Positions 1 through 64,000 of a stretch of DNA of 64,000 nucleotides are shown here, in pieces. The notes beneath the pieces are model-generated. The model was not told the DNA's origin. It saw nothing but the letters and a program-made list of their open reading frames with translations, and did not search any database. This DNA is from Nitrospirota bacterium (GTDB lineage: Bacteria > Nitrospirota > Thermodesulfovibrionia > Thermodesulfovibrionales > JdFR-86). Within the stretch, counting starts at the first letter, position 1. Every line of letters starts with the position of its first letter. The position numbers and the translations under genes were made by a program. Location of the stretch: positions 32,001 to 96,000 of the forward strand of contig CAVRJY010000001.1 in NCBI GenBank assembly GCA_963721805.1, read 5' to 3'.

Positions 1-2
1 AC

Positions 3-497
3 GAGATCGGCCGCGTCACGAGAAAGCTCCACGACTCGATAAGCGACTTCCGCCAGGCGCTCGACCCCCGCATAAAGATGATGGCCAACGAGGACGTCCC
101 CAACGCGGTCGACAACCTCCAGTTCGTGATGAAGAAGACCGAGGAGGCCGCCAACAAGACGATGACCATTGTCGAGAAATACCTCGGCTCGCAGCCCGAG
201 TACACCAAGCACCTCCAGAGCGTCATCGGCACGCCCGAGACGATGCAGTACCTCGAGCGGTTCAACCGCGAGCTTTTCTCGGACCTCACCGACATACTGG
301 TCGCGCAGGAGTTTCAGGACATCACCGGCCAGACGATCCGCAAGGTCATCGACCTCGTTAACGCGGTCGAGACCGAGCTGGTGAGCCTGATCGCGACCTT
401 CGGCGTCAAGATCGAAGAGGGCGAGGCCGAGGTGGTGGTGCCTGAGATCGTGGTCCAGTCGGACGTCGAGGACCTGCTCAAGGAATTCGGCTTCTGA
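3..497 (+). CDS. cheZ: Chemotaxis phosphatase CheZ (5' truncated by window edge)
   Basis: Frame is open from nt 3 (EIGRVTRKLHDSI...). Contains AQEFQDITGQTIRKVI and the C-terminal QSDVEDLLKEFGF peptide typical of CheZ. Confidence 0.85.
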   Translation, partial: EIGRVTRKLHDSISDFRQALDPRIKMMANEDVPNAVDNLQFVMKKTEEAANKTMTIVEKYLGSQPEYTKHLQSVIGTPETMQYLERFNRELFSDLTDILVAQEFQDITGQTIRKVIDLVNAVETELVSLIATFGVKIEEGEAEVVVPEIVVQSDVEDLLKEFGF

Positions 498-1546
498 TGG
501 CGGTTAAGGTACTGATAGTAGACGACTCGGCCTTCATGCGCACGGCGCTTAGCAGCATGCTCGGCTCCGACCGCGAGATACAGGTGGTCGGCATGGCCAA
601 GGACGGCCTGGAGGCCATCGCCAAGGTCAAGACCCTGCGGCCCGACATCGTGACGATGGACATCGAGATGCCGCGCATGGACGGCCTGCACGCGCTTAAG
701 GTCATAATGGCCGAAAACCCGGTCCCGGTCATCATGGTCAGCTCGCTCACGAACGAGGGGGCCAAGGTCACGCTCGAGTGCCTCGAGGCCGGCGCGCTGG
801 ACTTCATACCCAAAAACCTCTCTGAGCTCTCTGTCAACATCCTCAAGATCAAAGAGATCCTGATAGACAAGATCAAGAAGCTCTCGACGAAGAAGCTCGC
901 GCGCATCCCCCGAAGCGCCGTAACGGCAGAGCGCCACGACCTGACGCCGCTTACCCTGCGCGCCACCGGGGAGAGGAAGGCCGGGGTGCTCGCCATAGGC
1001 ACCTCCACCGGCGGGCCTAAGGCCCTGCAGGAGATCATCCCCCGGTTTCCCAAGGACTTCCCGGTGCCGATTGTCATAGCCCAGCACATGCCGCCGAACT
1101 TCACCGGCCCGTTCGCCGAGCGCTTAAACCAGCTCAGCCAGATAGAGGTCCGCGAGGCGAAGGAAGGCGACGTCCTCAAGCCGGGCCTCGCCCTCGTCGC
1201 CCCGGGCGGCGGGCATATGAGGGTCAAAAAACAGACCGCCATCGAGGTCGCGGTCACGCTCACGACCGACCGCGAGGAGTTCATCTACCGCCCGTCGGTC
1301 GACGCGCTGATGGCCTCGGTCGCCGAGTGCTACCCGGGCCGCACGCTCGCGGTGATACTCACCGGCATGGGCAACGACGGCCTCAAGGGCATCGAGAAGG
1401 TCAAGAAGAGCGGCGGCAGGATATTCGCCCAGAACGAGCAGTCGTGCGTCGTCTACGGAATGCCGAAGGCAGTTGTAGACGCGGGGCTGGCCGACAAGGT
1501 ATTATCTATCGAGGAGATCGCGGGCGAGATCATAAACGCGATCTGA
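497..1546 (+). CDS. cheB: Chemotaxis methylesterase CheB (REC + esterase)
   Basis: REC domain plus GTSTGGP, QHMP and LTGMGNDG esterase motifs. Confidence 0.95.
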   Translation: MAVKVLIVDDSAFMRTALSSMLGSDREIQVVGMAKDGLEAIAKVKTLRPDIVTMDIEMPRMDGLHALKVIMAENPVPVIMVSSLTNEGAKVTLECLEAGALDFIPKNLSELSVNILKIKEILIDKIKKLSTKKLARIPRSAVTAERHDLTPLTLRATGERKAGVLAIGTSTGGPKALQEIIPRFPKDFPVPIVIAQHMPPNFTGPFAERLNQLSQIEVREAKEGDVLKPGLALVAPGGGHMRVKKQTAIEVAVTLTTDREEFIYRPSVDALMASVAECYPGRTLAVILTGMGNDGLKGIEKVKKSGGRIFAQNEQSCVVYGMPKAVVDAGLADKVLSIEEIAGEIINAI

Positions 1547-1591
1547 TCTGACTTGACCGGGAGATCCCGGGGGCGACAAAAGGAGGCATCC

Positions 1592-2083
1592 ATGGAAGCG
1601 CTTACGACTACCGCAGGTGAGATACTGCAGCTCGTCACCTTCACGCTCGGCAACGAGGAGTACGCGGTCGACATCCTCAAGGTCCAGGAGATCAACCGCA
1701 TGACCGAGGTCGCGAAGGTCCCGAACTCGCCCTCATACGTCGAGGGGGTCATCAACCTGCGCGGCAGGGTCATCCCGGTCGTCAACCTCCGCAGCCGCTT
1801 CGGCCTCGGCGAAAAGGAGATGGACGAGCGCTCCCGCATCATGATAATGGACATCCAGGGGCTGACGATCGGGGTCGTCGTCGATGCGGTCTCGGAGGTC
1901 CTGCGCATACCGTCCAACACCGTCGAGCCCGCACCGCACATGGCCTCGGACATAGGCACGGAATTCATACGCGGCATAGCGAAGCTCGACGACAGGCTGA
2001 TCATACTGATCGACATGGATCAGATCATTGACAGGCCGGAACGGGCGGGCATAGTCGGGTCCACTAAGGCGATTGAGTACTAG
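1592..2083 (+). CDS. cheW: Chemotaxis coupling protein CheW
   Basis: QLVTFTLGNEEYAVDILKVQEI and GVINLRGRVIPV; AGGAGG RBS before ATG 1592. Confidence 0.93.
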   Translation: MEALTTTAGEILQLVTFTLGNEEYAVDILKVQEINRMTEVAKVPNSPSYVEGVINLRGRVIPVVNLRSRFGLGEKEMDERSRIMIMDIQGLTIGVVVDAVSEVLRIPSNTVEPAPHMASDIGTEFIRGIAKLDDRLIILIDMDQIIDRPERAGIVGSTKAIEY

Positions 2084-2110
2084 TACGCGCTGACCGCGGT
2101 CGGAACATTA

Positions 2111-2137
2111 CGGGGGGCCGCTGGCCCCCCTTTTTTA
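2111..2137 (+). terminator. Rho-independent terminator after cheW
   Basis: GGGGGGCC-GCT-GGCCCCCC hairpin followed by TTTTTT. Confidence 0.8.
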
Positions 2138-2169
2138 TGCCCCCTATTAACCGCTCCCGCTTATTCGTG

Positions 2170-2336
2170 AAAGCGCTCCAAATCGCTTGATACTTCGTTG
2201 GGCTTCAAAGACTCGCCCTCTATGTACGCCCAAGTACACCATCGGGCGGTCTTCTCGCCCTGCCTCGTCTGAAGACGATTTGGGCGCGCTTTGCGGGGAG
2301 TAAAGAAGCCCCCGCGCCCCCGCGGTCAACGGCGTT
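2170..2336 (-). repeat. R element copy 1 (subtype A)
   Basis: Near-identical to copies at 11175, 20792, 40413, 41680, 43336 and 48564. Confidence 0.9.
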
Positions 2337-2394
2337 ATAATATTTTGCATTCACGCGTTTCAAGTTTCGGAGTGTTATAGCGGGTAGGTTGTTC

Positions 2395-2573
2395 AATCAA
2401 TGCCGTTGACCGCTCGCACGATTAAGCATCGGAAACTTAAAGCGCGATAAATCGCGTCAGACTAGGAACGGCGAGCGGGCCAACCGGAGGCGTATATGGA
2501 CATACGTTGAGGATTGGGCCCGCTTGGTCAAATAGTGCCGTGACGCAGTATCACGCGCATTTAGCGCGACTTT
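2395..2573 (+). repeat. R element copy 2 (subtype B)
   Basis: Begins AATCAATGCCGTTGACC; stem AAAGCGCGATAAATCG...ATTTAGCGCGACTTT; homologous to 58681-58864. Confidence 0.85.
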
Positions 2574-2625
2574 CAAATATGGTATCATTAAAGCTCATTT
2601 TTTCACTTCGGGGGTATAACCAGCT

Positions 2626-3222
2626 ATGGCAAGAATTGAGCGTTGCGTTATCAGCGTTTTCGACAAGACCGGAGTAGTCGAGCTCGCCCGCGAACTAAGC
2701 GCGCTGGGCGTCGAGATCCTCTCCACCGGAGGCACCAGCCGCACGATCAAGGCGGCCGGAGTGCCCGTGAAGGACGTATCGGAGCACACCGGCTTCCCCG
2801 AGATGATGGACGGCCGCGTAAAAACCCTTCACCCCAAGGTCCATGGCGGCCTGCTCGCGCGGCGCCGAAACCCGAAGGACATCGCCGAGATGGCAGCCAA
2901 CGGCATCCTCCCGATAGACCTCGTCGTAGTGAACCTCTACCCGTTTGAGAAGGTCACCGCTAAAGAGGGGGTCACGTTCGAGGACGCGATAGAGAACATC
3001 GACATCGGGGGCCCGACGATGCTGCGCGCGGCCGCCAAGAACTTCGAGGACGTGACCGTGGTGGTCGACCCGGCGGACTATGCGCCCATATTAAGCGAGA
3101 TGAAGGCCAACGGCGGGGCGACGACGCGTGAGACACGCTACCGGCTTTGCAGGAAGGTGTTCGCGACGACCTCGCGGTACGACTCGATCATCAGCGCGTA
3201 TCTGGAGAAGACCCCGCTATGA
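2626..3222 (+). CDS. purH: IMP cyclohydrolase (stand-alone PurH N-terminal MGS-like domain)
   Basis: [39 protein letters not shown]. Only 198 aa; the stop overlaps the purD start. Confidence 0.88.
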
Positions 3223-4490
3223 AGGTCCTCGTAATTGGCGGAGGGGGCAGGGAGCACGCGATCTGCTGGGCGCTCTCGCGCTCGCGGAGCGTGGACAAGA
3301 TCTTCTGCGCTCCCGGAAACGCCGGTATCTCCTCCATCGCGGAATGCATAGACATCAAGCCCACGGACTTCGGCGCGCTTCTGGACTTCGTCAAGTACGA
3401 GTGGATCGAATTAACCATAGTAGGCCCGGAGGTGCCGCTCTCTATGGGCATCGCCGACGCGTTTGAGAAGGAGGGCCGCAGGATAGTCGGCCCTACGCGC
3501 GCCGCGGCGCAGCTTGAAAGCAGCAAGGCCTTCGCCAAGGACTTCATGCGCCGCCACGGGATTCCGACCGCCGCATACAACACCTTCACCTCATACACCC
3601 AGGCCGAGGACTACATCCGCCTCAAGGGCGGCCCGATGGTCATAAAGGCCGACGGCCTCGCCGCGGGCAAGGGCGTCATCATGGCCCAGACGTACGACGA
3701 GGCGATAGACGCGATACGCATGATACTTAAAGACCGCGCGTTCGGCGAGGCCGGCGAGCGCGTCGTGATCGAGGAGTGCCTCACCGGCGAGGAGGCCTCG
3801 TTCATCGCCTTTACGGACGGCCACAAGATCGTCCCGATGGCGAGCTCACAAGACCACAAGCGCATATTCGACCGCGATGAGGGCCCGAACACCGGGGGGA
3901 TGGGCGCATACAGCCCGGCCCCGGTCGTGACCCCGGCGCTCGAGACCGAGATCATGGAGCGGATCATGTACCCTGTGCTGCGCGGGATGCGCAACGACGG
4001 GATCGTGTATAAGGGCGCGCTGTACGCCGGTGTCATGGTCAAGGATGGAAAGCCCTCTGTGCTGGAGTTCAACTGCCGCCTCGGCGACCCCGAGACGCAG
4101 CCGATACTGGCGCGCCTGGAGACGGATTTTGTCGATCTCTGCCTCGCGGTGACGGACGGCAAGCTCGCGGAGCTTGAGCTAAAGTGGCGTCAGGAGGCCG
4201 CGGTATGCGTCGTGATGGCCGCGGCCGGGTATCCGGGCGAATACAAAAAAGGCATCCCGATAGAGGGGCTCGATGCGGCCTCTTCGATGCAGGACGTGGT
4301 CGTATTCCATGCCGGAACGGGATACCGCGACGGGAAGATCGTGACCGCCGGGGGCCGCGTGCTAGGCGTGACCGCGCTTGGCGAGGATATCGCCGCGGCG
4401 AAGGCGCGGGCGTACGAGGCGGTCGGGAAGATAAGATTCGAGGGCGCGCAGTACAGGCGCGACATCGCTGACAGGGCCGTGGGTCGGTAG
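3219..4490 (+). CDS. purD: Phosphoribosylamine-glycine ligase
   Basis: [49 protein letters not shown]. Confidence 0.96.
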
Positions 4491-4529
4491 TTCGATCCAA
4501 ATTCTCGCTGCGCTCGGATTTGGATCGGG
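4491..4529. repeat. Intergenic hairpin with TCGCTGCGCTC loop
   Basis: GATCCAAATTC-TCGCTGCGCTC-GGATTTGGATC; related hairpin at 19664-19698. Confidence 0.65.
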
Positions 4530-4566
4530 CGTTAACGACACAATACATGCGACAGGGGGTGGGCAG

Positions 4567-5058
4567 ATGCAGGTGCTTATATTGATGGGCTCGGACTCGG
4601 ACTTGCAGGTGATGGAGGAGGCAGCGAAGGCGCTCGAGTCCTTCGGCATCTCGTACAAGCTCACGATAGCCTCCGCGCACCGCACCCCGGAGCGCGCGGC
4701 CAGGCTCGTGGCCGAGGCCGAGAAGAAGGGCGCGTACGCGATCATCTGCGGCGCGGGGATGGCCGCGCACCTGGCAGGGAACGTCGCCGCCAATACGATC
4801 CTCCCCGTGATCGGCGTGCCGATCAGCTCGTCCACCCTTAACGGCATGGACGCCCTGCTCTCAACCGTGCAGATGCCGCCCGGCGTGCCCGTGGCGACCG
4901 TATCGATAGGCAAGGCCGGGGCGCGCAACGCCGCGATACTCGCGATACAGATCATCGCGCGCTCGGACAAGGGGCTCGCCCAGAAGCTCCGCGCGTACAA
5001 GAAGCGCATGGCCGACGAAGTCACGAAGAAGGCCGCCACGCTGGAGCGTGAGGGCTGA
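4567..5058 (+). CDS. purE: N5-CAIR mutase
   Basis: ILMGSDSD, SAHRTP, AGMAAHLAG, LLSTVQMPPGVPVATV. Confidence 0.96.
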   Translation: MQVLILMGSDSDLQVMEEAAKALESFGISYKLTIASAHRTPERAARLVAEAEKKGAYAIICGAGMAAHLAGNVAANTILPVIGVPISSSTLNGMDALLSTVQMPPGVPVATVSIGKAGARNAAILAIQIIARSDKGLAQKLRAYKKRMADEVTKKAATLEREG

Positions 5059-5606
5059 TGGACTGTAACCCGCCCGAGGGGGCTTCGCAGAGAAGCGGCG
5101 GGGCCGAGGCCCCGAAGCTCGACGACCTGATCGACCTCTCGTACCGGGCCGAGCGCGAGGCGATGCGGTTTTATGAGGGCCTCGCGGTGAAGTTCCGCCA
5201 CCTGCCCGAGATCGCGGAGTTCTGGCGCGGCCTGGCCGCGGACGAGGAGGAGCACATAGAGATCGTCGACGAGATCCGCACGCAGATCCCGGAGGATGAC
5301 CTGCACCGCCTGGTCGACGCGGGGCTCGCGGCGAGGGCCACGCAGTTTCTGAGCTTCAGCGCGCCTGAGGTCCTAAAGGACATCCACACGCTCGAGGACG
5401 CCTACCGCTTCGCGGTGAACCTAGAGTACTCCGAGCTCAACAAGCTCCTGAGCATGCTCGTCGACGACACCGTGGCCGAGGAGGCCGAGCGGCTGCGCAT
5501 CAACGAGATGGTCCGCGGGCATCAGGGGAAGTTCAAGAAATTCGCGGCGCTGTTCGGCGACTCGGTCTGGCGGCGCGGCATCGAGGCCGTCGAGCCCGGG
5601 GACTAG
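5058..5606 (+). CDS. Ferritin-like/rubrerythrin-family protein
   Basis: ExEAMRFY...LAADEEEH diiron-type motifs. Confidence 0.6.
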   Translation: MDCNPPEGASQRSGGAEAPKLDDLIDLSYRAEREAMRFYEGLAVKFRHLPEIAEFWRGLAADEEEHIEIVDEIRTQIPEDDLHRLVDAGLAARATQFLSFSAPEVLKDIHTLEDAYRFAVNLEYSELNKLLSMLVDDTVAEEAERLRINEMVRGHQGKFKKFAALFGDSVWRRGIEAVEPGD

Positions 5607-5728
5607 CCCTTCACGCGTAGCGCTGCCGCAGCCGTTATCCATCACAAACCCGCGCCAATCATTACTGCCGGCATAATTTCTGCTATAATTTAGACGCCGT
5701 TACATCCGCGCCAGGGGACAGACAGATC

Positions 5729-7096
5729 TTGGAAGGCACCGTCAGGACATTTAAGCCGATCGAATACATCATGGGGCGCATCGCCGCCAAGCAGCAGGAC
5801 TTCGAGCGCTACGGCTTTGACGAGGACGAGAACAACGCCTTCAAGATATTCTTCGACCTCGCGCAGGAGCTGCCCCGCAAGGAGGAGCTGCTAAACCTCT
5901 GCGTGGCGATCCCGAAGATCGTCTTCGGCGTCGAGGCGAGGCTATACCTCGTCGGCGCGGGCGGCGTGGCGCTGGACCTCGCGGCCACGACCGACGGCAA
6001 GGGCGACGCCGACACCCTGGCCGTATCGAAGCTCATCGCCCCGGCCCTCATCCGCGAGACCGCATACGCCCTGCCGATCCGGGGCAACCACTCCCTGATC
6101 GACCAGCTCCCGTTTCAGACCAGGGACGACCTGATCGGCGCGCTCGTGATCGAGCCGTTCACCGGAGAGGTCGCGCGGCGCACCCTGTTTTTCGAGAAGT
6201 ACTCAAACCGCATAGGGTATAACGTCCATAACCGCTTCCTCGTGGAGAAGAACGTCGAGCACCTGAGGTTCATCCGCAACCTCGTGGCCGACATCGAGCA
6301 CAACATCATCGCGCCGAACATCGTCTACAGCCTCTACCTGCGCAACCTCAAGGCCAAGATCAAGAAGAACACCGCGCTCGAGACAGACCTGAAGAATGCC
6401 GTAAACAGCGGCAGCCCGACCCCCACCGAGCTCAGCCGCATGATCGGCGAGATCGAGGAGGTCAACCGGGGGCTCGGCACGGAGCTCGACAACATGGAGC
6501 GGCACTACCGCAACATGAGTCTCTTTTTGGAGACGCTGCTGCGGCGCAGCCACTTCGAGCACGGACGGCTGATGCCGCGCACCCGGCTCTGCAACATGAA
6601 GCGCGACGTCCTGATGCCGCAGATCGAGCAGTACCGCGAGCGATTCCAGAACCTCGGCATCGACATCAACGAGCGGACATCGGGCATCCCGGACGAGGAG
6701 ACCGTCAGCACCGTCGACGTGGGGCTGCTCTCGCAGGTCTACGCCAACCTCTTCAGCAACGCGCTTAAGTACACGCAGGAGGTCCAGGACGGCCACCCGA
6801 TGAAGTACATGTCATACGGTTACGAGATCCTCAAGAACCACTTTGGCGACGGCAAGGACGGGATGAAGTACAACGTCTACACGACCGGCCCGCACCTGCA
6901 CCCGGACGAGCACGAAAAGATCTTCGAGGTCGGCTACAGGGGCCGCGATACGGCTGACCGGCCCGGCACGGGACATGGCCTGGCGTTCATCAAAAACGTG
7001 ATCGAGATACATGGCGGGACGGTTGGATATGAACCGACGCAGTATGGCAATAACTTTTATTTTATCCTGCCTAAGGAGACGAAGAAGGCCGCGTAA
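5729..7096 (+). CDS. Sensor histidine kinase (HATPase_c)
   Basis: NLFSNALKY N-box, GTGHGLAF G2 box, IHGG. Confidence 0.85.
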   Translation: MEGTVRTFKPIEYIMGRIAAKQQDFERYGFDEDENNAFKIFFDLAQELPRKEELLNLCVAIPKIVFGVEARLYLVGAGGVALDLAATTDGKGDADTLAVSKLIAPALIRETAYALPIRGNHSLIDQLPFQTRDDLIGALVIEPFTGEVARRTLFFEKYSNRIGYNVHNRFLVEKNVEHLRFIRNLVADIEHNIIAPNIVYSLYLRNLKAKIKKNTALETDLKNAVNSGSPTPTELSRMIGEIEEVNRGLGTELDNMERHYRNMSLFLETLLRRSHFEHGRLMPRTRLCNMKRDVLMPQIEQYRERFQNLGIDINERTSGIPDEETVSTVDVGLLSQVYANLFSNALKYTQEVQDGHPMKYMSYGYEILKNHFGDGKDGMKYNVYTTGPHLHPDEHEKIFEVGYRGRDTADRPGTGHGLAFIKNVIEIHGGTVGYEPTQYGNNFYFILPKETKKAA

Positions 7097-7105
7097 GGGG
7101 CGGGC

Positions 7106-7330
7106 TTACGCCGCCTGAAGCTTTTTGCCCATCGGCAGGAGGATGTCCTTAAAGACCTTTGAGGCTCCGAAGACTTCCACCCCTATTAGGTTGCCGTCGG
7201 CGTCAAGCTCCATGTTTACGCCAGGCGAGACCTCGACCACCTCGGCCTCATGCCCCTCGCGGGAAAGATAAAGTATGTCTTCAGCCTCGTCGTAATGCGC
7301 CTCAAAACCTTCCATCAGATAGCCCTCCAT
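7106..7330 (-). CDS. DUF2283-like small protein (putative antitoxin)
   Basis: YDEAEDILYL...ELDADGNLIGVEV pattern; overlaps the upstream small ORF. Confidence 0.7.
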   Translation of the reverse strand: MEGYLMEGFEAHYDEAEDILYLSREGHEAEVVEVSPGVNMELDADGNLIGVEVFGASKVFKDILLPMGKKLQAA

Positions 7331-7596
7331 CTTCCGGAGGCCAGCCTGTTTTCGAGCTGGCCGTCCTTTAGCGGATGTATTGTTAATAGTTTAACATAGC
7401 CGTCTTCTTCTCGATAGGCCACCATGACGTCACGCACTTTCCCGTACAGCTCCGCCCTATCCACTGCGATGCGGTGGCTGGTCTCGGTGTCCAGAAATCT
7501 CTGCGCTGCTTCGCGACATATCCTCTCAGGCAAGGCTCGCTCTATCCCCCTGAGCCTGAGCCGCACCTCGATATGCTGCGAATACTCGATTGTCAT
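7315..7596 (-). CDS. DUF4258-like small protein (putative RelE-fold toxin)
   Basis: IEYSQHIEVRLRLRGI...LLTIHP; two-gene arrangement with the DUF2283-like gene. Confidence 0.55.
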   Translation of the reverse strand: MTIEYSQHIEVRLRLRGIERALPERICREAAQRFLDTETSHRIAVDRAELYGKVRDVMVAYREEDGYVKLLTIHPLKDGQLENRLASGRWRAI

Positions 7597-7669
7597 TTCA
7601 CCGCTTCCCCTCCACTATCGCAATCTCGTCATATTATATCCGAGCGATGGCGGGGATTGGATAATTATC

Positions 7670-7696
7670 TCGTGCGAGCGGTCAACGGCATTGATT
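7670..7696 (-). repeat. R element 5'-end fragment (subtype B)
   Basis: Reverse complement is identical over 27 nt to 2395-2421 (AATCAATGCCGTTGACCGCTCGCACGA). Confidence 0.85.
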
Positions 7697-7768
7697 ATGT
7701 ATCGCGTTTTCGGGGGGTAACGTGGCCAAGCCGCTGCCTTGGCCTCTGTGAAATTGGAGTGGGAAAGA

Positions 7769-8215
7769 TCAGGCTTTATTCCCAGCGTCGGAAAAAAATT
7801 TATTAATTTTGCGAGTGAGTTGAACATTATCGATTAACTGACATTCCCATACTACCAATACTTGCCATCCAAGTTTTTTCAGTTGCTTAACGTTTATTCT
7901 GTCTCGGTCGATATTTCTTTGAATTTTGGGTATCCAATAATCAACATTCGACTTAGGTTTTCTTCTTCCTTCCTTGCAGCTATGTCCGTGCCAAAAGCAG
8001 CCATTGATAAAGATAGCCTTTTTCTTTTTGAGCCATGCTAAGTCTGGTTTCCCCGGTAAATCCGCCCTATATAGACGATATCCAGCATATCCGAGTCTCC
8101 ATACAATACGGCGGATTTGCAGCTCAGACATGGTGTTTTTTGCACGTATCTGGCGCATATTGTGTGATCGTCTTAGCGGGTCGATATTATCCATAACGCT
8201 TAGCCCTCTTGTCAT
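7769..8215 (-). CDS. vsr: Very short patch repair endonuclease
   Basis: RSHNMRQIRAKNT, LPGKPD, FINGCFWHGH, YWIPKIQRNIDRD, LGWQVLVVWEC. Confidence 0.93.
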   Translation of the reverse strand: MTRGLSVMDNIDPLRRSHNMRQIRAKNTMSELQIRRIVWRLGYAGYRLYRADLPGKPDLAWLKKKKAIFINGCFWHGHSCKEGRRKPKSNVDYWIPKIQRNIDRDRINVKQLKKLGWQVLVVWECQLIDNVQLTRKINKFFSDAGNKA

Positions 8216-8248
8216 TAATGCATGGCGTAATTGCTGGGCTAAATAGGG

Positions 8249-9109
8249 CTAAACTGCAAGGTCTAAAGGTAAATCAGAAATATCCTTTAGCCTCTTGCCT
8301 TCAACCATTATTTTTAAAAGCTCCATTGCTTCTTCATTTTGAAGAGTATTTACTCTTTCTTGGAGTTCATGTAAGGCAAAATGATATACACAATCAATTT
8401 CGCCAGTTCCTAACGCAATGGAAGATAACCGGCTGGGAAGAGGCTCTGCGGTAACAACAACAATATGCGGCAGATGCCCTTTTCGGTTCTTTATAAGATT
8501 GAGCGCTTCAGAGCGGCTATTCTGGCTTCTATCGGAGCGGATAGTCCATTTGGATGAGATGGAGGCATGCAAAAGTGGTTTGCCTCCGTTTGCCTTTCGC
8601 AGATCGGCTTTTCTTGCAACAGATTCATCAACCAATATATTAGTTTTATTGATTTCATCATCCTCAAGCAGATGGCGTATTATGATCACATCGGGTGTTA
8701 TAGTGTAATCGCTACCCAAAGAAGCGGCAAGCTCTGGATCATGTTTCGCCGCTTTGTCTAACGCTATGAGATGCTTATATTGCTCAAACTCAGCAATTGC
8801 AAGGCGGTTTCGATTTCCGATCCTTCGAATTTCCCATCTGCCGGGCCTAATATTGCCAAGAGCAAGAAAGGTTTCTTGAATATAATCTGCTGTGATTGCT
8901 TCAAACTCAGACCCGCTTGTTTGGCCCGCCAAGCGTTTACCGGTTTCACTTTGTAGTTTCTCTGCTATTCCAGAGGCGATACGTACTGAAAGCTTATTAT
9001 CCTTGTCAGCATTGCTGGGAATGCCATGGGCGTCAATTGTCAAAACGGACTCTAACAGCTTTGCATGGAATTTTTTGCGAGCCTTAGCGATAAAAGATTC
9101 TTTAGGCAT
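8249..9109 (-). CDS. Type II restriction endonuclease, NgoMIV family
   Basis: GQTSGSEFE, LGSDYTITPD, LHASISSKWTIRSDRSQNSRSEALNL motifs. ATG at 9109 overlaps the MTase TGA; 286 aa. Confidence 0.85.
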   Translation of the reverse strand: MPKESFIAKARKKFHAKLLESVLTIDAHGIPSNADKDNKLSVRIASGIAEKLQSETGKRLAGQTSGSEFEAITADYIQETFLALGNIRPGRWEIRRIGNRNRLAIAEFEQYKHLIALDKAAKHDPELAASLGSDYTITPDVIIIRHLLEDDEINKTNILVDESVARKADLRKANGGKPLLHASISSKWTIRSDRSQNSRSEALNLIKNRKGHLPHIVVVTAEPLPSRLSSIALGTGEIDCVYHFALHELQERVNTLQNEEAMELLKIMVEGKRLKDISDLPLDLAV

Positions 9110-10071
9110 CAGATCACCTTCTTCAATTTTCTTTTTGATGCTAACTCCATTGCGGACTTTATTTGATATCCTACAGCGCACGCTACCGGTGAAGGAAAAG
9201 CATTGCCTACCTGCCGGTATGCAGCTGTCTTCTTTCCGTGAAATTGCCATTCATCTGGAAAGCCTTGTATGCGGGCGGCCATCCGCACCGTTAAGCGTGG
9301 CATACCTATAAAATCACGATCAGGCGCAAGGTCAGCGATTCCGTGGCCATCAACGCCCAAACTGGCCCATGCACGTTTTGCACGCGTCGGGCCTAAATCT
9401 GGCCCTCCATGTTTCTTGCTGCCACCGACCAGCGTTGGGGCAATGTCACAGGCGCGTTCTCTCCAGGATTTAGCGCCTCTCCAGCCACGCTCTGCCATTA
9501 GGTCAAATAAAACTTTCCCAACAGAAGGCGGATTGAGCTTGTATGGTTCAGGCCAATTGAAGTGATCAGCCAGATCGCTTCGCAATGCAACAAAAACCAC
9601 GCGTGGGCGCAGCTGCGGAACCCCATAATCACAGGCATTCAAAAGACGCCACTCGGTTGAATAGCCAAGCTTGCGTAGTGCTTTCACGATGCCCGCCCGA
9701 TATTCGTCAAAGACAGTATCGAGCAAGCCTCGGACGTTTTCAAGCATAACGGCGCGTGGACGGCATTCGCTAATAAGCCGAATCGCTTCTGGAAACAAAT
9801 CCCGCTCATCTTCATCCCCGAGCTGCTTACCTGCTTTAGAAAATGGCGGACAAGGAACACCCCCGGCAATCAGATCAACTCCGGCATAGTGCTTCGCGTT
9901 GAAATCCTTAATATCACCTTCAAGCACCATCCATCCCGGACGGTTGAGCCTAAGTGTAGCGCAGGCAGATGGGTCAATCTCAACAAGACACGCGTGCTCA
10001 AACCCGGCCACCTCCAAGCCCAAAGCCTGGCCGCCAGCACCAGCACATATCTCAATCGACGTTAACGGCAT
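9109..10071 (-). CDS. DNA (cytosine-5)-methyltransferase, cognate to the NgoMIV-like REase
   Basis: EICAGAGG (motif I), GGVPCPPFS (IV), ENVRG (VI), QLRPR (VIII), YRQVGNA (X). Confidence 0.93.
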   Translation of the reverse strand: MPLTSIEICAGAGGQALGLEVAGFEHACLVEIDPSACATLRLNRPGWMVLEGDIKDFNAKHYAGVDLIAGGVPCPPFSKAGKQLGDEDERDLFPEAIRLISECRPRAVMLENVRGLLDTVFDEYRAGIVKALRKLGYSTEWRLLNACDYGVPQLRPRVVFVALRSDLADHFNWPEPYKLNPPSVGKVLFDLMAERGWRGAKSWRERACDIAPTLVGGSKKHGGPDLGPTRAKRAWASLGVDGHGIADLAPDRDFIGMPRLTVRMAARIQGFPDEWQFHGKKTAAYRQVGNAFPSPVACAVGYQIKSAMELASKRKLKKVI

Positions 10072-10213
10072 GTATTTCGAGCTATAATTATTATGCGGAA
10101 TCCCATGAGATATTCTAACAGACTACAATCGCATTGTGTCAAAAAATGAAGCACTCTGTGTTATAAACGTCGGCCCATTAGATGCCATATGCTTCCCCTT
10201 TCCACTAACCATA

Positions 10214-10813
10214 GTGAAGCTCCCCGTGGCAAGCCACGGGGCATCCGTGGCGCAGCTATAAGTCCAGCTGCGCAGGCAATTGCTTCTCTGCTCTGTGGCC
10301 GCGTATGTATTTGCGGATCATTTCCGAGGTCAAGCTGTCCCCGACTGTCCGCGCAAAGTACCCATCCTCCCACAGCTCACCCTTCCATAGTCTTTGCCTC
10401 AGCGATGGGTATTGCTTGAACAGCTCACGGGCGCTGATACTTTTCAGGGTTCTGACCACCACCCCTATCGAGTACCGTGGCGGGAACGATAGAAATATAT
10501 GCACATGGTCCTCCGCCACTTCCATCTCCACTATCTCATATTCATACTCTTCAGCTATCTCCCTGAAAAGTTCCGCGCACCGCTCGCGCATGTAACTTTG
10601 CGCGAACAGTCTCTTGCGATACTTAGGACACCATACCAGATGGTACCCGGTGTCATATACAGCGTGACTCGTCCTGCGTAACCCCATGCCTCATGATAGC
10701 CCGCAATTGCCTCGGCGGGAAAGGGGGACTTCCAGCCCCCCTTACATCCCCCCGGCAGGGATGCCATTCATCCCCGTGGCAAGCCACGGGGCATACTGGC
10801 ATGGTTTTCGTTA
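10214..10813 (-). mobile_element. IS200/IS605-family element, tnpA only (ends approximate)
   Basis: Identical 24-nt subterminal hairpins TCCCCGTGGCAAGCCACGGGGCAT at 10221-10244 and 10771-10794 bracket a Y1 transposase. The minus-strand right end reads GGGAGCTTCAC. Confidence 0.85.
10256..10687 (-). CDS. tnpA: IS200-family Y1 (HUH) transposase
   Basis: YHLVWCPKYRK, DHVH (HUH), LWEDGYFARTVG...IRKYI. Confidence 0.93.
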   Translation of the reverse strand: MGLRRTSHAVYDTGYHLVWCPKYRKRLFAQSYMRERCAELFREIAEEYEYEIVEMEVAEDHVHIFLSFPPRYSIGVVVRTLKSISARELFKQYPSLRQRLWKGELWEDGYFARTVGDSLTSEMIRKYIRGHRAEKQLPAQLDL

Positions 10814-10962
10814 ATCAAAAACGCACGTTTTCTAATTTTTCCTATTAGCTTCGGTTTATATATAAACCGTAGTTGGATCGACATTTTGTGCGGAGTGTGC
10901 TTCAATACGGAATGGGCCAGATAAGGTCATATTGGAGGGCGCGGAAAGCACTCGACGGCATC

Positions 10963-11178
10963 CGGAAAAATGCCTTTGAGTGCCCGGTTGGCGCATCCGA
11001 ACAAAACCCCGAAAAACCGGCTAAAACATCCGAACATCCGAACACCCTCAAAACAAGAAAATGTAGGCTTTTCGCATGGTTTCACACTATTTTACGCCCA
11101 ACATCCGAACAAAAACGGCAAAAACGCGCGCGCACGCGCGCGGAATGCATAACTATACCTATGACCGGCCCTCAAATC
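10963..11178 (+). repeat. Leader with four ATCCGAACA motifs, homologous to 48761-48956 (reverse strand)
   Basis: ATCCGAACA at 10995, 11028, 11036 and 11103. Shares GGAAAATGCxTTTGA and AAAACGCGCGCGC blocks with the second locus. Confidence 0.75.
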
Positions 11179-11352
11179 ATGCCGTTGACCTTGTGGGGTG
11201 CGGGGGGCTTCCGTCATCCTCTCCCCCCGAAAGCGCGCCCAAATCGACTTCAGACAAGGCAGGGCGAGAAGACCGCCCGATGGTGTACTTGGGCGTACAT
11301 AGAGGGCGAGTCTTCGATGCCCAACGCAGTATCAAGCGATTTGGCGCGCTTT
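11175..11352 (+). repeat. R element copy (subtype A)
   Basis: ATGCCGTTGACC...AAAGCGCGCCCAAATCG...CGATTTGGCGCGCTTT. Confidence 0.9.
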
Positions 11353-11380
11353 GAAAGACCGTGCATGAAGGAGGTAAGCG

Positions 11381-11815
11381 ATGTTAAAAGAATTTAAAGA
11401 GTTCGCAGTTAGGGGCAACGTCGTGGATATGGCCGTCGGTATCGTGATCGGCGCTGCCTTCGGCAAGATCGTGACCTCGTTCGTGAGCGACATGCTCATG
11501 CCGCCCATCGGCCTGCTGATGGGCAAGGTCGATTTCTCGAACCTGTTTATCAACCTATCGGCCACGTCATATGGCACGCTCGCCGAGGCCAAGGCCGCCG
11601 GGGCACCGACGCTGAACTACGGCCTGTTCTTGAACACGCTGATCGACTTCGTGATCGTGGCGTTCGCGATATTCCTCTTCGTGCGCCAGATGAACCGCCT
11701 GCGCCGCTCGGAGGCGCCTCCGCCGCCCGCGACAAAGGACTGCGCATACTGCCTGTCGGCCATACCGGTATTGGCGACGCGCTGCCCGCATTGTACGTCC
11801 GAGCTAAAGGGCTGA
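11381..11815 (+). CDS. mscL: Large-conductance mechanosensitive channel with C-terminal zinc ribbon
   Basis: [31 protein letters not shown]; tail CAYC...CPHC. Confidence 0.93.
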
Positions 11816-11876
11816 GAGGCCGTCTGGCCTCTCTTGCTAACGGCATGTTACCTTGGGAGGGAGGGAGAGGGGGTTG

Positions 11877-12344
11877 CTAGTAGATCGAGCGGATGCGGCC
11901 GGTCCTGCGGTCGAAGATCACGGTGTCGATGACCTTGTTGCCGAGCACGACGTCGGCCCTGATGAACCGGCCCGCGCCCAGGATGTGCTGGACCCCCATG
12001 CCGCGCTCGTGGAAATAGGCCATAAGGGCCTCCTCGGCCTGCTGGGACATCATCACGACCGGGTGCCTGAACCCCTCGCCGCCGGTGCTCTCACCGCCGT
12101 AATGGGTGCACTTGGCGCAGTAATCGCCGTAGGGTACGACGGTGTTGCTGACGTCGCCGGCTATCGCGGCCGAAGCGGTCGAAAGTACGACGAAGAGGGC
12201 GAGGCCCGAGAGCGTGCGGCGCGTCAGCCTTGTTGCGGGTAGGTGCCTGAGGCCCGTCCCTCCACGGAGGGTTGGGGAAGGGACGGGCCTTCGGCTGGAT
12301 ACTGCCCCTGTCCTTGGGGGGTGGGATGGAGCAGTTTTACACAC
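11877..12344 (-). CDS. Small exported hypothetical protein (PepSY-like C-terminus; start uncertain)
   Basis: Signal-like LALFVVLSTASAAIA, CxxC, and C-terminal IDTVIFDRRTGRIRSIY. Confidence 0.5.
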   Translation of the reverse strand: MCKTAPSHPPRTGAVSSRRPVPSPTLRGGTGLRHLPATRLTRRTLSGLALFVVLSTASAAIAGDVSNTVVPYGDYCAKCTHYGGESTGGEGFRHPVVMMSQQAEEALMAYFHERGMGVQHILGAGRFIRADVVLGNKVIDTVIFDRRTGRIRSIY

Positions 12345-12357
12345 TTTTTATATGACC

Positions 12358-13047
12358 TTATTGCCTGCAGCCGCAGTTGCCGTGACGCGGTGCGTCACAG
12401 CCGCTCTCATAGCGCTGTCCGCAGTTGCCGCAGCCGCTATCATAGCGCTGGCCGCAGCCGTTGTCGCAGCCGCTATCGCAGGGCTGTCCGCAGTTGCCGC
12501 AGCCGCTGTCATAGCGCTGGCCGCTCATCCCGCAGCCATCATGGCGCTCATGCTGGGGGCAGCCGCTGGGGCCGCCCTGAGACATGCCATACGCGCCACC
12601 GAGCATCGCGGGGCCGCCGCCGGGGTGCTTGGGGCAGCTCTTGACGCCGCCCTGGCCCATCATCCTGTGGTGCATCGGGCCCATGCCCATGCCCACGGGG
12701 CTGTTGCCCATGCCCATGCCGGCCGGCATGCCGAGCTTGTCGGCGAGTTCGGCGCGGAGCTTCTGGAGCTCGGCGCTTATGGCCTCGGCCTGCTTCTGGT
12801 CGCCTTTTCTTACGGCCTCGCGGTAGTCGAACCACTTGTTGTGGATCTCACGGCGCAGGGGTGCGGTCGCATCGAGGGCCTTCTGGACATCCTCGGGGGC
12901 TTTTACGGAATCGTTTAGGGAGGGAACGCCGTCCCATCCCCATACCGGGCCGCCGCCCCACCACGCATATGCGGCACCGCTCATCGACAGCAGGCCGACG
13001 ATCAGCGCGGCAATCAGCATCCTTTTATTTCCGAAGTATCTGCTCAA
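12358..13047 (-). CDS. Periplasmic Spy/CpxP/ZraP-like protein with Cys/Gly-rich repeat tail
   Basis: Signal peptide (AAYA), helical LDATAPLRREI...ELQKLRAEL, Met/Gly-rich linker, and GQRYDSGCGNC-type repeats. Confidence 0.65.
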   Translation of the reverse strand: MSRYFGNKRMLIAALIVGLLSMSGAAYAWWGGGPVWGWDGVPSLNDSVKAPEDVQKALDATAPLRREIHNKWFDYREAVRKGDQKQAEAISAELQKLRAELADKLGMPAGMGMGNSPVGMGMGPMHHRMMGQGGVKSCPKHPGGGPAMLGGAYGMSQGGPSGCPQHERHDGCGMSGQRYDSGCGNCGQPCDSGCDNGCGQRYDSGCGNCGQRYESGCDAPRHGNCGCRQ

Positions 13048-13095
13048 TCAAGCCTCCTGGAACCGCCTTGTATGGTATAAGCCTACCATTTAACT

Positions 13096-13135
13096 TTGAA
13101 GACCATTTGAAGTAATTATGAAATCATTATGAAGG
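13096..13135 (-). promoter_or_regulatory. Four direct repeats at 11-bp period (putative OmpR/PhoB-family operator)
   Basis: TGAA at 13097, 13108, 13119 and 13130 (TTGAAG/TTGAAG/ATGAAA/ATGAAG). Confidence 0.55.
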
Positions 13136-13210
13136 CCTCTAATGCAAGCCCGCTTGCCACGGCCGCGGGGCGGGGGTTACAATCATAGCTGCCGCAGGGG
13201 AGGTATTACG

Positions 13211-13810
13211 ATGAAGATCATGCGCGCCACGGATCCGCGCGCCCTGGACGAGGCCGTACGCGTGCTCGCGATAGGCGGTGTCGTGGCATACCCGACCGAG
13301 ACCTTCTACGGGCTCGGCGTCAGGTTCGACAACGTCACCGCGCTGGAGAAGCTCGCGTCGCTGAAGGGCCGCGCGGCCGGGAAGGCGTTTCCGCTGATAG
13401 TGGGCGACGAGGCCGTTTTAGCGCTCGTGGCGGCCGAGGTCGGCGAGCAGGCCGAGGCGCTGATCTCGGTATACTGGCCCGGCGCACTTACGATCCTGTT
13501 CCCCGTGCGGCCCGGCCTGCCCGAGCGCATAAGCGCGAACCGCAAGGTCGCGGTGCGTATGCCCGGCGGCGCGTTCGCGCTGACGCTTGCCAAGGCGGCC
13601 GGTGTGCCTGTCACCTCTACGAGCGCCAACCCAGGCGCGATGTACCCGCCGGTCACGGCCGGCGAGGTAATGCGGTATTTCATGGCCGGGGGCGTGGACC
13701 TCCTGATCGACGGCGGCACGACGGCCGGGGGCGAGCCCTCGACCATAGTGGACGCCAGCGGCCCGGAGATCAAGCTCGTGCGCAAGGGCGCGGTGCGGCT
13801 CATTGACTGA
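13211..13810 (+). CDS. tsaC: L-threonylcarbamoyladenylate synthase (Sua5/YrdC)
   Basis: GGVVAYPTETFYGLG, KGR, STSANP, PSTIVD. Confidence 0.9.
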   Translation: MKIMRATDPRALDEAVRVLAIGGVVAYPTETFYGLGVRFDNVTALEKLASLKGRAAGKAFPLIVGDEAVLALVAAEVGEQAEALISVYWPGALTILFPVRPGLPERISANRKVAVRMPGGAFALTLAKAAGVPVTSTSANPGAMYPPVTAGEVMRYFMAGGVDLLIDGGTTAGGEPSTIVDASGPEIKLVRKGAVRLID

Positions 13811-14231
13811 ACGCGCGCGCGCCCGCTCCGAGGAGATGCGCGCGGCCTACGATGCGGTAAGCCCGTTTATCGAGTCCCACACCGCGCTCATATGCCCGAG
13901 CTGCGAACGCGTCTGCTGCATGGACCGCCACGGGGAATATTCGGCCGAGGACCTCGCGTACCTCTCCGCGCTGGGCGAGCCGCTCCCGGATACGACGCGC
14001 AAAGCCAACGACACCGAGCCCTGCCGGTACATGACCCGGACCGGATGCGGCATCGCGCGCTGGCAGAGGCCCTTCAGGTGCACGTGGTTTTTCTGCGACG
14101 CGCTGCTGGAGGAGATGCCCCGGAAGGACAAGCGCGGCTACAGGAAGTTCATCCAGTCCCTCCGCGAGCTTCAGGCGCTCAGGGCCGAGATCGCGGCGGA
14201 GTTGGAGTTGGACTCTACGAGGGTTCGTTAA
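13803..14231 (+). CDS. Cys-rich hypothetical protein (YkgJ-like Fe/Zn-binding)
   Basis: CPSCERVCC...CRYMTRTGC...RPFRCTWFFC. Confidence 0.6.
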   Translation: MTERARARSEEMRAAYDAVSPFIESHTALICPSCERVCCMDRHGEYSAEDLAYLSALGEPLPDTTRKANDTEPCRYMTRTGCGIARWQRPFRCTWFFCDALLEEMPRKDKRGYRKFIQSLRELQALRAEIAAELELDSTRVR

Positions 14232-15770
14232 AGGCGGTGCAGCGCCGCCCTTTTGCGCGTAGTATATCGCGCGCTTTTGCAATGTCTGCCAGTATCTGCG
14301 CTCGGAGCGCATCGACCGAGGAAAACGCGCGCTCCTCGCGGATGCGGTCGATAAAGTGCATGCGAAGCTCCCGGCCGAGTATGTCGCCCTTGAAGTCCAT
14401 GATATGCACCTCCTGGCTCGGGGCCGCGCCCTTGAACGTCGGGTTGTCGCCTATGTTCGCGGCAGCGTCGTAGAGCACTCCGTCGAGTTCGGCGCGCACC
14501 GCGTAAACGCCCTTTCTTCGGCACGAGTTCGCTTTGCGACTGTATGTTCGCGGTCGGGATGCCGAGAACGGATGAGCCCCGGCCCGCGCCCTTCACGACG
14601 ATGCCGTGTATGGAATAGGCCCGGCCCAGGAGCGTCGATGCCTCGCACACGCGGCCCCAGTTAAGCAGGCTCCGCACACGGCTCGAACTCGCCTTCTCGC
14701 CATTGACCGAGACGCTGCGCACGACGCGCACCTTAAACCCGAGCCTCCTGCCGCGCCGCCTCAGCAGTTCGGTTGTTGCCCTTCCTGCCCTTGCCGAACG
14801 TGTATCCGTGCCCGACCACGACGCCGCGCACGCCGAGCCTCCCTACGAGGACGCCCTCGATAAACTCCTCGGCGTCCATCGAGGCGAACTCGCGCGTAAA
14901 CGGGACGAAGAGCACGCGTTCGGCCCCGGCGCGCATCAAGAGCGCCGCGCGGTCCTCCGGGGTGCAGAGCAGTCTGAGGTCGCGCTCCGGCGCGAGCACC
15001 TTTATCGGGTGGGGGTCGAACGTGAGGGCCATCACGCCGGCGTCGAGGCTGCCGGCCATGTCCGAGGCGGTCGAGATGATGCGGCGGTGACCGGCGTGCA
15101 TCCCGTCGAAGTTCCCTATCGAGACGACCATGCCGCGCGCCGTGCGGTCCACGTTACGGAGCCCCCTGATGACAGCGGTTGGCTGGGGCATAGCGGCGCT
15201 GAGCCTCGGCATGAGTTCGCTGACCTGTGCGGCGAGCGCATCGCGCGTGGTGCGGTTGACGAGCACGTAGTCCGCGCGGCGGACCTTCTCGGCCTCCGGC
15301 CACTGGGCGCGGCGGCGGGCGAGCGAGGCCCTCGAGCTTATGCCGGTCTCGCGGAGCCTCGCGCTCGACAGCGCATGGCCCGATTCGACCACTACGGTGC
15401 GGTCGAAGCGGCCGGCCATGCCCGCCTCGAAAAGCAGCGGCACCTCGATGACCGCTACCTTGGCGCGCACACGCGAGAGAGCGCGCTCGATGCGCTCGAG
15501 CACGAGGGGGTGCAGGAAAGCCTCGAGGCGGGCGCGCGCGTCGTCGTCCGCGAATATGGCCTTGGCGATCGCGCACTTGTCGGCCGCTCCCTGCGGCGTC
15601 ACGGCCTGTGGCCCGATGATCGAGCGGACTTTGGCAAGGACCTCCGGTTCTTCGAGCAGCGAGGCCACGACGTCGTCGGCCGAGAGCGTAAAGGCCCCCT
15701 CGCGCCTGAATTCCCCAAGCGCCGTGCTCTTACCCGAGCCGTAGTTTCCTGTGAGCCCGACCCTGACCAT
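14215..15770 (-). CDS. coaE-ribF: Dephospho-CoA kinase fused to bifunctional FAD synthetase/riboflavin kinase (apparent frameshifts at ~14775 and ~14515)
   Basis: VGLTGNYGSGKST and EVPLLFE are in frame with IGNFDGMHAGH and TFDPHP. Downstream frames give SSSRVR, LGIPTAN and EVHIMDF. Confidence 0.8.
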
Positions 15771-15869
15771 GACAGGTATTATACACTTCACGGCACAATG
15801 GGGATAATGCCCATAAGCGGGATGTATTATAATATCGGGGCGATACAATAACGACTTGCGAGGTGAGAG

Positions 15870-16265
15870 ATGGAGAAAGCCGAGCTTAAACAGGCGCTGG
15901 CCGTAAGCCTCAAGGAATCCGACGAGGCGGCCGCCTCGATAGCCGGGCGCGTGCTGGCATGCGCCAACGCCCTGCGCACGAACCCAGGCCGCGAGACTCT
16001 CGGCATGGTGGCCTCAGTTGCCGAGGACCTCGGCAGCCTGGCAGAGCTCGTCCGCAACATGCGCGTCTCGTCGCTGGGGCTCGGGCTCTCCTCCGGCGAC
16101 GCGTTTTCGGCCTGGGACCGGAGCGTCGTGCACTTCAGCGAGATGGTCGCCGCGTTCGGCCGCCAGGACTGGGGCGCGCTGGCCGATCTGCTGCAGTACG
16201 AGATCCACCCCCTGCTGCTCGATACCCGCAAAGGGCTTGGCTCGATGCTCGACGCACTTAAGTGA
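15870..16265 (+). CDS. Hypothetical protein
   Basis: RBS GAGGTGA; ends with DWGALADLLQYEIHP. Confidence 0.6.
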   Translation: MEKAELKQALAVSLKESDEAAASIAGRVLACANALRTNPGRETLGMVASVAEDLGSLAELVRNMRVSSLGLGLSSGDAFSAWDRSVVHFSEMVAAFGRQDWGALADLLQYEIHPLLLDTRKGLGSMLDALK

Positions 16266-16331
16266 AAGCCGTATTCGGTCGATATTAACTCATGGGTATA
16301 ACCATGCGGCAGAGGGCTAAGGGGGGAGCAT

Positions 16332-17221
16332 ATGCTTAAGTTTCACGCCGAGGCGACCGTGCAGTGGCGGTTTCCGGACGAGAAGGTCTTCTACGCGGCC
16401 CGCATCGTCTCGCAGGGCGAGGCCCAGCTCGCGCTCCGCATGCTGGACCGCCCCGGCCGCACCCCTGTCAAGGGCCAGGACCTCGTGCTGCGCGTCGACG
16501 TCGACGACTACCATACGGAGGTCCTCGAGACCTCAGACGGCGCCACGCTGTTTCTCAGGCCGGTCATGAGCGAGCAGCGCCGGTACTTCCGCGTGGACGA
16601 CTACTTCCCTGTTATCGCCAGAAAGAGTGCGCGCGGCAAGTCCGCGTCAGGCCGCTCGCGCGTGATCCCGGTCTTCGGGTTCGAGAGCGCGGAGCTGGAA
16701 CTCCCGGAGGAGCTCGACGACCCGGCCCAGATGCGCATCTGGCGGGCCCTGCACGGCCTCAACAGCAAGCTCAGCATCGTGGCCTACCACATGGAGGTCA
16801 CGCAAGACCCCCTCTCCAAGCAGGCCGATCGCGCCGGGCAGATCATAAAGCTCATCGAGCAGGCCGACGCCGAGGCTCGCCTCGGTGATGGAGCAGCTCG
16901 GCATCAGCCGCCAGCGCCTCGCGCGCGCCGAAAACAAGCGCATCAACATCAGCGCCACCGGGATCAGGTTCGTCACGGACGAGCCGCTGCGCGCCGGAGA
17001 CTACCTGGACCTGCGGCTGCTGCTGCCGACCGAGCCACCCGACGGCCATAGTCGCGCGCGCGCGGGTGGTGACGGCCAACGACCTGGGCCAGGGCAGGTT
17101 CGAGGTCGCGCTGAACTTCGCGGACATGGACGAAAACATCCAGGACCTCATCGTGCGCTACGCGATGGACCGCCAGCGCGATCTCGTAAAGCGGGGCCAG
17201 CGCGGCCCGGTCGAGGACTAG
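16332..17221 (+). CDS. PilZ-domain (c-di-GMP-binding) protein, apparent frameshifts at ~16880 and ~17040
   Basis: EQRRYFRV (RxxxR) and INISATG (D/NxSxxG) PilZ motifs split across frames. Confidence 0.75.
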
Positions 17222-17224
17222 CCC

Positions 17225-17984
17225 ATGGACCCGGCCGCGATATTCGGCCTCCTGATCGGCCTTGCTGCGGTAGTGCTCGGCAATATGCTCGACGGCGGAA
17301 AGACCGCGGGCATACTTCAGCTCACGGCGGCCGTGATCGTCTTCGGCGGGACGCTCGGGGCTACGATGCTCAGCTACCCGATGCCGTATATCATGAAAGC
17401 CTTGCGCGCGCTCGGCCGTGCGTTCTCTGACCGGCGGCCGGACACCCGCGAGACGGTCTCGGAGCTCGTCGTCTTCGCGGCGCGCGTCAGGCGCACCGGG
17501 CTCCTCTCGATGGAGCCGGAATTCGGCAACATCAGCCGATCCCTTCATGCGCCGGGGCCTGCGGCTGGCGATGGACGGCATATCGCCCTCCACCCTCAGA
17601 GAGACGATGGAGCAGGAGCTCCGGAGCTTCGAGGACGACTCGCGCCGCGCGACCCGGGTGTTCGAGACCGCCGGGGGCTATGCCCCGACGATAGGGATAC
17701 TGGGCGCGGTGCTCGGCCTGATCGAGGTCATGCGCAACCTGGCCGACCCCACGCGCCTCGGGCTCGGGATAGCCGTGGCCTTCGTCTCGACCCTGTACGG
17801 CGTCGGGGTCGCGAACCTCGTCCTGCTGCCCCTGCACCGCAAGCTCCTAAACCTGCTCGAGCTCGAACTCGGCCACCGCGAGATGATCATCGAGGGCGTC
17901 CTGGGCATACAGGGCGGGATGAACCCCCGTTACCTGGAGGACCGCCTCATGGCGCACGTACCCAAAGAGGAGCGCATCAGGTGA
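17225..17984 (+). CDS. motA: Flagellar stator MotA-family protein, set 1 (apparent frameshift ~17535)
   Basis: AAVIVFGGTLGA; GGYAPTIGILGAVLGLI; AFVSTLYGV. Confidence 0.85.
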
Positions 17985-18676
17985 GAAGGCGCTGGCGGAG
18001 GGGAAGCCGCGAGGACCGCGAGAACACTGACCGCTGGATGGTCTCGTACGCGGACTTCGTGACGCTCCTGTTCGCGGTATTCACGACACTCTATGCCCTG
18101 AGCCACCTGGACGTCGGCAAGGTGCAGCAGTTCGCCGGATCGGTGCGCGGCGCGTTTTCGCAGACCGCTCCGCCGGTCACGGAGCAGCCCCCGCCGCTTA
18201 TACCGGGCATCAAGCCCCTGAGCCCGGACGTCACGGGGCTGGAGCGGGAGTTTCAGGAGGTGCTGGCCCCGCTTAAGGACAAAGACTCGATCACGCTGCG
18301 GCGCGACGACGCGGGGGCTGATCGTCTCGCTCGGCGACGCGCTGCTGTTTGAGAGCGGCAGCGCGGACCTCAAGGCCTCGGCGCGCCCGGCGCTGGACGC
18401 CGTAGCCTCGGTTTTGAGGCCCGCCCCAACGAGGTCACGGTCGAGGGCCATACCGACGACGTCGCGATCCATACCGAACGCTTTCCCTCGAACTGGGAGC
18501 TCTCGACGATGAGGGCCACGAACGTCCTGCGCTACCTGACCCAGAACTACGGCCTGCCGGCCGCGCGGTTTTCGGCCGCGGGCTACGGGGAGCAAAGGCC
18601 GATAGCCCCGAACGTAACGCTTGAGGGCAGGACCAAAAACAGAAGGGTTGACATAGTAATACATGTCAGGCAATAA
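17981..18676 (+). CDS. motB: Flagellar stator MotB-family protein, set 1 (apparent frameshifts ~18310 and ~18420)
   Basis: RWMVSYADFVTLLFA; VEGHTDD, NWELS, NRRVDI (OmpA-like domain). Confidence 0.85.
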
Positions 18677-18800
18677 TTTGGTGACGGCGCGGGGGCAGGC
18701 GTCCATGCGCGCGCGGCGTGCGGCTCACATCGTAATGTCCTTGTTATTGTTTAAAGTTCTGGGGGACTTGCGCCGATATGAAAGGCCGGACTGACACGAC

Positions 18801-19650
18801 ATGTTTGCGATAATAGGCATAATAGCGGTTCTTGGGTGCGTCATCGGGGGATACCTGATGGAGCACGGCAACCTCTCGGTCCTGTTCCAGCCGCAGGAGC
18901 TGCTCATCATCGGCGGCGGCGCGACCGGCGCCCTGCTGATAGCTTCGCCCAAGCACGTCATAGCTCGGTATCCTGAGAAACTTCAAGGGCATATTCACCG
19001 GCTCGGCCATATCCAAGTCAGCGTACCTCGAACTGCTGGCGCTACTGAGCCTGATACTCTCCAAAATCCGCAAGGACGGCCTGATCTCGATCGAAGCCGA
19101 CATCGAGAACCCGACCAAGAGCGCGATATTCACGAAGTTCAAGACCGTGCTCAACAACAAGCACGCGCTTGAGTTCCTCTGCGACAACCTCAAGGTCATC
19201 ATCACGGCCAACATGCCGCCGCACGAGCTTGACAGCCTGATGGACATCGACATCGAGGCCCATCACCACGAGGAGATGACCCCGGCAACCAGCCTTGGGA
19301 CAACGGCCGACGGCCTGCCCGGCCTCGGTATCGTCGCCGCGGTCATGGGCGTCGTGCTCACGATGGGCAAGATCGACCAGCCCCCGAAGGTCCTCGGTGA
19401 GAGCATCGGCGCGGCGCTGGTCGGCACGTTCCTCGGCGTCCTGCTGTGCTACGGCTTTGTCGGCCCGATGTCCCAGAACATGACCCACGCCGCAAACGAA
19501 AAAGAGGTCTACCTGCAGGTCATAAAGGTCGTGCTCGTCGCGTTCGTCGGGGGCTCGGCCCCGCAGATGGCCGTCGAGAGCGGACGGCGCGCGATCCCCG
19601 GCTCCTCGCGCCCCTCGTTTAACGAGCTCGAAAAAGCCATAAGGAAGTAG
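18801..19650 (+). CDS. motA: Flagellar stator MotA, set 2 (apparent frameshift ~18965)
   Basis: GGYLMEHGNL...QPQELLIIGG; DGLPGLGIVAAVMGVV; ALVGTFLGVLLCYG. Confidence 0.88.
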
Positions 19651-19663
19651 GTGCCCTATCATG

Positions 19664-19698
19664 CGCTGCAAGTTCTCGCAACGCTCGGATTTGCAGCG
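19664..19698. repeat. Intergenic hairpin with TCGCAACGCTC loop
   Basis: CGCTGCAAGTTC-TCGCAACGCTC-GGATTTGCAGCG; related to 4491-4529. Confidence 0.65.
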
Positions 19699-19753
19699 GC
19701 ACTTCGCTGAACCAGACCTGGTGCCGTTGCCGCGTACAGGGCATGGGTGGTAA

Positions 19754-20763
19754 ATGAAGGGCGCGAAGGTCATAATCAAGAAGGTCAAGAAGCGCGGCCA
19801 CGCGGGCGGCCACGGCGGCAGCTGGAAGGTCGCCTACGCGGACTTCGTCACGGCCATGATGGCCTTCTTCCTCCTGCTTTGGCTCCTCTCTATGGTATCC
19901 CCCGAAAAACGCGCGCGCCTTGCCGAGTACTTCAAGTTCTTCGCGATATTCGAGAAGTCCGGCAACGCTCGATGATGGACGGCAACATGAGCCTCGTCGG
20001 CGAGAGCTCGGGCGAGGCCCCGAAGGTCCCGGAGGAGTTCGGCAGCAGGAAGGAGGAGGTCCGCCCGGCGCAGGGCCAGACCCAGCTTCCGACCCCCGCT
20101 CCCCAGCAGCAGGACATCCAGAGCATGGAGCAGCAACTCCAGCAGAAGGCCCTCGACCAGAGCAAAGAGGCCCTGATGGAGAAGATCAAGCGCGAGATCG
20201 AGCGTAAGCTCGCGGAACTCAAAGACCAGGTCATTATCGACATCTTCGAGGGCGGCGTGCGCATACAGCTCGTGGACAAGGACAAAAAGCCTATGTTCGC
20301 GCTCGCAAGCGCCGAGCCCACGCCGGACGCAAAGCGCATCCTGCGCGTCATCGCGGACAACATCAACGGCCTCAATAACAAGATCGCGATCGAGGGCCAT
20401 ACGGACTCGCTCTCGTACGCCTCGGGGAAGTTCACTAACTGGGAGCTCTCGACCGAGCGCGCCTCGGCCGCGCGCAAGGAACTCGAGCGCGACGGCATGA
20501 GCCCGGACCGCCTGACCCGCGTTGCGGGATATGCCGCGACCGACCCGCTCATACCCGAAAACCCGGCCGACCCCCGCAACCGCCGCATCAGCATAATGCT
20601 CATGTTCCAGAAACCCAAGAGCCCGCCCTCATATGGCGAGGCCGACGGAGCATCGAAGCCGAGCATCTATAAGCCCGCACAGCGCACGGGCTCAACCGGC
20701 ACGATCTCGCTGGGCACCAAACTGGACGACGTGACCGAGATCAAGCCGGTCAAGAAGCCGTAA
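19754..20763 (+). CDS. motB: Flagellar stator MotB, set 2 (apparent frameshift ~19968)
   Basis: HGGSWKVAYADFVTAMMAFFLLLWL; IEGHTDS, NWELSTERA, NRRISI. Confidence 0.88.
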
Positions 20764-20791
20764 CCGCAATCGGCAAACCGCTACCTTTTTC

Positions 20792-20977
20792 AAAGCGCGC
20801 CAAATCGCTTGATACTTCGTTGGGCTTCAAAGACTCGCCCTCCATGTACGCCCAAGTACACCATCGGGCGGTCTTCTCGCCCTGCCTTGTCTGAAGCCGA
20901 TTTGGGCGCGCTTTCGGGGGGAGAGGAAGGGGGCCAGTCGGCCCCGCCCCCCGCGCCCCACAAGGTCAACGGCATTA
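20792..20977 (-). repeat. R element copy (subtype A) with an S-type hairpin in its variable loop
   Basis: Matches the R consensus; contains GAAGGGGGCCAGTCGGCCCC at 20926-20945. Confidence 0.9.
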
Positions 20978-20982
20978 GCTAG

Positions 20983-21054
20983 AGGTGAGCGCTTTGGCGC
21001 GATTAGTGAGAGGGCCAGTCGGCCCCGAATAGTGAGAGGTGCCCGTGGCACCCC
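20983..21054 (+). repeat. S-family short hairpin repeat cluster
   Basis: GGTGAGCGC...GCGCGATTAG, GAGAGGGCCAGTCGGCCCC, GAATAG, GAGAGGTGCCCGTGGCACCCC. Confidence 0.7.
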
Positions 21055-21183
21055 TTATGCGCTTTTAAGGGCCGCGATATCGAGCTTGGTCATTTTAATC
21101 AAGGCCGCCATCACGCGCTCGGCCTTCGCTGCATCGCTGTTTTGCAGCAATTCGTCCAGAACGCTGGGGACGATCTTCTGCAT
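21055..21183 (-). pseudogene. Internally deleted PhnB-like VOC gene remnant (42 aa)
   Basis: RBS AAGGAGG then MQKIVPSVLDELLQNSDAAKAERVMAALIKMTKLDIAALKSA; resembles an N-terminal MQKI joined to the family C-terminus. Confidence 0.6.
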
Positions 21184-21337
21184 GCCAGCCTCCTTAGATG
21201 GTGTGATCCACAGATCTTAGTGCAAGACGAGGCCGGGCGCAATCAGGCTTGACAGCCCGCTTAATCGCCACTAGAATTCACTCAAGAGGCGGTTACTGCG
21301 ATACAAACAATCCTCACGAGTGCCGAAGGAGGCGTCA

Positions 21338-21709
21338 ATGACACACAACCCGGTCATCTGGTTCGAGATCTACGTGGAGGACATGGACAGGGCGACTCAT
21401 TTTTACAAGAACGTCTTTCAGGTCAAGCTGACCAAGATGGACATGCCCGGCATGCAGATGTGGGGCTTTCCGATGGAGATGAACCAGGTCGGCGCCGGAG
21501 GCGCGCTGGTGAAGATGGAAGGCATTCCGGTCGGCGGCAACAGCACGGTCGTCTACTTCGGCTGCGAGGACTGCGCGGTCGAGGAGTCGCGCGTGGTCGA
21601 GCACGGAGGCAGCGTCCATAAGCCCAAGTTCTCGATAGGCGAATACGGGTTTATCTCGCTGGTCATGGACCCGGAAGGCAATATGATCGGCCTGCACTCG
21701 ATGAAGTAG
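21338..21709 (+). CDS. VOC/glyoxalase family protein
   Basis: NPVIWFEIYVEDMDRA...DPEGNMIGLHS. Confidence 0.88.
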   Translation: MTHNPVIWFEIYVEDMDRATHFYKNVFQVKLTKMDMPGMQMWGFPMEMNQVGAGGALVKMEGIPVGGNSTVVYFGCEDCAVEESRVVEHGGSVHKPKFSIGEYGFISLVMDPEGNMIGLHSMK

Positions 21710-21754
21710 GGGGCCGCGCCACCTGGCAACTATTCGCTGCTTGCCGCTCACTTA

Positions 21755-21780
21755 AAGGGGCCGTAAGGCCCCTTTTCTTT
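21755..21780 (+). terminator. Rho-independent terminator
   Basis: AAGGGGCC-GTAA-GGCCCCTT followed by TTCTTT. Confidence 0.75.
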
Positions 21781-21879
21781 CAAGGCTTCAAAGTCGCGCC
21801 CCCGGAGTGCGTCTCAGTACACCTGCGGGGCGCCGCGGGCACTTCCCTCCCCAGGCCCACCACTGAAGCCAGCCCCATT

Positions 21880-24564
21880 TCATTTGTCCAGGACTTCTCT
21901 TATCTTTTTTAACAGATCCTTAGGCGATACCGGTTTCATGATAAAATTCAATTCTTCTTTAAACATACTGTCCTTCTCTATCCTGTCCGCGGTGTACCCG
22001 CTGGAAAAGAGGGCTTTCAGATCGGGCCTCAAGTTTATCATGCTGTCATACGCCTCTTTGCCGCTTTTCCTGGGCATTATCATGTCAAGCATGACAAGCT
22101 GAATTTTATCTTTGTTGTCCATGAATTTATTTATTGCTTCCTCTCCGTCTTCAGCGAGAATTACGTTGTAGCCGTACGACTGCAGTACGGTTGAAAAGAG
22201 TTTTCTTAATGCGGCGTCATCCTCGGCAACGAGTATCGTCTCGGTCCCTCTCGATGGAAGCGGTTCGGCGGCTGTTTTGACAATGACTTCTTCCGTTGAT
22301 TTGATTGCCGGAAGATATATCCTGAATGTAGTTCCCTTTTCAGGCTCACTGTATACGTTTATATAACCGTTGTGCTGCTTTATTATGCCGTATGACATCG
22401 CAAGACCCAGCCCGGTGCCCTTCCCGACCTCCTTGGTAGTAAAGAAAGGCTCGAATATCTTGGACATTGTCTCTTTTCCCATCCCGCTGCCTGTGTCAGA
22501 GACGGAAATGACCGCAAACATTCCGGGCTCCCCGTAACCATGGGCTTGAATGAAGGTCTCGTCCAGTTCCACGAGTTGCGTGTCCAGGGTCAGCTGTCCT
22601 CCGTGTGGCATGGCATCCCTCGCGTTCATCGCAAGGTTCAGGAGCACCTGCTCTATCTGGCCGGCGTCCGCCATACTGATCGCTTCTTTTCCGGCGAAGT
22701 GCGTGCTCAGCTCGATATCCTCGCCGATCAGCCTGGAGAGTAACTTCCCGAACCGCTGCATCAAGGCGTTTATATTTACAGGCTTGGGATTCAATATCTG
22801 TTTTCTGCTGAAGGCAAGAAGGCTGTATGTGATCTCAGCGGCCCTGTCTGCCGATGTGAGTATCAGGTCCACGTATTCTCTCAGGGGGTCTTCGCTCTTA
22901 ATGTCCGCCTGAAGGAGACTTCCATAGCCCATGATTGCCTGCAGGATATTGTTGAAGTCATGCGCGATCCCTCCGGCAAGAAGCCCGACGGATTCCATCT
23001 TCTGGGCCTGGAGAAGTTGCTCTTCGAGATTGTTGCGTTCCGTGAGGTCTCTGCCTACGCCGCTTATGCCTATCGGCTTCCCTGTATGGTCCCTGAGCAG
23101 TGCGGCTTTGAATTCATGGGGGATCTGCTTACCCTCTTTAGTGACAACCGCGGCATCAAGCGTGGCGCTGCCTTCGCTAACCGCCTTCCCAAAGGCCTCG
23201 GATACCCGCACTATATCATCGTTTCGGAAGAAATCAGTAACCTTCATCAGGGCGATTTCGCTGTCGGTGTAGCCTATGACCTCATTCATTGCCTTATTCC
23301 ACCTGATGAACCTTCCATCCAAATCAAAGACAAAGAATATGTCATTCAGTGTGTTTAGCGCATCTTCAATAAACGTCTTTTCTTTTTTAAGCGTTTCCTC
23401 GGCCAGCTTCCGATCGGTGACATCGCGAATATTGCATTGTGCCAGCCTTGCCCTGTCGACCATGTATATGTCCGCGAAGATATCTTGCCCTGACTTGGTT
23501 TTTATCGAAACTTCATCGTAATTAATAATGGAGCTCTTGCCCAAAGCCTGCATTATCGCCGGGAAGTCACTCGTGTCCAGCGACACGCCGATTTCCTGAA
23601 GCTGTTTCCCGACCGACTCCTCTTCGGAATAGCCCAACATCTTCTTGGTGGCCGGATTCACATGGACTATAGTCCCCGCGTGTTTTTCGAGGAGCACTAT
23701 CCCGTCGCTTGCGGTCTCAAAAATTCTCCTGTATTGCTCTTCGGAGTCTGTTAACAAGTCTTCCAGGCGCTTGCGCTCTGTGATGTCCTCGATGGCGAGA
23801 AGGATGATCCGCTCTTTCCCGGACGCTCTTTTGATCTGCCGGGCGTTTAACAGCATTATGCGCCTGCCGATGTCAGAAAAATCGTGTTCAACCTCATAGT
23901 CGTCAAAGGTGGCCTTCTGTGGGAGGATGTTCTCCAGCAGCTCCCGCAGGCTCGGGATGTCCCACTGCTTGTTGCCGAGGTCATAGATAAGCTGTCCCAC
24001 GGTCTCGGTGGGGTTTACCTTAAAGACCTCATAGAAGGAGCGGCTGGCGGAGACCACCCTCAGGTCCTGGTCCAGGGCGATTAAGGGCTCGCGCACGGTA
24101 TTGATGATGTTCACGGCGTATTCGCGCGCTTCGTCCACGGTTATTTTAGCCGACTGCAGCTCTATGCGGGCTTTTTCGAGCCCGTTTTCTATCTCCTTGC
24201 GCTCGGTGATGTCCTCGATGGCGAGAAGGATTATCGGCAGCGCGTCTTTCTTTTCCCTGATTTTGCAGGCGTTAAGGAGCATGGTCTTCTGCCCGATGCT
24301 CTCAAAAACATGTTCGATTTCGTAGTCATCGACCGTGTCGTTCTTCGAGAGGATATCCTCAAGCAGCACGCGGAGGTACGGGATGTCCCATTGTCCGTTT
24401 CCGAGTTCGTATAAAAGAGAGCCGATCGTATTAGCGGAATCCACCTTGAAGATTTTGAAGAAACTGCGATTGGCCGACAGGACTCTCATGTTTTCATCCA
24501 GTATGAGAATGGCCTCGCGAACCGTGTTAAAAATGTTCCTGAAATAGTCGTCCTGGATTAACAC
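21880..24564 (-). CDS. Multi-PAS hybrid histidine kinase (HisKA, HATPase, REC)
   Basis: AGGIAHDFNNIL, FEPFFTTKEVGKGTGLGL, C-terminal REC; tandem duplicated N-terminal PAS. Confidence 0.92.
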   Translation of the reverse strand: MLIQDDYFRNIFNTVREAILILDENMRVLSANRSFFKIFKVDSANTIGSLLYELGNGQWDIPYLRVLLEDILSKNDTVDDYEIEHVFESIGQKTMLLNACKIREKKDALPIILLAIEDITERKEIENGLEKARIELQSAKITVDEAREYAVNIINTVREPLIALDQDLRVVSASRSFYEVFKVNPTETVGQLIYDLGNKQWDIPSLRELLENILPQKATFDDYEVEHDFSDIGRRIMLLNARQIKRASGKERIILLAIEDITERKRLEDLLTDSEEQYRRIFETASDGIVLLEKHAGTIVHVNPATKKMLGYSEEESVGKQLQEIGVSLDTSDFPAIMQALGKSSIINYDEVSIKTKSGQDIFADIYMVDRARLAQCNIRDVTDRKLAEETLKKEKTFIEDALNTLNDIFFVFDLDGRFIRWNKAMNEVIGYTDSEIALMKVTDFFRNDDIVRVSEAFGKAVSEGSATLDAAVVTKEGKQIPHEFKAALLRDHTGKPIGISGVGRDLTERNNLEEQLLQAQKMESVGLLAGGIAHDFNNILQAIMGYGSLLQADIKSEDPLREYVDLILTSADRAAEITYSLLAFSRKQILNPKPVNINALMQRFGKLLSRLIGEDIELSTHFAGKEAISMADAGQIEQVLLNLAMNARDAMPHGGQLTLDTQLVELDETFIQAHGYGEPGMFAVISVSDTGSGMGKETMSKIFEPFFTTKEVGKGTGLGLAMSYGIIKQHNGYINVYSEPEKGTTFRIYLPAIKSTEEVIVKTAAEPLPSRGTETILVAEDDAALRKLFSTVLQSYGYNVILAEDGEEAINKFMDNKDKIQLVMLDMIMPRKSGKEAYDSMINLRPDLKALFSSGYTADRIEKDSMFKEELNFIMKPVSPKDLLKKIREVLDK

Positions 24565-24666
24565 CTATCCGCTCCGGTCATGAAACAATAAATATACTGT
24601 GCCCACACCTCATGTTAGTCCAATCCGCATGCCTTTGCAAGCAGCGTGCGGCCTAGTGCGTGCTCC

Positions 24667-24720
24667 GGGGACGATTTTCGAGCGGTGGCGCATTATCACG
24701 CAAGTTTAGGGCGCTTTGAA
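24667..24720 (+). repeat. Degenerate R element 3' half (subtype B-like)
   Basis: GATTTTCGAGCGGTGGCGCATTATCACGCAAGTTTAGGGCGCTTTGAA resembles 58815-58868 and 2535-2576. Confidence 0.5.
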
Positions 24721-24725
24721 GAAAG

Positions 24726-27185
24726 CTATCGAGAGCGGGGTGAGGGTGGAACAGGCGGCGTGTGCGGGGCGGGCGGAGTTGGCGGCACATTCGGCTGGTT
24801 CTGGCTCGCGGGAACGAGCGGGTTCGCTGCGGTGAGAGGGTTCTCGCGTTCCCTCGTGCGCCATATCGTGGTCGAGCTTTCCTTCGGCTCGGAGCCCTCG
24901 CGGAAGTATTCCGTATACGCGTCCTGCGTCCAGCGCGTGGCGAGCTTTCCGGTCTCGGGGTCGATCTGCCGCGTGACGATGCCCTCGGGGACATCGAAGT
25001 CCACCGGCTTGCCGCGCGAGGGGACGCTCTGCATGAAGTTCACCCAGATCGGCGCGGCGGCCCCGCCGCCCGTTGCTCCGGTCTCTGCCGAGCCCAGGGG
25101 CTTCATCTCGTCAAACCCGACCCATACGGCCGCCAGCATCTCGGTCGTGAACCCCACGAACCAGGCGTCCTTGAAGTCGTTCGTCGTGCCGGTCTTGCCG
25201 GCCACGGGGCGGCCGAGGGCGCGCGCCGCGCCTCCGGTGCCGAACTGCACGACGTCGCGCATCATCGAGCCCACGAGGTATGCGCTCTGCGGGTCGACGG
25301 CCTGCACGGGGTCGGCCTTCGGCAGCGGCAGGATGTTGCCCGAGGCGTCCTTGACGTATTTTATGCCGACCGGCTCGACCTTGAGCCCGCCGTTTGCGAG
25401 CACGTCGTATACCGAGGTCAGCTCCAGGGGCGTGAGGCTCAGCGAGCCGAGCGCGATCGTGAAGTTGCGGGGCATTGCCGTGCGCACGCCCATGCGCGAG
25501 GCGGTATCGAGCACGCGGTCTATGCCGAGGGCCTCGACGAGCCTGACCGAGACGACGTTTACGGAGTGCGTGAGGGCCTCGCGCAGCCGCGTCGGGCCGT
25601 GGTATTTGCCGTCGAAGTTCTTGGGCGACCAGACCGAGCCGTCGGGGTTTCTAAACTTGATCTCCTCGTCGTTGACCAGGCTTGCCGGGGTGAACGAGCC
25701 GCTCTCCATGGCCGAGGTGTAGATCACCGGCTTGAAGGCCGAGCCGACCTGGCGCGAGGCGTTTATCGCCCGGTTAAACTGGCTCTTCGAGTAGTCAGGG
25801 CCGCCGACCAGCGCGCGGATATAGCCTGTATCCGGCTCCATCGCGACGAGCGCGGACTGGACGTCAGGCTCCTGATCGAGGCTGAACTCGGCGCGCCCGG
25901 GGGTGTTGAGCTTGACCGCCACCTCGATCACGTCGCCGGGGTGCAGCAGCTCGCGCAGCCTCACGCGGCCCTTGTGCACCGTCCGCTGGCGCTTCGGGTC
26001 GAACACGGCCTCGGCCCACTGGCAGTCCTTCTCGGCCAGCCGTCCGGTCAGGGCCTCGGTATGCACCGTGGCCGCGCCGTCGCTGACGCTCATGACCGTG
26101 CCGCGCAGGATCTCGCCGGGGACCGGATTTTTGAATACGAGCGAGGGCTTGACGTTGCCCTTGGCCTCCAGCGACTTGAGGTCGCGGTGGCCCATCGGGC
26201 CGCGCCAGCCGCGGCGCTTGTCGAACGCGCGCAGGCCGGAACGGATCGCTGATTCGGCCGCGTGCTGCATGCGGCGGTCCATCGTGGTATAGACGCGCAG
26301 GCCGCCGCGGAAGACCGCTTCCTCGCCGTATTCCTTAAGCGCGATGCCCTTTACGTAGTCGATGAAATAGTTGTTCTCGCCGCCCTCGGAGGCGCGCGAC
26401 GAGAGCGAGACCGGCGACTGCTCGGCCTCGACCCTCTGGCGGCGGGTGATGAAGCCGACCTCCTCCATGCGCTGCAGGACGGTCTGCTGCCTGGCGCGCG
26501 AGCGCTCGATGTCGTTAAACGGCGAGAACGAGCTCGGGGCCTTCAGCAGCCCGGCGATCATCGCGGCCTCGGGCAGCGTCAGGCGCTTGGCGTCCTTGTT
26601 GAAGTAGGCGTGCGCGGCCATCTGCACCCCGTACGCCCCGGAGCCGAGGTAGACCTTGTTTAGGTAGTACTCGAGGATCTCCTCCTTGCTCATGCTCTGC
26701 TCGATGCGGCGGGCTAGGATGAGTTCCTTGATCTTGCGGGTGAAGGTCTTCTCGGAAGACAGGAGGGTGTTCTTGGCCAGCTGCTGCGTGATCGTGCTGC
26801 CGCCCTCCCTGAGCTGGCCCTTCGTGATGTCTATGAACGCGGCGCGCAGGATCGCCATGTAGTCGATGCCCCCGTGGCGCCAGAAGCTCTCGTCCTCGAC
26901 CGCGACGACCGCGTTTATCATCTGCGGCGAGATGTCCTGGAGCTTGACGTACACGCCCTGCGAGGGCTTTATCTCCCCTATCAACGTGCCGTCGTCCGCG
27001 TAGACCTTCGTGCCGGGGGCCTCCGGGCCCTGCCGCAGTTCGGCTATCGAGGGGATCGTGCGCGAGAAGGAGTAGTACATGCCGATGCCGATGCCGATTA
27101 CCGCCGGCACGAGCACGAACAGGAGGATAACGAGGACCACACCCCCCTTTGCGGGGCGGGGGTCATGTCTGTGGATCAAGCCCAT
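24726..27185 (-). CDS. mrcA: Penicillin-binding protein 1A (transglycosylase-transpeptidase)
   Basis: AVEDESF, GGSTITQQLAKN, RKIKE, GSAFK (SxxK), SVN, GKTGT. Confidence 0.92.
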   Translation of the reverse strand: MGLIHRHDPRPAKGGVVLVILLFVLVPAVIGIGIGMYYSFSRTIPSIAELRQGPEAPGTKVYADDGTLIGEIKPSQGVYVKLQDISPQMINAVVAVEDESFWRHGGIDYMAILRAAFIDITKGQLREGGSTITQQLAKNTLLSSEKTFTRKIKELILARRIEQSMSKEEILEYYLNKVYLGSGAYGVQMAAHAYFNKDAKRLTLPEAAMIAGLLKAPSSFSPFNDIERSRARQQTVLQRMEEVGFITRRQRVEAEQSPVSLSSRASEGGENNYFIDYVKGIALKEYGEEAVFRGGLRVYTTMDRRMQHAAESAIRSGLRAFDKRRGWRGPMGHRDLKSLEAKGNVKPSLVFKNPVPGEILRGTVMSVSDGAATVHTEALTGRLAEKDCQWAEAVFDPKRQRTVHKGRVRLRELLHPGDVIEVAVKLNTPGRAEFSLDQEPDVQSALVAMEPDTGYIRALVGGPDYSKSQFNRAINASRQVGSAFKPVIYTSAMESGSFTPASLVNDEEIKFRNPDGSVWSPKNFDGKYHGPTRLREALTHSVNVVSVRLVEALGIDRVLDTASRMGVRTAMPRNFTIALGSLSLTPLELTSVYDVLANGGLKVEPVGIKYVKDASGNILPLPKADPVQAVDPQSAYLVGSMMRDVVQFGTGGAARALGRPVAGKTGTTNDFKDAWFVGFTTEMLAAVWVGFDEMKPLGSAETGATGGGAAAPIWVNFMQSVPSRGKPVDFDVPEGIVTRQIDPETGKLATRWTQDAYTEYFREGSEPKESSTTIWRTRERENPLTAANPLVPASQNQPNVPPTPPAPHTPPVPPSPRSR

Positions 27186-27314
27186 CGAAGAATTATAACA
27201 CCCCCGCATCAGCCGGGGCCAACCGGGTGCATCGAGGCATCCCGCCCGCATATGCAGTTACGCATTCAGGCATATGGTGATAGGATGTGTATATATATTG
27301 GAAAGGAGACGGTC

Positions 27315-27545
27315 ATGGGCTACGGCGATTATGGCATGAACATGAGATGGTTCGGGTGGATAGGCATGCTGGCCTTCTGGTTGCTGGTAATCATTGTGGT
27401 AGTGCTTTTGATCCGGTGGATCATAGTGTCGTTGAACCGGGGGGCCGGTGGCGCAAAGGGCCCGCTCGATATCCTCAAGAAGCGCTACGCCAAAGGCGAG
27501 ATAACCAAGGAGGAGTTCGAGGAGAAAAAAAAGGACCTCGGATAG
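27315..27545 (+). CDS. SHOCT-domain small membrane protein
   Basis: One TM helix plus [22 protein letters not shown]. Confidence 0.8.
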
Positions 27546-27549
27546 GCCC

Positions 27550-29949
27550 ATGAAGGTAACAGACCCCGTCTGCGGGATGGCCATGGAGGACAAGGACGCC
27601 GCCGGGACATCCTCGTATAAGGGCTCGACCTATTATTTCTGCTCCCCGAATTGCAAAGAGAAGTTCGACAGGGGCCCGGCATCTTATGCCATCGAAAAAC
27701 CCCCGGCGCAGCCAGCCGCAAGCACTGCGCTCTACACCTGCCCGATGCACACCGACGTGCGCTCTGACAAACCGGGGACGTGCCCCAAGTGCGGGATGGC
27801 CCTTGAGCCGGTTGCCGCGGCGATGCCTGCTGCCAAGACCGAGTGGGTCTGCCCGATGCACCCCGAGGTCGTACGCGACGCGCCCGGAAGCTGCCCGATC
27901 TGCGGCATGGCCCTTGAGCCGAAGACGGTCATGCCCGAGGAGGTGGAAAACCCCGAGCTCACGGACATGAAGCGCCGGTTTATTGCGAGCGTAGCGCTTA
28001 CGGTCCCGGTCTTCCTTATCGCGATGAGCGGTATCATTCCGGGGCTCGGCGTGCTGGAGGACATCATCCCGCGCGAGTTCATGAAATGGATCGAGCTGAT
28101 CCTTGCCACGCCGGTCGTCCTCTGGGGCGGCTGGCCGTTTTTCGTACGCGGCTGGCAGTCGGTCATAAACCGGAGCCCGAACATGTTCACGCTTATCGGC
28201 CTCGGCACGGGGGTAGGGTATGCCTACAGCGTCGCCGCGACCGTAGCGCCAGGCATATTCCCCGAGTCCTTCCGCCGTGGCGGAGAGGTCGAAGTGTATT
28301 TCGAGGCCTCGGCGGTCATCGTCACGCTCGTCCTGCTCGGGCAGGTGCTGGAGCTCATGGCCAGAGGCAGGACAGGGGCCGCGATCAAGGCCCTCCTGGG
28401 CCTCGCGCCCAAGACCGCCCGCCGCATCAAGGACGGCTCCGAGGAGGACGTCCCCCTCGATACCGTCAGCCCAGGCGACCTCCTGCGGGTGCGCCCCGGC
28501 GAGAAGGTGCCTGTAGACGGCGTGGTCACCGAGGGCTCAAGCCCGGTGGACGAGTCGATGGTCACCGGAGAGCCCATCCCGGTGGGGAAGAAAGCAGGCG
28601 ACCATATTATCGGCGCCACGATTAACGGCACCGGCTCGCTCGTGATGCGTGCCGAGAAGGTCGGAGCCGAGACCCTGCTTGCGCAGATCGTCCGCATGGT
28701 GGCCGAGGCGCAGCGGAGCCGGGCCCCGATCCAGAAGCTGGCCGATACGGTAGGCGGGTATTTCGTGCAGGCAGTGATCGCGGCCGCGGCCCTGACATTC
28801 GCTGTCTGGGCATGGATCGGCCCCGAGCCCCGGATGGCCTTCGCACTCATAAACGCGGTCGCGGTCCTGATCATAGCCTGCCCCTGCGCGCTGGGGCTCG
28901 CAACGCCTATGTCGATCATGGTAGCGATGGGCAAGGGCGCGACGGCGGGGGTGCTTTTTAAGGACGCCGAGGCGGTCGAGATCGCGCGGAAGGTCGACAC
29001 GCTCGTCGTGGACAAGACAGGCACGCTGACCGAGGGAAGGCCGAAGCTCGTCGAGGTCTCACCGGCCGCCGGGTTTGACGAAAATACGGTGCTTCGCTTG
29101 GCGGCCAGCCTAGAGCAGGGCAGCGAGCACCCTCTGGGTGCTGCCATTCTAAAAGGCGCGGCTGAGCGGGGCATTAAACCCGCACGCGTGGAGTCCTTCG
29201 AGTCCGTAACCGGGGAGGGCGTAAAGGGAGGAGTCGAAGGCCGCGAGGTCGCGCTCGGCAACGCGAAGCTCATTGAGGGGCTGGGCATTGCGCCCGGCGA
29301 GCTCTCCTCTAAGGCCGAGGCGATGCGCACCGGGGGCCAGACCGCTATGTTCCTCGCGGTGGACGGCAAACCGGCAGGGCTCCTTGGCGTCGCCAACCCG
29401 ATTAAGGCGACCACGCCCGAGGCCATAGAGGGGCTTCATGCAGAGGGCGTCCGCATAGTGATGCTCACCGGCGACAGCCGCACCACGGCCGAGGCGGTCT
29501 CGAGAAAGCTCGGCATAGACGAGACGGTCGCGGAGATAATGCCCGACCAGAAGGCCGAGATCGTAAAGCGCCTGCAGGCCGAAGGCCGGATCGTGGCCAT
29601 GGCGGGCGACGGGATCAACGACGCCCCGGCCCTCGCCCAGGCCCACGTCGGCATCGCGATGGGCACGGGCACGGACGTTGCCATGCAGAGCGCGGGCGTG
29701 ACGCTCGTCAAAGGCGACCTGCGCGGCATCCTCAGGGCAAGGCGGCTGAGCCGGGCGACGATGCGCAACATAAGGCAAAACCTCTTTTGGGCCTTCATCT
29801 ACAACGCCCTGGGCGTGCCTGTGGCGGCAGGCGTGCTATATCCCTTTTTCGGCATCCTCCTGAGCCCTATGATCGCGGCCGCGGCGATGAGCTTCAGCTC
29901 GGTCTCGGTCATCGGAAACGCGCTCAGGCTCAGGCGGGCCAAGCTGTGA
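27550..29949 (+). CDS. copA: Copper-translocating P1B-type ATPase with YHS and two CPMH metal-binding domains
   Basis: [42 protein letters not shown]. Confidence 0.93.
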
Positions 29950-30040
29950 TAGAAGGGGCAACCGCCCCCTTGTATAGCGTAAGGCAAGGTTGAGCAGCAC
30001 ACGTGTGGCACCGCGAACAGAAAAGGGGGCACCCGGCCCC

Positions 30041-31085
30041 CTATTGGTGCTGCTCGAAGATCTCCTCAAATACCGGCGCGATCTCCTTAAACGCCCTGAG
30101 CACGGCGGGGTCGAAGTGCTCAGGCATCGTCCTGCCGTCGCCCACGGTTATGATCCTCAGCGCCTTGTCATGGTCATAGGCCGGTTTATAGGGCCTGGCT
30201 GCACCTAAGCGCGTCATACTGATCGACGAGCATGACGATCCTCCCCTCAAGCGGGATCCTCTCCCCGCGCAGCCCCCGCGGGTATCCGCCGCCGCCCCAG
30301 CGCTCGTGGTGGTTCAGCGCTATCGAGGCGGTCATCTGGATGCGGGGATAGGCCGAGCCCGCCAGTATCTTTTCCCCTATCGTGGGGTGAGTCCTCATGA
30401 TCTCGGTTTCGACCCTGTTGAGCGGCCCGGGCTTGAGCAGTATGTTGTCGGGTATGCCTATCTTGCCTATGTCATGCAGCGGGCTTGCGAAGGTTATCGT
30501 CTCGATGAAGTCCGCCGGCATCTCCATCGCCTCCGCGATCTTGTTGGAATAAAACCCTATCCGCGATATATGCGCCCCGGTGTCCGTGTCCCTGAACTCC
30601 GCGGCCACGGTCAGTTTGCGCACCATCTCGTTGCTCATGTTCCAAAGTTCCAGGGTCCTCTCGCGGACCTGCCGCTCCAGTATCTGGTTGTGCGAGAGCA
30701 TGAAGTCCTCGAACGCCTTGATCTTAAGGAGGTTTCTGACGCGGATCATCAGCTCGGTCTGGTCTATCGGCTTTGAGAGGAAATCGTTGGCCGAGACCGA
30801 GAGGCCTTTTATCTTGGACTCCCTGTCGTTAAGCGCGGTCACCATGATTACCGGTATATTTTTCGTGTCCGGGTCTTCCCTGATGAGCCTGCACGCCTCG
30901 AAGCCGTCCATGACCGGCATCATGATATCGAGGATTATCAGGTCGGGCAAGAAGTCCCTTGCCTTCCGGACCGCATCGGCTCCATTGTCCGCTATGTCTA
31001 TATCATATCCAAGAGGCGCCAGCCAGGCGATGAGCATCCTGAGGTTGGGTTTCTCGTCGTCCACGATCAGGATCTTCTCTGTCAT
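30041..31085 (-). CDS. REC + HD-GYP c-di-GMP phosphodiesterase (apparent frameshift ~30205)
   Basis: [23 protein letters not shown] continues in another frame. Confidence 0.88.
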
Positions 31086-33388
31086 CTGTCGAGGATCTCC
31101 CTGACCCTTCTGAGGAAGTCCTTCGGCCTGATCGGCTTGCTGATGAAATCGAAGCCCGCGTCCGTCAGCTCGTGTATCTTGTCCGTGCCCATCGAATACC
31201 CGCTCGTAAAGAGGATTTTCGTCCGGGGGCTTGCACCCCTTATGATCTCTCCGGCCTCCCTGCCGCCCTTCCTGGGCATGATGACGTCGAGCACCACAAG
31301 GGCGATCCTGTCGCGGTTCTCCATGAATTTCGAGACCGCGTCCTGCCCGTCCTCGGCCGCAATGACGCTGTAGCCGAAGGACTCCAGGACAGTCTTGGTG
31401 AACTTCCGCATCGAGGCGTCGTCTTCCGCGATGAGTATCGTCTCGGAGCCGCCCTCGGGGGAATGCGTCTCGGCTGAAACAGCCTTTTCCGCTTCAGCGG
31501 CCTCGATGACCGGCAGCCAGATCTTAAACGTGGTGCCCCTGCCCGGTTCGCTGTAGACCTTGATATACCCGTTGTGCTGTTTTATTATGCCGTATGCTAT
31601 AGAGAGCCCCAGCCCCGTGCCCTTCCCGGCCTCCTTGGTCGTGAAGTAGGGGTCGAATATCCTCTCCTGTCGCTCTTTCTCTATGCCGACGCCGGTGTCC
31701 GTCACCGAGATGACCGCATAATCGCCCGGCACGCCATAGCCGGAGGCCTCGATAAACCCGGCGTCCATCGTCCTGAGCTCGGTGCTGATCGTCAGGGTCC
31801 CGCCGCCGGGCATCGCGTCGCGGGCGTTCGTCGCGAGGTTTACGAGCACCTGCTCCATCTGGCCTAGGTCGGCCATCACCATGGCCTGCGAGCCCATGAG
31901 GTCCGTAACGAGGCTGATGTCCTCCCCTATGATCCGCGAGAGCATCTTCGCGATGTTGGCCACCATCTCGTTTATGTCCAGGGGCTTGAATTCCGCATGC
32001 ATCTTCCGGCTGAACAGCAGCAGCCTGTTGGTGAGCCTCGCCGCCCTCTCCCCGGCGGCGAGCACCTCTCTTAGCTGCTCTTGCGCGGTCTGGTCGCCGC
32101 CCAGATGGTCCATCACCATCGAGCCGTAGCCCAGGATCACGTTGAGCATGTTGTTGAAGTCGTGCGCGATGCCGCCCGCCAGCGTGCCGACGGCCTCCAT
32201 CTTCTGGGAGTGGCGGAGCTGGGCCTCGAGCTTTTTGCTCTCTGTGATGTCATTGATGACCTCGATGATGGCCGTCACCTTCCCCGAGGCGTCCTTGAGC
32301 GGAAATGACCTTATCTCCAGATAGACGGGGTTGCCCTTCCCGTCGCGATGGACGTGCAGGGCCGTAAGCGGCTCGGCAGTCTCGAAGACCGCTTCCAGCG
32401 GGCATTTCATCCCCAGCTCTTTGCATGGCTTGTCAATATGGTGGGAACAGATATAGCACGGCCTGCCGAGGAGCTCCTCAAGCGGGGTCCCGGCCTGCTC
32501 GCAAAAAGCGCGGTTCGCGGCGATTATGCGGTAGTCCCGGCCGATAACGATGATCCCCTCCCCGACGCTCTCCAGGATGCTGCGGTTAAACTCCTCGCTC
32601 TTCCTGAGCGCCTCCTGCGTGCGCTTGCGTTCGGTGATATTGTCGAAGACCGCGACGAAATACCCCCTCTTGGGGCTGTATACGGTGATGTCAAACCATA
32701 TGCTCAGCGCTTCGACGTAGATCTCAAACCGCTCCGGTTTGCCTGAGATCGCGACCCTGCCGTAGGTCTCGAACAGCTCGGGGCTCGACTGCCGGATGCC
32801 GGGGATCAGCTCGCAGACGGTCTTGCCGCAGACCTCGTACAGCCCGGTCAGGGTCTCGAACGCGGGGTTTACGTCCAGGTAGACGAAGTCCACAGGCACG
32901 CCTTCTTCGTATACCATCCGGCAGTAAGCGTAACCGTTGAGCATGTTTTCAAACAGCGAGCGGTAATGCTCCCGGCTCTCCCTCAGCTCCTCCTCGGCCC
33001 GCTTGCGCCCGGTGATGTCTCTTACGACCTCGATGCCCGCTATGATATTGCCCTCAGGGTCTTTTAAGGCCGAGGCGGTATTCTCTAGCACGACCGCGCC
33101 GCCTGGGGTGAGCACGGACCGCTCGGAGGTGTGGGTCTCCCCGTCCTCGAAAGATAGCGCTACGGGGCAGCCCTCGCAGATATGCTCGCGGCCTTCATAG
33201 GCCTTGTAGCAGCACTCTCCGACGTGGTTGCCGATAATGTCTATCGCGGCCTGGTTTTGGTAGAGGATCCTGTAATCCCTGCCCTGGATCGTGATGGCGT
33301 CGCCGATAGCGGCAAGGATGGCTGTCAGCCCTGCGTTGTTTAACGCGCTTTTTAAGTCCTCTTCCGCCTTGTTCCGTCTGGAATCCAT
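31082..33388 (-). CDS. PAS hybrid histidine kinase
   Basis: Three PAS domains, AGGIAHDFNNML, GKGTGLGL, REC; RBS GGAGG before ATG 33388. Confidence 0.9.
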   Translation of the reverse strand: MDSRRNKAEEDLKSALNNAGLTAILAAIGDAITIQGRDYRILYQNQAAIDIIGNHVGECCYKAYEGREHICEGCPVALSFEDGETHTSERSVLTPGGAVVLENTASALKDPEGNIIAGIEVVRDITGRKRAEEELRESREHYRSLFENMLNGYAYCRMVYEEGVPVDFVYLDVNPAFETLTGLYEVCGKTVCELIPGIRQSSPELFETYGRVAISGKPERFEIYVEALSIWFDITVYSPKRGYFVAVFDNITERKRTQEALRKSEEFNRSILESVGEGIIVIGRDYRIIAANRAFCEQAGTPLEELLGRPCYICSHHIDKPCKELGMKCPLEAVFETAEPLTALHVHRDGKGNPVYLEIRSFPLKDASGKVTAIIEVINDITESKKLEAQLRHSQKMEAVGTLAGGIAHDFNNMLNVILGYGSMVMDHLGGDQTAQEQLREVLAAGERAARLTNRLLLFSRKMHAEFKPLDINEMVANIAKMLSRIIGEDISLVTDLMGSQAMVMADLGQMEQVLVNLATNARDAMPGGGTLTISTELRTMDAGFIEASGYGVPGDYAVISVTDTGVGIEKERQERIFDPYFTTKEAGKGTGLGLSIAYGIIKQHNGYIKVYSEPGRGTTFKIWLPVIEAAEAEKAVSAETHSPEGGSETILIAEDDASMRKFTKTVLESFGYSVIAAEDGQDAVSKFMENRDRIALVVLDVIMPRKGGREAGEIIRGASPRTKILFTSGYSMGTDKIHELTDAGFDFISKPIRPKDFLRRVREILDR

Positions 33389-33510
33389 CTTCCTCCCCGT
33401 GGTCTGCCCTACCATAATCCTAGGCCGCCCGCATCGCCATGTCAATAATTATCCTGTCAGGGGAGACGGGACGGGTATCCGCCGGCCAAAAACAGTGATA
33501 CAATCTGAGA

Positions 33511-34260
33511 ATGACTCCGGCAGCGCAGAAAAACGGCTCGATCTTCCCGCTGGCATGCCTGCTGACGGCGGTCGCGATGGCGGTGGTGCTGACGGCCTCC
33601 GGCCTCGGCAACAGGTGGGGCTGGTGGGGGTTCCTGATCGGGCTTAAGATACTCACGTTCGCGGCGTTTGCCGAGGCCGCCGTGGCGGTCGTCTCGCTCG
33701 GGGGCTGCTTTATAGGCGCGAGATCGAGCAAGGGGCTGGTCATGCTGATCGCGGCTGTAGTCATCGCGGTCGCGGTCCTGAGCGTCCCGCTTCGGATGGC
33801 ATCGGCCGCAAAACGCCTTCCGTATATCCATGACATCACGACCGACACCGTAAACCCCCCGAGCTTCGACGATGCGATCCGGAAGTTGAGGGCAGGCTCC
33901 CCGAACTCGCTGGACTACGCAGGACCCTCCGTGGCCGAGCAGCAGCTGAAGGCCTACCCCTACGTCAAGCCGCTCCTGCTCGCCCTCCCGCCGGGGCGGG
34001 CTTATGAGGCCGCGCTTGCGGCCGCGCGGGCGCTCAAATGGGATATCGTGGGCACCGACCCATCCCTCGGGATGATCGAGGCCACGGACACTACGTTGTG
34101 GTTCGGGTTCAAGGACGACATCGCGGTCAGGATCACTGCGGCCGACGGGGGCAGCAGGATAGACGTGCGCTCGGTATCCAGGGTCGGCAAGAGCGACATC
34201 GGCAAAAACGCAGAGAGGATCCGGCGCTATCTCAAGGAGCTCCAGGCGCTTGCATCTTAG
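33511..34260 (+). CDS. DUF1499-domain membrane protein
   Basis: IHDITTD, EATDTTLWFGFKDD, DVRSVSRVGKSDIGKNAERI. Confidence 0.85.
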   Translation: MTPAAQKNGSIFPLACLLTAVAMAVVLTASGLGNRWGWWGFLIGLKILTFAAFAEAAVAVVSLGGCFIGARSSKGLVMLIAAVVIAVAVLSVPLRMASAAKRLPYIHDITTDTVNPPSFDDAIRKLRAGSPNSLDYAGPSVAEQQLKAYPYVKPLLLALPPGRAYEAALAAARALKWDIVGTDPSLGMIEATDTTLWFGFKDDIAVRITAADGGSRIDVRSVSRVGKSDIGKNAERIRRYLKELQALAS

Positions 34261-34367
34261 CGAAGCCATTTAACCGCAGCCCCCCTGATCCCAGGGGCCG
34301 GATGGCCCCCTTGCTTTAAAGAAAGGCTGCCCGTGGTGCCGAGAAGGGGGCCGGTTGGCCCCTTGCT

Positions 34368-35150
34368 TTAAGGAGAAGGGGTCTGTGACCCCCATCTGGC
34401 GAGGTTGTGCGCCAGCTTGAGATTGTCCCCTGTGATAAACGCGTTTTGAAATACCGCATCGTCGCCGAATACGAGGTAGCGCCCCTTGCCCATATGCCCC
34501 TCCGCGACCAGCCCGATCGGGCCATGCGGTTCGCCGGCGTCAGGCTTGCCGTTATTGTTTTCGTCCACGAACGCCCCCGCGCTGGTGTTGGCGATGATCA
34601 CGGCGTCCGGCCGCGCCGGGGTAAGCCCCCATACGCCATAGAGCCCGAAGCCGCCTATGCCCTTAAACAGCGGGTGGCCCGCGGCGAGGCTTACCGCGCG
34701 GAAGTTCCGGGCATCGCCGCCGAGCGCGGCCGGGCCGGTCTCGGTGATCGGGGCCCGCGTGGCCTTGACGCCCAGGTGCTCGAGCAGCCCGCTTACGGAG
34801 GGCGCTACGTGCAGCATCACCACGAGCGTGCCCCCTCGGTTTAAAAACGCGTCGACGTTGGCGGTCTCGGCCTCGCTTGGGGTGTTCATCGGCCCCGACA
34901 TCACAAGGACGTCAGGCTCGGCGAGGCGCTCTGCGGTGAGCGCGCCGTACGTGCCCCTGACGGTGTAGCCCTCCGAGACGAAGACCCCGGCCAGGGTCCC
35001 CAGGTCGAGCCTCTCGTTGCGCTCTATGCGGAAGAGCTCCCCGTGGCTCTGGTCGAAGAGCACGACAGGGCGGCGTCCGTCATGCGGGGCGGTGGCGCAG
35101 GCTGCCAGCATGATCAGGGCCGCCATGGCCGCTATCAGTGTCCCTCTCAT
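34368..35150 (-). CDS. Lipoprotein, DUF4350/GATase-like fold
   Basis: Lipobox LAAC; VLFDQSHGE; GKGRYLVFGDD. Confidence 0.6.
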   Translation of the reverse strand: MRGTLIAAMAALIMLAACATAPHDGRRPVVLFDQSHGELFRIERNERLDLGTLAGVFVSEGYTVRGTYGALTAERLAEPDVLVMSGPMNTPSEAETANVDAFLNRGGTLVVMLHVAPSVSGLLEHLGVKATRAPITETGPAALGGDARNFRAVSLAAGHPLFKGIGGFGLYGVWGLTPARPDAVIIANTSAGAFVDENNNGKPDAGEPHGPIGLVAEGHMGKGRYLVFGDDAVFQNAFITGDNLKLAHNLARWGSQTPSP

Positions 35151-35902
35151 TTTCCCTCGCTATCGCCCTTCGTGGCAGGAGCCGTTGTCAGCTTCCCGAT
35201 GTATTTGTTGAGCGGGTTTGACCGCTTCAGAAACGGGATCGGCGGCTGGCGCCTCTTGCCCATCGCGCTGATCTCGGCGATAAGGTCCGGGTTCTCGGGC
35301 TCGTACCGCAGGCCCTTGTTGAAATACGCTGCCGCCTCGCTCCTCTTTCCGGCCGCCAGGTGCGCGCGGCCCAGGTTGAGGTAAAACGTGGGGTAGAGGT
35401 ACTCAAGCCCGAACGGCACCCTGCGCTTGAGTTCGGTGATCGCGCGCTTGCACATCTCTATGCCGGCCGAATGCTTGCGGTCCACCATCGAGAGCATGAC
35501 GCCGTAGTATGAAAGCAGGAACGGGTCGTCGGGGTGCACGGCCATCGCCTCCTTGAGCATCTGGACAGCGGCCGAGGTCCGGCGGGCCCGCAGGTGCGCA
35601 TTGAGCTCAGATATGTACTCGGCCTGGGACATCCCGCCCGTGCCGAGGGCCGCCCTGAAGACCTGCACCGCTACCGCGTCCTGCCTCCGGATGAACTCCT
35701 CGAGCTTCGCGGTCTCGCCGGGGTCGATGTTGCACGCCACGCGGTGCTCCTGCAGGATCTCGCCCTGCCGGTACAGCCTGCTGACGACGACCGAGTGGGC
35801 TGGCTCGTATTCGGTCACGACCATCAGGTCCTGGTCGAGCTTGCTGTTGATGACGCCCCCCATTCCCCTGGACTTTATGTCTATCCTGTCACGCTCTGTC
35901 AT
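35147..35902 (-). CDS. TPR-containing protein
   Basis: YLNLGRAHLAAGKRSEAAAYFNKGLRYEPEN. Confidence 0.7.
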   Translation of the reverse strand: MTERDRIDIKSRGMGGVINSKLDQDLMVVTEYEPAHSVVVSRLYRQGEILQEHRVACNIDPGETAKLEEFIRRQDAVAVQVFRAALGTGGMSQAEYISELNAHLRARRTSAAVQMLKEAMAVHPDDPFLLSYYGVMLSMVDRKHSAGIEMCKRAITELKRRVPFGLEYLYPTFYLNLGRAHLAAGKRSEAAAYFNKGLRYEPENPDLIAEISAMGKRRQPPIPFLKRSNPLNKYIGKLTTAPATKGDSEGK

Positions 35903-35991
35903 GGTTTTGTTATAATTATATATGACTCGGGGGGAAATCATAACTTTTTTAATACGGCCGGCCAGTTTTCCGGCATTTTCATGGGGGTTAG

Positions 35992-37404
35992 ATGCGGCTT
36001 CGTAGCATCCTCGTACTGCTGGCGTTAATCGTCTCGGCCGCCTGCACCCCGCAAGTGAAACCGCCGGCCGTGGCCGGCGCGTTCTACCCGGCAGACCCGG
36101 CGGAACTCCGAAGCACCGTCAAAGATTTCCTCGACCATGCCGGCCCGAGACAGCCCGACGAGGGCAGGATGCTGGCCCTGATCACGCCGCACGCCGGATA
36201 CGCCTACTCCGGGCAGGTCGCCGCCTACGGGTATAAAAACCTGCCGCCGGACATCGACACCGTGGTCCTTATCGGCCCGAGCCACCACGAGGCGTTCACT
36301 GGCGCCTCCGTCTACACCGAGGGCGCGTTTCAGACCCCCCTTGGCGACGTCCCGATAGACGAGACCCTGGCCAGCTCGCTCATAGACCCATACAGCGACG
36401 TGGCATTCCTGCCCGGTGCGTACGCAAAGGAGCACTCCCTCGAGGTCCAGCTCCCGTTTCTGCAAAGCGTGCTCGGCAAGTTCAAGATCGTCCCGGTGCT
36501 CGTCGGCCGCCCGACGCGCAACATGTTCGACCACCTGGCCACCGCGATAGCCCGCATACTCGCCGAAAACCCCAGGGCCATCGCCATCGCAAGCTCCGAC
36601 ATGTCGCACTACCACCCCTATGACAGCGCGCTTAAAAAAGACGCCTTTATGATCGAGTCCATCGAGTCTCTCGCTCCCAACCAGTGCGAACAGACCGCTT
36701 TCTCCGGCAACGGCGAGCTCTGCGGGCTCTATCCCGTAATGATCACGCTTGAGGCCGCACGCCGCATGGGCGCCAACGAGACCGTCAAGTTCATGTACGC
36801 CAACTCCGGCGACACGACCGGGAAACTCGACAGCGTCGTCGGATACCTCTCGATGGGCATCTATAAATCCCCGCTTACCGCGGACGAAAAACAGCAGATC
36901 CTCTCGCTGGCCAGAAGCGCTATAAGCGAGGGCGTGCTCAAGGGCGACGAGCTGGAGTTCCAGACCGCGCTGCCCCGCCTGCGCGCCGACGCGGCCGTCT
37001 TCGTGACGATCAACCGGCAGGGACGCCTCAGGGGATGCATAGGCACCGTATTCCCTACCATGCCGCTCTATAAGTCGATCATCAAAAACTCGATAGCAGC
37101 CGCCCTGCACGACAATCGCTTCAAGCCCATGACCCCGCCTGAGCTCAATGACATGCAGATCGAGGTCTCGATCCTTTCGCCGATGATCCCGGTGAGCAAC
37201 CCCCAGGATATCGTCGTCGGCCGCGACGGCCTCTACATCGTCAAGGACAAGCATAACGGCATCCTCCTGCCACAGGTGCCGGTCGAGTTCGGCTGGAGCC
37301 GCGAGGAGTACCTCCAGCACCTGGCCGAGAAGGCCGGCCTCCCCCCTGACGCCTGGCGCGAACATGCCCAGATCTACCGCTTCGAGGCCGAAGTCCTCCA
37401 GTAG
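35992..37404 (+). CDS. AmmeMemoRadiSam protein B (Memo)-protein A (AMMECR1) fusion with lipoprotein signal
   Basis: PAVAGAFYP, PHAGYAYSG, EHSLEVQLPF, SSDMSHY; then FVTI, LRGCIG, DNRF, LLPQV. Confidence 0.88.
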   Translation: MRLRSILVLLALIVSAACTPQVKPPAVAGAFYPADPAELRSTVKDFLDHAGPRQPDEGRMLALITPHAGYAYSGQVAAYGYKNLPPDIDTVVLIGPSHHEAFTGASVYTEGAFQTPLGDVPIDETLASSLIDPYSDVAFLPGAYAKEHSLEVQLPFLQSVLGKFKIVPVLVGRPTRNMFDHLATAIARILAENPRAIAIASSDMSHYHPYDSALKKDAFMIESIESLAPNQCEQTAFSGNGELCGLYPVMITLEAARRMGANETVKFMYANSGDTTGKLDSVVGYLSMGIYKSPLTADEKQQILSLARSAISEGVLKGDELEFQTALPRLRADAAVFVTINRQGRLRGCIGTVFPTMPLYKSIIKNSIAAALHDNRFKPMTPPELNDMQIEVSILSPMIPVSNPQDIVVGRDGLYIVKDKHNGILLPQVPVEFGWSREEYLQHLAEKAGLPPDAWREHAQIYRFEAEVLQ

Positions 37405-37470
37405 GGGGCAGCGCCCCCTGGCAAATATTCACGGGGAGAATCCCCGCTCACCTATTCGCGCTGCTCACTT
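37403..37470 (-). repeat. S-family repeat left of oriC
   Basis: Reverse complement AAGTGAGCAGCGCGAATAGGTGAGCGGGG...CCCCGTGAATATTTGCCAGGGGGCGCTGCCCCCT. Confidence 0.65.
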
Positions 37471-37499
37471 TGAATCTATATCCAATTCCGTAAGACTTT

Positions 37500-37897
37500 C
37501 CGTAGGACATGTAAGTATAAAAAGATAGTAGCTGTAGTAGGGGGAAGATTTATGTTGGTAACCTTGTAACCACCTGTTATTTATAAAGAGATAGGCTTCC
37601 TGATAATGTTCAGTTAACGGCCGGGTTATCCACAAAATTCCACATATGAGGTTATCAAGGTATTATTGACACTCCTGCTTCGGGGTTTCTTCAGTGGATG
37701 TTAACAGGGCGGAGATCAGCTTGTTTTTATATGAGTGGGGCAGGGGCCCCGCTCATAAGTGAGGGGTGCCATCGGCAACCCGAATATTTGCAGGGGGACG
37801 CTGTCCCCGGACGGTGGTTTTATCGCCGCGAATATTCTATAATACGGCACTTCATCAATCCTGACTTATTAACAATTGTTTATAAGGTGTCAACAAC
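37500..37897. other. oriC: Chromosomal replication origin oriC
   Basis: AT-rich region upstream of dnaA. Perfect DnaA box TTATCCACA at 37626-37634; variants at 37553, 37636, 37866 and 37877. DnaA-trio run TAGTAGCTGTAGTAG at 37526-37540 followed by GGGG. Confidence 0.8.
37757..37808 (+). repeat. S-family repeat right of the oriC core
   Basis: AAGTGAG-GGGTGCCATCGGCAACC-CGAATATTTG-CAGGGGGACGCTGTCCCC. Confidence 0.65.
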
Positions 37898-39231
37898 ATG
37901 AACACCCAAGAGATATGGGACAGCTTTCTCCAAACGGCCCGGACCGAGCTTGGCGACGCGGTATGCGAGCTATGGTTTTCGAGCATGAAGCTCACGGCGC
38001 TCAAAGACGGCAGGGCCACGGTAGAGGTCCCGAACCACTTCTTCAAGGAATGGGTGCAGGACAACCATAGCCAGTTCCTGCCGCGGGTCCTGAGCGAGCT
38101 CACGGGCATTCCGGTTGAGGTCAGGCTCCATATATCTGACAAAGAGGACAAGGACCTCAGGAAGTCGGACGAGAAGATCGAGCGAAGGCAGCAGTCGCTT
38201 GCGAAGAAGGGAATATTCCTCAATCCGAAGTACACGTTTGCGAACTTCGTTCGCGGTGCGAGCAACGAGTTTGCGCGCGGCGCGTCCCTGAAGGCGGCCG
38301 AGGCCCCGGGCCGGGTATATAACCCGCTGTTCATATATGGCGGGGTCGGCCTCGGCAAGACCCACCTGATCACCGCGATCGGCAACAAGATACTCGCCAA
38401 GCACCCCTCCTACAGGGTCCATTACGTCCCGGTCGAGCAGTTCACGAACGAGGTCGTCTCGGCGATACGCCATGCGCGCACCGAGGAGCTGAAGGAGAAG
38501 TACCGGGAGCTCGACGTCCTGCTGATAGACGACGTGCAGATGCTCGAGGGCAAGCAGGCGACCGAGAACGAGCTCTTCCATACCTTCAACGTGCTCTACG
38601 AGAGCCAGAAGCAGATCGTGATCTCGAGCGACCGGCCGCCGGTGGAGATAACGTCCATCACGGACCGCCTGCGCTCGCGCTTCGGGATGGGCCTGGTCGC
38701 TGACATCCAGCCGCCCGGAGATGGAGACGAAGCTCGCGATCATTCAAAGGCGCGTCGAGGCCGACCGCCTGCACCTGCCCGACGAGGTCGCCTATTACAT
38801 CGCCTCGCGGATAAAGAGCAACGTCCGCGACCTCGAGGGCTGCATCATCCGGCTGGGGGCTTATTCGTCGCTGAGCGGCCACGCGATAGATTTACATATC
38901 GCAAAGACCGTGTTAAAGGATATAATCAGGGACGACGACCGGCCGCTCACGGTCGAGGAGGTCGTAAAGGAAGTGGCCGAGTTCTACGGCGTGAAGCTCG
39001 TGGACATCAAGGCCAAGAGGCGGACGCGCGACATAGCGCTGCCGAGGCAGGTCGCGATGTACCTCAGCGCGCGAGCTCACCGGGGCCTCGCTTGGCGAGA
39101 TCGGCAAGGCGCTCGGGGGCAAGGACCACGCCACCGTGATTTACGCCTGCAAGCAGATGGAGAAGAAGCGGACCGAGGACGAATCCTTCGGCCGCATGAT
39201 CGATAAACTCAAGGGGAAGATAGCCCCGTAA
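37898..39231 (+). CDS. dnaA: Chromosomal replication initiator DnaA (apparent frameshifts ~38718 and ~39075)
   Basis: [52 protein letters not shown]. Confidence 0.95.
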
Positions 39232-39261
39232 TGACCGCGCTCAGAGGAGGACTCGGGGGAG

Positions 39262-40360
39262 ATGAAGCTTAAAATCGCAAGGCAGGAGCTGGTCGACCGG
39301 CTCGCCAACATCCAGAACATTGTCGAGAAGCGCAACACGATGCCCATACTGAGCCACTTCCTCCTCGACGTAAAAAAGAAGGGCTCCTCTATCACGGCCA
39401 CTGACATCGAGACCGCTATACGCGAGCCCATAGAGGCCGCAGCGGACCAGGAGGGGCGCCTATGCATCCCGGCGCGGAAGCTCTATGAGATCGTAAAGGA
39501 GATCGACGCGGACCTCGTGCTTCAGTCCGACGACTCGCAGTGGCTGCGCGTCGCGGCCGGCCGGAGCACGTTCAGGCTTGCGTGTCTCGCGCCCAGAGGA
39601 GTTCCCGGCATGGCCGGCGATGGACAAGTCCGTCGATTTCGAGCTCGACGGCGCGGTGCTGCTTCAGATAATAGAAAAGACGCTGTATTCGGCCGGCGAG
39701 AGCGACACGCGCTACACGCTTAACGGCCTGCTGATGCACATAGAGGGCGCGAAGCTCACGGTCGTAGGAACGGACGGCCACCGCATGGCCGTGATCGAAC
39801 GAACGCTGCCCTCCGCGCCCTCGGCCGAGGAGAAGAAGGTCATCGTCCCTAGGAAGACCGCCTCTGAGCTCAGGAAATTCCTCGGCAAGGACGGCAAGGT
39901 CCGCATCGTGCTTGGGAGCAACCATATCATGTTCCAGATAGGCGACGTCGAGTTCCTCGCGCGCATGATCGACGGGACTTACCCCAACTACCTGCAGGTC
40001 ATCCCGGCCGAGACGCCGCGCACGATAGTGGCCAACCGCGAGGCCGTGCTGCGCGCGCTCCGCAGGGTCTCGGTGATGAGCAAGGAGCGCTCCAATGCGG
40101 TGAAGGCCGATATAGAGAGCGGCGTGCTTAGGCTCGCGTCCTCGAACCCGGATTTGGGCGAGGCCAGCGACGAGGTGCCGGTGGAGTACGAGGGCGAGGC
40201 GATGTCGGTAGGCTATAACGCCCGCTACCTGATGGACGTGCTTGGGGCAATGAGTTCCGAGAAAATCACGATAGGGCTCAAAGACCAGCTCAGCCCGTCG
40301 CTGGTGACGGAAGAGGGCGACACGGGGTATCGCTGCGTAGTCATGCCCATGAGAATTTAG
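39262..40360 (+). CDS. dnaN: DNA polymerase III beta clamp (apparent frameshift ~39590)
   Basis: KRNTMPILSH, ATDIE, GTDGHRMA, YPNY, VVMPMRI. Confidence 0.95.
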
Positions 40361-40380
40361 TCACTATTTGCTGTAACCAT

Positions 40381-40411
40381 CGGGGGGCCGCTTGGCCCCC
40401 CTTTCTTTTTT
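40381..40411 (+). terminator. Rho-independent terminator after dnaN
   Basis: GGGGGGCC-GCTT-GGCCCCCC followed by TTTCTTTTTT. Confidence 0.8.
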
Positions 40412-40412
40412 C

Positions 40413-40593
40413 AAAGCGCTCCAAATCGCTTGATACTGCGTTGGGCTTCAAAGACTCGCCCTCTATGTACGTCACAGTACACCATCGGGCGGTCTTCTCG
40501 CCCTGCCTTGTCTGAAGCCGATTTGGCCGCGCTTTCGGGGGTTGGTCGCGGCTCCGCCGCTGGACCCCCGCGCCCCCAAGGTCAAAGGCATTA
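40413..40593 (-). repeat. R element copy (subtype A)
   Basis: Matches the R consensus; central loop variant TGTGAC. Confidence 0.9.
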
Positions 40594-40667
40594 CTGAAAA
40601 ACTTCTTGGAATGCACAGGGCAGTTGCGGTATGATTTGCGCATGACCTTGCGTGGAGAAAGATTATT

Positions 40668-41426
40668 ATGAACGACCCTAACGGAGTATCTGCTCCTATC
40701 ATCCATCGCATAAAGCGACCTCGGGGTTTTACAATCTTGGCTTTCCTTCAAGCATTTTTGGCTGTTGGTGGAATCGGTAACGGTATTTTTCTCGATTCAT
40801 CATATGGTAGCGTCCCCAAACTCTTAGCCCTTGTTTATGGTCTAGCTGCGCTGGCATCTGCGATAGGTCTTTGGACAGTTCGACCTTGGGCATTGCAGTC
40901 CACAATAATTTTGTCCATGGCGACATTAATACGAATATTCAATCTGCAATTTGGAGCGAATGAAAGCCAGAGCATTCCTTTGAGTGTATTTGTTCCATAT
41001 GTATTGGTAGTTGGTTTTTTATTAGTGCTGATGCTTTATTATGTCAAAAAAGAACTTTCGAGAAGCCTAACCAATAGCTTAGTTTCAGAAGGACTTATCC
41101 CTAACCCAAATAGCAAGCAAAGTGTTTCTGTGGTCAGATCAGTTTTATATTCCTGCATATTATTTTTGATCGTCTCGTTTATCAATTTTGTCATAACAAT
41201 AGTTTTCATAAGCAAGGATCTTGTCACAGGTGCCATCTTTAATGCATTATTAAACTTGCTGCCTATTTATCTTCTTGCAAAATATTTTATTGCGCCCTTA
41301 AAGAGCAAGACAATTTATATTGCGTTCTTCATAGGCTCAATCATCGCATCAGTTATTTTAGTGATACCGTATGGTGATTATGTTTGGGATTTTATTTTTG
41401 ATTTACTTAGACACCATTTTAATTAA
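40668..41426 (+). CDS. AT-rich hypothetical multi-pass membrane protein
   Basis: 252-aa ORF with about 7 hydrophobic segments; base composition visibly unlike flanking genes. Confidence 0.65.
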   Translation: MNDPNGVSAPIIHRIKRPRGFTILAFLQAFLAVGGIGNGIFLDSSYGSVPKLLALVYGLAALASAIGLWTVRPWALQSTIILSMATLIRIFNLQFGANESQSIPLSVFVPYVLVVGFLLVLMLYYVKKELSRSLTNSLVSEGLIPNPNSKQSVSVVRSVLYSCILFLIVSFINFVITIVFISKDLVTGAIFNALLNLLPIYLLAKYFIAPLKSKTIYIAFFIGSIIASVILVIPYGDYVWDFIFDLLRHHFN

Positions 41427-41507
41427 TAGTGACGGGACACGATAGTGACCGACGCATAAGAAGTCGCGGCAGCAGCAACGGCCCAAACAGTAACGCTGTT
41501 TACTCCG

Positions 41508-41651
41508 AAATCTTACATTTGGATTCGTCACATGTAAGATTAGCGCCCAAACTTTACATATGAGCTTGTCTTATGTAAGTTTAGACCTCCAATCTTACAT
41601 ATGGGTTCGTCATACGCAGGCCTAGTGTCCAAATCTTATACATGTCAGACC
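41508..41651. repeat. Degenerate 41-bp tandem repeat (~3.5 units) with internal inverted repeat
   Basis: TTACAT/TTATAC at 41513, 41554, 41595 and 41636; AATCTTACAT-N13-ATGTAAGATT in unit 1. Confidence 0.75.
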
Positions 41652-41679
41652 ACGGAGGCCGAGCTGCACCGCTCACTTT

Positions 41680-41859
41680 TAATCAAAGCCATTGACCTTG
41701 TGGGGTGCGGGGGGCTCCTTTATTCTCTCCCCCGAAAGCGCGCCCAAATCGGCTTCAGACAAGGCAGGGCGAGAAGACCGCCCGATGGTGTACTTGGGCG
41801 TACATAGAGGGCGAGTCTTTGAAGCCCCCAACGACGTATCAAGCGATTTGGCGCGCTTT
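41680..41859 (+). repeat. R element copy (subtype A)
   Basis: TAATCAAAGCCATTGACC...CGATTTGGCGCGCTTT. Confidence 0.9.
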
Positions 41860-41867
41860 AGAGAGGA

Positions 41868-43214
41868 TCAGCGCTTGGCGAGGGGCGGTACTGGCTTGTT
41901 GATCTTGACCGACGAGTAGAATGAAGGCCTGATGATCCTACCCTGTATGAGTTCCTCGATGCGGTGCGCGCTCCATCCCGCCACGCGCGCCATCGCGAAG
42001 ATCGGCGTGAAGAGGTCCACCGGGATGCCCATGCACTCGTAGACGAACCCCGAGTAGAAGTCCACATTGGTGCAGACGATCTTGTTCTTCTTTTCCTTCA
42101 CCACGCTCGGCGCGAGCCGGGCTATCATCCGGTACAGCGCGAACTCCTTCTCGCGGTTTGCGGCGCTCGCGAGCTCCCCGGCGCGCTTCTCTAAAAATAC
42201 CGCCCTGGGGTCCGTGCAGGTATAGACCGCGTGGCCCATGCCGTAGAGCTTCCCGGTGCGGTCCCCGGCCTTCTTGTCCATGATCGAGACGAGGTATGCG
42301 CGCGCCTCGTCCTCGTCCTCCCAGTCCCTGACCTTCTTCTTGATCTCGGTCATCATCCGCACTACCGCCTCGTTCGCCCCTCCGTGCAGGTGGCCCGAAA
42401 GCGAGCCGATCCCGGCGCATATGGCCATGTAGGTGTTGGCCCCCGAGGAGGTGACGCAGCGTGTTGAGAACGTGGAGTTGTTGCCCCCGCCGTGCTCGGC
42501 GTGGAAGATCAGCATCGTGTCGAACATCTCGGCCGTCGCGCGGTCGGGCACCTTGCCGGTGAGCATATAGAGGAAGCTCTCGGCCGTGCTCATGCCTGCC
42601 TCGGGCTCGATGATCTTGCCGCACCGCTCGCCCTGGTCGAGGTTGCGCGTGAGGTAGTTATATGCGATGATCGAGCCGAACTTGGCTATGAGGTCGATGC
42701 ACTGCCGGACGACGTCTTTGAGGTCCGTCGAGTTCGGGTTTTTGTCAAAGAGGTGCATAGCCGAGACTATCGTGTGCAGCGAGCCCATCTGGTCGTCGTG
42801 CTGCGGGCGGCAGTATACGATGCCCTTGGCCTCCTTGGGCAGAGCGCGGCGCTTGCCCAGCTCGCGCGAGAAGCTCTTGAGGTCATCCTTCGTGGGCAGC
42901 TCTCCGGTCAGGAGCAGGTATACCGTCTCCTCGTAGCCGAAACGGGCCTCCTCCTCCTTCGTCCGCACGAGCTCCTCGACGTCGAAACCGCAGTAGTAGA
43001 GCTTGCCGGGGATCGCGCGGATGCTCTCGCTGCCGTCCCCGCCGATCACGCGCTCGTAGCCGATCACCTGGCCCTTGCTCGTGATGCCGACGAACACCCC
43101 CGTGCCGTCATCGTTGCGCAGGCCGAGCTTGATGTTCTTTTCCCTGAGCAGCTTGGCATCGAGCTTGTCGTGCATCAGGGCAAGGTTTTCGACTTTTTTC
43201 AGTACGCTCTCCAT
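41868..43214 (-). CDS. gltA: Citrate synthase
   Basis: HAEHGGGNNST, GHLHGGANE, YGMGHAVY, DPR, NVDFYSG. Confidence 0.9.
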   Translation of the reverse strand: MESVLKKVENLALMHDKLDAKLLREKNIKLGLRNDDGTGVFVGITSKGQVIGYERVIGGDGSESIRAIPGKLYYCGFDVEELVRTKEEEARFGYEETVYLLLTGELPTKDDLKSFSRELGKRRALPKEAKGIVYCRPQHDDQMGSLHTIVSAMHLFDKNPNSTDLKDVVRQCIDLIAKFGSIIAYNYLTRNLDQGERCGKIIEPEAGMSTAESFLYMLTGKVPDRATAEMFDTMLIFHAEHGGGNNSTFSTRCVTSSGANTYMAICAGIGSLSGHLHGGANEAVVRMMTEIKKKVRDWEDEDEARAYLVSIMDKKAGDRTGKLYGMGHAVYTCTDPRAVFLEKRAGELASAANREKEFALYRMIARLAPSVVKEKKNKIVCTNVDFYSGFVYECMGIPVDLFTPIFAMARVAGWSAHRIEELIQGRIIRPSFYSSVKINKPVPPLAKR

Positions 43215-43253
43215 GAACCGTTATTTTAACGGTTTTCCCATTCTCGGCGCAAC

Positions 43254-43303
43254 GGGGTGCCACGGGCACCTCTCCCTATTCGCGGGCAGATCCCCGCTCA
43301 CTT
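43254..43303 (-). repeat. S-family repeat
   Basis: Reverse complement AAGTGAGCGGGGATCTGCCCGCGAATAGGGAGAGGTGCCCGTGGCACCCC. Confidence 0.75.
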
Positions 43304-43335
43304 AGGGCCGTCCCGGCCCCGAGCACAATAACTAT

Positions 43336-43516
43336 TAATAATGCCGTTGACCTTGGGGGGCCCGGGGGGCGTCAGTTGGCTTCCACACCCCCGAAAGCGC
43401 GCCCAAATCGGCTTCAGACAAGGCAGGGCGAGAAGACCGCCCGATGGTGTACTTGGGCGTACATAGAGGGCGAGTCTTTGAAGCCCAACGCAGTATCAAG
43501 CGATTTGGAGCGCTTT
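43336..43516 (+). repeat. R element copy (subtype A)
   Basis: TAATAATGCCGTTGACC...CGATTTGGAGCGCTTT. Confidence 0.9.
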
Positions 43517-43517
43517 C

Positions 43518-45347
43518 CTACTGGGGATGAGAGAGTTGAGCCTCTGCCTTCTGCCTAAGTTCTCTGGTCTGGGTAAGTGTCGGGTCTATTGCCAGCGCCG
43601 CGTCGAATTCGCGGATCGCGGCCTCTGTCTGCCCGGTCTCCATATAGCATATCCCCAAGTTGTTGTGCGCCTCGGCCAGCCGCGGGTCAAGGCGTATAGC
43701 CTCCCTAAGCTCGGTGATCGCCTCTGAGGTCAGCCCCCCGGCGTAGAGCGCCGCGGCGAGGTCCGCGTGGCCCTGGGCATACCCCGGCTTCGCGGCCACG
43801 GCCTTGCGGTACATCGCTATGGCCTTGTATGTCTCGCCCTTGGCCTCGTGCGCCCGGCCGAGCTTGTCGTACACCTCCGAGAGGTCGGCGTTGATCCCGA
43901 GCACCGCCTTGAAGTGCTCGACGATCTCATCGTCATTGTCTGTAGCCTGCTCCGGCTGCGCGGCCGCCGGGCCCGTATCGAGCGTGTCGTGCGGCAGGGC
44001 GGATGCGGCCCGGTATTGCTCATCCGCGCGCGCGTTATCCCCGGCGGCACGGTACGCGATGCTCAGGTTGAAGTGAGGCCTTCGTTTCAGGGGCGACTTG
44101 CTGACGGCGTCGGACCAAAGCGAGATCTCGTCGTGCCAGACCGCGTTTCGCTCGTATGCCGCCACGCCGAGCGCGGCAACGAGCGCCGCAGAGACGACCA
44201 TAACGGCCCGCGGCCGGACGAACTCGAACCCGAGCGCGACCACGGCGATTATGATACCGGCCGAGGGCAGGTATGCCCGGTGCTCGAAGATCATGTCATT
44301 AAGCGGAAACACGCTCGACTCGACCGAGAGCGTGACGAAGAACCACCATACCCCGTATGCCGCGACCCGCAGCCCCGGCCTCCGGGTGCGGTATGCCCAT
44401 ACCGATGCGGCCAGCAGGAGTACCAGGAAGGCCGCGGATGCGAGCACCCTCGTATCGAGCAGGCTGCGGTAGACCGGCCAGTCGTAGTCGATGTTCTGGC
44501 CGGCCGGGAGGAAGATGAGCCGCAGGTACTCGGGGACGACCGTGATCTGGGTTATAAGGTAGTCGGCCCTCGTGAGGCCGGAGGCCGCACGGCCGGTAGC
44601 CGCGCTGATCGAGCCCCCGGAGGCCGCGATGGTCCAAAACGGTATGATGAGCATCGTGGCCAGGATCGGCGCAAGCGGCCTGAGCCTCTCGCGCCAGCCG
44701 CCCTCGAAGAATGCCGCCTCATAGAGCACGACCGCCACCGGCAGCGTAAAGGCGATCTCCTTGGTCATCATCGCACAGACCGCGCAGATTAAGGCAAGCG
44801 CGTAGCGCGCCAAACCGCCGCGGAGTCTCCATCCGGCATATGCCACGAGCGAGCCAAGATAGAACGCCGCACATAGCGAGGTGAAGCGCTGCGAGATGTA
44901 CGTCACGGCCTGCGTCTCGATCGGGTGCGCCGCGAAGAGCGCGGCCGCGATCAGGGCCGCGGCGGCGCGATGCGCCGAGAGCGTCGAGCCCCTCATGCGC
45001 GGCGTGGCGAGCATCAGCAGCACGAGCAGGTATACGAGCACCGAGTTGATGAAATGTATCGCGATGTTTACGAGGTGAAACCCGCGAAGCCCGTCCGCGA
45101 GCACATTGGCATAGAGCGTGAGGTACGCGACGTACCGCGTGCGGAGCGTATCGGTCACGTTGGAGTTCGTCATCATGCCGCGGTCGAACTTTGCAGGGTC
45201 CGGCCATAGCGTGAAGGACTTAAACCACGGGTTGCCCGGGATGTAGTCGCGGTCGTCGAGGTGGAACGATGCGTCGAGGGTGTTGGAATAGGCCGCGGCG
45301 CAGATCAGCAGCAGCAAGAGGATGCGGGGCCAGTGGCGGGTACTCAC
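43518..45347 (-). CDS. TMTC-like membrane glycosyltransferase with TPR repeats
   Basis: FHLDD, HPIETQAVTYISQR, EHRAYLPS; C-terminal TPRs (AHNNLG). Confidence 0.8.
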   Translation of the reverse strand: MSTRHWPRILLLLLICAAAYSNTLDASFHLDDRDYIPGNPWFKSFTLWPDPAKFDRGMMTNSNVTDTLRTRYVAYLTLYANVLADGLRGFHLVNIAIHFINSVLVYLLVLLMLATPRMRGSTLSAHRAAAALIAAALFAAHPIETQAVTYISQRFTSLCAAFYLGSLVAYAGWRLRGGLARYALALICAVCAMMTKEIAFTLPVAVVLYEAAFFEGGWRERLRPLAPILATMLIIPFWTIAASGGSISAATGRAASGLTRADYLITQITVVPEYLRLIFLPAGQNIDYDWPVYRSLLDTRVLASAAFLVLLLAASVWAYRTRRPGLRVAAYGVWWFFVTLSVESSVFPLNDMIFEHRAYLPSAGIIIAVVALGFEFVRPRAVMVVSAALVAALGVAAYERNAVWHDEISLWSDAVSKSPLKRRPHFNLSIAYRAAGDNARADEQYRAASALPHDTLDTGPAAAQPEQATDNDDEIVEHFKAVLGINADLSEVYDKLGRAHEAKGETYKAIAMYRKAVAAKPGYAQGHADLAAALYAGGLTSEAITELREAIRLDPRLAEAHNNLGICYMETGQTEAAIREFDAALAIDPTLTQTRELRQKAEAQLSHPQ

Positions 45348-46757
45348 CTACCCGATCCTGTGGAGCTTAAGCAGGTTGGTCTTGCCCGTGCCGCCTATCG
45401 GCGCGCTGCCGGTGATGACTATAGAGTCCCCGCGCCTCACGAGCCGGGCGCGCAGGAGCGTCCGCTCGATCTCGCGGAAGCGTTCGTCGGTCGAACGCTG
45501 GTGCTTCATGAGCATCGGCACCACGCCCCAATATAGCGCCATCCTCCGCACCACGGCCTCAAACGGGGAGAACGCGATGACCGGCACTCCGGGGCGGAAC
45601 TTGCTTAAAAGCCTCGCGGTATACCCCGAGTGCGTAAACGCGACGACGTACCGCGCCCTGATATCGCGCGCCGCTGTGACCGCGGCCTCCGCGACCGCGT
45701 CGGAGTATGAGCCCTGCCCGCTGTAGCAGGAGGCCCCGCCATCGCCCTGCCCCTCGGTGGCCAGTATGATCCTGTCCATCATCGAGGCGGCCTTCACCGG
45801 GTAGCGGCCGGTCGAGGTCTCGGCCGAGAGCATCACCGCGTCGGAACCGTCGAGCACCGCGTTAGCGACGTCATTGGCCTCGGCCCTAGTGGGCGTGGTG
45901 TGCACGGTCATCGACTCGAGCATCTGTGTGGCGGTGATCACCGGTACCCCGGCCTCGTTGGCCCGCCGGATCAGCATCTTCTGTATGACCGGGACGCGCT
46001 CTGGCGAGAGCTCCACGCCCAGGTCCCCGCGCGCGACCATCAGGCAGTCCGAGGCCGCGATGATCTCGTCTATGTGCTCGAGCGCCTCGGGCTTCTCTAT
46101 CTTCGCGATCAGCGGGATGTCCGCCTTCTTCGCCCTGAGCGCCGCGCGGACGAGCTCTATGTCAGCCGCGCGCCGGACGAACGAAACCGCGACGTAATCC
46201 ATGCCGAGCTTGATGCCCAGGCTGAGGTCCCGCTGGTCCTTCTCCGTAAACGCGTGCAGGCGCACCGCGATGTCCGGGAGGTTCACGCCCTTGCGGTCTC
46301 GTAGCGGGCCGCCCTCGACCACGCGGGCCGTGAGGCAGCCCCGGCCCTTGCCGGTCACGACGAGCCTGAGCAGGCCGTCGTCTATAAGGATGCGGCAGCC
46401 CTCGCGGCCGTCGCGGACTATGCCCGGATAGGTGATGTATATCGTCTTGCCGTCGGAGGGTTCCGCGCCGGGCTTGATCGTGACCTCGTCGCCGCGGCGG
46501 AGCATGACCTCGCCGCCTATAACCGTGCCGGTGCGGATCTTGATCCCTTGGAGGTCCTGGAGCACGGCGATGGGCCGCTTGAGCTTGGCCGCGATGCGGC
46601 GGATGGTGTTGAAGGTCTCCGTATGCGTTGAGTGGTCGCCGTGCGAGAAGTTAAGCCGCGCCACGTCCATCCCGGCCCGGATCAGCCGCTCGATCATGGC
46701 GGCAGAAGAGCTTGCGGGCCCGATGGTGCAGATGATCTTGGTCTTACCGCTATGCAT
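45348..46757 (-). CDS. pyk: Pyruvate kinase
   Basis: KTKIICTIGP, RLNFSHG, IAKIEK, MVARGDLG, ATQMLESM, MLSAET. Confidence 0.96.
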   Translation of the reverse strand: MHSGKTKIICTIGPASSSAAMIERLIRAGMDVARLNFSHGDHSTHTETFNTIRRIAAKLKRPIAVLQDLQGIKIRTGTVIGGEVMLRRGDEVTIKPGAEPSDGKTIYITYPGIVRDGREGCRILIDDGLLRLVVTGKGRGCLTARVVEGGPLRDRKGVNLPDIAVRLHAFTEKDQRDLSLGIKLGMDYVAVSFVRRAADIELVRAALRAKKADIPLIAKIEKPEALEHIDEIIAASDCLMVARGDLGVELSPERVPVIQKMLIRRANEAGVPVITATQMLESMTVHTTPTRAEANDVANAVLDGSDAVMLSAETSTGRYPVKAASMMDRIILATEGQGDGGASCYSGQGSYSDAVAEAAVTAARDIRARYVVAFTHSGYTARLLSKFRPGVPVIAFSPFEAVVRRMALYWGVVPMLMKHQRSTDERFREIERTLLRARLVRRGDSIVITGSAPIGGTGKTNLLKLHRIG

Positions 46758-46788
46758 ATACGAGTATATCACTTTCCCACATGCTGTT

Positions 46789-46853
46789 AAAGCGCACCAA
46801 ATCGCTTGATACGTCGTTAGGCATCGAAGACTCGCCCTCTATGTACGCCCAAG
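46789..46853 (-). repeat. Half R element (3' arm only)
   Basis: Matches the R 3' arm and ends at the TTGGGC apical loop. Confidence 0.85.
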
Positions 46854-46870
46854 CATGATTAGAGTTATGC

Positions 46871-46966
46871 GGTGAGCGGGGTTACACTCCGCGAATAGGA
46901 GAAGGTGCCCGTGGCACCTGAGCGGGTCCTCATCCCGCGAATAGAGAAAGGGGCCAGCCGGCCCCC
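46871..46966 (+). repeat. Two tandem S-family units
   Basis: GGTGAGCGGGG..CTCCGCGAATAGGAGAAGGTGCCCGTGGCACC and TGAGCGGG..CCCGCGAATAGAGAAAGGGGCCAGCCGGCCCC. Confidence 0.75.
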
Positions 46967-46972
46967 ACCCCC

Positions 46973-47001
46973 TTGACATGGGGGATTAGATAGGGTATCT
47001 T
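46973..47001 (+). promoter_or_regulatory. Putative sigma70 promoter of rho
   Basis: TTGACA-N17-TATCTT. Confidence 0.6.
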
Positions 47002-47202
47002 AAATATAGTTGTAGATGGCAGCCTTCAGTTTAATAGGGGAATCCCAGAGCCGATTGTAATCCCGAAAGCGCGCACCCTCAGCGGAAAATTTGATAGCCG
47101 CGCTGAGCGCGATATAAATAGGGATACGGCACAAACAAGCCAGCATTAAAACCCACACTCGTTGATAGCCGGGCGAAATGCACTAAAAGGAGCAGACCAC
47201 AA

Positions 47203-48471
47203 ATGGCCGTCGTAGCAAACATATCCATAGCAGACCTCATCAAGATGACGATCGCCGAACTCACGCAGCTCGCAACCGACCTCAACGTCGAGGGCGCCTC
47301 CGGCCTCCGCAAGCAGGACCTCATATTCGCGGTCATGCAGGCGCAGGTCGAAAAGAGCGGCAACGTGTTCGGGGCCGGGGTGCTCGAAATCCTCCCCGAC
47401 GGGTTCGGGTTCATGCGCTCGCCGGACTACAGCTACCTGCCCGGGCCGGACGACATCTACGTCTCGCCCTCGCAGATCAGGCGCTTCAGCCTCCGCACCG
47501 GGGACTTCGTGACCGGTCAGGTCAGGCCCCCGAAGGAGAACGAGCGGTACTTCGCGCTCCTCAAGGTCGAGTCGATCAACCACTCGTCGCCCGAGGAGGC
47601 CGTGGGCCGCGCGCTGTTTGATAACCTCACGCCTTATTACCCGACCGAGAAGTGGAACCTCGAAACCGAGGCGGACGAGTTCTCATGCCGCGTCATGGAG
47701 CTCATCACCCCCGTCGGCATGGGCCAGCGCGGCCTGATCGTCGCCGCACCGCGCACCGGCAAGACCGTGCTCCTGCAGTCCATCGCCAAGGCCATAAAGA
47801 AGAACCACGTCGACGCGCACCTGATCATACTCCTGATCGACGAGCGGCCCGAGGAGGTCACCGACTGGAAGCGCCAGGTGCCGGGGGCCGAGATCATCAG
47901 CTCGACGTTCGACGAGCCGCCACATCGCCACACGCAGGTCGCCGAGATTGTCATCGAGCGCGCCAAGCGCCTGACCGAGACCGGCCGCGACGTCTGCATC
48001 CTGCTTGACTCGATTACGCGCCTCGCCCGCGCATACAACGCCGTGATGCCCGCATCGGGCAAGATCCTCTCGGGCGGCCTCGATAGCAACGCCCTGCAGA
48101 GGCCCAAGCGCTTCTTCGGCACCGCGCGCAACATCGAGGGCGGCGGCAGCCTGACGATCCTCGCCACCGCGCTCGTCGATACCGGCTCGCGCATGGATGA
48201 CGTCATATTCGAGGAGTTCAAGGGCACCGGCAACATGGAGCTCCACCTCGACCGCAAGCTCATCGACAAGCGCATATTCCCGTCCATCGACATCAACGGC
48301 TCGGGCACGCGCAAGGAAGAGCTCCTCGTGGATAAGGACACGCTGAATAAGATGTGGATCCTGCGCAAGGTCCTCAACCCCCTGAGCACCGTCGAGAGCA
48401 TGGAGTTCCTGCTGGGCAAGCTCAAGAGCACCAAGACTAACAAAGAATTCATCGAGAAGATGAACAAGTAA
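47203..48471 (+). CDS. rho: Transcription termination factor Rho
   Basis: [41 protein letters not shown]. Confidence 0.97.
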
Positions 48472-48503
48472 CTAGCGCGATTTCGCTCGTATAACGAAAC
48501 CAC

Positions 48504-48532
48504 AGGGGGGCCGATAGGCCCCCCTTTCATTT
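48504..48532 (+). terminator. Putative terminator after rho
   Basis: AGGGGGGCC-GATA-GGCCCCCCT followed by TTCATTT. Confidence 0.7.
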
Positions 48533-48563
48533 GGTCACTCATCACCGCTCTCGCCCATTTTCC

Positions 48564-48762
48564 AAAGCGCTCCAAATCGCTTGATACTGCGTTGGGCATC
48601 GAAGACTCGCCCTCTATGTACGTCACAGTACACCATCGGGGTGCCACGGGCACCTCTCCTGAAGAAAGGGCCAGTCGGCCCCTTGTCTGAAGCCGATTTG
48701 GGCGCGCTTTCGGGGGGCACGGATGAAGGACGCCCCCCGCGCCCCACGTGGTCAAAAGCATG
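48564..48762 (-). repeat. R element copy with two S-type hairpins replacing part of one arm
   Basis: R consensus interrupted at 48638-48682 by GGGGTGCCACGGGCACCTCTC and GAAAGGGCCAGTCGGCCCC. Confidence 0.88.
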
Positions 48763-48956
48763 TTCTGATGTCCGCGCTTAGGCATACATACGCATACCGC
48801 GCGCGCGTTTTATTTTAGAGTGTTCGGATATTGGGGGCAAAAGCGAGCCTAATCCGGCGGATTTAAAGGGATTTATGCGATCTCCCGCGTTCGGATGTTC
48901 GGATGTTTTGGCCGAAAATCGGGCAATCATAAGCCGCTCAATCAAACGCATTTTCC
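48761..48956 (-). repeat. Leader homologous to 10963-11178
   Basis: TGTTCGGAT at 48821 and 48896; one-mismatch copies at 48761 and 48888. Confidence 0.75.
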
Positions 48957-49056
48957 CTACTGAGCGCCTAGCCCGCCCAACCACTCCCCTCGCTAATATG
49001 GCCTGTGTATATCCCATACGCGCGATGATAAACCAAGCGGTCGGAACTGCGCCATG

Positions 49057-49082
49057 GGAACTGGTTCCATGGAACCAGTTCC
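49057..49082. other. Perfect 26-bp palindrome
   Basis: GGAACTGGTTCCATGGAACCAGTTCC. Confidence 0.85.
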
Positions 49083-49100
49083 TAGGAGTTGGTTCCGGTG

Positions 49101-50300
49101 TGTAAAGGTTACGCTCTTACCGGACAGTATCAGGCTGGAAAAAGCAGGCGGCAGCCAGCCCTTCCATCGGTTAGAATGTTTCACCACAAAACACAGACCG
49201 AAGGAGGAAGGGCATGACTGCCAAAGAAAAGATATCACAAGGGAGGCTTTCAATGCTTCAGCTGGCCGAGAGGCTCAGGAACGTGTCGGAGGCCTGTCGC
49301 CGCCGGGGGGTGAGCCGCAGCCAGTTTTACGAGTACAAGCGGGCGTTTCAGGAGCAGGGGTTTGCGGGGCTCGCGGACCTTCCGCCGATAGCGCGTAGCT
49401 GTCCCCACAAGACGCCTGAGGAGGCCCGCAAGCGAGTGATCGAGATGAGCCTTGCTCACCCCCGGTGGGGGAAGCAGCGCATCTTCGAGCACCTGCTTCT
49501 GGAGGGCATATTGGTGCGTCCCTCAACTGTGTATCGCATCCAGGTTCGCGAGGGGCTGGAGTCGAAGGCCAAGCGCATCCTCCGGCTTGAGCAGGAGGCT
49601 AACGGCAAGGAGATCGAGCTAACGGAGGAGCAGGTCAAGCTCATCGAGCGGGCCAATCCGTGCTTCAGGGAAAGGCATGTGGAGAGCGCATATCCGGGCT
49701 ATCTGCTCAGCCAGGACACCTTCACGGTGGGCAAGCTCAAGGGCATCGGGACCGTGTATCTGCAGGCCGTGGTGGACACGTACGGCTCTTATGCCTTCGG
49801 CAAGCTGTACACGTCGAAGAGGCCCGAGACGGCGGCCGACGTGCTCTACGACCGCGTGCTGCCGTTTTACGAGGACCATGGCATCAGGGTCCAGCATGTC
49901 CTGACGGACAACGGCTCGGAGTACTGCGGCAAGCTGCTGCGGCATCCGTACGAGCTGTTTCTGGCGCTTCACGACATCGCGCATCGAAGGACGAAGGTGG
50001 CGACACCGAGGACAAACGGATTCGTGGAGCGGTTTAATCGCACCATCCTGGACGAGTTCTTCTCGGAGACGTTCAGGTACCGGTTCTACGCATCGCTCGA
50101 TGAGCTGCAGTATGACCTCGACCGGTGGCTGCACCACTACAACAACGAGCGCCCTCACAAGGGCTATCGCAACATGGGCAGACGGCCAATAGAAACTATC
50201 GAGCTGGGCAAAAAGCTAAGACAGAAAGCTGAGGAGGAGGCCGCCTGATCAGTGCGACCGATGAGATGGAAAACTGTCCGGAGAGCACTGGACTTTTACA
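49101..50300 (+). mobile_element. Complete IS481-family insertion sequence
   Basis: TGT...ACA ends; imperfect IRs (TGTAAAxGT...CCGGACAGT); 8-bp direct repeat TTCCGGTG at 49093-49100 and 50301-50308. Confidence 0.9.
49214..50248 (+). CDS. IS481-family DDE transposase
   Basis: HTH NVSEACRRRGVSRSQFY; SQDTF, TDNGSEY, TNGFVERFNRT, YNNERPH. Confidence 0.92.
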   Translation: MTAKEKISQGRLSMLQLAERLRNVSEACRRRGVSRSQFYEYKRAFQEQGFAGLADLPPIARSCPHKTPEEARKRVIEMSLAHPRWGKQRIFEHLLLEGILVRPSTVYRIQVREGLESKAKRILRLEQEANGKEIELTEEQVKLIERANPCFRERHVESAYPGYLLSQDTFTVGKLKGIGTVYLQAVVDTYGSYAFGKLYTSKRPETAADVLYDRVLPFYEDHGIRVQHVLTDNGSEYCGKLLRHPYELFLALHDIAHRRTKVATPRTNGFVERFNRTILDEFFSETFRYRFYASLDELQYDLDRWLHHYNNERPHKGYRNMGRRPIETIELGKKLRQKAEEEAA

Positions 50301-50350
50301 TTCCGGTGGAGTCTTTGACAAAAAATCTTTTAGTCTTTTCTGGCATTCAA

Positions 50351-51154
50351 TTATTTATCAAAAGGGCTATTGCGGTAATTCACAAGATCCTCGGCGGTCA
50401 TTTCCTTCGGTGGAACAAGACGATAATGTTTTTCAGTCGCTATGCCGATACCATTGCTGCCTTCCTCGAAAGCGAATAGTGCGATCAAGTTGTCCTCCAT
50501 GAATTGCGTCGCAATGGGTCGACATACAAGAGCGGGGAACTTCGCAGCACACATAGCGAAGTCCTGTTCTATCTGCACGATTCCTAGCTGATCCTTTCCA
50601 CCTTTGGCCTGCACAGGGAAGACATATTGAGCCCCGCGCCGATCAACTCCTATATAAAGTTCGTCGGTCTCAATCTGGCCCATTCCTGCAACAGTCGTTC
50701 TCAAATGGCTCTGCAAGGCGTAACAAGTTACGCCGGTAAAGATGTCTATGAGCCTGTTATAGCGCACCTTTGCAAGCAGAGCCTGCTCATCGCTCAAGGC
50801 ATACATCATGATGATTCCTGGAGTGGCGTCCGGTATTTTTGTCTCTGTCAACAATTCATTGGGGTTTATCCGTGGCAACGAGGTAAGCGAGAATTCATAA
50901 CGGGCGGTACCTACTGGCCGTATGACCCATTCCAAACCCTCCGGAGCAAGTTTACGGATGGAATCCGGCAGGGCCGCCCTGTACCGAAAAGTGTAAACAA
51001 TATCGCCAAGATTTTTCGGTAGAACGATACCCAGTTCCTGAGCGGTTCTTACGATCTCTTCTCTTTCGAAAGAGACTTCCGTGGCCATTGCGGTGTAGTG
51101 GCGTTCAAATATCTTTTCGATAAGCTGAGTGTATCTATTTTTACCCTTAGCCAT
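50351..51154 (-). CDS. Putative restriction endonuclease (PD-(D/E)xK-like)
   Basis: GQIETDELYIG...PVQAKGG motif; overlaps the MTase stop; AT-rich. Confidence 0.6.
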   Translation of the reverse strand: MAKGKNRYTQLIEKIFERHYTAMATEVSFEREEIVRTAQELGIVLPKNLGDIVYTFRYRAALPDSIRKLAPEGLEWVIRPVGTARYEFSLTSLPRINPNELLTETKIPDATPGIIMMYALSDEQALLAKVRYNRLIDIFTGVTCYALQSHLRTTVAGMGQIETDELYIGVDRRGAQYVFPVQAKGGKDQLGIVQIEQDFAMCAAKFPALVCRPIATQFMEDNLIALFAFEEGSNGIGIATEKHYRLVPPKEMTAEDLVNYRNSPFDK

Positions 51155-52493
51155 AGGTTCCTCCGGTTCGTTTTCCATTTCGTCGGCCAGTCAGCTTACT
51201 CGGTCCTGGCCATCTTAAAATAACGACTTCCTCGCGCATTTGCTTCTTTGTAGATGTGGCAATTCGTGTGCGAAACAAGTCGATACCGATAAGTTCATAA
51301 CCCTGAGAAACCGCTATGTCAGCCAATAACTGGCCCGTTCGTATCATCACCTGAAGATATGATGCCTGATCCCCTACGACATATCCGAGGTGTGCGCCGG
51401 GCTTCAAGAAAGGGCGGAGTTCGTCAAGGTGACGCGCCATGCCGCCGAAATACAGTTTTGTAACTTTTCCGTATAATTTTTCAAAGCCAGATGTTTTCCC
51501 AAGTTCGATTCTTTTATTTTCTATTTCTTTAGCGATAGCCTGTATATCCTTATTTTTTTCGACCCATTTATCATCATCGTCTCCTTTGTAAACATTCCGG
51601 GTATTGGAGCGGAGAAGTCCTTTTTTGAGTGCTTGAAGTTCAGCCTTGTTATTGATGAATCCAAGCAGAACGGATTCTAGTCTTGTGGTGCGAGTATAGT
51701 CTTTCTCGTTCGGATATGGTGGGGATGTGAAAACGGCATCGATGGAATTAGGTTGCAGTACCTCACCAAAGTGTCTGGAATCGGCATGGAAGACGGTTGC
51801 CGGAACCTGTGCCCTCTTCACAGAACGAAGGTCATCGGCCATGATCCGGACTTCATCAAGCCATGATTCTATAACAGGAGCGTCTAGTTTCTTCTTGGGA
51901 TGAACCCCGACTTCGGGACCGAAGTGAAGGTTGCTTATAGAGAAGACCAGTGCTTTTGCGAGAGCAAGGGACGCATGTCTGTTATATCTTTCGTCTTGGA
52001 GTTTGTGCATTTGCTCCAAAAGAATAATGGTCTTGTGCAGTGGGTGAGGACTGATGGAGTCCTTTAAAAGTAGCTTTATGGTCTCTTGAGATAGAGACCG
52101 CAATTTTCTTCTGCCCCAAGAAGCTATAAGCCTGTTGGCCTCTTCTGCTATCGTTTCCGCATATGCGATAAGATCATCAGGATTAATTCCCCAGTCCAGC
52201 TTAACACCACTAGCAAAGAAGGGCATATGATTGGCTTCGATGCCTATACTAGGTATTCCGTTCAACTTGGCTTCGATAATTGTTGTCCCTGTTCCACAGA
52301 AAGGATCAAGAATTGTGCTTTTATGATTGAGATTAAATTTATTTATGTATTCACGAACAAGATGGGGTGGAAAGGAAAGGACAAAGCGATACCAGTCATG
52401 AAATGCTCGGTCTGTCACTTGAAGTTTATTTGCAGTTCCGTTTGTTCTTTTCGGAGCGATTTCCGTTATTGTTGTAACTGGATTAGTTTGCAC
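51147..52493 (-). CDS. DNA amino-methyltransferase, probably N4-cytosine
   Basis: DPFCGTGTT (motif I) precedes TSPPY (motif IV). Confidence 0.85.
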   Translation of the reverse strand: MQTNPVTTITEIAPKRTNGTANKLQVTDRAFHDWYRFVLSFPPHLVREYINKFNLNHKSTILDPFCGTGTTIIEAKLNGIPSIGIEANHMPFFASGVKLDWGINPDDLIAYAETIAEEANRLIASWGRRKLRSLSQETIKLLLKDSISPHPLHKTIILLEQMHKLQDERYNRHASLALAKALVFSISNLHFGPEVGVHPKKKLDAPVIESWLDEVRIMADDLRSVKRAQVPATVFHADSRHFGEVLQPNSIDAVFTSPPYPNEKDYTRTTRLESVLLGFINNKAELQALKKGLLRSNTRNVYKGDDDDKWVEKNKDIQAIAKEIENKRIELGKTSGFEKLYGKVTKLYFGGMARHLDELRPFLKPGAHLGYVVGDQASYLQVMIRTGQLLADIAVSQGYELIGIDLFRTRIATSTKKQMREEVVILRWPGPSKLTGRRNGKRTGGTYG

Positions 52494-52585
52494 TTCACTA
52501 ATGCTATCAAATCGATGGTAGGTATTTCAATGATGAACGGCGCTTTGCTCATAGCGGATACAAATCTAATCAGCTCCATCCCACG

Positions 52586-52632
52586 AAAGCGCGCGAAATC
52601 GTATCAGACAAGGAAGGGGCCAGTCGGCCCCC
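52586..52632 (+). repeat. Partial R element (5' arm) ending in an S-type hairpin
   Basis: AAAGCGCGCGAAATCGTATCAGACAAGG followed by AAGGGGCCAGTCGGCCCC. Confidence 0.7.
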
Positions 52633-52661
52633 TATGGTATATTAAGTATTGGTGTAAAAGG

Positions 52662-53240
52662 ATGCGAAACCTTGCTTATAAGCTGGCGGCGATCTGCGCG
52701 TTTTTGAGCGTATTGCTGTTTTGCGCGTCGTTTGCGTATGCCGCCAATATTACAGGCCCCGAGGTGCGACTCGACCAGCAGGGCATATACGTCGCGGCCG
52801 GCGTGAGGCTCGAGCCCCAGGAGCAGCAGGACATCCGCGAGGGCATCCAGAAGGACATCGACATATTCATCGACCTCTTCCGCGTCTGGCGCTTCTGGCC
52901 GGACGAGTTCGTGCTCGGCACGAAGTATACCCAGACGCTGCGCTGCGACCCTGTGAAGAAAGAATATGTCGCGACCTCCCTTACCGGCACGCGCGAGCGC
53001 GTGCACCGCTTCGAGGACTGCGACGCCCTGATGAACTGGGCCCTGAACATCCCGGAGATCATGCTCACGCACGTGGGCGAGCTCGAGCCGGGGGAGTATT
53101 TCGTCAAGGTCACGGCCGAGTCGCGCCTGCGGCGCCTGCCTCCGTTTATAGACCAGCTGTTTTTCTTCGTCCCGCAGAAGGAATACCACATAGAGGGCCG
53201 CTCGCAACCGTTCCCGATAGGCGGGGGTGCCGCGAAATGA
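52662..53240 (+). CDS. DUF4390-like exported protein
   Basis: Signal peptide; position directly upstream of ntrY-ntrX. Confidence 0.65.
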   Translation: MRNLAYKLAAICAFLSVLLFCASFAYAANITGPEVRLDQQGIYVAAGVRLEPQEQQDIREGIQKDIDIFIDLFRVWRFWPDEFVLGTKYTQTLRCDPVKKEYVATSLTGTRERVHRFEDCDALMNWALNIPEIMLTHVGELEPGEYFVKVTAESRLRRLPPFIDQLFFFVPQKEYHIEGRSQPFPIGGGAAK

Positions 53241-55270
53241 GGCTGAACGCCAAAAAGAGCGCGCTCCTGGCTGTCTGCGTCCTCGGCTTGTTCGCAATCG
53301 CGCTCGGGCTGGAGGTCGCCTTCGTGCACACTGCCGTGGAAACGCTTGCCGGCCGCGCGGTGTTTTTCTTCACGCTGGACCTGATGGTGCTGGTACTGGT
53401 CGCGATCCTGATCGCGGTCGTCAAGCCGTTTATCGCCCTGCTGCGCGAGCGGCGCGAGCGCGTGCTCGGCTACAAGTTCAAGACGAAGATGACGGTCTTC
53501 TTCGTCGTGACCGCCGCGATCCCGGCCGCGCTGCTTTTCCTGATATCGACCCAGCTCGGGACGCGCTACATAGAGCGCATCTATACGCCGCAAGTCCGGC
53601 AGTCCTTCGCCGGATCCATAGAGCTTGCGAAGCACTACTACGCCGAGGAGCGCAGGCTGGCGCGGTATTTCGCCTCCGTAGCGCTCAAGGGCGAGCCGGT
53701 GCCCGGAGAGTACGCCATAGAGCGGCTCGTCCGGCCCCCCGATGACGCATCCGGCGTGATCGCCGCCGCGTTCGAGCGCCGCGAGCAGGGGGCCGAGATA
53801 GTCTCCTCCCCGGACGGCGACATGGTGATCGGGGCCGCCCCGGACCCGGCCGGCGGCGTGGTCTTCGTGGTCAGGAAGCTCATCCCCAGGGCCGCGAGCG
53901 AGTACGTCCGCATGATCATGGACGCGCACGAGGACTACACGAAGACCGACGCCTGGAAATCTCAGGTGAAGCTCAACTACCTGCTCCTGATGGGGTTCTT
54001 CGCGCTCACGATCATCTTCATGTCGCTGTGGCTCTCGCTTAAGATCTCGGGCTGGATAGCCGAGCCGGTGCGCGACCTCGCCTCGGCCACGAACGAGGTA
54101 GCCTCCGGTAACCTCTCGGTCTCCGTGACCTCGCGCCGCAATGACGAGATGGGCCAGCTCACCGAGTCGTTCAACCGCATGGTGCGCCAGATGCGGCAGG
54201 ACAAGGAATCCCTCAACAGCGCGTACACGCGCCTGAGCACCGCATTTTTAAACCTCGAAAGCATAGTCACTAATATCCACAGCGGCGTCATCTCGCTTGA
54301 CGAGGCCGGAAACGTCGTTGCGATCAACGCGGCCGCATGCCGCATATTCGGCATCCCGGAGGCCGGGGACGTGATGGGCAAGTTCTACCCAGCGTTTCTG
54401 GCCAACGTCCGCTCGGAAGAGCTCCAGGAGATGATAAAATCCATAAATATCAAGACGTTACAATCAATCGAGAAAGAGGTCAACGCCGACATCTCAGGCC
54501 GTCAGGCCCTGCTGCGGGTTTCGGTTACCGGGCTTAAAAACGTCGGCGCCGAGCACCTCGGCATCCTCGTCGTCATCGACGACATCACGGACGTAGTCCG
54601 CGCCCAGCGCGCCCTGATGTGGCAGGAGGTCGCGCAGGTTATGGCCCACGAGATCAAAAACCCGCTGACCCCGATCCTGCTCTCGACCGAGCGCATGCTC
54701 AAGAAGTGGGAGAGGAAGGACGAAGACTTCCCGGTCGCGTTCGAGCGGGCCACCAGGGCGATCATCAAGGAGGTCCATTCCCTAAAGAGGCTGGTCGACC
54801 AGTTCTCTAAGTTCGGTAAACTGCCGGAAATAAAGAAGATTTTAACTAGCCTGCGCCCTATCGTCGATGAGGTGCGCTCGCTGTATCAAGACACGGACGG
54901 CCTCGTGCTGAGCGTCGAACTCCCGGACGATATGCCGGACGTCGCGCTCGACCCCGAGCAGTTCAAGCGCGTCTTGATCAACCTTATAGAGAACGCCGCG
55001 CAGGCGATGAAGGGGCGGGGCTCGGTCGTGCTCCGCTTCAGGACCGACGCCGAGCGCAGCACCATGATAACCGAGGTCGCGGATACCGGCCCGGGCATCC
55101 GGGATGAGGACAAGGAGCGGGTGTTTCAGCCCTATAAGTCCGGCAAGAAGGAAGGCACCGGGCTTGGGCTTGCGATCTCGCACCGCATCATCGAGGAGCA
55201 CGGGGGCCGCATCTGGGTGCACGACAACCAGCCGAAAGGCTGCGTATTTACAATAGAATTACCGATCTAA
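53237..55270 (+). CDS. ntrY: NtrY-like HAMP/PAS sensor kinase
   Basis: HAMP (DEMGQLTESFNRM), WQEVAQVMAHEIKNPLTPI, GTGLGL. Confidence 0.85.
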   Translation: MRLNAKKSALLAVCVLGLFAIALGLEVAFVHTAVETLAGRAVFFFTLDLMVLVLVAILIAVVKPFIALLRERRERVLGYKFKTKMTVFFVVTAAIPAALLFLISTQLGTRYIERIYTPQVRQSFAGSIELAKHYYAEERRLARYFASVALKGEPVPGEYAIERLVRPPDDASGVIAAAFERREQGAEIVSSPDGDMVIGAAPDPAGGVVFVVRKLIPRAASEYVRMIMDAHEDYTKTDAWKSQVKLNYLLLMGFFALTIIFMSLWLSLKISGWIAEPVRDLASATNEVASGNLSVSVTSRRNDEMGQLTESFNRMVRQMRQDKESLNSAYTRLSTAFLNLESIVTNIHSGVISLDEAGNVVAINAAACRIFGIPEAGDVMGKFYPAFLANVRSEELQEMIKSINIKTLQSIEKEVNADISGRQALLRVSVTGLKNVGAEHLGILVVIDDITDVVRAQRALMWQEVAQVMAHEIKNPLTPILLSTERMLKKWERKDEDFPVAFERATRAIIKEVHSLKRLVDQFSKFGKLPEIKKILTSLRPIVDEVRSLYQDTDGLVLSVELPDDMPDVALDPEQFKRVLINLIENAAQAMKGRGSVVLRFRTDAERSTMITEVADTGPGIRDEDKERVFQPYKSGKKEGTGLGLAISHRIIEEHGGRIWVHDNQPKGCVFTIELPI

Positions 55271-55296
55271 GCCATGCAAGAAGGGGGCTCATAGCG

Positions 55297-56658
55297 ATGT
55301 CGACGGTGCTCATAATTGACGACGAAGAGGGCATAAGGGAGAGTCTCTCTGACATCCTCTCGGACGAGGGCTTCCGCACCGTGCTCGCCGGGAGCGCCGA
55401 GGAGGGCCTGAAGCTGATCGAGGATGAGCAGCCCGACCTCGTATTCCTCGACGTCTGGCTCCCCGGGATGGACGGCATCGAGGCCTTAGGCAGGATCAAG
55501 GAGATAAAACCCGACCTCCCGGTCATACTGATCTCCGGCCACGGGAATATAGAGATAGCCGTGAAGGCCACGAAGATCGGTGCGCATGACTTCATAGAAA
55601 AGCCGCTTTCGCTGGAGCGCGTCGTGCTTGCGGCCAAGCACGCGCTCGCGCTTCAGAGCCTCGCGCGCGAGAACCTCACGCTTCGTGCGACAATCTCCCG
55701 CGGGATGAAGCTCGTTGGGACCTCGGCCCCCATCCGCTCGATCCGGCAGCAGATCGAGATGGCCGCCAGAAGCTCCGCGCGCGTGCTCATAACGGGCGAG
55801 AGCGGCACCGGCAAGGAGATCGTGGCCCGGATGCTCCATGACATGAGCGCCAGGGCCTCCGGCCCATATATCGAGGTAAACTGCGCCGCGATACCCGAGG
55901 AGCTGATCGAGAGCGAGCTGTTCGGCCATGAGAAGGGCTCTTTTACCGGCGCGTTCGAGACGAAGAAGGGCAAGTTCGAGCTTGCTGACGGCGGGACGCT
56001 CTTTCTGGACGAGATCGGCGACATGTCAATGCAGACCCAGGCCAAGCTCCTGCGCGTGCTCGAGACCCAGGAGTTCCAGCGCGTCGGCGGATCGAAGAAC
56101 ATCAAGGTCGACGTCCGCGTCCTTTCGGCCACGAATAAGGACCTCGTCGAGCTTATCCGCAAGGGCAGGTTCAGGGAGGACCTCTACTACAGGATCAACG
56201 TGATCCCCATACACCTGCCCCCGCTGCGCGAGCGCAAGGAGGACATCCCGGAGCTGGTCGAGCACTTCCTCGATCTGACCGCAGCGGAATGCGGCCAGGC
56301 CCGGAAGAAGGTCGGGGAGGGGCTGCTCAAGGCGCTCGAAACCCAGGACTGGCCTGGCAATATCCGGGAGCTCAAGAACGCTATCGAGCGGCTCGCGATC
56401 ATGACCCGCACCGAACGGCTCGGCCCGGAGGGGCTCAGGCCCGGTGGGCCTGTCATATCTGCCGAGGAGCCGGGATTTTTCAGCATACGCACGCTCAAGG
56501 ACGCGCGCGACGCCTTCGAGCGCGAGTTCATCGGGCGGAAGCTCGCGGAGAACGGCTGGAACGTTACCAAGACCGCCGAGGCGCTCGATATCGAGCGCAG
56601 CAACCTCCACCGCAAGATCAAGGGCTACGAGATCAAGCTCCCCGGCGGACAGGGCTAG
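55297..56658 (+). CDS. ntrX: NtrX-like sigma54-interacting response regulator
   Basis: REC (FLDVWLPG), GESGTGKE, GSFTGA, HTH ERSNLHRKI. Confidence 0.88.
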   Translation: MSTVLIIDDEEGIRESLSDILSDEGFRTVLAGSAEEGLKLIEDEQPDLVFLDVWLPGMDGIEALGRIKEIKPDLPVILISGHGNIEIAVKATKIGAHDFIEKPLSLERVVLAAKHALALQSLARENLTLRATISRGMKLVGTSAPIRSIRQQIEMAARSSARVLITGESGTGKEIVARMLHDMSARASGPYIEVNCAAIPEELIESELFGHEKGSFTGAFETKKGKFELADGGTLFLDEIGDMSMQTQAKLLRVLETQEFQRVGGSKNIKVDVRVLSATNKDLVELIRKGRFREDLYYRINVIPIHLPPLRERKEDIPELVEHFLDLTAAECGQARKKVGEGLLKALETQDWPGNIRELKNAIERLAIMTRTERLGPEGLRPGGPVISAEEPGFFSIRTLKDARDAFEREFIGRKLAENGWNVTKTAEALDIERSNLHRKIKGYEIKLPGGQG

Positions 56659-56720
56659 ACATAGGGGGCGACCGCCCCTTTGCTCAGATCGCGCACCTTC
56701 AACAAGTCGTTCGTCTGGAT

Positions 56721-56736
56721 TGTTCCACGTGGAACA
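56721..56736. other. parS: parS centromere-like site
   Basis: TGTTCCACGTGGAACA; palindrome extends 56717-56740. Confidence 0.88.
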
Positions 56737-56782
56737 ATCCGTCCTCTCTCGCCAGCCTTTAGCCTGTCTGTTGTGTCCTCAT

Positions 56783-56798
56783 TGTTCCACGTGGAACA
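56783..56798. other. parS: parS centromere-like site
   Basis: Second identical TGTTCCACGTGGAACA. Confidence 0.88.
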
Positions 56799-56967
56799 TC
56801 GCGCGGTCTATTAACTATAGTTACTGACAAGCATCCGGCTAATAGGCGTAACATATTGAAATATATAGTTATTTAGCCCGTCTCTCTGTCGGCTATATGT
56901 TGGGTTTTGTTGCCCGCGCATGTCAGAATCGTGTTGGTGGATGAGCGGATAAGCTGTTGAGGGAGGG

Positions 56968-58635
56968 TCAGTAATCGAGTTTCAGGTTGCGGGTGGTGTC
57001 GGCCGCCTCGGCGCGCTTGAAGGCCGCCACGCGGTATGGCAGGTTCGGGCGGTCTCCGGCGAGGAGCTTCTCTATCGTGAGTATCTGGAGGCGCGGGAAG
57101 TCCCAGTTGAGTATGTCCGAGTGATAGAAGCCCTTTGTCGCGGCCTCGGTGGTCATATCGCGCGTCGGGGGCTCCAAGGTGATGAGGATGCCGAACTCGG
57201 CCTTCTCGCGGTCGGCCACATGGCCCAAATCGCGCATGTCCTTTACCGAGACCTTGCCGCTTTTGACCGAGACTATGCCGCGCGATATCTGGTCCTTGGC
57301 CTCATGGAAGTAGACATAGCCGTCGATCCCGGTGTCCGAGCCCTTCTTCCTGTCCCCGTAGGGCCGCGCGTCTATCAGCGAGAGCGCCCACCACTGGAAC
57401 TGGTAGCGGTCCTGAAGCGCAAGCTCCCGCGCGCCCGTAAGGTCCTCCGGCTCGCCTATGACCTTATAGTCCTTGCCCGGCTCTATCGAGAACATGTGCT
57501 TTAGCCGCCACTTGATGAGGTTCACCGAGAGGTGCGTGACGTCTATCCCTATCCAGCGGCGGTTTAGCCGTTGCGCGGCGGTGATAGTGGTGCCGCAGCC
57601 GCAGAACGGGTCGAGCACCACATCGCCCTCATTCGATGAGGCCTTAATGATGCGCTCCAGAAGCGCCTCCGGCTTCTGCGTCGGATAGCCGAGGCGTTCC
57701 TGTGCATGTGCGGATATTGGATTGATGTCATTTATGACATCTCTAATCGGTACGCCTGCATCTTCATTTATATATCTTTTCAATCCGGGTATTCCGCCGT
57801 CTTTTGCTGGCCAGTAGACCAAACCTTTTTTATCCAGAAGATCTAACTTTTCTTGTGTTGACATTTTATCTAAATCAATTTTCCCCTTTACTTCATTAAG
57901 GATTTTCATGGGGACTGCCCAGTGGCGTCCTTTGGATGTCGGGTCTATATCCCTCCAAGGCTTTCCTGAGTCACCTGTCCTCGTTCCCGCACCAGTTAAA
58001 TCGCCAACACGATAAACTCCGCCTTTGTCTTTATATCTGTAAAAATTCTCAATGTATGTTTCGTCATACTGTTCAAATACAGGATTCCAGACAGGCTCTC
58101 TGTCCTTGCCGTAGAAAAGTATTACATCATGGACTGGCCCCCATCTCTTTGATCCACTATGGCTGCTTGTCCTTTTCCACACTATCTCATTCCTGAAATT
58201 CTTCTTCCCGAATATCGTATCCATTACAACCTTTAGATAGTGTGACGCGGTGGGGTCACAATGCAGATAGATGCTCCCTGTGTCCTTGAGCACGCGCCTG
58301 AGTTCCAAAAGCCGCACGCACATCATCGTGAGATATGCCATCATGTCGTTTACCCCGATGAACGATCTAAACGCGCGCATCATCTCTACCACGTTGGCGG
58401 GCGCGGCCTCGACTATCGCCTGAAACGTCCGCTCCGCGTCCTCGTTCCAGTGCCAGGTGTCCTCAAACGCGGTGATCTGCGCGTCCGAGGACTTGCCGGT
58501 CGGTTCCTTGAAGAGTATGTTGTAGTCGGCCTTTGAGTTAAACGGCGGGTCGAGGTATATCAGGTCTGCCGATGCGTCCGGGACGTAGCGCCTCAGGATG
58601 TCGAGGTTGTCGCCGAAGTAGAGGGTGTTGTCCAT
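56968..58635 (-). CDS. DNA adenine methyltransferase (beta order) with C-terminal nuclease-like domain
   Basis: [28 protein letters not shown]-terminal DTGIDG...VSVKSG. Confidence 0.88.
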
Positions 58636-58680
58636 CGCATCCGATTATAACAAAAGCGCAAAACTCTCACAAAGAAATTT

Positions 58681-58864
58681 AATCAATGCCGTTGACCGCT
58701 CGCGCTTGACCCACGGGCATAACCAAAGCGCGATAAATCGGGGGCGGCTGCCCCTTTACTTCAGACAAGGAACCGGACGAAAAATAACCGGAGGCGTATA
58801 TGGACATACGTCGAGGATTATTTTTCGGGCGGTGACACAGTATGAAGCGATTTAGCGCGGCTTT
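58681..58864 (+). repeat. R element copy (subtype B) with inserted S-type hairpin
   Basis: Homologous to 2395-2573; contains GGGGCGGCTGCCCC at 58741-58754. Confidence 0.85.
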
Positions 58865-58876
58865 AGAACTGCGACC

Positions 58877-60133
58877 TTACTCGTACCTTAGCATCTCCGC
58901 CGGATTCAGCTTCGCGGCCTGCCACGAGGGGTATACGGTTGCGAGGAAGCTTATCACGAGCGCCGAGACCGTAACCGCCGTGAAGTCGCCAACGTTGATC
59001 TTGGCCGGCAGGTAGCTCAGGTAATAGACGTCCGGCGGGAGCTTGATGAGGTGGTACTTGTTCATCAGCACACAGACCGTAAGCCCTGCGCCAAGCCCGA
59101 TCAGCGTCCCAACGAGCCCGATCAGGAAGCCCTGTATCATGAAGATCGCCATTATCCCGCGCCGCGTGGCGCCCATGGCCTTCAGTATCGCTATCTCGCG
59201 CTGCTTTTCCATCACGTTCATGATCTGGGTGCTGACGATGTTAAACGCGGCCACGAGCACTATGAGCGTGAGTATCACGAACATCGCGAGCTTCTCGAGC
59301 TTGAGCGCCGCAAAGAGGTTGCGGTTCATCTGTATCCAGTTTTTGGTGTAGTACGGGTATCCGAGCTTCTTGTTGATCGCCTCGCCGGTGGCCACTACGT
59401 CGTAGATGTCGCGCACCTTAAGCTCTATGCCGGTCACAGCGCCCGAAAGTTCGAAGAACTCCTGCGCCTCGGGCATACCGGTGAGCACGAGGTTCGAGTC
59501 GTACTCGAACATCCCGACCTCGAATATCCCCGCAACCTTGAACCGCCGAGCCTTCGGCAGCGTGCCCATCGGCCCCTCTCCCCCGAACGGTGAGATCACC
59601 TTCACGCTGTCGCCAAGCGTTACGCCGAGCCGCTCCGCAAGCTCCGAGCCTATCACGATGCCGGGCAGGGGCCCGGCCCCATTGGCTATCGGGGCAGATG
59701 GTTTTGAGGTGAGGTCAGCGAGCGACCCGAGCTTCATGTGAGATTCCAGCTCGGTCGTCTTCATCTCGGCCGCGGGCTCGATGCCCCGGACGTATACGCC
59801 CTGCGCGCGGCCCTCGGCAGCGATCATCGCCTGCCCGAGCACGAACGGCGAGGCCGATATGACGTTCGGCTCGGTCGATGCGGTCTTTATAGCCTTATCG
59901 TAGTCCGGGATATCGCCCGAGAAGCTCATGACCACCAGGTGGGTCGTGACGCCGAGGATCTTCTTTTGGAGGTCTTCCTGAAACCCGCTCATCACGGCCA
60001 GCACGATCAGGAGCGCCATCACGCCTACGGTCACGCCGCCCATGGATATCGCGGTGCTCAGCGAGATGGCCTTGTGGATCTTCTTGGACTTGAGGTATCT
60101 GAATGCGACTATCGCCTGATAGGGCAGCGCCAT
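58877..60133 (-). CDS. lolE: Lipoprotein-releasing ABC transporter permease LolC/E
   Basis: IVLAVMSGF, NRNLFAALKLEK, REIAILKAMGA, YPSWQAAKLNP. Confidence 0.9.
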   Translation of the reverse strand: MALPYQAIVAFRYLKSKKIHKAISLSTAISMGGVTVGVMALLIVLAVMSGFQEDLQKKILGVTTHLVVMSFSGDIPDYDKAIKTASTEPNVISASPFVLGQAMIAAEGRAQGVYVRGIEPAAEMKTTELESHMKLGSLADLTSKPSAPIANGAGPLPGIVIGSELAERLGVTLGDSVKVISPFGGEGPMGTLPKARRFKVAGIFEVGMFEYDSNLVLTGMPEAQEFFELSGAVTGIELKVRDIYDVVATGEAINKKLGYPYYTKNWIQMNRNLFAALKLEKLAMFVILTLIVLVAAFNIVSTQIMNVMEKQREIAILKAMGATRRGIMAIFMIQGFLIGLVGTLIGLGAGLTVCVLMNKYHLIKLPPDVYYLSYLPAKINVGDFTAVTVSALVISFLATVYPSWQAAKLNPAEMLRYE

Positions 60134-60147
60134 TGGGTCACGGGGGG

Positions 60148-61698
60148 TCAGAGACCCCTTTCCTCTTCAGGCTTCGAAGCGTCAGTGTCCGCCGGTGCGC
60201 CTGTAGGCACGGTCTGGCCGTGCATCTCGGGCTTGAGCTGCGGGAAGAGTATGACGTCCTTGATCGTATGGGAGTTGGTGAGTATCATCACGAGCCGGTC
60301 GATCCCGATGCCCTCGCCCGCTGCGGGGGGCATCGCGTACTCAAGCGCGCGGACGAAGTCGTCGTCCATGCGCAGGGCCTCGTCGTCGCCCTGCTCGCGC
60401 GCAAGCGCCTGCTCGCGAAACCGCCCGAACTGGTCGATTGGATCATTAAGCTCGCTAAACGCGTTTGCGACCTCCCAGCCCGCTACGAAGAGCTCGAACC
60501 GCTCTACTAGATGCGGCTGCTCGGCCTTGCGCTTCGCAAGCGGCGAGAGCCCGACCGGGTAGTCCGTGACGAACGTGGGCTGTATGAGCTTCGGCTCGAC
60601 GAACTTCGAGAATATCTCGTCGAGCACCTTGGCGTGCGAAGCGCCCTTCGGCACGTCGAGCTCCTGCTGGATCGCCCACTCTAGCGCGAACCTCTCGTCA
60701 GTGATCGCCATGGCAGGCACGCCGTTGTCGAGCATGGCCTTCTCAAAAGGCAGCCGCGGCCAGGGCGAGGTGAAGTCTATCGTGTGCTCGCCGAAAGTGA
60801 CTATATGAGTCCCGATGGCCTTGTCCATGATCGTGACGAAAAGCTCCTCGGTGAAGTCCATAAGGAAGTTGTAGTCCTTGTAAGCGGCGTAAAACTCGAT
60901 CATCGTAAACTCGGGGTTATGCTTCTTTGAGAGCCCTTCGTTTCTAAAGTTGCGGTTGAGCTCGAACACGCGCTCAAATCCACCAACCAGCAGGCGTTTC
61001 AAGTAAAGCTCCGGCGCGATGCGCAGGTAGAGGTCTATCCCTAGCGCGTTATGGTGGGTCTTAAACGGCTTCGCCGTAGCGCCTCCGGGCACCGCCTGCA
61101 TCATCGGCGTCTCGACCTCGATGAAGCCGTGCTCCTCGAGGTGGTCGCGGATAGCCTTGATGATCGCGGAACGGCGGCGGAAGGTCTCCTTGACGTCGGG
61201 GTTGACGATGAGGTCGAGGTAGCGCTGGCGGTAGCGGGTCTCTGTGTCCGTGAGGCCGTGGAACTTCTCCGGCAGCGGGCGCAGGGCCTTCGCGAGGAAG
61301 CTCATCGCGCTGACCTCTAATGTCAGCTCGTTCGTGCGGGTCCTAAACAGCCTACCGGTGACGCCTATGAGGTCTCCGAGGTCCAGGAGCTTGACGATCT
61401 TGAATGCGTCCTCGCCCATGATGTCGCGCTTGAGGTAGATCTGCAGGCGGCCGGTGGCGTCCTGCAGGTGCGCGAAGACGGCCTTGCCGAAGCTCCGGAC
61501 CATGATGAGCCGCCCGGCGAGCGTGAAGCGGCCGCTCTCGGCCTCGAGGGCCTCGTGAGAGAGCCCGGCGTAGCGCACGTTGATGTCGCGCGCGCTGTCG
61601 GGGTTCTCAAACGGCTGGCCGAACGGCTTGACGCCGAGGGCTTCGAGTTCCCGCATCTTGATCATGCGGCTTTCCGTATGTTCGTTTTGCTCCAGCAT
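60148..61698 (-). CDS. lysS: Lysine-tRNA ligase (class II)
   Basis: RYRQRYLDL, LRIAPELYLKRL, FRNEG, GEGIGIDRLVM. Confidence 0.97.
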   Translation of the reverse strand: MLEQNEHTESRMIKMRELEALGVKPFGQPFENPDSARDINVRYAGLSHEALEAESGRFTLAGRLIMVRSFGKAVFAHLQDATGRLQIYLKRDIMGEDAFKIVKLLDLGDLIGVTGRLFRTRTNELTLEVSAMSFLAKALRPLPEKFHGLTDTETRYRQRYLDLIVNPDVKETFRRRSAIIKAIRDHLEEHGFIEVETPMMQAVPGGATAKPFKTHHNALGIDLYLRIAPELYLKRLLVGGFERVFELNRNFRNEGLSKKHNPEFTMIEFYAAYKDYNFLMDFTEELFVTIMDKAIGTHIVTFGEHTIDFTSPWPRLPFEKAMLDNGVPAMAITDERFALEWAIQQELDVPKGASHAKVLDEIFSKFVEPKLIQPTFVTDYPVGLSPLAKRKAEQPHLVERFELFVAGWEVANAFSELNDPIDQFGRFREQALAREQGDDEALRMDDDFVRALEYAMPPAAGEGIGIDRLVMILTNSHTIKDVILFPQLKPEMHGQTVPTGAPADTDASKPEEERGL

Positions 61699-61838
61699 AA
61701 CAGTAACCCGAATTATATAGCCGTAGCGCGTTAAGAGTCAATTAAGCGGTGTCCTCAACAGGGCGCGCCGTGCGCCTGATATGGTAAAATAAAAGGTATT
61801 TTTGAACCCGCATCTTGCATAAGGAGCCAATAGACCCA

Positions 61839-64000
61839 ATGTCTCAGAATATGACCAGCATAGAAGAGGAGATGAAGGTCTCCTATCTCGACTACGCGAT
61901 GAGCGTAATCATCGGCCGTGCGCTTCCGGTCGTGACCGACGGGCTCAAGCCGGTGCAGCGCCGCATACTGTACGCGATGTTTAGAGAGGGGCTGACGCCG
62001 GGCAAGAAGCACTCCAAGAGCGCCGGCGTCGTCGGCGAGGTCTTAAAGAAATACCACCCGCACGGCGACACCGCCGTCTATGACGCGATGGTGCGCCTCG
62101 CTCAGGACTTCAACATGCGCGCCCCGCTCGTAGACGGGCAGGGCAACTTCGGCTCGATAGACGGAGACCGCGCGGCGGCATATCGTTATACCGAGGCCAG
62201 GCTTACGAAGATCGCCGAGGAGCTGCTCGCCGACATCGACAAGGACACGGTGGACTTCATCCCGAACTTCGACGAGACCACGAGCGAGCCCGCGGTGCTG
62301 CCTTCGAAGGTCCCGAATCTGCTTTTAAACGGAGCCGCGGGCATCGCCGTAGGCATGGCCACGAACATCCCGCCGCACAACCTCGGCGAGCTGATTGATG
62401 GATTAGTGATGCTGCTGGACGACCCCAAGGTTACATTAGAAAAGCTAATGACAGCCATAAAGGGCCCTGACTTCCCGACCGGCGGGATCATATGCGGCAC
62501 GGCCGGCCTGCGCGACGGGTACGAGACCGGCCGCGGGCTCGTGCGGATGCGCGCGCGCACAGTGATAGAGCGCGACCACAAGGGCCAGGAGACGATCATC
62601 GTCACCGAGATCCCCTACCAGGTCAACAAGTCCTCGATGATAAAGAAGATGGCCGAGCTCGTGCGCGCCAAGAAGATCGAGGGCATCTCGGAAATTCGGG
62701 ATGAATCCGACCGCGACGCGTCGGTGCGCGTGGTCATAGAGCTCAAGCGCGGCGAGATCGCGCAGGTCGTCCTCAACAACCTGTTCAAGCACACGCAGAT
62801 GAGCGAGACGTTCGGCATGAACATGCTCTCGCTCGTCGGCAAGCAGCCGAAGCTCCTGGGGCTCCGCCCGATACTCGTGCTGTTCATCGAGCACCGCAGA
62901 GACGTCGTCACCCGCCGCACGCGCTTCGACCTCAGGCGAGCCGAGGAGCGCGCGCATATCTTAGAGGGCCTCAAGATCGCGATAGACAACCTAGACGAGA
63001 TCATCACGATGATCAAGGCCTCGCCCGACCCCGAGACAGCGCGTAACGGGCTGATGACGCGCTTCAAGCTCTCGCAGCCGCAGGCCCAGGCGATCCTGGA
63101 CATGAGGCTCCAGCGCCTGACCGGGCTCGAGCGCGACAAGATCATTACCGAGTACACCGAGATCATAAAGGCGATCTCGCTACTGAAGGCGATCCTCGCA
63201 AACGACGAGCTGAAGGACAAGATCATCCGCGACGAGCTTGTCGAGATCAAGCAGAAATACGCAAACCCGCGCCGCACCGAGATCACCGGCGAGGCCCAGG
63301 ACATCAACATCGAGGATATGATCAAGGAAGAAGAGATGGTCGTCACGATGTCCTATACCGGGTATATAAAGCGCAACCCGCTCTCGCTGTACCGCAGCCA
63401 GCGCCGCGGCGGCAAGGGGCTCACAGGCATGGAGACGCGCGAGGAGGACTTCGTCGAGCAGATGTACATAGGCTCGACGCACGACTACATGATGTTCTTC
63501 ACGAACAAGGGCCGCCTGCACTGGCTCAAGACATACCAGATCCCGGAGTTCGGCCGCGCCACGAAGGGCAAGGCGATCATCAACCTCCTGCAGCTTACAG
63601 AGGGCGAACGCGTGGCGACCGCGATACAGGTCAAGGACTTCACCGAGGGCGGCAACCTCGTGATGTTCACCAAAAAGGGCATCGTGAAGAAGACCCCCCT
63701 TATCGACTATTCAAACGTGCGCACCAAGGGCATCATCGCCCTGAACATAGACGAGGACGACGAGCTGATCGCGGTGCGCCGCACGACCGGGCAGAGCGAC
63801 CTCATCATGGGCACGCGCAACGGGCTCTCGATCCGGTTCCATGAGGACGACGTGCGCACGATGGGCCGCGTGGCCAGGGGCGTCATCGGCATCCGCCTGA
63901 TGAAGGGCGACGAGGTCGTCTCGGCCGACGTGGTCGAGGACCGCACCACCCTGCTTACGATCACCGAGCGCGGCATGGGCAAGCGCTCGCGCGCCGAGGA
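61839..64000 (+). CDS. gyrA: DNA gyrase subunit A (3' truncated by window edge)
   Basis: Hand translation: [37 protein letters not shown], GyrA-box QRRGGKG. Confidence 0.95.

Follow-up and report, generated by a model that had tools for sequence, protein, structure and literature searches.

The 64,000-nucleotide stretch of DNA analysed here as a whole (the window), which comes from a Nitrospirota bacterium, raises the question of what the structured intergenic repeat R is and how it came to stand at so many places. R is about 190 bases long and consists, in this order, of a head (CTAATCA-ATGCCGTTGACC), a linker with a G-rich stem in type A and none in type B, a long bulged hairpin of 125 nt whose tip hardly varies, and a tail (GCGCTTT, mostly followed by GAAAAAGG). 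The sequence-only reading had claimed 13 places for it, all of which hold R sequence: an iterated nhmmer profile recovers 12, and at the remaining one, given as 7670 on the minus strand, R is present as a remnant of the head only (7696-7680, motif search, by eye). The same profile adds a fragment absent from that list (21840-21780, minus strand), and in total the window holds 13 HMM-detectable copies or fragments and one head-only remnant. The features, with the neighbours that matter below, are the following.

2164-2344, minus: full copy of R, head type A (nhmmer, sequence)
2391-2578, plus: full copy, head type B, without G-rich stem (nhmmer, alignment); it forms a head-to-head dimer with the preceding copy, the HMM boundaries lying 46 nt apart without cargo between
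7660-7696, minus: head-only remnant of R, left border of the islet 7697-11169 (motif search)
7697-10212, no strand: cargo block of that islet (Pfam)
7769-8215, minus: Vsr endonuclease (Pfam)
8249-9250, minus: NgoMIV-type restriction enzyme (Pfam)
9109-10071, minus: C5 cytosine methylase (Pfam)
10213-10813, minus: IS200-type insertion sequence, one of six identical copies, with ends unrelated to R (Pfam)
10256-10687, minus: Y1 transposase of the IS200-type element (Pfam)
10811-11163 (C1 42811-43163), plus: module X, directly upstream of an R head
11170-11358, plus: full copy, type A (nhmmer, fold), its tail 22 nt before the start of mscL (11381)
20784-20985, minus: full copy, type A, the loop of its G-stem enclosing a small GC hairpin (nhmmer, alignment)
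21780-21840, minus: R fragment, model positions 112-166 (nhmmer)
24658-24726, plus: R fragment, 3' arm only, model positions 134-203 (nhmmer)
40405-40601, minus: full copy, left arm of the islet 40602-41674 (nhmmer, Pfam), its tail pointing to the end of a dnaN-like gene and its terminator
40602-41674, no strand: islet between R arms, 1073 bp, GC 0.40; its sole ORF (40668-41426) has no Pfam family
41675-41864, plus: full copy, right arm of the same islet (nhmmer), its tail, by the HMM end, about 3 nt away from the citrate synthase stop (gene at 41868-43214, minus)
43331-43521, plus: full copy (nhmmer), its tail end reaching the stop codon of a TPR gene (43518-45347, minus)
46783-46853, minus: 3' half of R only, with tandem small hairpin modules ahead (nhmmer)
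48557-48771, minus: full copy with nested small hairpins (nhmmer), its tail pointing to the stop and terminator of rho
48777-49021 (C1 80777-81021), minus: partial module X, model positions 93-336, adjoining the head of the preceding copy
49022-52573, no strand: cargo block, the whole gap 48772-52573 having a GC of 0.50; one further ORF in it has no family in Pfam
49214-50248, strand not stated: IS481-like rve transposase (Pfam)
51147-52493, strand not stated: N6/N4 DNA methylase (Pfam)
52574-52643, plus: R fragment, model positions 59-130, degraded right arm of the islet 48772-52573 (nhmmer)
58676-58870, plus: full copy, type B, with nested hairpin (nhmmer), its head facing a methylase-Mrr fusion gene (56968-58635)

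The conserved 5' end and the long hairpin that had been described are well supported: the box AATCAATGCCGTTGACC has 7 matches with up to 3 mismatches against 0.08 expected, and the hairpin has a folding energy of -84.9 kcal/mol (z -4.34), which none of 200 shuffles equals. Subtype B folds less strongly (-62.5 kcal/mol, z -1.72), 10 of 200 shuffles doing as well. In an alignment of 49 copies, the exchange of CAAAT/ATTTG for TAAAT/ATTTA, which had been proposed to preserve pairing, appears as a pair that is C-G in 30 copies, U-A in 10, G-C in 2 and unpaired in 7, while the loop of the G-stem, said to differ in every copy, falls instead into a few recurring classes with nested small hairpins. Within the genome, 14 of 33 pairs have changed on both sides, with 97.0% of the cells paired and none of 500 shuffles matching; across phyla, 29 of 36 pairs have done so, a level which none of 500 shuffles reaches. 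As these compensatory changes show, the 125-nt hairpin is under selection, as the sequence-only reading had suggested.

The internal loops are conserved on both sides and not complementary, which argues for the recognition of one folded strand and not of two equal transposon ends. The stem of the tip carries a G-T wobble that is dominant in this genome (119 G-T, 45 G-C, 5 A-T and 4 unpaired, n=173), found as well in 48 of 48 distinct cross-phylum sequences, where it is fixed by construction, the retrieval motif having specified both sides. Other than this fixed wobble, G-T is mildly more frequent than A-C in three alignments (35 vs 28, 33 vs 17 and 40 vs 28), the order being reversed in a fourth (16 vs 23). 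Since both strands of R fold almost equally well (-84.9 vs -80.2 kcal/mol), few positions decide between them.

Among 164 copies of R, 107 point their tail at the stop codon of a convergent gene, the median distance being 13 nt (61 copies within 15 nt, 7 overlapping the stop), and the other 57 stand upstream of a co-directional gene; on the other side, the nearest gene reads into the head in 85 of the 164. A convergent stop is also faced by 18 of 28 copies from elsewhere in the phylum and by 13 of 17 in G180, a genome whose record title is Carboxydocellales, a Firmicutes order. This closeness to stop codons could partly be due to the deletion of useless spacer in compact genomes.

Moreover, R is polar, with a GC of 0.50-0.53 on the head side vs 0.61-0.62 on the tail side, the head side being the lower in 152-156 of 173 copies. 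There are 55 head-to-head pairs in the genome, 50 of them spaced 0.48-8.0 kb, and in 45 of these 50 the gap has a GC of at most 0.55. Such slots contain heterogeneous low-GC accessory genes (restriction-modification, toxin-antitoxin, insertion sequences), and only IS copies and module X are common to several islets. The two arms of one islet are as far apart in sequence (0.291) as R pairs taken at random (0.287), their head types are near chance (AB 24, AA 17 and BB 4 vs about 18, 21 and 4 expected), and head-to-head dimers without cargo occur in this genome and in one distant genome. Module X, an AT-rich sequence of 336 bp with ATCCGAAC repeats, adjoins an R head in 50 of its 55 copies and is found on one arm only, none of 52 pairs having it on both. 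Its far border is sharp, falls exactly at the cargo junction and carries a 14-bp palindrome (TTAACTATAGTTAA and variants), heads without X being bordered by a related TTAATC motif; the orientation of the cargo relative to X is random (40 vs 39). In other genomes, which have a lower GC, the head side shows no such contrast (head lower in 13 of 29 copies), so that the association with islets is seen only in this genome and in one G180 example.

Genome-wide, the iterated nhmmer profile gives 250 matches to R, 173 of them full length, which amount to 1.45% of the DNA and are spread over the larger contigs. The copies are 4-30% diverged, without a master sequence, and their nearest-neighbour divergence has a minimum of 3.8% and a median of 11%, with none of the 173 closer than 3%; in contrast, the IS copies of this genome match one another at 98.5-100% over 600-1330 bp. 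The R copies in this genome are old, and there are no recent ones.

R belongs to a widespread family of hairpin repeats that is absent from Rfam. BLAST finds no R in 40 relatives; with a covariance model, relatives of R turn up in 28 of the phylum's genomes out of 150, and three distant genomes have 31, 61 and 66 matches. Furthermore, records titled as many phyla contain the apical motif, its copies numbering dozens per genome and keeping the stop-codon habit, and most family members in other genomes appear to be solo at gene ends. In Rfam 15, R has no match and nothing in the window attains the gathering score; X plus R gives nothing relevant at E up to 5, and in 20 cross-phylum loci no Rfam family covers the core. 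An early listing of multicopy intergenic families in Geobacter metallireducens, as far as the available part of PMC2700814 goes, includes one family that is palindromic at its centre and has matches in further genomes; compared by legend, that palindrome (GRCGTAGCGCTGCTACGCC) differs from the R tip, and the R motif is absent from the 12 supplement files searched out of 19.

The sequence-only reading had offered two identities for R, a dispersed structured RNA and a REP/REPIN-like element mobilised by an HUH enzyme. The latter is not supported, for no RAYT and no TnpB were found, and there is no flanking duplication and no copy closer to another than 3.8%. In the genome itself (94% complete), PF01797 matches only the six identical IS200 copies, the end hairpins of which differ from R, and PF07282 has no match; a non-autonomous IS200/IS605 element or a TnpB guide RNA is not supported. 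Around the 12 Y1 loci of five other carriers, the R model has no significant match within about 1.5 kb (best E 0.23). The ORFs of 20 islets were scanned and include no recombinase genes; seven tyrosine recombinase genes exist in the genome, three of them in the 300-350 kb bin of C2, which holds no R. Target duplications of at least 8 nt are not found beyond shuffled pairs at 164 single copies, whose ends are fuzzy (the one exception being a 16-nt repeat), nor around 45 whole units. Because duplications and recent copies are lacking, it is only the copy number and the lineage-specific sequence that point to mobility.

REP sequences of E. coli are frequent just after stop codons, and REP elements carry a GTAG-type tetranucleotide. 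In the available parts of PMC3116915 and PMC3337134, REP/REPIN with RAYT are described as having hundreds of extragenic copies, hairpin-forming doublets and long persistence in lineages. So far as these partial accounts go, R is like them in its many extragenic copies, its hairpin and its long persistence, and it shares the position after stop codons. It is unlike them in having no RAYT or suitable Y1 gene, no GTAG-type tetranucleotide, copies as diverged as given above, a polar head and a tip conserved across phyla; a long hairpin and 250 extragenic copies are there, as for the two inverted REPs of a REPIN, yet the arms have conserved, non-complementary internal loops over 125 nt, not two short REPs, and there is an extra head. 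With neither a repeat-flanked RAYT nor a near-identical copy population, a REPIN or REP-RAYT system is not supported.

The explanation that we favour, tentatively and at somewhat less than an even chance, is that R is a lineage branch of an old, widespread family of stop-codon hairpins, a once-multiplying non-autonomous element whose folded strand was recognised in trans and which is now fixed. R would have multiplied formerly in this lineage, and a putative trans-acting factor would recognise it as a folded single strand, presumably the one opposite to the neighbouring gene. The tail abuts a core gene, mostly at the stop codon, with the head pointing away, and two head-to-head copies make a slot, often with the AT-rich X on one side and low-GC accessory genes inside.

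It is also possible, though doubtful, that R acts at the RNA level, either as an insulator or 3'-end element, the hairpin stopping, processing or stabilising transcripts from the head side or the islet before they run antisense into the core gene, or as its reverse complement in the mRNA of the neighbour, where, at most 15 nt from the stop, it would modulate translation termination and mRNA decay. Liang, Rudd and Deutscher are said to have described in 2015 an effect of E. coli REP sequences on both processes. The orientation and position of the tail fit, with convergent stops faced here, elsewhere in the phylum and in G180, and so do the bracketing of foreign genes by R pairs on both sides and the 85 head-side genes that read into heads. 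A fixed G-U wobble, tandem G-A-like internal loops, covarying stems and conserved unpaired motifs are as in structured RNAs; T-rich runs follow many tails in G180, and one copy of another genome is probably transcribed, as it lies inside the atpB-atpE spacer. However, no recurring sigma-70-like promoter/terminator pattern was seen in the five R copies scanned, the tail is followed here by GAAAAAGG and not by a U tract, a 125-nt hairpin with a tip invariant across phyla far exceeds the needs of a terminator, no Rfam family matches, and 57 copies stand upstream of co-directional genes.

A platform for site-specific recombination made of R and X is unlikely; in it, a putative recombinase would insert or exchange cassettes at attachment sites (the head, the head-to-head junction and the far-end palindrome of X), as in a dispersed analogue of integron attC or of pdif modules. 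The attC sites of chromosomal superintegrons are 120-130-nt repeats, conserved in structure and not in sequence and homogeneous within a genome, which flank small cassettes of low GC with many toxin-antitoxin genes and unknown genes, and the substrates of integron integrases are folded imperfect hairpins with unpaired bases; in the pdif modules of Acinetobacter plasmids, accessory genes lie between inversely oriented 28-bp XerC/XerD sites. R resembles attC in its imperfect hairpin of similar length, its kept structure and the low-GC cargo beside it, and pdif in the inversely oriented sites that bound accessory modules. The old slots with unique cargo, the sharp border and palindrome of X or the TTAATC of heads without it, the polarity of a slot with X on one arm and the cargo-free dimers would all suit such a platform. 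Yet R is dispersed and not arrayed, no integrase adjoins any of the 20 slots scanned, and the C2 bin with three of the seven tyrosine recombinase genes lacks R; the arms are inverted and not direct, so that recombination between them would invert and not excise. The RYYYAAC...GTTRRRY boxes of attC, moreover, are not paired at the hairpin base, which reads AAAGCGCG...CGCGCTTT in this genome and has yet other sequences in other lineages, GTTGACC occurring only in the unpaired head, and integron attC is not supported. In addition, R is a chromosomal hairpin repeat of 190 bp vs plasmid sites of 28 bp, cargo orientation is random with respect to X, and members elsewhere are mostly solo. Still more improbable is a classical MITE, which would have arisen from an IS by deletion, with the two long terminal inverted repeats forming the hairpin and the DDE transposase since lost from this genome. 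The many intergenic copies, the palindromic overall shape and the lineage-specific sequence are those of a MITE, and in length R comes near ERIC (127 bp) and Correia elements. ERIC/IRU and Correia (NEMIS) are imperfect palindromes, about 105-155 bp long, which are transcribed together with their neighbours and for which orientation-dependent effects have been proposed; each is restricted to a single family or genus and possesses TA duplications and terminal inverted repeats. R shares the long imperfect palindrome and differs in having no detectable duplication (at least 8 nt), an extra head outside the palindrome, an antisense position at stop codons and a family present in records titled as many phyla. 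Conserved yet asymmetric internal loops, a fixed wobble and compensatory changes among the copies of one genome also speak against a MITE, as do the ends of IS200, the candidate parent compared, which are unrelated to R, and the tip conserved across phyla, whereas the ends of transposons change in step with the transposases.

If R is indeed a once-multiplying branch of a stop-codon hairpin family, the slots may be landing pads, in which the cargo turns over while the arms stay, unless the R-bounded units move whole as cargo-carrying transposons, and the copies in this genome would now be old, fixed landmarks. What is new here is the polarity of R, its slots for accessory genes, the one-sided module X, the stop-codon habit and a family that extends across phyla.

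The repeat R, a hairpin element of about 190 nt in the JdFR-86 genome, was recovered in the window as 13 copies or fragments by repeat finding and a profile search, and as a head-only remnant besides. Together these account for all 13 places named in the sequence-only reading and for one fragment beyond that list; the fragment and the remnant lie at:

21780-21840, R fragment
7680-7696, head-only remnant of R

Over the whole 2.78-Mb assembly, a first profile search gave 224 matches and the iterated profile 250, which is the genome-wide count; 173 of these are full-length, and R amounts to 40,129 bases (1.45% of the genome). Alignments of 49 and of 173 copies showed four parts: a head (CTAATCA-ATGCCGTTGACC), a linker, a bulged hairpin of about 125 nt running from AAAGCGCG to CGCGCTTT, and a tail flank, which reads GAAAAAGG in most copies. 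The linker is of type A, with a G-rich stem, in 112 of the 164 typed copies, and of type B (GCTCGCACGA..., without the stem) in 48. The loop of the G-rich stem had been described as different in every copy; in the 49-copy alignment it falls instead into a few recurring classes, sometimes with a small hairpin nested in it.

A second family of repeats, small GC hairpins of the form GGGGCC-N4-GGCCCC followed by T-rich or CTCACTATTCGCG tails, has 216 matches genome-wide with a loose pattern, and is found in the window at these places:

2112-2137, small GC hairpin
40382-40401, small GC hairpin
48504-48525, small GC hairpin
20986-21060, small GC hairpin
46860-46970, small GC hairpin

Some of these hairpins follow genes as terminator-like sites, others form tandem runs that separate a stop codon from an R head, and others again lie within R itself; 20 of the 173 full R copies have one at a constant place, directly after TCAGACAAGG. 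Furthermore, an ORF-rich stretch of the window holds a tandem 33/36-nt repeat (12394-12557; four copies, 63-90% alike) which has no relation to R.

The compensatory changes and selected fold claimed for R are well borne out. Within the genome, 14 of the 33 pairs predicted by RNAalifold showed compensatory double changes, and 97.0% of cells were paired vs 90.6% in shuffles; the observed values were reached by none of 500 shuffles on four of five measures and by 10 of 500 for further pair types, while sliding the partner by 1-3 columns brought pairing down to 22-46%. Across phyla, in an alignment of 49 sequences (48 distinct) fitted to the R model itself, 29 of 36 pairs were altered on both sides and 88.9% of cells were paired vs 64.4% in shuffles, none of 500 being as good; the tip helix is invariant there because the retrieval motif required it. 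The fold of a type A copy reached -84.9 kcal/mol on the R strand (z -4.34) and -80.2 on the opposite strand (z -2.80), and that of a type B copy a z of only -1.72.

The tip stem, GGCGTAC/GTACGTC (GGTGTAC/GTACAT in most local copies), contains a G-T wobble. It is present in all 48 distinct cross-phylum sequences, a fixity by construction, as the retrieval motif specifies both bases; among 173 local copies the pair is G-T in 119, G-C in 45, A-T in 5 and unpaired in 4. The two sides of the internal loops, …AGACAAGG… and …ACGNNGTAT…, are conserved and non-complementary. Leaving the fixed wobble aside, G-T mildly exceeds A-C in three of four alignments (35/28, 33/17 and 40/28; 16/23 in the fourth). 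R is therefore asymmetric, and the case for one particular R strand as the working strand is thin.

R has a marked habit with respect to stop codons. On gene calls made by crude ORF scoring, 107 of 164 copies have a convergent gene on the tail side, with the tail towards its stop codon at a median distance of 13 nt (61 within 15 nt, 91 within 50 nt) and overlapping the stop in 7 cases; the other 57 copies lie upstream of a co-directional gene (median 51 nt). Among the 90 genes with a stop at most 40 nt from an R tail, 46 end in TAG, vs 33% of all called genes (p about 3e-4). In other genomes of the phylum, 18 of 28 full-length copies share this habit (12 of the 18 at 7 nt or less), as do 13 of 17 copies of G180, a carrier genome titled Carboxydocellales. 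The tail end in G180 often reads TAG on the gene strand. In another genome of the phylum, at locus L035 (1501-1675, minus strand), the entire spacer between the genes for ATP synthase subunits a and c is taken up by a family member, antisense to the operon and with its tail overlapping the atpB stop. Recurrent neighbours across genomes (smpB, atpB/atpE and others) were discarded as a pattern: their matches in the genome under study are no closer to R than somewhere within 3 kb, a distance at which 250 R copies would produce such neighbours by chance.

The family extends well beyond this genome. The R covariance model has matches in 28 of 150 other sampled genomes of the phylum, among them every one of the 11 from one family, and a tip-motif scan of species genomes gave at least 124 loci. 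By record title, the loci listed belong to Nitrospira/Nitrospirae, Deltaproteobacteria, Acidobacteriota, Myxococcota and Actinomycetota, as well as to Firmicutes-type groups, Spirochaetes, Armatimonadetes, Omnitrophota, Binatota and others; the model fits 49 of the 80 listed. A Geobacter and an Intestinimonas isolate are among the titles. With up to 150 candidates scored in each, three distant genomes gave 31, 61 and 66 model matches and two others 4 and 0. Part of the 3' arm (…GTTGACAACGCTAGACGGGGAATTTC) recurs in the head in G180, a hint at the origin of heads. Close relatives were also sought: an exact-motif scan of genome contigs, scans of metagenome contigs (which near records may fall outside) and BLAST of R against 40 relatives all gave no match. 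The rho neighbourhood in five same-family genomes has neither R nor synteny, so that no orthologous empty site is readable there, and two sediment DNA runs assembled at 80% likeness yielded short pieces, with no contig across R or an islet.

In the JdFR-86 genome R is also polar with respect to its surroundings, and its polarity and the slots described here are a new observation. GC content is 0.50-0.53 on the head side and 0.61-0.62 on the tail side, the head side being lower in 152, 154 and 156 of 173 copies with flanks of 0.5, 1 and 2 kb; this contrast was looked for in other genomes and was absent there. Neighbouring copies lie at a median of 1.6 kb when head-to-head vs 8.7 kb when tail-to-tail. 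The 55 head-to-head pairs comprise 2 in contact, 3 separated by over 17 kb and 50 that enclose 0.48-8.0 kb of DNA (a slot or islet, with the two copies as its arms), with a GC of at most 0.55 in 45 of these 50. Head-to-head dimers occur in G180 as well, where one pair surrounds a DUF5131 gene and an ORF of no known function.

Many slots carry module X, an AT-rich sequence of 336 bp in which ATCCGAAC recurs four or five times and which also has an alternating GC run and a palindrome, CGGTTTATATATAAACCG. It has 55 copies genome-wide, two of them in the window:

10811-11163, plus strand, module X
48777-49021, minus strand, module X

In 50 of the 55 copies an R head adjoins X in the same orientation; for 38 of these 50 X-R arms a head-to-head partner lies at most 9 kb away, and among 52 pairs there is none in which both arms carry X. 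At its far border, which is sharp and about 25 nt past the end of the model, X has a perfect 14-bp palindrome (TTAACTATAGTTAA and variants) exactly at the junction with the cargo, that is, the genes within the slot. A replication-strand bias of X on the contig of the window (21 plus vs 12 minus) was not convincing, and an orientation of cargo set by X was rejected (40 away vs 39 toward; nearest ORF, 22 vs 11). About 2% of the genome consists of R and X.

The cargo of one islet in the window is a restriction system with an IS200 element; a second islet holds an orphan ORF, and a third both a DNA methylase and an IS481-like element:

7769-10071, minus strand, complete-looking NgoMIV-type restriction system with C5 methylase and Vsr mismatch endonuclease
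10213-10813, minus strand, IS200-type element, one of six copies whose Y1 proteins are identical and whose DNA is nearly so
about 49095-50300, plus strand, IS481-like element with an rve integrase of 344 aa

Four of the six IS200 copies, including that of the window, lie in or beside R-bordered islets, and two abut TTAAT motifs at the far end of X. The IS481-like element is found in at least six R-bordered islets at 98.5-100% identity. Twenty further islets outside the window hold a methylase-Mrr fusion, HigB-type and HepT toxin pairs, a KAP NTPase, an HNH nuclease, an HD-CE/TPR protein, ankyrin repeats and many ORFs without family.

Several features bear on the relative age of arms and cargo. 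The two arms of one slot are no more alike than random copies (0.291 vs 0.287), and their head types combine roughly at chance. Head type as a mark that would tell the left arm from the right was rejected. Different islets have only IS elements and X in common. The nearest neighbours among R copies diverge by at least 3.8% (median 11%), vs IS copies 98.5-100% alike over 600-1330 bp. No flanking duplication of 8 nt or more was found around 45 whole units, nor around 164 single R copies except one of 16 nt. Taken together, these features fit arms that are old and fixed and cargo that is younger and unrelated, a pattern that would fit slots acting as landing pads.

The description of R as a polar, structured and ancient repeat family marking gene ends is firm, as is its marking of the borders of accessory slots in the JdFR-86 genome; its mechanism is not. 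Our favoured reading, held tentatively and at somewhat short of an even chance, is that R is a once-mobile, non-autonomous element that a factor would recognise as a folded single strand, and that the slots would be landing pads. The REP/REPIN-like, HUH-mobilised version of mobility put forward in the sequence-only reading did not survive: RAYT was rejected as mobiliser, the sole Y1 genes being those of the six identical IS200 copies; IS200 itself was rejected, since it has hairpins of its own; and TnpB was rejected, none being found. In five other carriers, no R-model match within about 1.5 kb of Y1 genes was significant (best E 0.23). That R is a plain MITE, with flanking duplications of 8 nt or more lacking in all but one of 164 copies, we consider the least probable of the readings.

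An RNA-level role, as insulator or 3'-end element, ranks second, possible and clearly less probable than a once-mobile element. The orientation and placement of tails at stop codons fit it. No sigma-70-like promoter or terminator pattern is recurrent in the five R copies scanned, and TTGACC of the head was rejected as a -35 box: none of the type A, type B or G180 heads has a suitably spaced -10 hexamer, and a scan returned none in R. Rfam has no family matching R, and no description of the family was found in the literature searched. At L073, a locus of the cross-phylum set (187-422, minus strand), a TPP riboswitch match at the Rfam threshold (54.4 vs 54.3 bits) extends over 236 nt, against the 105 positions of its model, and has an R-like tip motif inside, and it looks as if a hairpin element sits within the variable stem of the riboswitch. 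A dedicated recombination platform is unlikely, ranking between the RNA-level role and the MITE: R differs from integron attC in that attC boxes are absent from the 49-copy alignment, and the 20 islets scanned outside the window hold no recombinase besides IS transposases.

A bolder, and rather improbable, reading would make the R-X-R slots a dispersed system of cassette docking without a resident recombinase, with about 50 fixed landing pads per genome swapping foreign defence and addiction genes, and would make the whole hairpin family a folded single-strand signal, antisense at gene ends, read in many phyla by a conserved cellular machine, machine and signal being both undescribed.

The closeness to stop codons, the antisense position, the near-invariant tip, the many phyla among the record titles and the lack of an Rfam match or literature description point to a hitherto unrecognised interaction at gene ends. 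In this compact genome, R and X mark the location of most small foreign gene islands and, should the slots indeed be landing pads, they would be a novel means by which bacteria arrange the defence genes that they acquire.

Follow-up and report, generated by a model that had tools for sequence, protein, structure and literature searches.

A hairpin repeat with an oriented head borders low-GC accessory islets across a Nitrospirota genome

Integron attC sites are structured, imperfect hairpins of approximately 60–140 nt that are conserved by fold and adjoin small accessory genes, often promoterless, for example toxin–antitoxin pairs; they lie in one array, in a single orientation, beside intI and attI. 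Along their replicon, the dif sites of Acinetobacter take alternating orientations, a feature shared by the copies of the repeat described here. On plasmids, the pdif sites are short Xer sites with XerC/XerD as their enzymes, according to the passages cited (PMC9455709). Paired small repeats around passenger genes are also known, as outlined in accounts of MITEs and mosaic transposons (PMC4133298, PMC10969869, PMC2229807).

The repeat R, noted in a window of 64,000 nt (the whole stretch of DNA analysed), is discrete and approximately 185 nt long, with a head of roughly 60 nt, containing an invariant GCCGTTGACC and a variable hairpin, followed by a 130-nt covarying long hairpin (120–130 nt). 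The profile search, with a profile trained on 6 window copies, detected 225 copies in the 2.78 Mb genome, 11 of them within the window. The 12-mer ATGCCGTTGACC, with at most one mismatch, occurred 8 times in the window (0.24 expected; 0 of 100 shuffles reached 8), and the R sites named in the initial annotation were connected by long inverted and direct repeats. The repeat and its arrangement were confirmed, and the pattern extends over the whole genome. Two head types were distinguished, type G and type A, the latter without the GC hairpin. The head 10-mer was unchanged among 48 diverse copies, and the stems covary in a stable fold. Partial copies retained the tail in 49 cases and the head in 7. 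Copies in this genome had neither terminal inverted repeats nor target duplication.

The motif end of R had been described as tending to face accessory DNA and the hairpin end as abutting a core gene, and this held genome-wide. The 1-kb flanks had a GC content of 0.511 on the head side and 0.616 on the tail side, the head side being lower in 144 of the 160 full copies (Wilcoxon p 4e-25; since both arms of a pair border one islet, these polarity counts lack independence). The head flank was not lower in the other 16, and some heads face core DNA (e.g. 43335–43521). Orientation was not random: among 219 pairs of neighbouring copies, 69 were head-to-head around short low-GC DNA (median gap 1600 bp, GC 0.485; gaps of only 3–55 bp in 7 of the 69) and 67 tail-to-tail around core DNA (median 9135 bp, GC 0.623), and some short runs of same-orientation copies occurred. 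An inverted partner within 10 kb was lacking for 58 of the 160 full copies, in which the asymmetry was weaker but present. A lower GC on the head flank was found for 104/111 type-G and 32/39 type-A copies, in contrast to 8/17 core-only copies (no head motif within 130 nt; p 0.49) and to 13/25 and 16/28 headless copies in relatives. Since headless copies show no polarity, either here or in relatives, polarity goes with the head. A head was present at one or both ends of 77 of 170 low-GC segments and at neither end of 93. Of 216 copies, 138 had the tail next to a stop codon, at a median distance of 6 bp, and 78 had it ahead of a start codon, at a median of 42 bp; AT-rich DNA was absent on the tail side, where the tail stood a few bases from gene ends.

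In the window (GC 0.598), a head-to-head R dimer without cargo, missing from the initial list, was found at 2163–2576. It consists of a full R at 2163–2340 (- strand; nhmmer 194.5 bits, model 3–188), with its tail 25 nt beyond the terminator region of cheW, and, after a gap of 55 nt, a diverged R with a type-A head at 2396–2576 (+; nhmmer 34.5 bits, model 4–185), whose tail is immediately upstream of the promoter-like TGGTATCAT of purH.

The first islet (7700–11173, GC 0.482) is bordered on the left by what had been listed as R-(7670); the head motif is there, exact at 7680–7691, but only a head remnant persists (7670–7700, -), which the profile misses. Its cargo (7769–10687, -) comprises Vsr (7769–8215), an NgoMIV-type endonuclease (8249–9250), a C-5 methylase (9109–10071) and an IS200 TnpA (10256–10687), all by Pfam, the IS200 being flanked by hairpins at 10222–10241 and 10773–10792. 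Next to it lies module X, an AT-rich stretch without coding sequence that contains ATCCGAACA repeats, at 10810–11173 (+; nhmmer X profile 283 bits, model 47–376); the IS200 truncates X at model position 47. Module X is 1 nt from the head of a full R at 11174–11358 (+; 213 bits), the tail of which is 22 nt ahead of the mscL start codon (11381). The second islet (20981–24640, GC 0.525) begins at a full R at 20784–20980 (-; 208.8 bits), with its tail approximately 20 nt past the stop of an OmpA/MotB-like gene (19747–20763) and, beyond its head, tandem hairpin-plus-CTCACTATTCG units (20976–21060). At its other end, the degenerate copy listed as R+(24667) is indeed R-derived; it is a 3'-half remnant (about 24640–24725, +), seen by alignment and in the sequence but below the profile threshold, and abuts the mrcA stop codon (24726).

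Between dnaN and gltA, full copies at 40406–40597 (-; 193.6 bits), with the tail directly after the T-run of the dnaN terminator (40382–40401), and at 41680–41865 (+; 204.1 bits), with the tail 2–7 nt from the gltA stop codon (41868–41870), enclose an islet (40598–41679, GC 0.402) with one AT-rich ORF (40668–41426; no Pfam match) and three hairpin repeats at about 41500–41640. The full R at 43335–43521 (+; 208.6 bits) is an exception to the polarity rule, with its head towards the gltA upstream region and its tail overlapping the stop of a TPR gene (43518). A 3' fragment at 46785–46854 (-; 68.7 bits, model 116–185) lies just upstream of pyk, where a promoter-like site overlaps it. A full R with an internal insert (48557–48764, -; 157 bits), its tail 25 nt past the rho terminator (48504–48525), opens the islet 48765–52571 (GC 0.505), which contains a partial module X (48764–48911), an IS481-type element (transposase 49214–50248), an ORF with no Pfam match (50351–51178) and an N6_N4 methylase (51147–52493), and closes at a degenerate R (52572–52662, +; 22.8 bits, E 7.3e-5, model 45–132) that keeps the 5' half of the core, has lost the head motif and precedes a histidine kinase gene (52721). 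Finally, a diverged R with a type-A head (58680–58865, +; 34.1 bits, model 2–183) has its tail 12 nt from the stop of an FtsX-like permease gene (58877). Its head is faced by a gene that joins an N6_N4 methylase and an Mrr-type nuclease domain (56968–58635, -; Pfam) and shares 50% identity with another gene of this kind, located in a different islet bounded by R. The search yielded no partner arm; the original description likewise gave this 6mA methyltransferase R on one side only.

Pfam confirmed gene names proposed for the window, namely Vsr, NgoMIV, the 5mC methyltransferase, IS200 TnpA, the IS481-type rve and two N6_N4 methyltransferases, as well as the core genes dnaN, gltA, rho, mscL and mrcA; the supposed endonuclease, ORF 50351–51178, had no match. 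Genome-wide, with genes called by a crude codon-usage script, the cargo of 49 islets was rich in defence and toxin–antitoxin genes, as had been proposed: R-M, HepT/MNT, ParE/Phd, PemK, HicA, Gp49/HTH, Abi_C, KAP, HEPN, PLD and HNH genes were present, together with 5 IS481-type and 4 IS200 copies, and 54 of 145 islet ORFs had a Pfam match. Four of the five IS481 copies are separated by approximately 180 nt from a truncated copy of module X beside a head, and two IS200 copies interrupt module X at model position 47. Cargo genes beside heads read towards and away from R in 45 and 47 cases. Apart from IS elements and the head-side modules X and Z, no cargo common to different islets was found.

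Similarity between copies breaks off abruptly at the tail, within -7 to +3 nt, and on the head side continues into differing modules. Paired arms were no more similar than random copies (0.292 vs 0.285, p 0.65), both arms fell in one cluster in 7 of 39 pairs (17% expected), and head types assorted randomly (AG 20, GG 14 and AA 4 against 17.7, 15.2 and 5.2 expected). Module X was on one arm in 18 of 39 pairs and on both in none. Direct repeats of at least 9 nt flanking the pairs did not exceed shuffled controls (59 pairs), and no 2–5-nt duplication at a fixed offset was found (52 pairs). R copies recombine with one another: all four allele combinations were present at 82–98% of site pairs across copies, and r2 between sites dropped as their distance grew (0.24 to 0.09).

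No recombinase, transposase or reverse transcriptase linked to R was found in the genome, which is 94% complete. Its 7 tyrosine recombinase genes are all more than 3 kb away from the nearest R copy, RVT_1, IS110, TnpB and DDE_3 gave no match, and none of the 145 islet ORFs matched an integrase or resolvase family. Y1 genes are limited to those of 6 identical IS200 copies, which have end hairpins unlike R; three relatives carrying the R core have no Y1 gene. Family-level relatives have neither R nor synteny in common with this genome, and exact-pattern searches in collections of genomes, metagenomes and viruses gave chance matches only or none. The hairpin core, however, is found in relatives across the phylum as an ordinary TA-flanked MITE of approximately 177 nt that ends in terminal inverted repeats. 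One relative (G067) has 44 core matches, 16 of its 25 complete copies being bordered by TA at both ends, and one 1.7-kb element bounded by MITE terminal repeats with a 332-aa ORF lacking a transposase domain; 2 complete copies of this MITE type are still present in the genome under study. The parent transposase of the MITE was not found. R is a lineage-specific, strongly amplified derivative of this old foldback MITE, which would have kept its covarying 120–130-nt core, lost the terminal inverted repeats and acquired the head of about 60 nt.

The head may be the joint at which foreign DNA and IS elements are inserted or exchanged, a reading proposed tentatively, at somewhat below even chances. 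The tail would serve as a tight anchor against the stop codon or promoter of a core gene and the head as the active joint, so that two inward-facing heads would form a slot for accessory cargo. On this reading, the arrangement of R suggests a previously undescribed way of docking acquired DNA. We infer that cargo enters or is swapped at the head, through recombination at the conserved motif by a putative DNA-binding or recombination protein or through homologous exchange between arms serving as portable homology. R as an integration or recombination hot spot, one of the two meanings given to it initially, is favoured on indirect evidence, in that polarity tracks the head, IS481 and IS200 sit at repeated head-side positions and copies recombine. 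The other meaning, paired ends of a composite transposon or mobile insertion cassette moving with its cargo, is largely refuted and very improbable: it fails because target duplications are missing and the arms of a pair resemble each other no more than randomly chosen copies do, and neither head-type assortment nor the lack of any identical unit at two sites suits it, even though the 69 inverted pairs, the 7 with gaps of 3–55 bp resembling miniature forms, and the G067 element with its ORF recall such units. The initial interpretation as a whole is partly supported. R as an attC-like site for an integron integrase is the least probable reading; the imperfect hairpin conserved by structure rather than sequence, the small cargo with many toxin–antitoxin and unknown ORFs, and the short same-orientation runs recall integrons, but the copies are scattered over the chromosome mostly as inverted pairs instead of a single array, no integrase gene is near any copy and the cargo genes have no fixed orientation.

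R might also be a polar barrier or insulator, selected at islet borders, that blocks something leaving the cargo into core genes, for instance transcriptional read-through, RecBCD or a similar nuclease, replication, or silencing; this is unlikely, although it ranks next after the head as joint. The inward-facing symmetry of the arms suits a block on whatever originates within the islet, the fold is stable and shows covariation, and tails stand near stops (138/216) and starts (78/216), so that R sits where terminators and upstream insulators would be. On the strand read from head to tail, which a transcript leaving the cargo would carry, G–T cells outnumber A–C cells (90 vs 49). However, R is not called an intrinsic terminator in either direction, with just three T after the long hairpin; head-adjacent genes point both ways equally, type-A heads are polar despite having no GC hairpin, headless cores with the same long hairpin are not polar, and the arrival of some 200 copies at borders is left unexplained. 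Slightly less probable is that R is the fixed end of a mobile unit carrying variable adjacent DNA by rolling-circle or one-ended transposition, the islets being assembled from independent units coming from either side. The sharp tail with a mosaic head side, the unrelated arms, module X on at most one arm per pair, the missing target duplications and the 58 copies that keep a weaker asymmetry without a partner agree with this; against it, no HUH or other transposase accompanies R, no R-adjacent cargo beyond X, Z and IS elements is common to two islets, and each unit would have to land tail against a gene end. Similarly improbable is a functionless MITE-like repeat piling up at tolerant edges of foreign AT-rich DNA, the pattern being given by selection and one-sided deletion. 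Its core is an ordinary MITE in relatives, with 2 complete copies here, the search for an enzyme was negative, and partial copies have retained the tail more often than the head (49 vs 7), as expected if deletions cannot enter core genes; yet symmetric insertion cannot yield 144 of 160 copies in one orientation, tails are a few bases from gene ends with no AT-rich DNA remaining, polarity is missing exactly where the head is missing, and the head 10-mer is invariant while the remainder varies.

R resembles attC in its fold-conserved hairpin and small accessory genes, but is dispersed and mostly inverted, with no integrase nearby. Like REP/BIME and REPINs with RAYT (PMC2817692, PMC3116915), R has hundreds of extragenic hairpin copies at gene ends, mosaics with other short motifs and alternating orientation, and R is an IS target, as REP are (PMC1525189). 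The R hairpin has 120–130 nt, in contrast to the 20–40-nt palindrome of REP, and its genome has no RAYT; a consistent polarity of REP towards foreign DNA is not known to us or found by literature searches. Bacterial MITEs (Correia/NEMIS-type foldback) and MITE/TIME-bracketed mosaic transposons are similar to R in copy number and intergenic position, going by the accounts cited above (PMC4133298, PMC10969869, PMC2229807), and the R core is a classic MITE in relatives; R itself differs in having no terminal inverted repeats or target duplication, a new asymmetric head, unrelated pair arms and no parent transposase found. As in R islets, Acinetobacter plasmid dif modules place accessory modules, including toxin–antitoxin genes, between paired recombination sites, and IS elements insert beside the sites, according to the same dif account (PMC9455709); unlike pdif, R, in which no Xer-like site was recognised, is a 185-nt structured chromosomal repeat.

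The initial annotation had described a repeat, R, and this repeat is real: the window contains 8 occurrences of the 12-mer ATGCCGTTGACC (at most one mismatch), where 0.24 would be expected, and the places named in that annotation are linked by repeats that measure 130-140 nt and are 94-98% alike. When 86 full copies were aligned together with their flanks, R emerged as a discrete unit about 185 nt long. Its 5' end is an A/T-rich lead-in of weak conservation; there follow the head motif AATGCCGTTGACC and a variable GC hairpin (replaced in a second head type by a stretch GCTCGCACGATTA...), then a long hairpin of 120-130 nt with AAAGCGCG...AAATCG at its opening and CGATTT...GCGCTTT at its close, and lastly a loosely A-rich end. 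The motif and variable hairpin are hereafter called the head, the opposite end the tail, and the covarying stretch between them the core. The first seven bases of the head motif are similar to the Neisseria uptake signal. A profile built from six window copies (E up to 1e-3) gave 225 matches in the 2.78-Mb, 9-contig genome (G000), 105 on the plus and 120 on the minus strand, and 167 of them covered at least 160 model positions; the window, with 11 copies, thus samples a family spread over the entire genome. The 10-mer of the head had 169 matches in the genome, scarcely any of them outside R. Density was uneven: contig C5 (97 kb) carried 26 copies, one per 3.7 kb, and 99 of the 130 copies on contig C1 lay in its first 770 kb (0-770 kb), around dnaN.

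The fold of R is a single rod-like hairpin of 120-130 nt with conserved internal loops, and folding of one copy gave -95.6 kcal/mol (z -4.3). The 43-pair structure of one copy was counted on 48 copies chosen across 28 sequence clusters: 82.6% of cells paired, against 24-49% with partner columns slid, both-sided changes were found at 22 of the 43 pairs, and the covariation score was 0.198 against 0.104 in shuffles, a value reached by none of 500. Complementary sequence swaps replace entire helices, and the internal loops CAGACAAGG, GAGG and GTATCA are retained. The fold is under selection. On the head-to-tail strand, G-T cells exceeded A-C cells (90 vs. 49), a weak lean for which three positions supply most of the excess. 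Against Rfam, the 64-kb window had no match at gathering score and seven copies gave one chance-level match (E 0.65). A guide-like variable loop was considered and rejected, as the head hairpin consists of few discrete variants common to several loci and not of site-specific sequence.

Similarity among copies has an abrupt tail-side limit (-7 to +3 nt) and on the head side continues into differing modules. Among partial copies, 49 retained the tail and 7 the head, an imbalance that would be equally expected from deletions unable to cross into core genes. All four allele combinations were present at 82% of site pairs up to 10 nt apart and at 98% beyond 60 nt, and r2 fell from 0.24 to 0.09 with distance; the copies are therefore mosaic and recombine with each other.

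The orientation of R relative to accessory DNA, on which the initial annotation had staked its proposal, is non-random genome-wide. The 1-kb flanks of 160 full copies had a GC content of 0.511 beyond the head and 0.616 beyond the tail, and the head flank was the lower in 144 of the 160 (p 4e-25). Genes of typical codon usage, as called by our own crude gene caller, covered 0.39 of the head side vs. 0.90 of the tail side. Among 219 neighbouring pairs, 69 were head-to-head (median gap 1600 bp, mean GC 0.485), 67 tail-to-tail (9135 bp, 0.623) and 83 in the same orientation. The short low-GC stretch between a head-to-head pair is called an islet, its genes the cargo and the two copies its arms. 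Since both arms share one islet, the polarity counts exceed the number of independent events; even allowing for this, polarity is far beyond chance. Of 216 tails, 138 are directed at a converging gene's 3' end, with a median of 6 bp to the stop codon, and 78 at a 5' end, with a median of 42 bp. Conversely, low-GC segments of at least 500 bp (n = 170) had heads at both ends in 31 cases, at one end in 46 and at neither in 93. The three methylase loci of the window do adjoin R copies, as had been pointed out, which follows from the genome-wide rule that R borders such DNA. A promoter-like site of pyk (TTAACA, 16 nt, TG-TATACT) was seen at window 46763-46790, with its first hexamer inside an R tail fragment.

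Pfam matches (E up to 1e-5) were obtained for 54 of the 145 ORFs that lie in 49 head-to-head islets 0.3-10 kb long. Restriction-modification genes encoded MmeI and two N6_N4 methylases, one fused to an Mrr domain; toxin-antitoxin genes comprised three HepT with two MNT partners, ParE/Phd, PemK, MazE, HicA, Gp49 with HTH, and DUF4160/DUF2442; other defence-type cargo comprised Abi_C, KAP, HEPN, PLD, HNH, SRAP, a Ser/Thr kinase and an HD-CE/TPR giant; and IS transposases were five of IS481 type and four of IS200. No integrase or resolvase was present among the 145 ORFs. Different islets had in common only IS elements and head-side modules. The main module, X, is an AT-rich, repeat-studded, non-coding stretch of about 380 nt with 53 matches, 34 of them near full length, nearly all 0-45 nt from a same-strand head. 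A second module, of tandem GC hairpin and CTCACTATTCG-like units in R orientation, lies directly outside some heads (window 20976-21060 and 46889-46964); by eye it was present in about a fifth of aligned copies, and a strict genome search for the CTCACTATTCG unit gave 7 sites only. A 160-aa ORF family beside some heads looked non-protein-like and was set aside.

Four of the five IS481 copies had a head with a truncated module X about 180 nt away, and two IS200 copies cut module X at the identical model position (47). The head-side modules are thus repeated IS targets, as REPs are reported to be (PMC1525189). The IS481-type element (window 49040-50300) has five near-identical copies in the genome, and its left end is preceded by a perfect palindrome (GGAACTGGTTCC ATGG AACCAGTTCC) and CTAG. 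A tandem array of three hairpin units, each about 33 nt (AATCTTACAT...ATGTAAGATT-like), separates the AT-rich ORF of the dnaN-gltA islet from its right arm (window 41500-41640), and a 33/36-nt tandem repeat of four copies (window 12394-12557) lies inside the minus-strand ORF 12358-13047, a repetitive coding stretch.

By blastn, R was found in 0 of 30 relatives. Scanning for an exact pattern picked up two stretches among genome_contigs, four among metagenome_contigs and none among viral_contigs; the genome and metagenome stretches are chance hits, since the profile matched nothing there apart from the pattern itself. No R match was present in plasmid and phage collections. In the family, gltA orthologues were only 56-58% identical and had neither dnaN, the TPR gene nor pyk beside them; synteny with family relatives is lacking, as is any copy of R shared with them at the sequence level. 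One DNA run contained 0.08 of sampled words; on 39001-59000 it gave short low-depth contigs and no informative joint across an islet, its uncovered bins being uninformative.

A covariance model of R was also used to search relatives, taking model positions 61-180 as the core. Own genome included, the core was present in 4 of 11 genomes of the family sample, 12 of 151 of the order sample and 20 of 151 of the phylum sample, with several to dozens of copies per core-bearing genome. The GCCGTTGACC head was absent from the element in core-bearing relatives. In two of them, G067 and G002, the element is a simple foldback MITE with TAGAACCTATCTCAAAAT and its inverse as ends; G067 has 136 TAGAACCTATCTCAAAAT-type ends, mostly about 177 nt apart, and TA flanked both sides in 16 of its 25 complete copies. 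The own genome retains two complete copies of this MITE form with terminal inverted repeats. Headless elements showed no polarity, either at loci of the related genomes G002, G003 and G006 (13/25; 0.603 vs. 0.602), in G067 (16/28; 0.561 vs. 0.566) or as core-only copies in the own genome (8/17), whereas headed copies were polar with both head types (104/111 and 32/39). Polarity towards foreign DNA therefore goes with the head, in a comparison of one headed lineage with four headless genomes and in the contrast within one genome. DDE_3, the parent-transposase family searched, was absent from G000, G002, G003 and G067. A 1.7-kb element of G067 (L197; G067:C17:17780-19660) has the terminal inverted repeats of that genome's MITE and is the sole long element there so bounded; with a 332-aa ORF that has no transposase domain, it looks like a passenger-carrying cassette.

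The other proposal of the initial annotation, composite units with paired ends, did not hold. The arms are inverted but unlike beyond chance: likeness was 0.292 for paired arms vs. 0.285 for random copies (p 0.65), arms fell in the same cluster in 7 of 39 pairs, head types assorted randomly within pairs and no left/right asymmetry was found. No target duplication was present outside 59 pairs, and none of 2-5 nt in a test of 52 pairs. Around 160 single copies the longest shared flank word was at the level of the shuffled control, reaching 10-16 nt in only 4 copies; head-side and tail-side words were shared at C5:73521 (16 nt) and C1:655746 (11 nt). Neither TA nor another dinucleotide was enriched at any fixed offset from R, with no TA enrichment at the tail. 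As the arms are unmatched and the head types random, a composite transposon with matched ends is ruled out. The composite-transposon reading as a whole is largely excluded and very improbable. Integron-like cassettes, which are likewise largely excluded, are the most improbable reading of all: copies are dispersed and mostly inverted, and the seven tyrosine recombinase genes (PF00589, subtypes such as Xer/IntI pooled) lie 3.2-81 kb from the nearest R. RT, IS110, TnpB and DDE_3 genes were not found in the genome. PF01797 was represented by six identical, equal-scoring IS200 copies (window 10200-10800; C1:366622, C1:1252034, C1:1452182, C4:138543 and C4:146508), each bounded by the hairpin CCCCGTGGCAAGCCACGGGG, and the end hairpins of the window copy (10222-10241, 10773-10792) are unrelated to R.

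We tentatively favour the landing pad of the initial annotation, in which accessory DNA and IS elements may enter or be swapped at the head, as the joint for insertion or exchange, and the tail would be a fixed anchor against core genes. Exchange could proceed through a putative head-binding activity or by homologous exchange across the arms. A stronger form is conceivable, if on the unlikely side: the arms would be docking borders of a chromosomal cassette-exchange system of about 70 or more slots with inward-facing heads, swapping small defence and toxin-antitoxin cassettes by a head-specific binding or recombination activity of a new kind or by transformation-coupled homologous exchange across the arms, with the core as a domesticated MITE and a neutral buffer to the core gene. 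That R is instead a polar barrier or insulator fits the geometry of the pairs and is nevertheless improbable, for terminator features are absent, with nothing above consensus noise for a terminator or promoter role, and the behaviour of headless copies does not fit; the orientation of cargo genes relative to R was random. One-ended co-arrival of R with adjacent DNA, and a pattern that is a passive by-product, both appear quite improbable.

Small defence and toxin-antitoxin islets are usually attributed to integrases, transposons or homologous exchange through flanking core genes. Here copies of a single polar, structured repeat enclose a large share of the accessory DNA of one genome, with no enzyme in sight. 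If the head is truly a docking point, R would be a new compact way to organise chromosomal gene flux, a case of a MITE taken over for a docking role and a source of a novel activity in DNA recognition or recombination. As a polar barrier, R would instead be an insulator of a new type, separating native genes from foreign ones. Under both readings the question can be tested, since copies with and without a head can be contrasted.

The closest parallels to R are REP/BIME, MITEs and MITE-bracketed units, dif modules and integron attC sites, and R departs in a defining feature from each of those tested. In the literature, supplements aside, no account was found of a structured repeat that borders accessory islets with such polarity throughout a genome. 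Integrons have an attC array in one orientation beside intI/attI, whereas R is dispersed and mostly inverted, with the nearest tyrosine recombinase (PF00589 as one class) at least 3.2 kb off. The dif modules described in PMC9455709 have short XerC/XerD sites as borders; no Xer-like 28-bp site was seen in R by eye. Composite transposons and mobile insertion cassettes have two like inverted ends and a target duplication outside both, in contrast to the unlike arms of R pairs, which have no such duplication. MITEs, as non-autonomous DDE elements, have terminal inverted repeats and an expected target-site duplication; R has no duplication and its two ends, AATGCCGTTGACC... and ...GCGCTTTGAAAA, do not form an inverted repeat, although such repeats are present in the homologous element of G067, G002 and two copies of the own genome. 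Palindrome-associated elements derived from IS200/IS605 share their subterminal hairpins with a resident IS that carries TnpA, and R is unrelated to the IS200 end hairpins. In REP/REPIN-RAYT systems the RAYT, a Y1 HUH transposase, is usually single-copy and repeat-flanked, whereas this genome has only IS200 Y1 genes with their own end hairpins, and PF01797 was absent from the core-bearing G002, G003 and G006 (draft assemblies, 92-99% complete). REP/REPIN elements are short GC-rich palindromes or inverted doublets and R is one rod-like hairpin of 120-130 nt; like them, with more than 100 extragenic copies near gene ends, R is a numerous repeat of such positions (225 matches).
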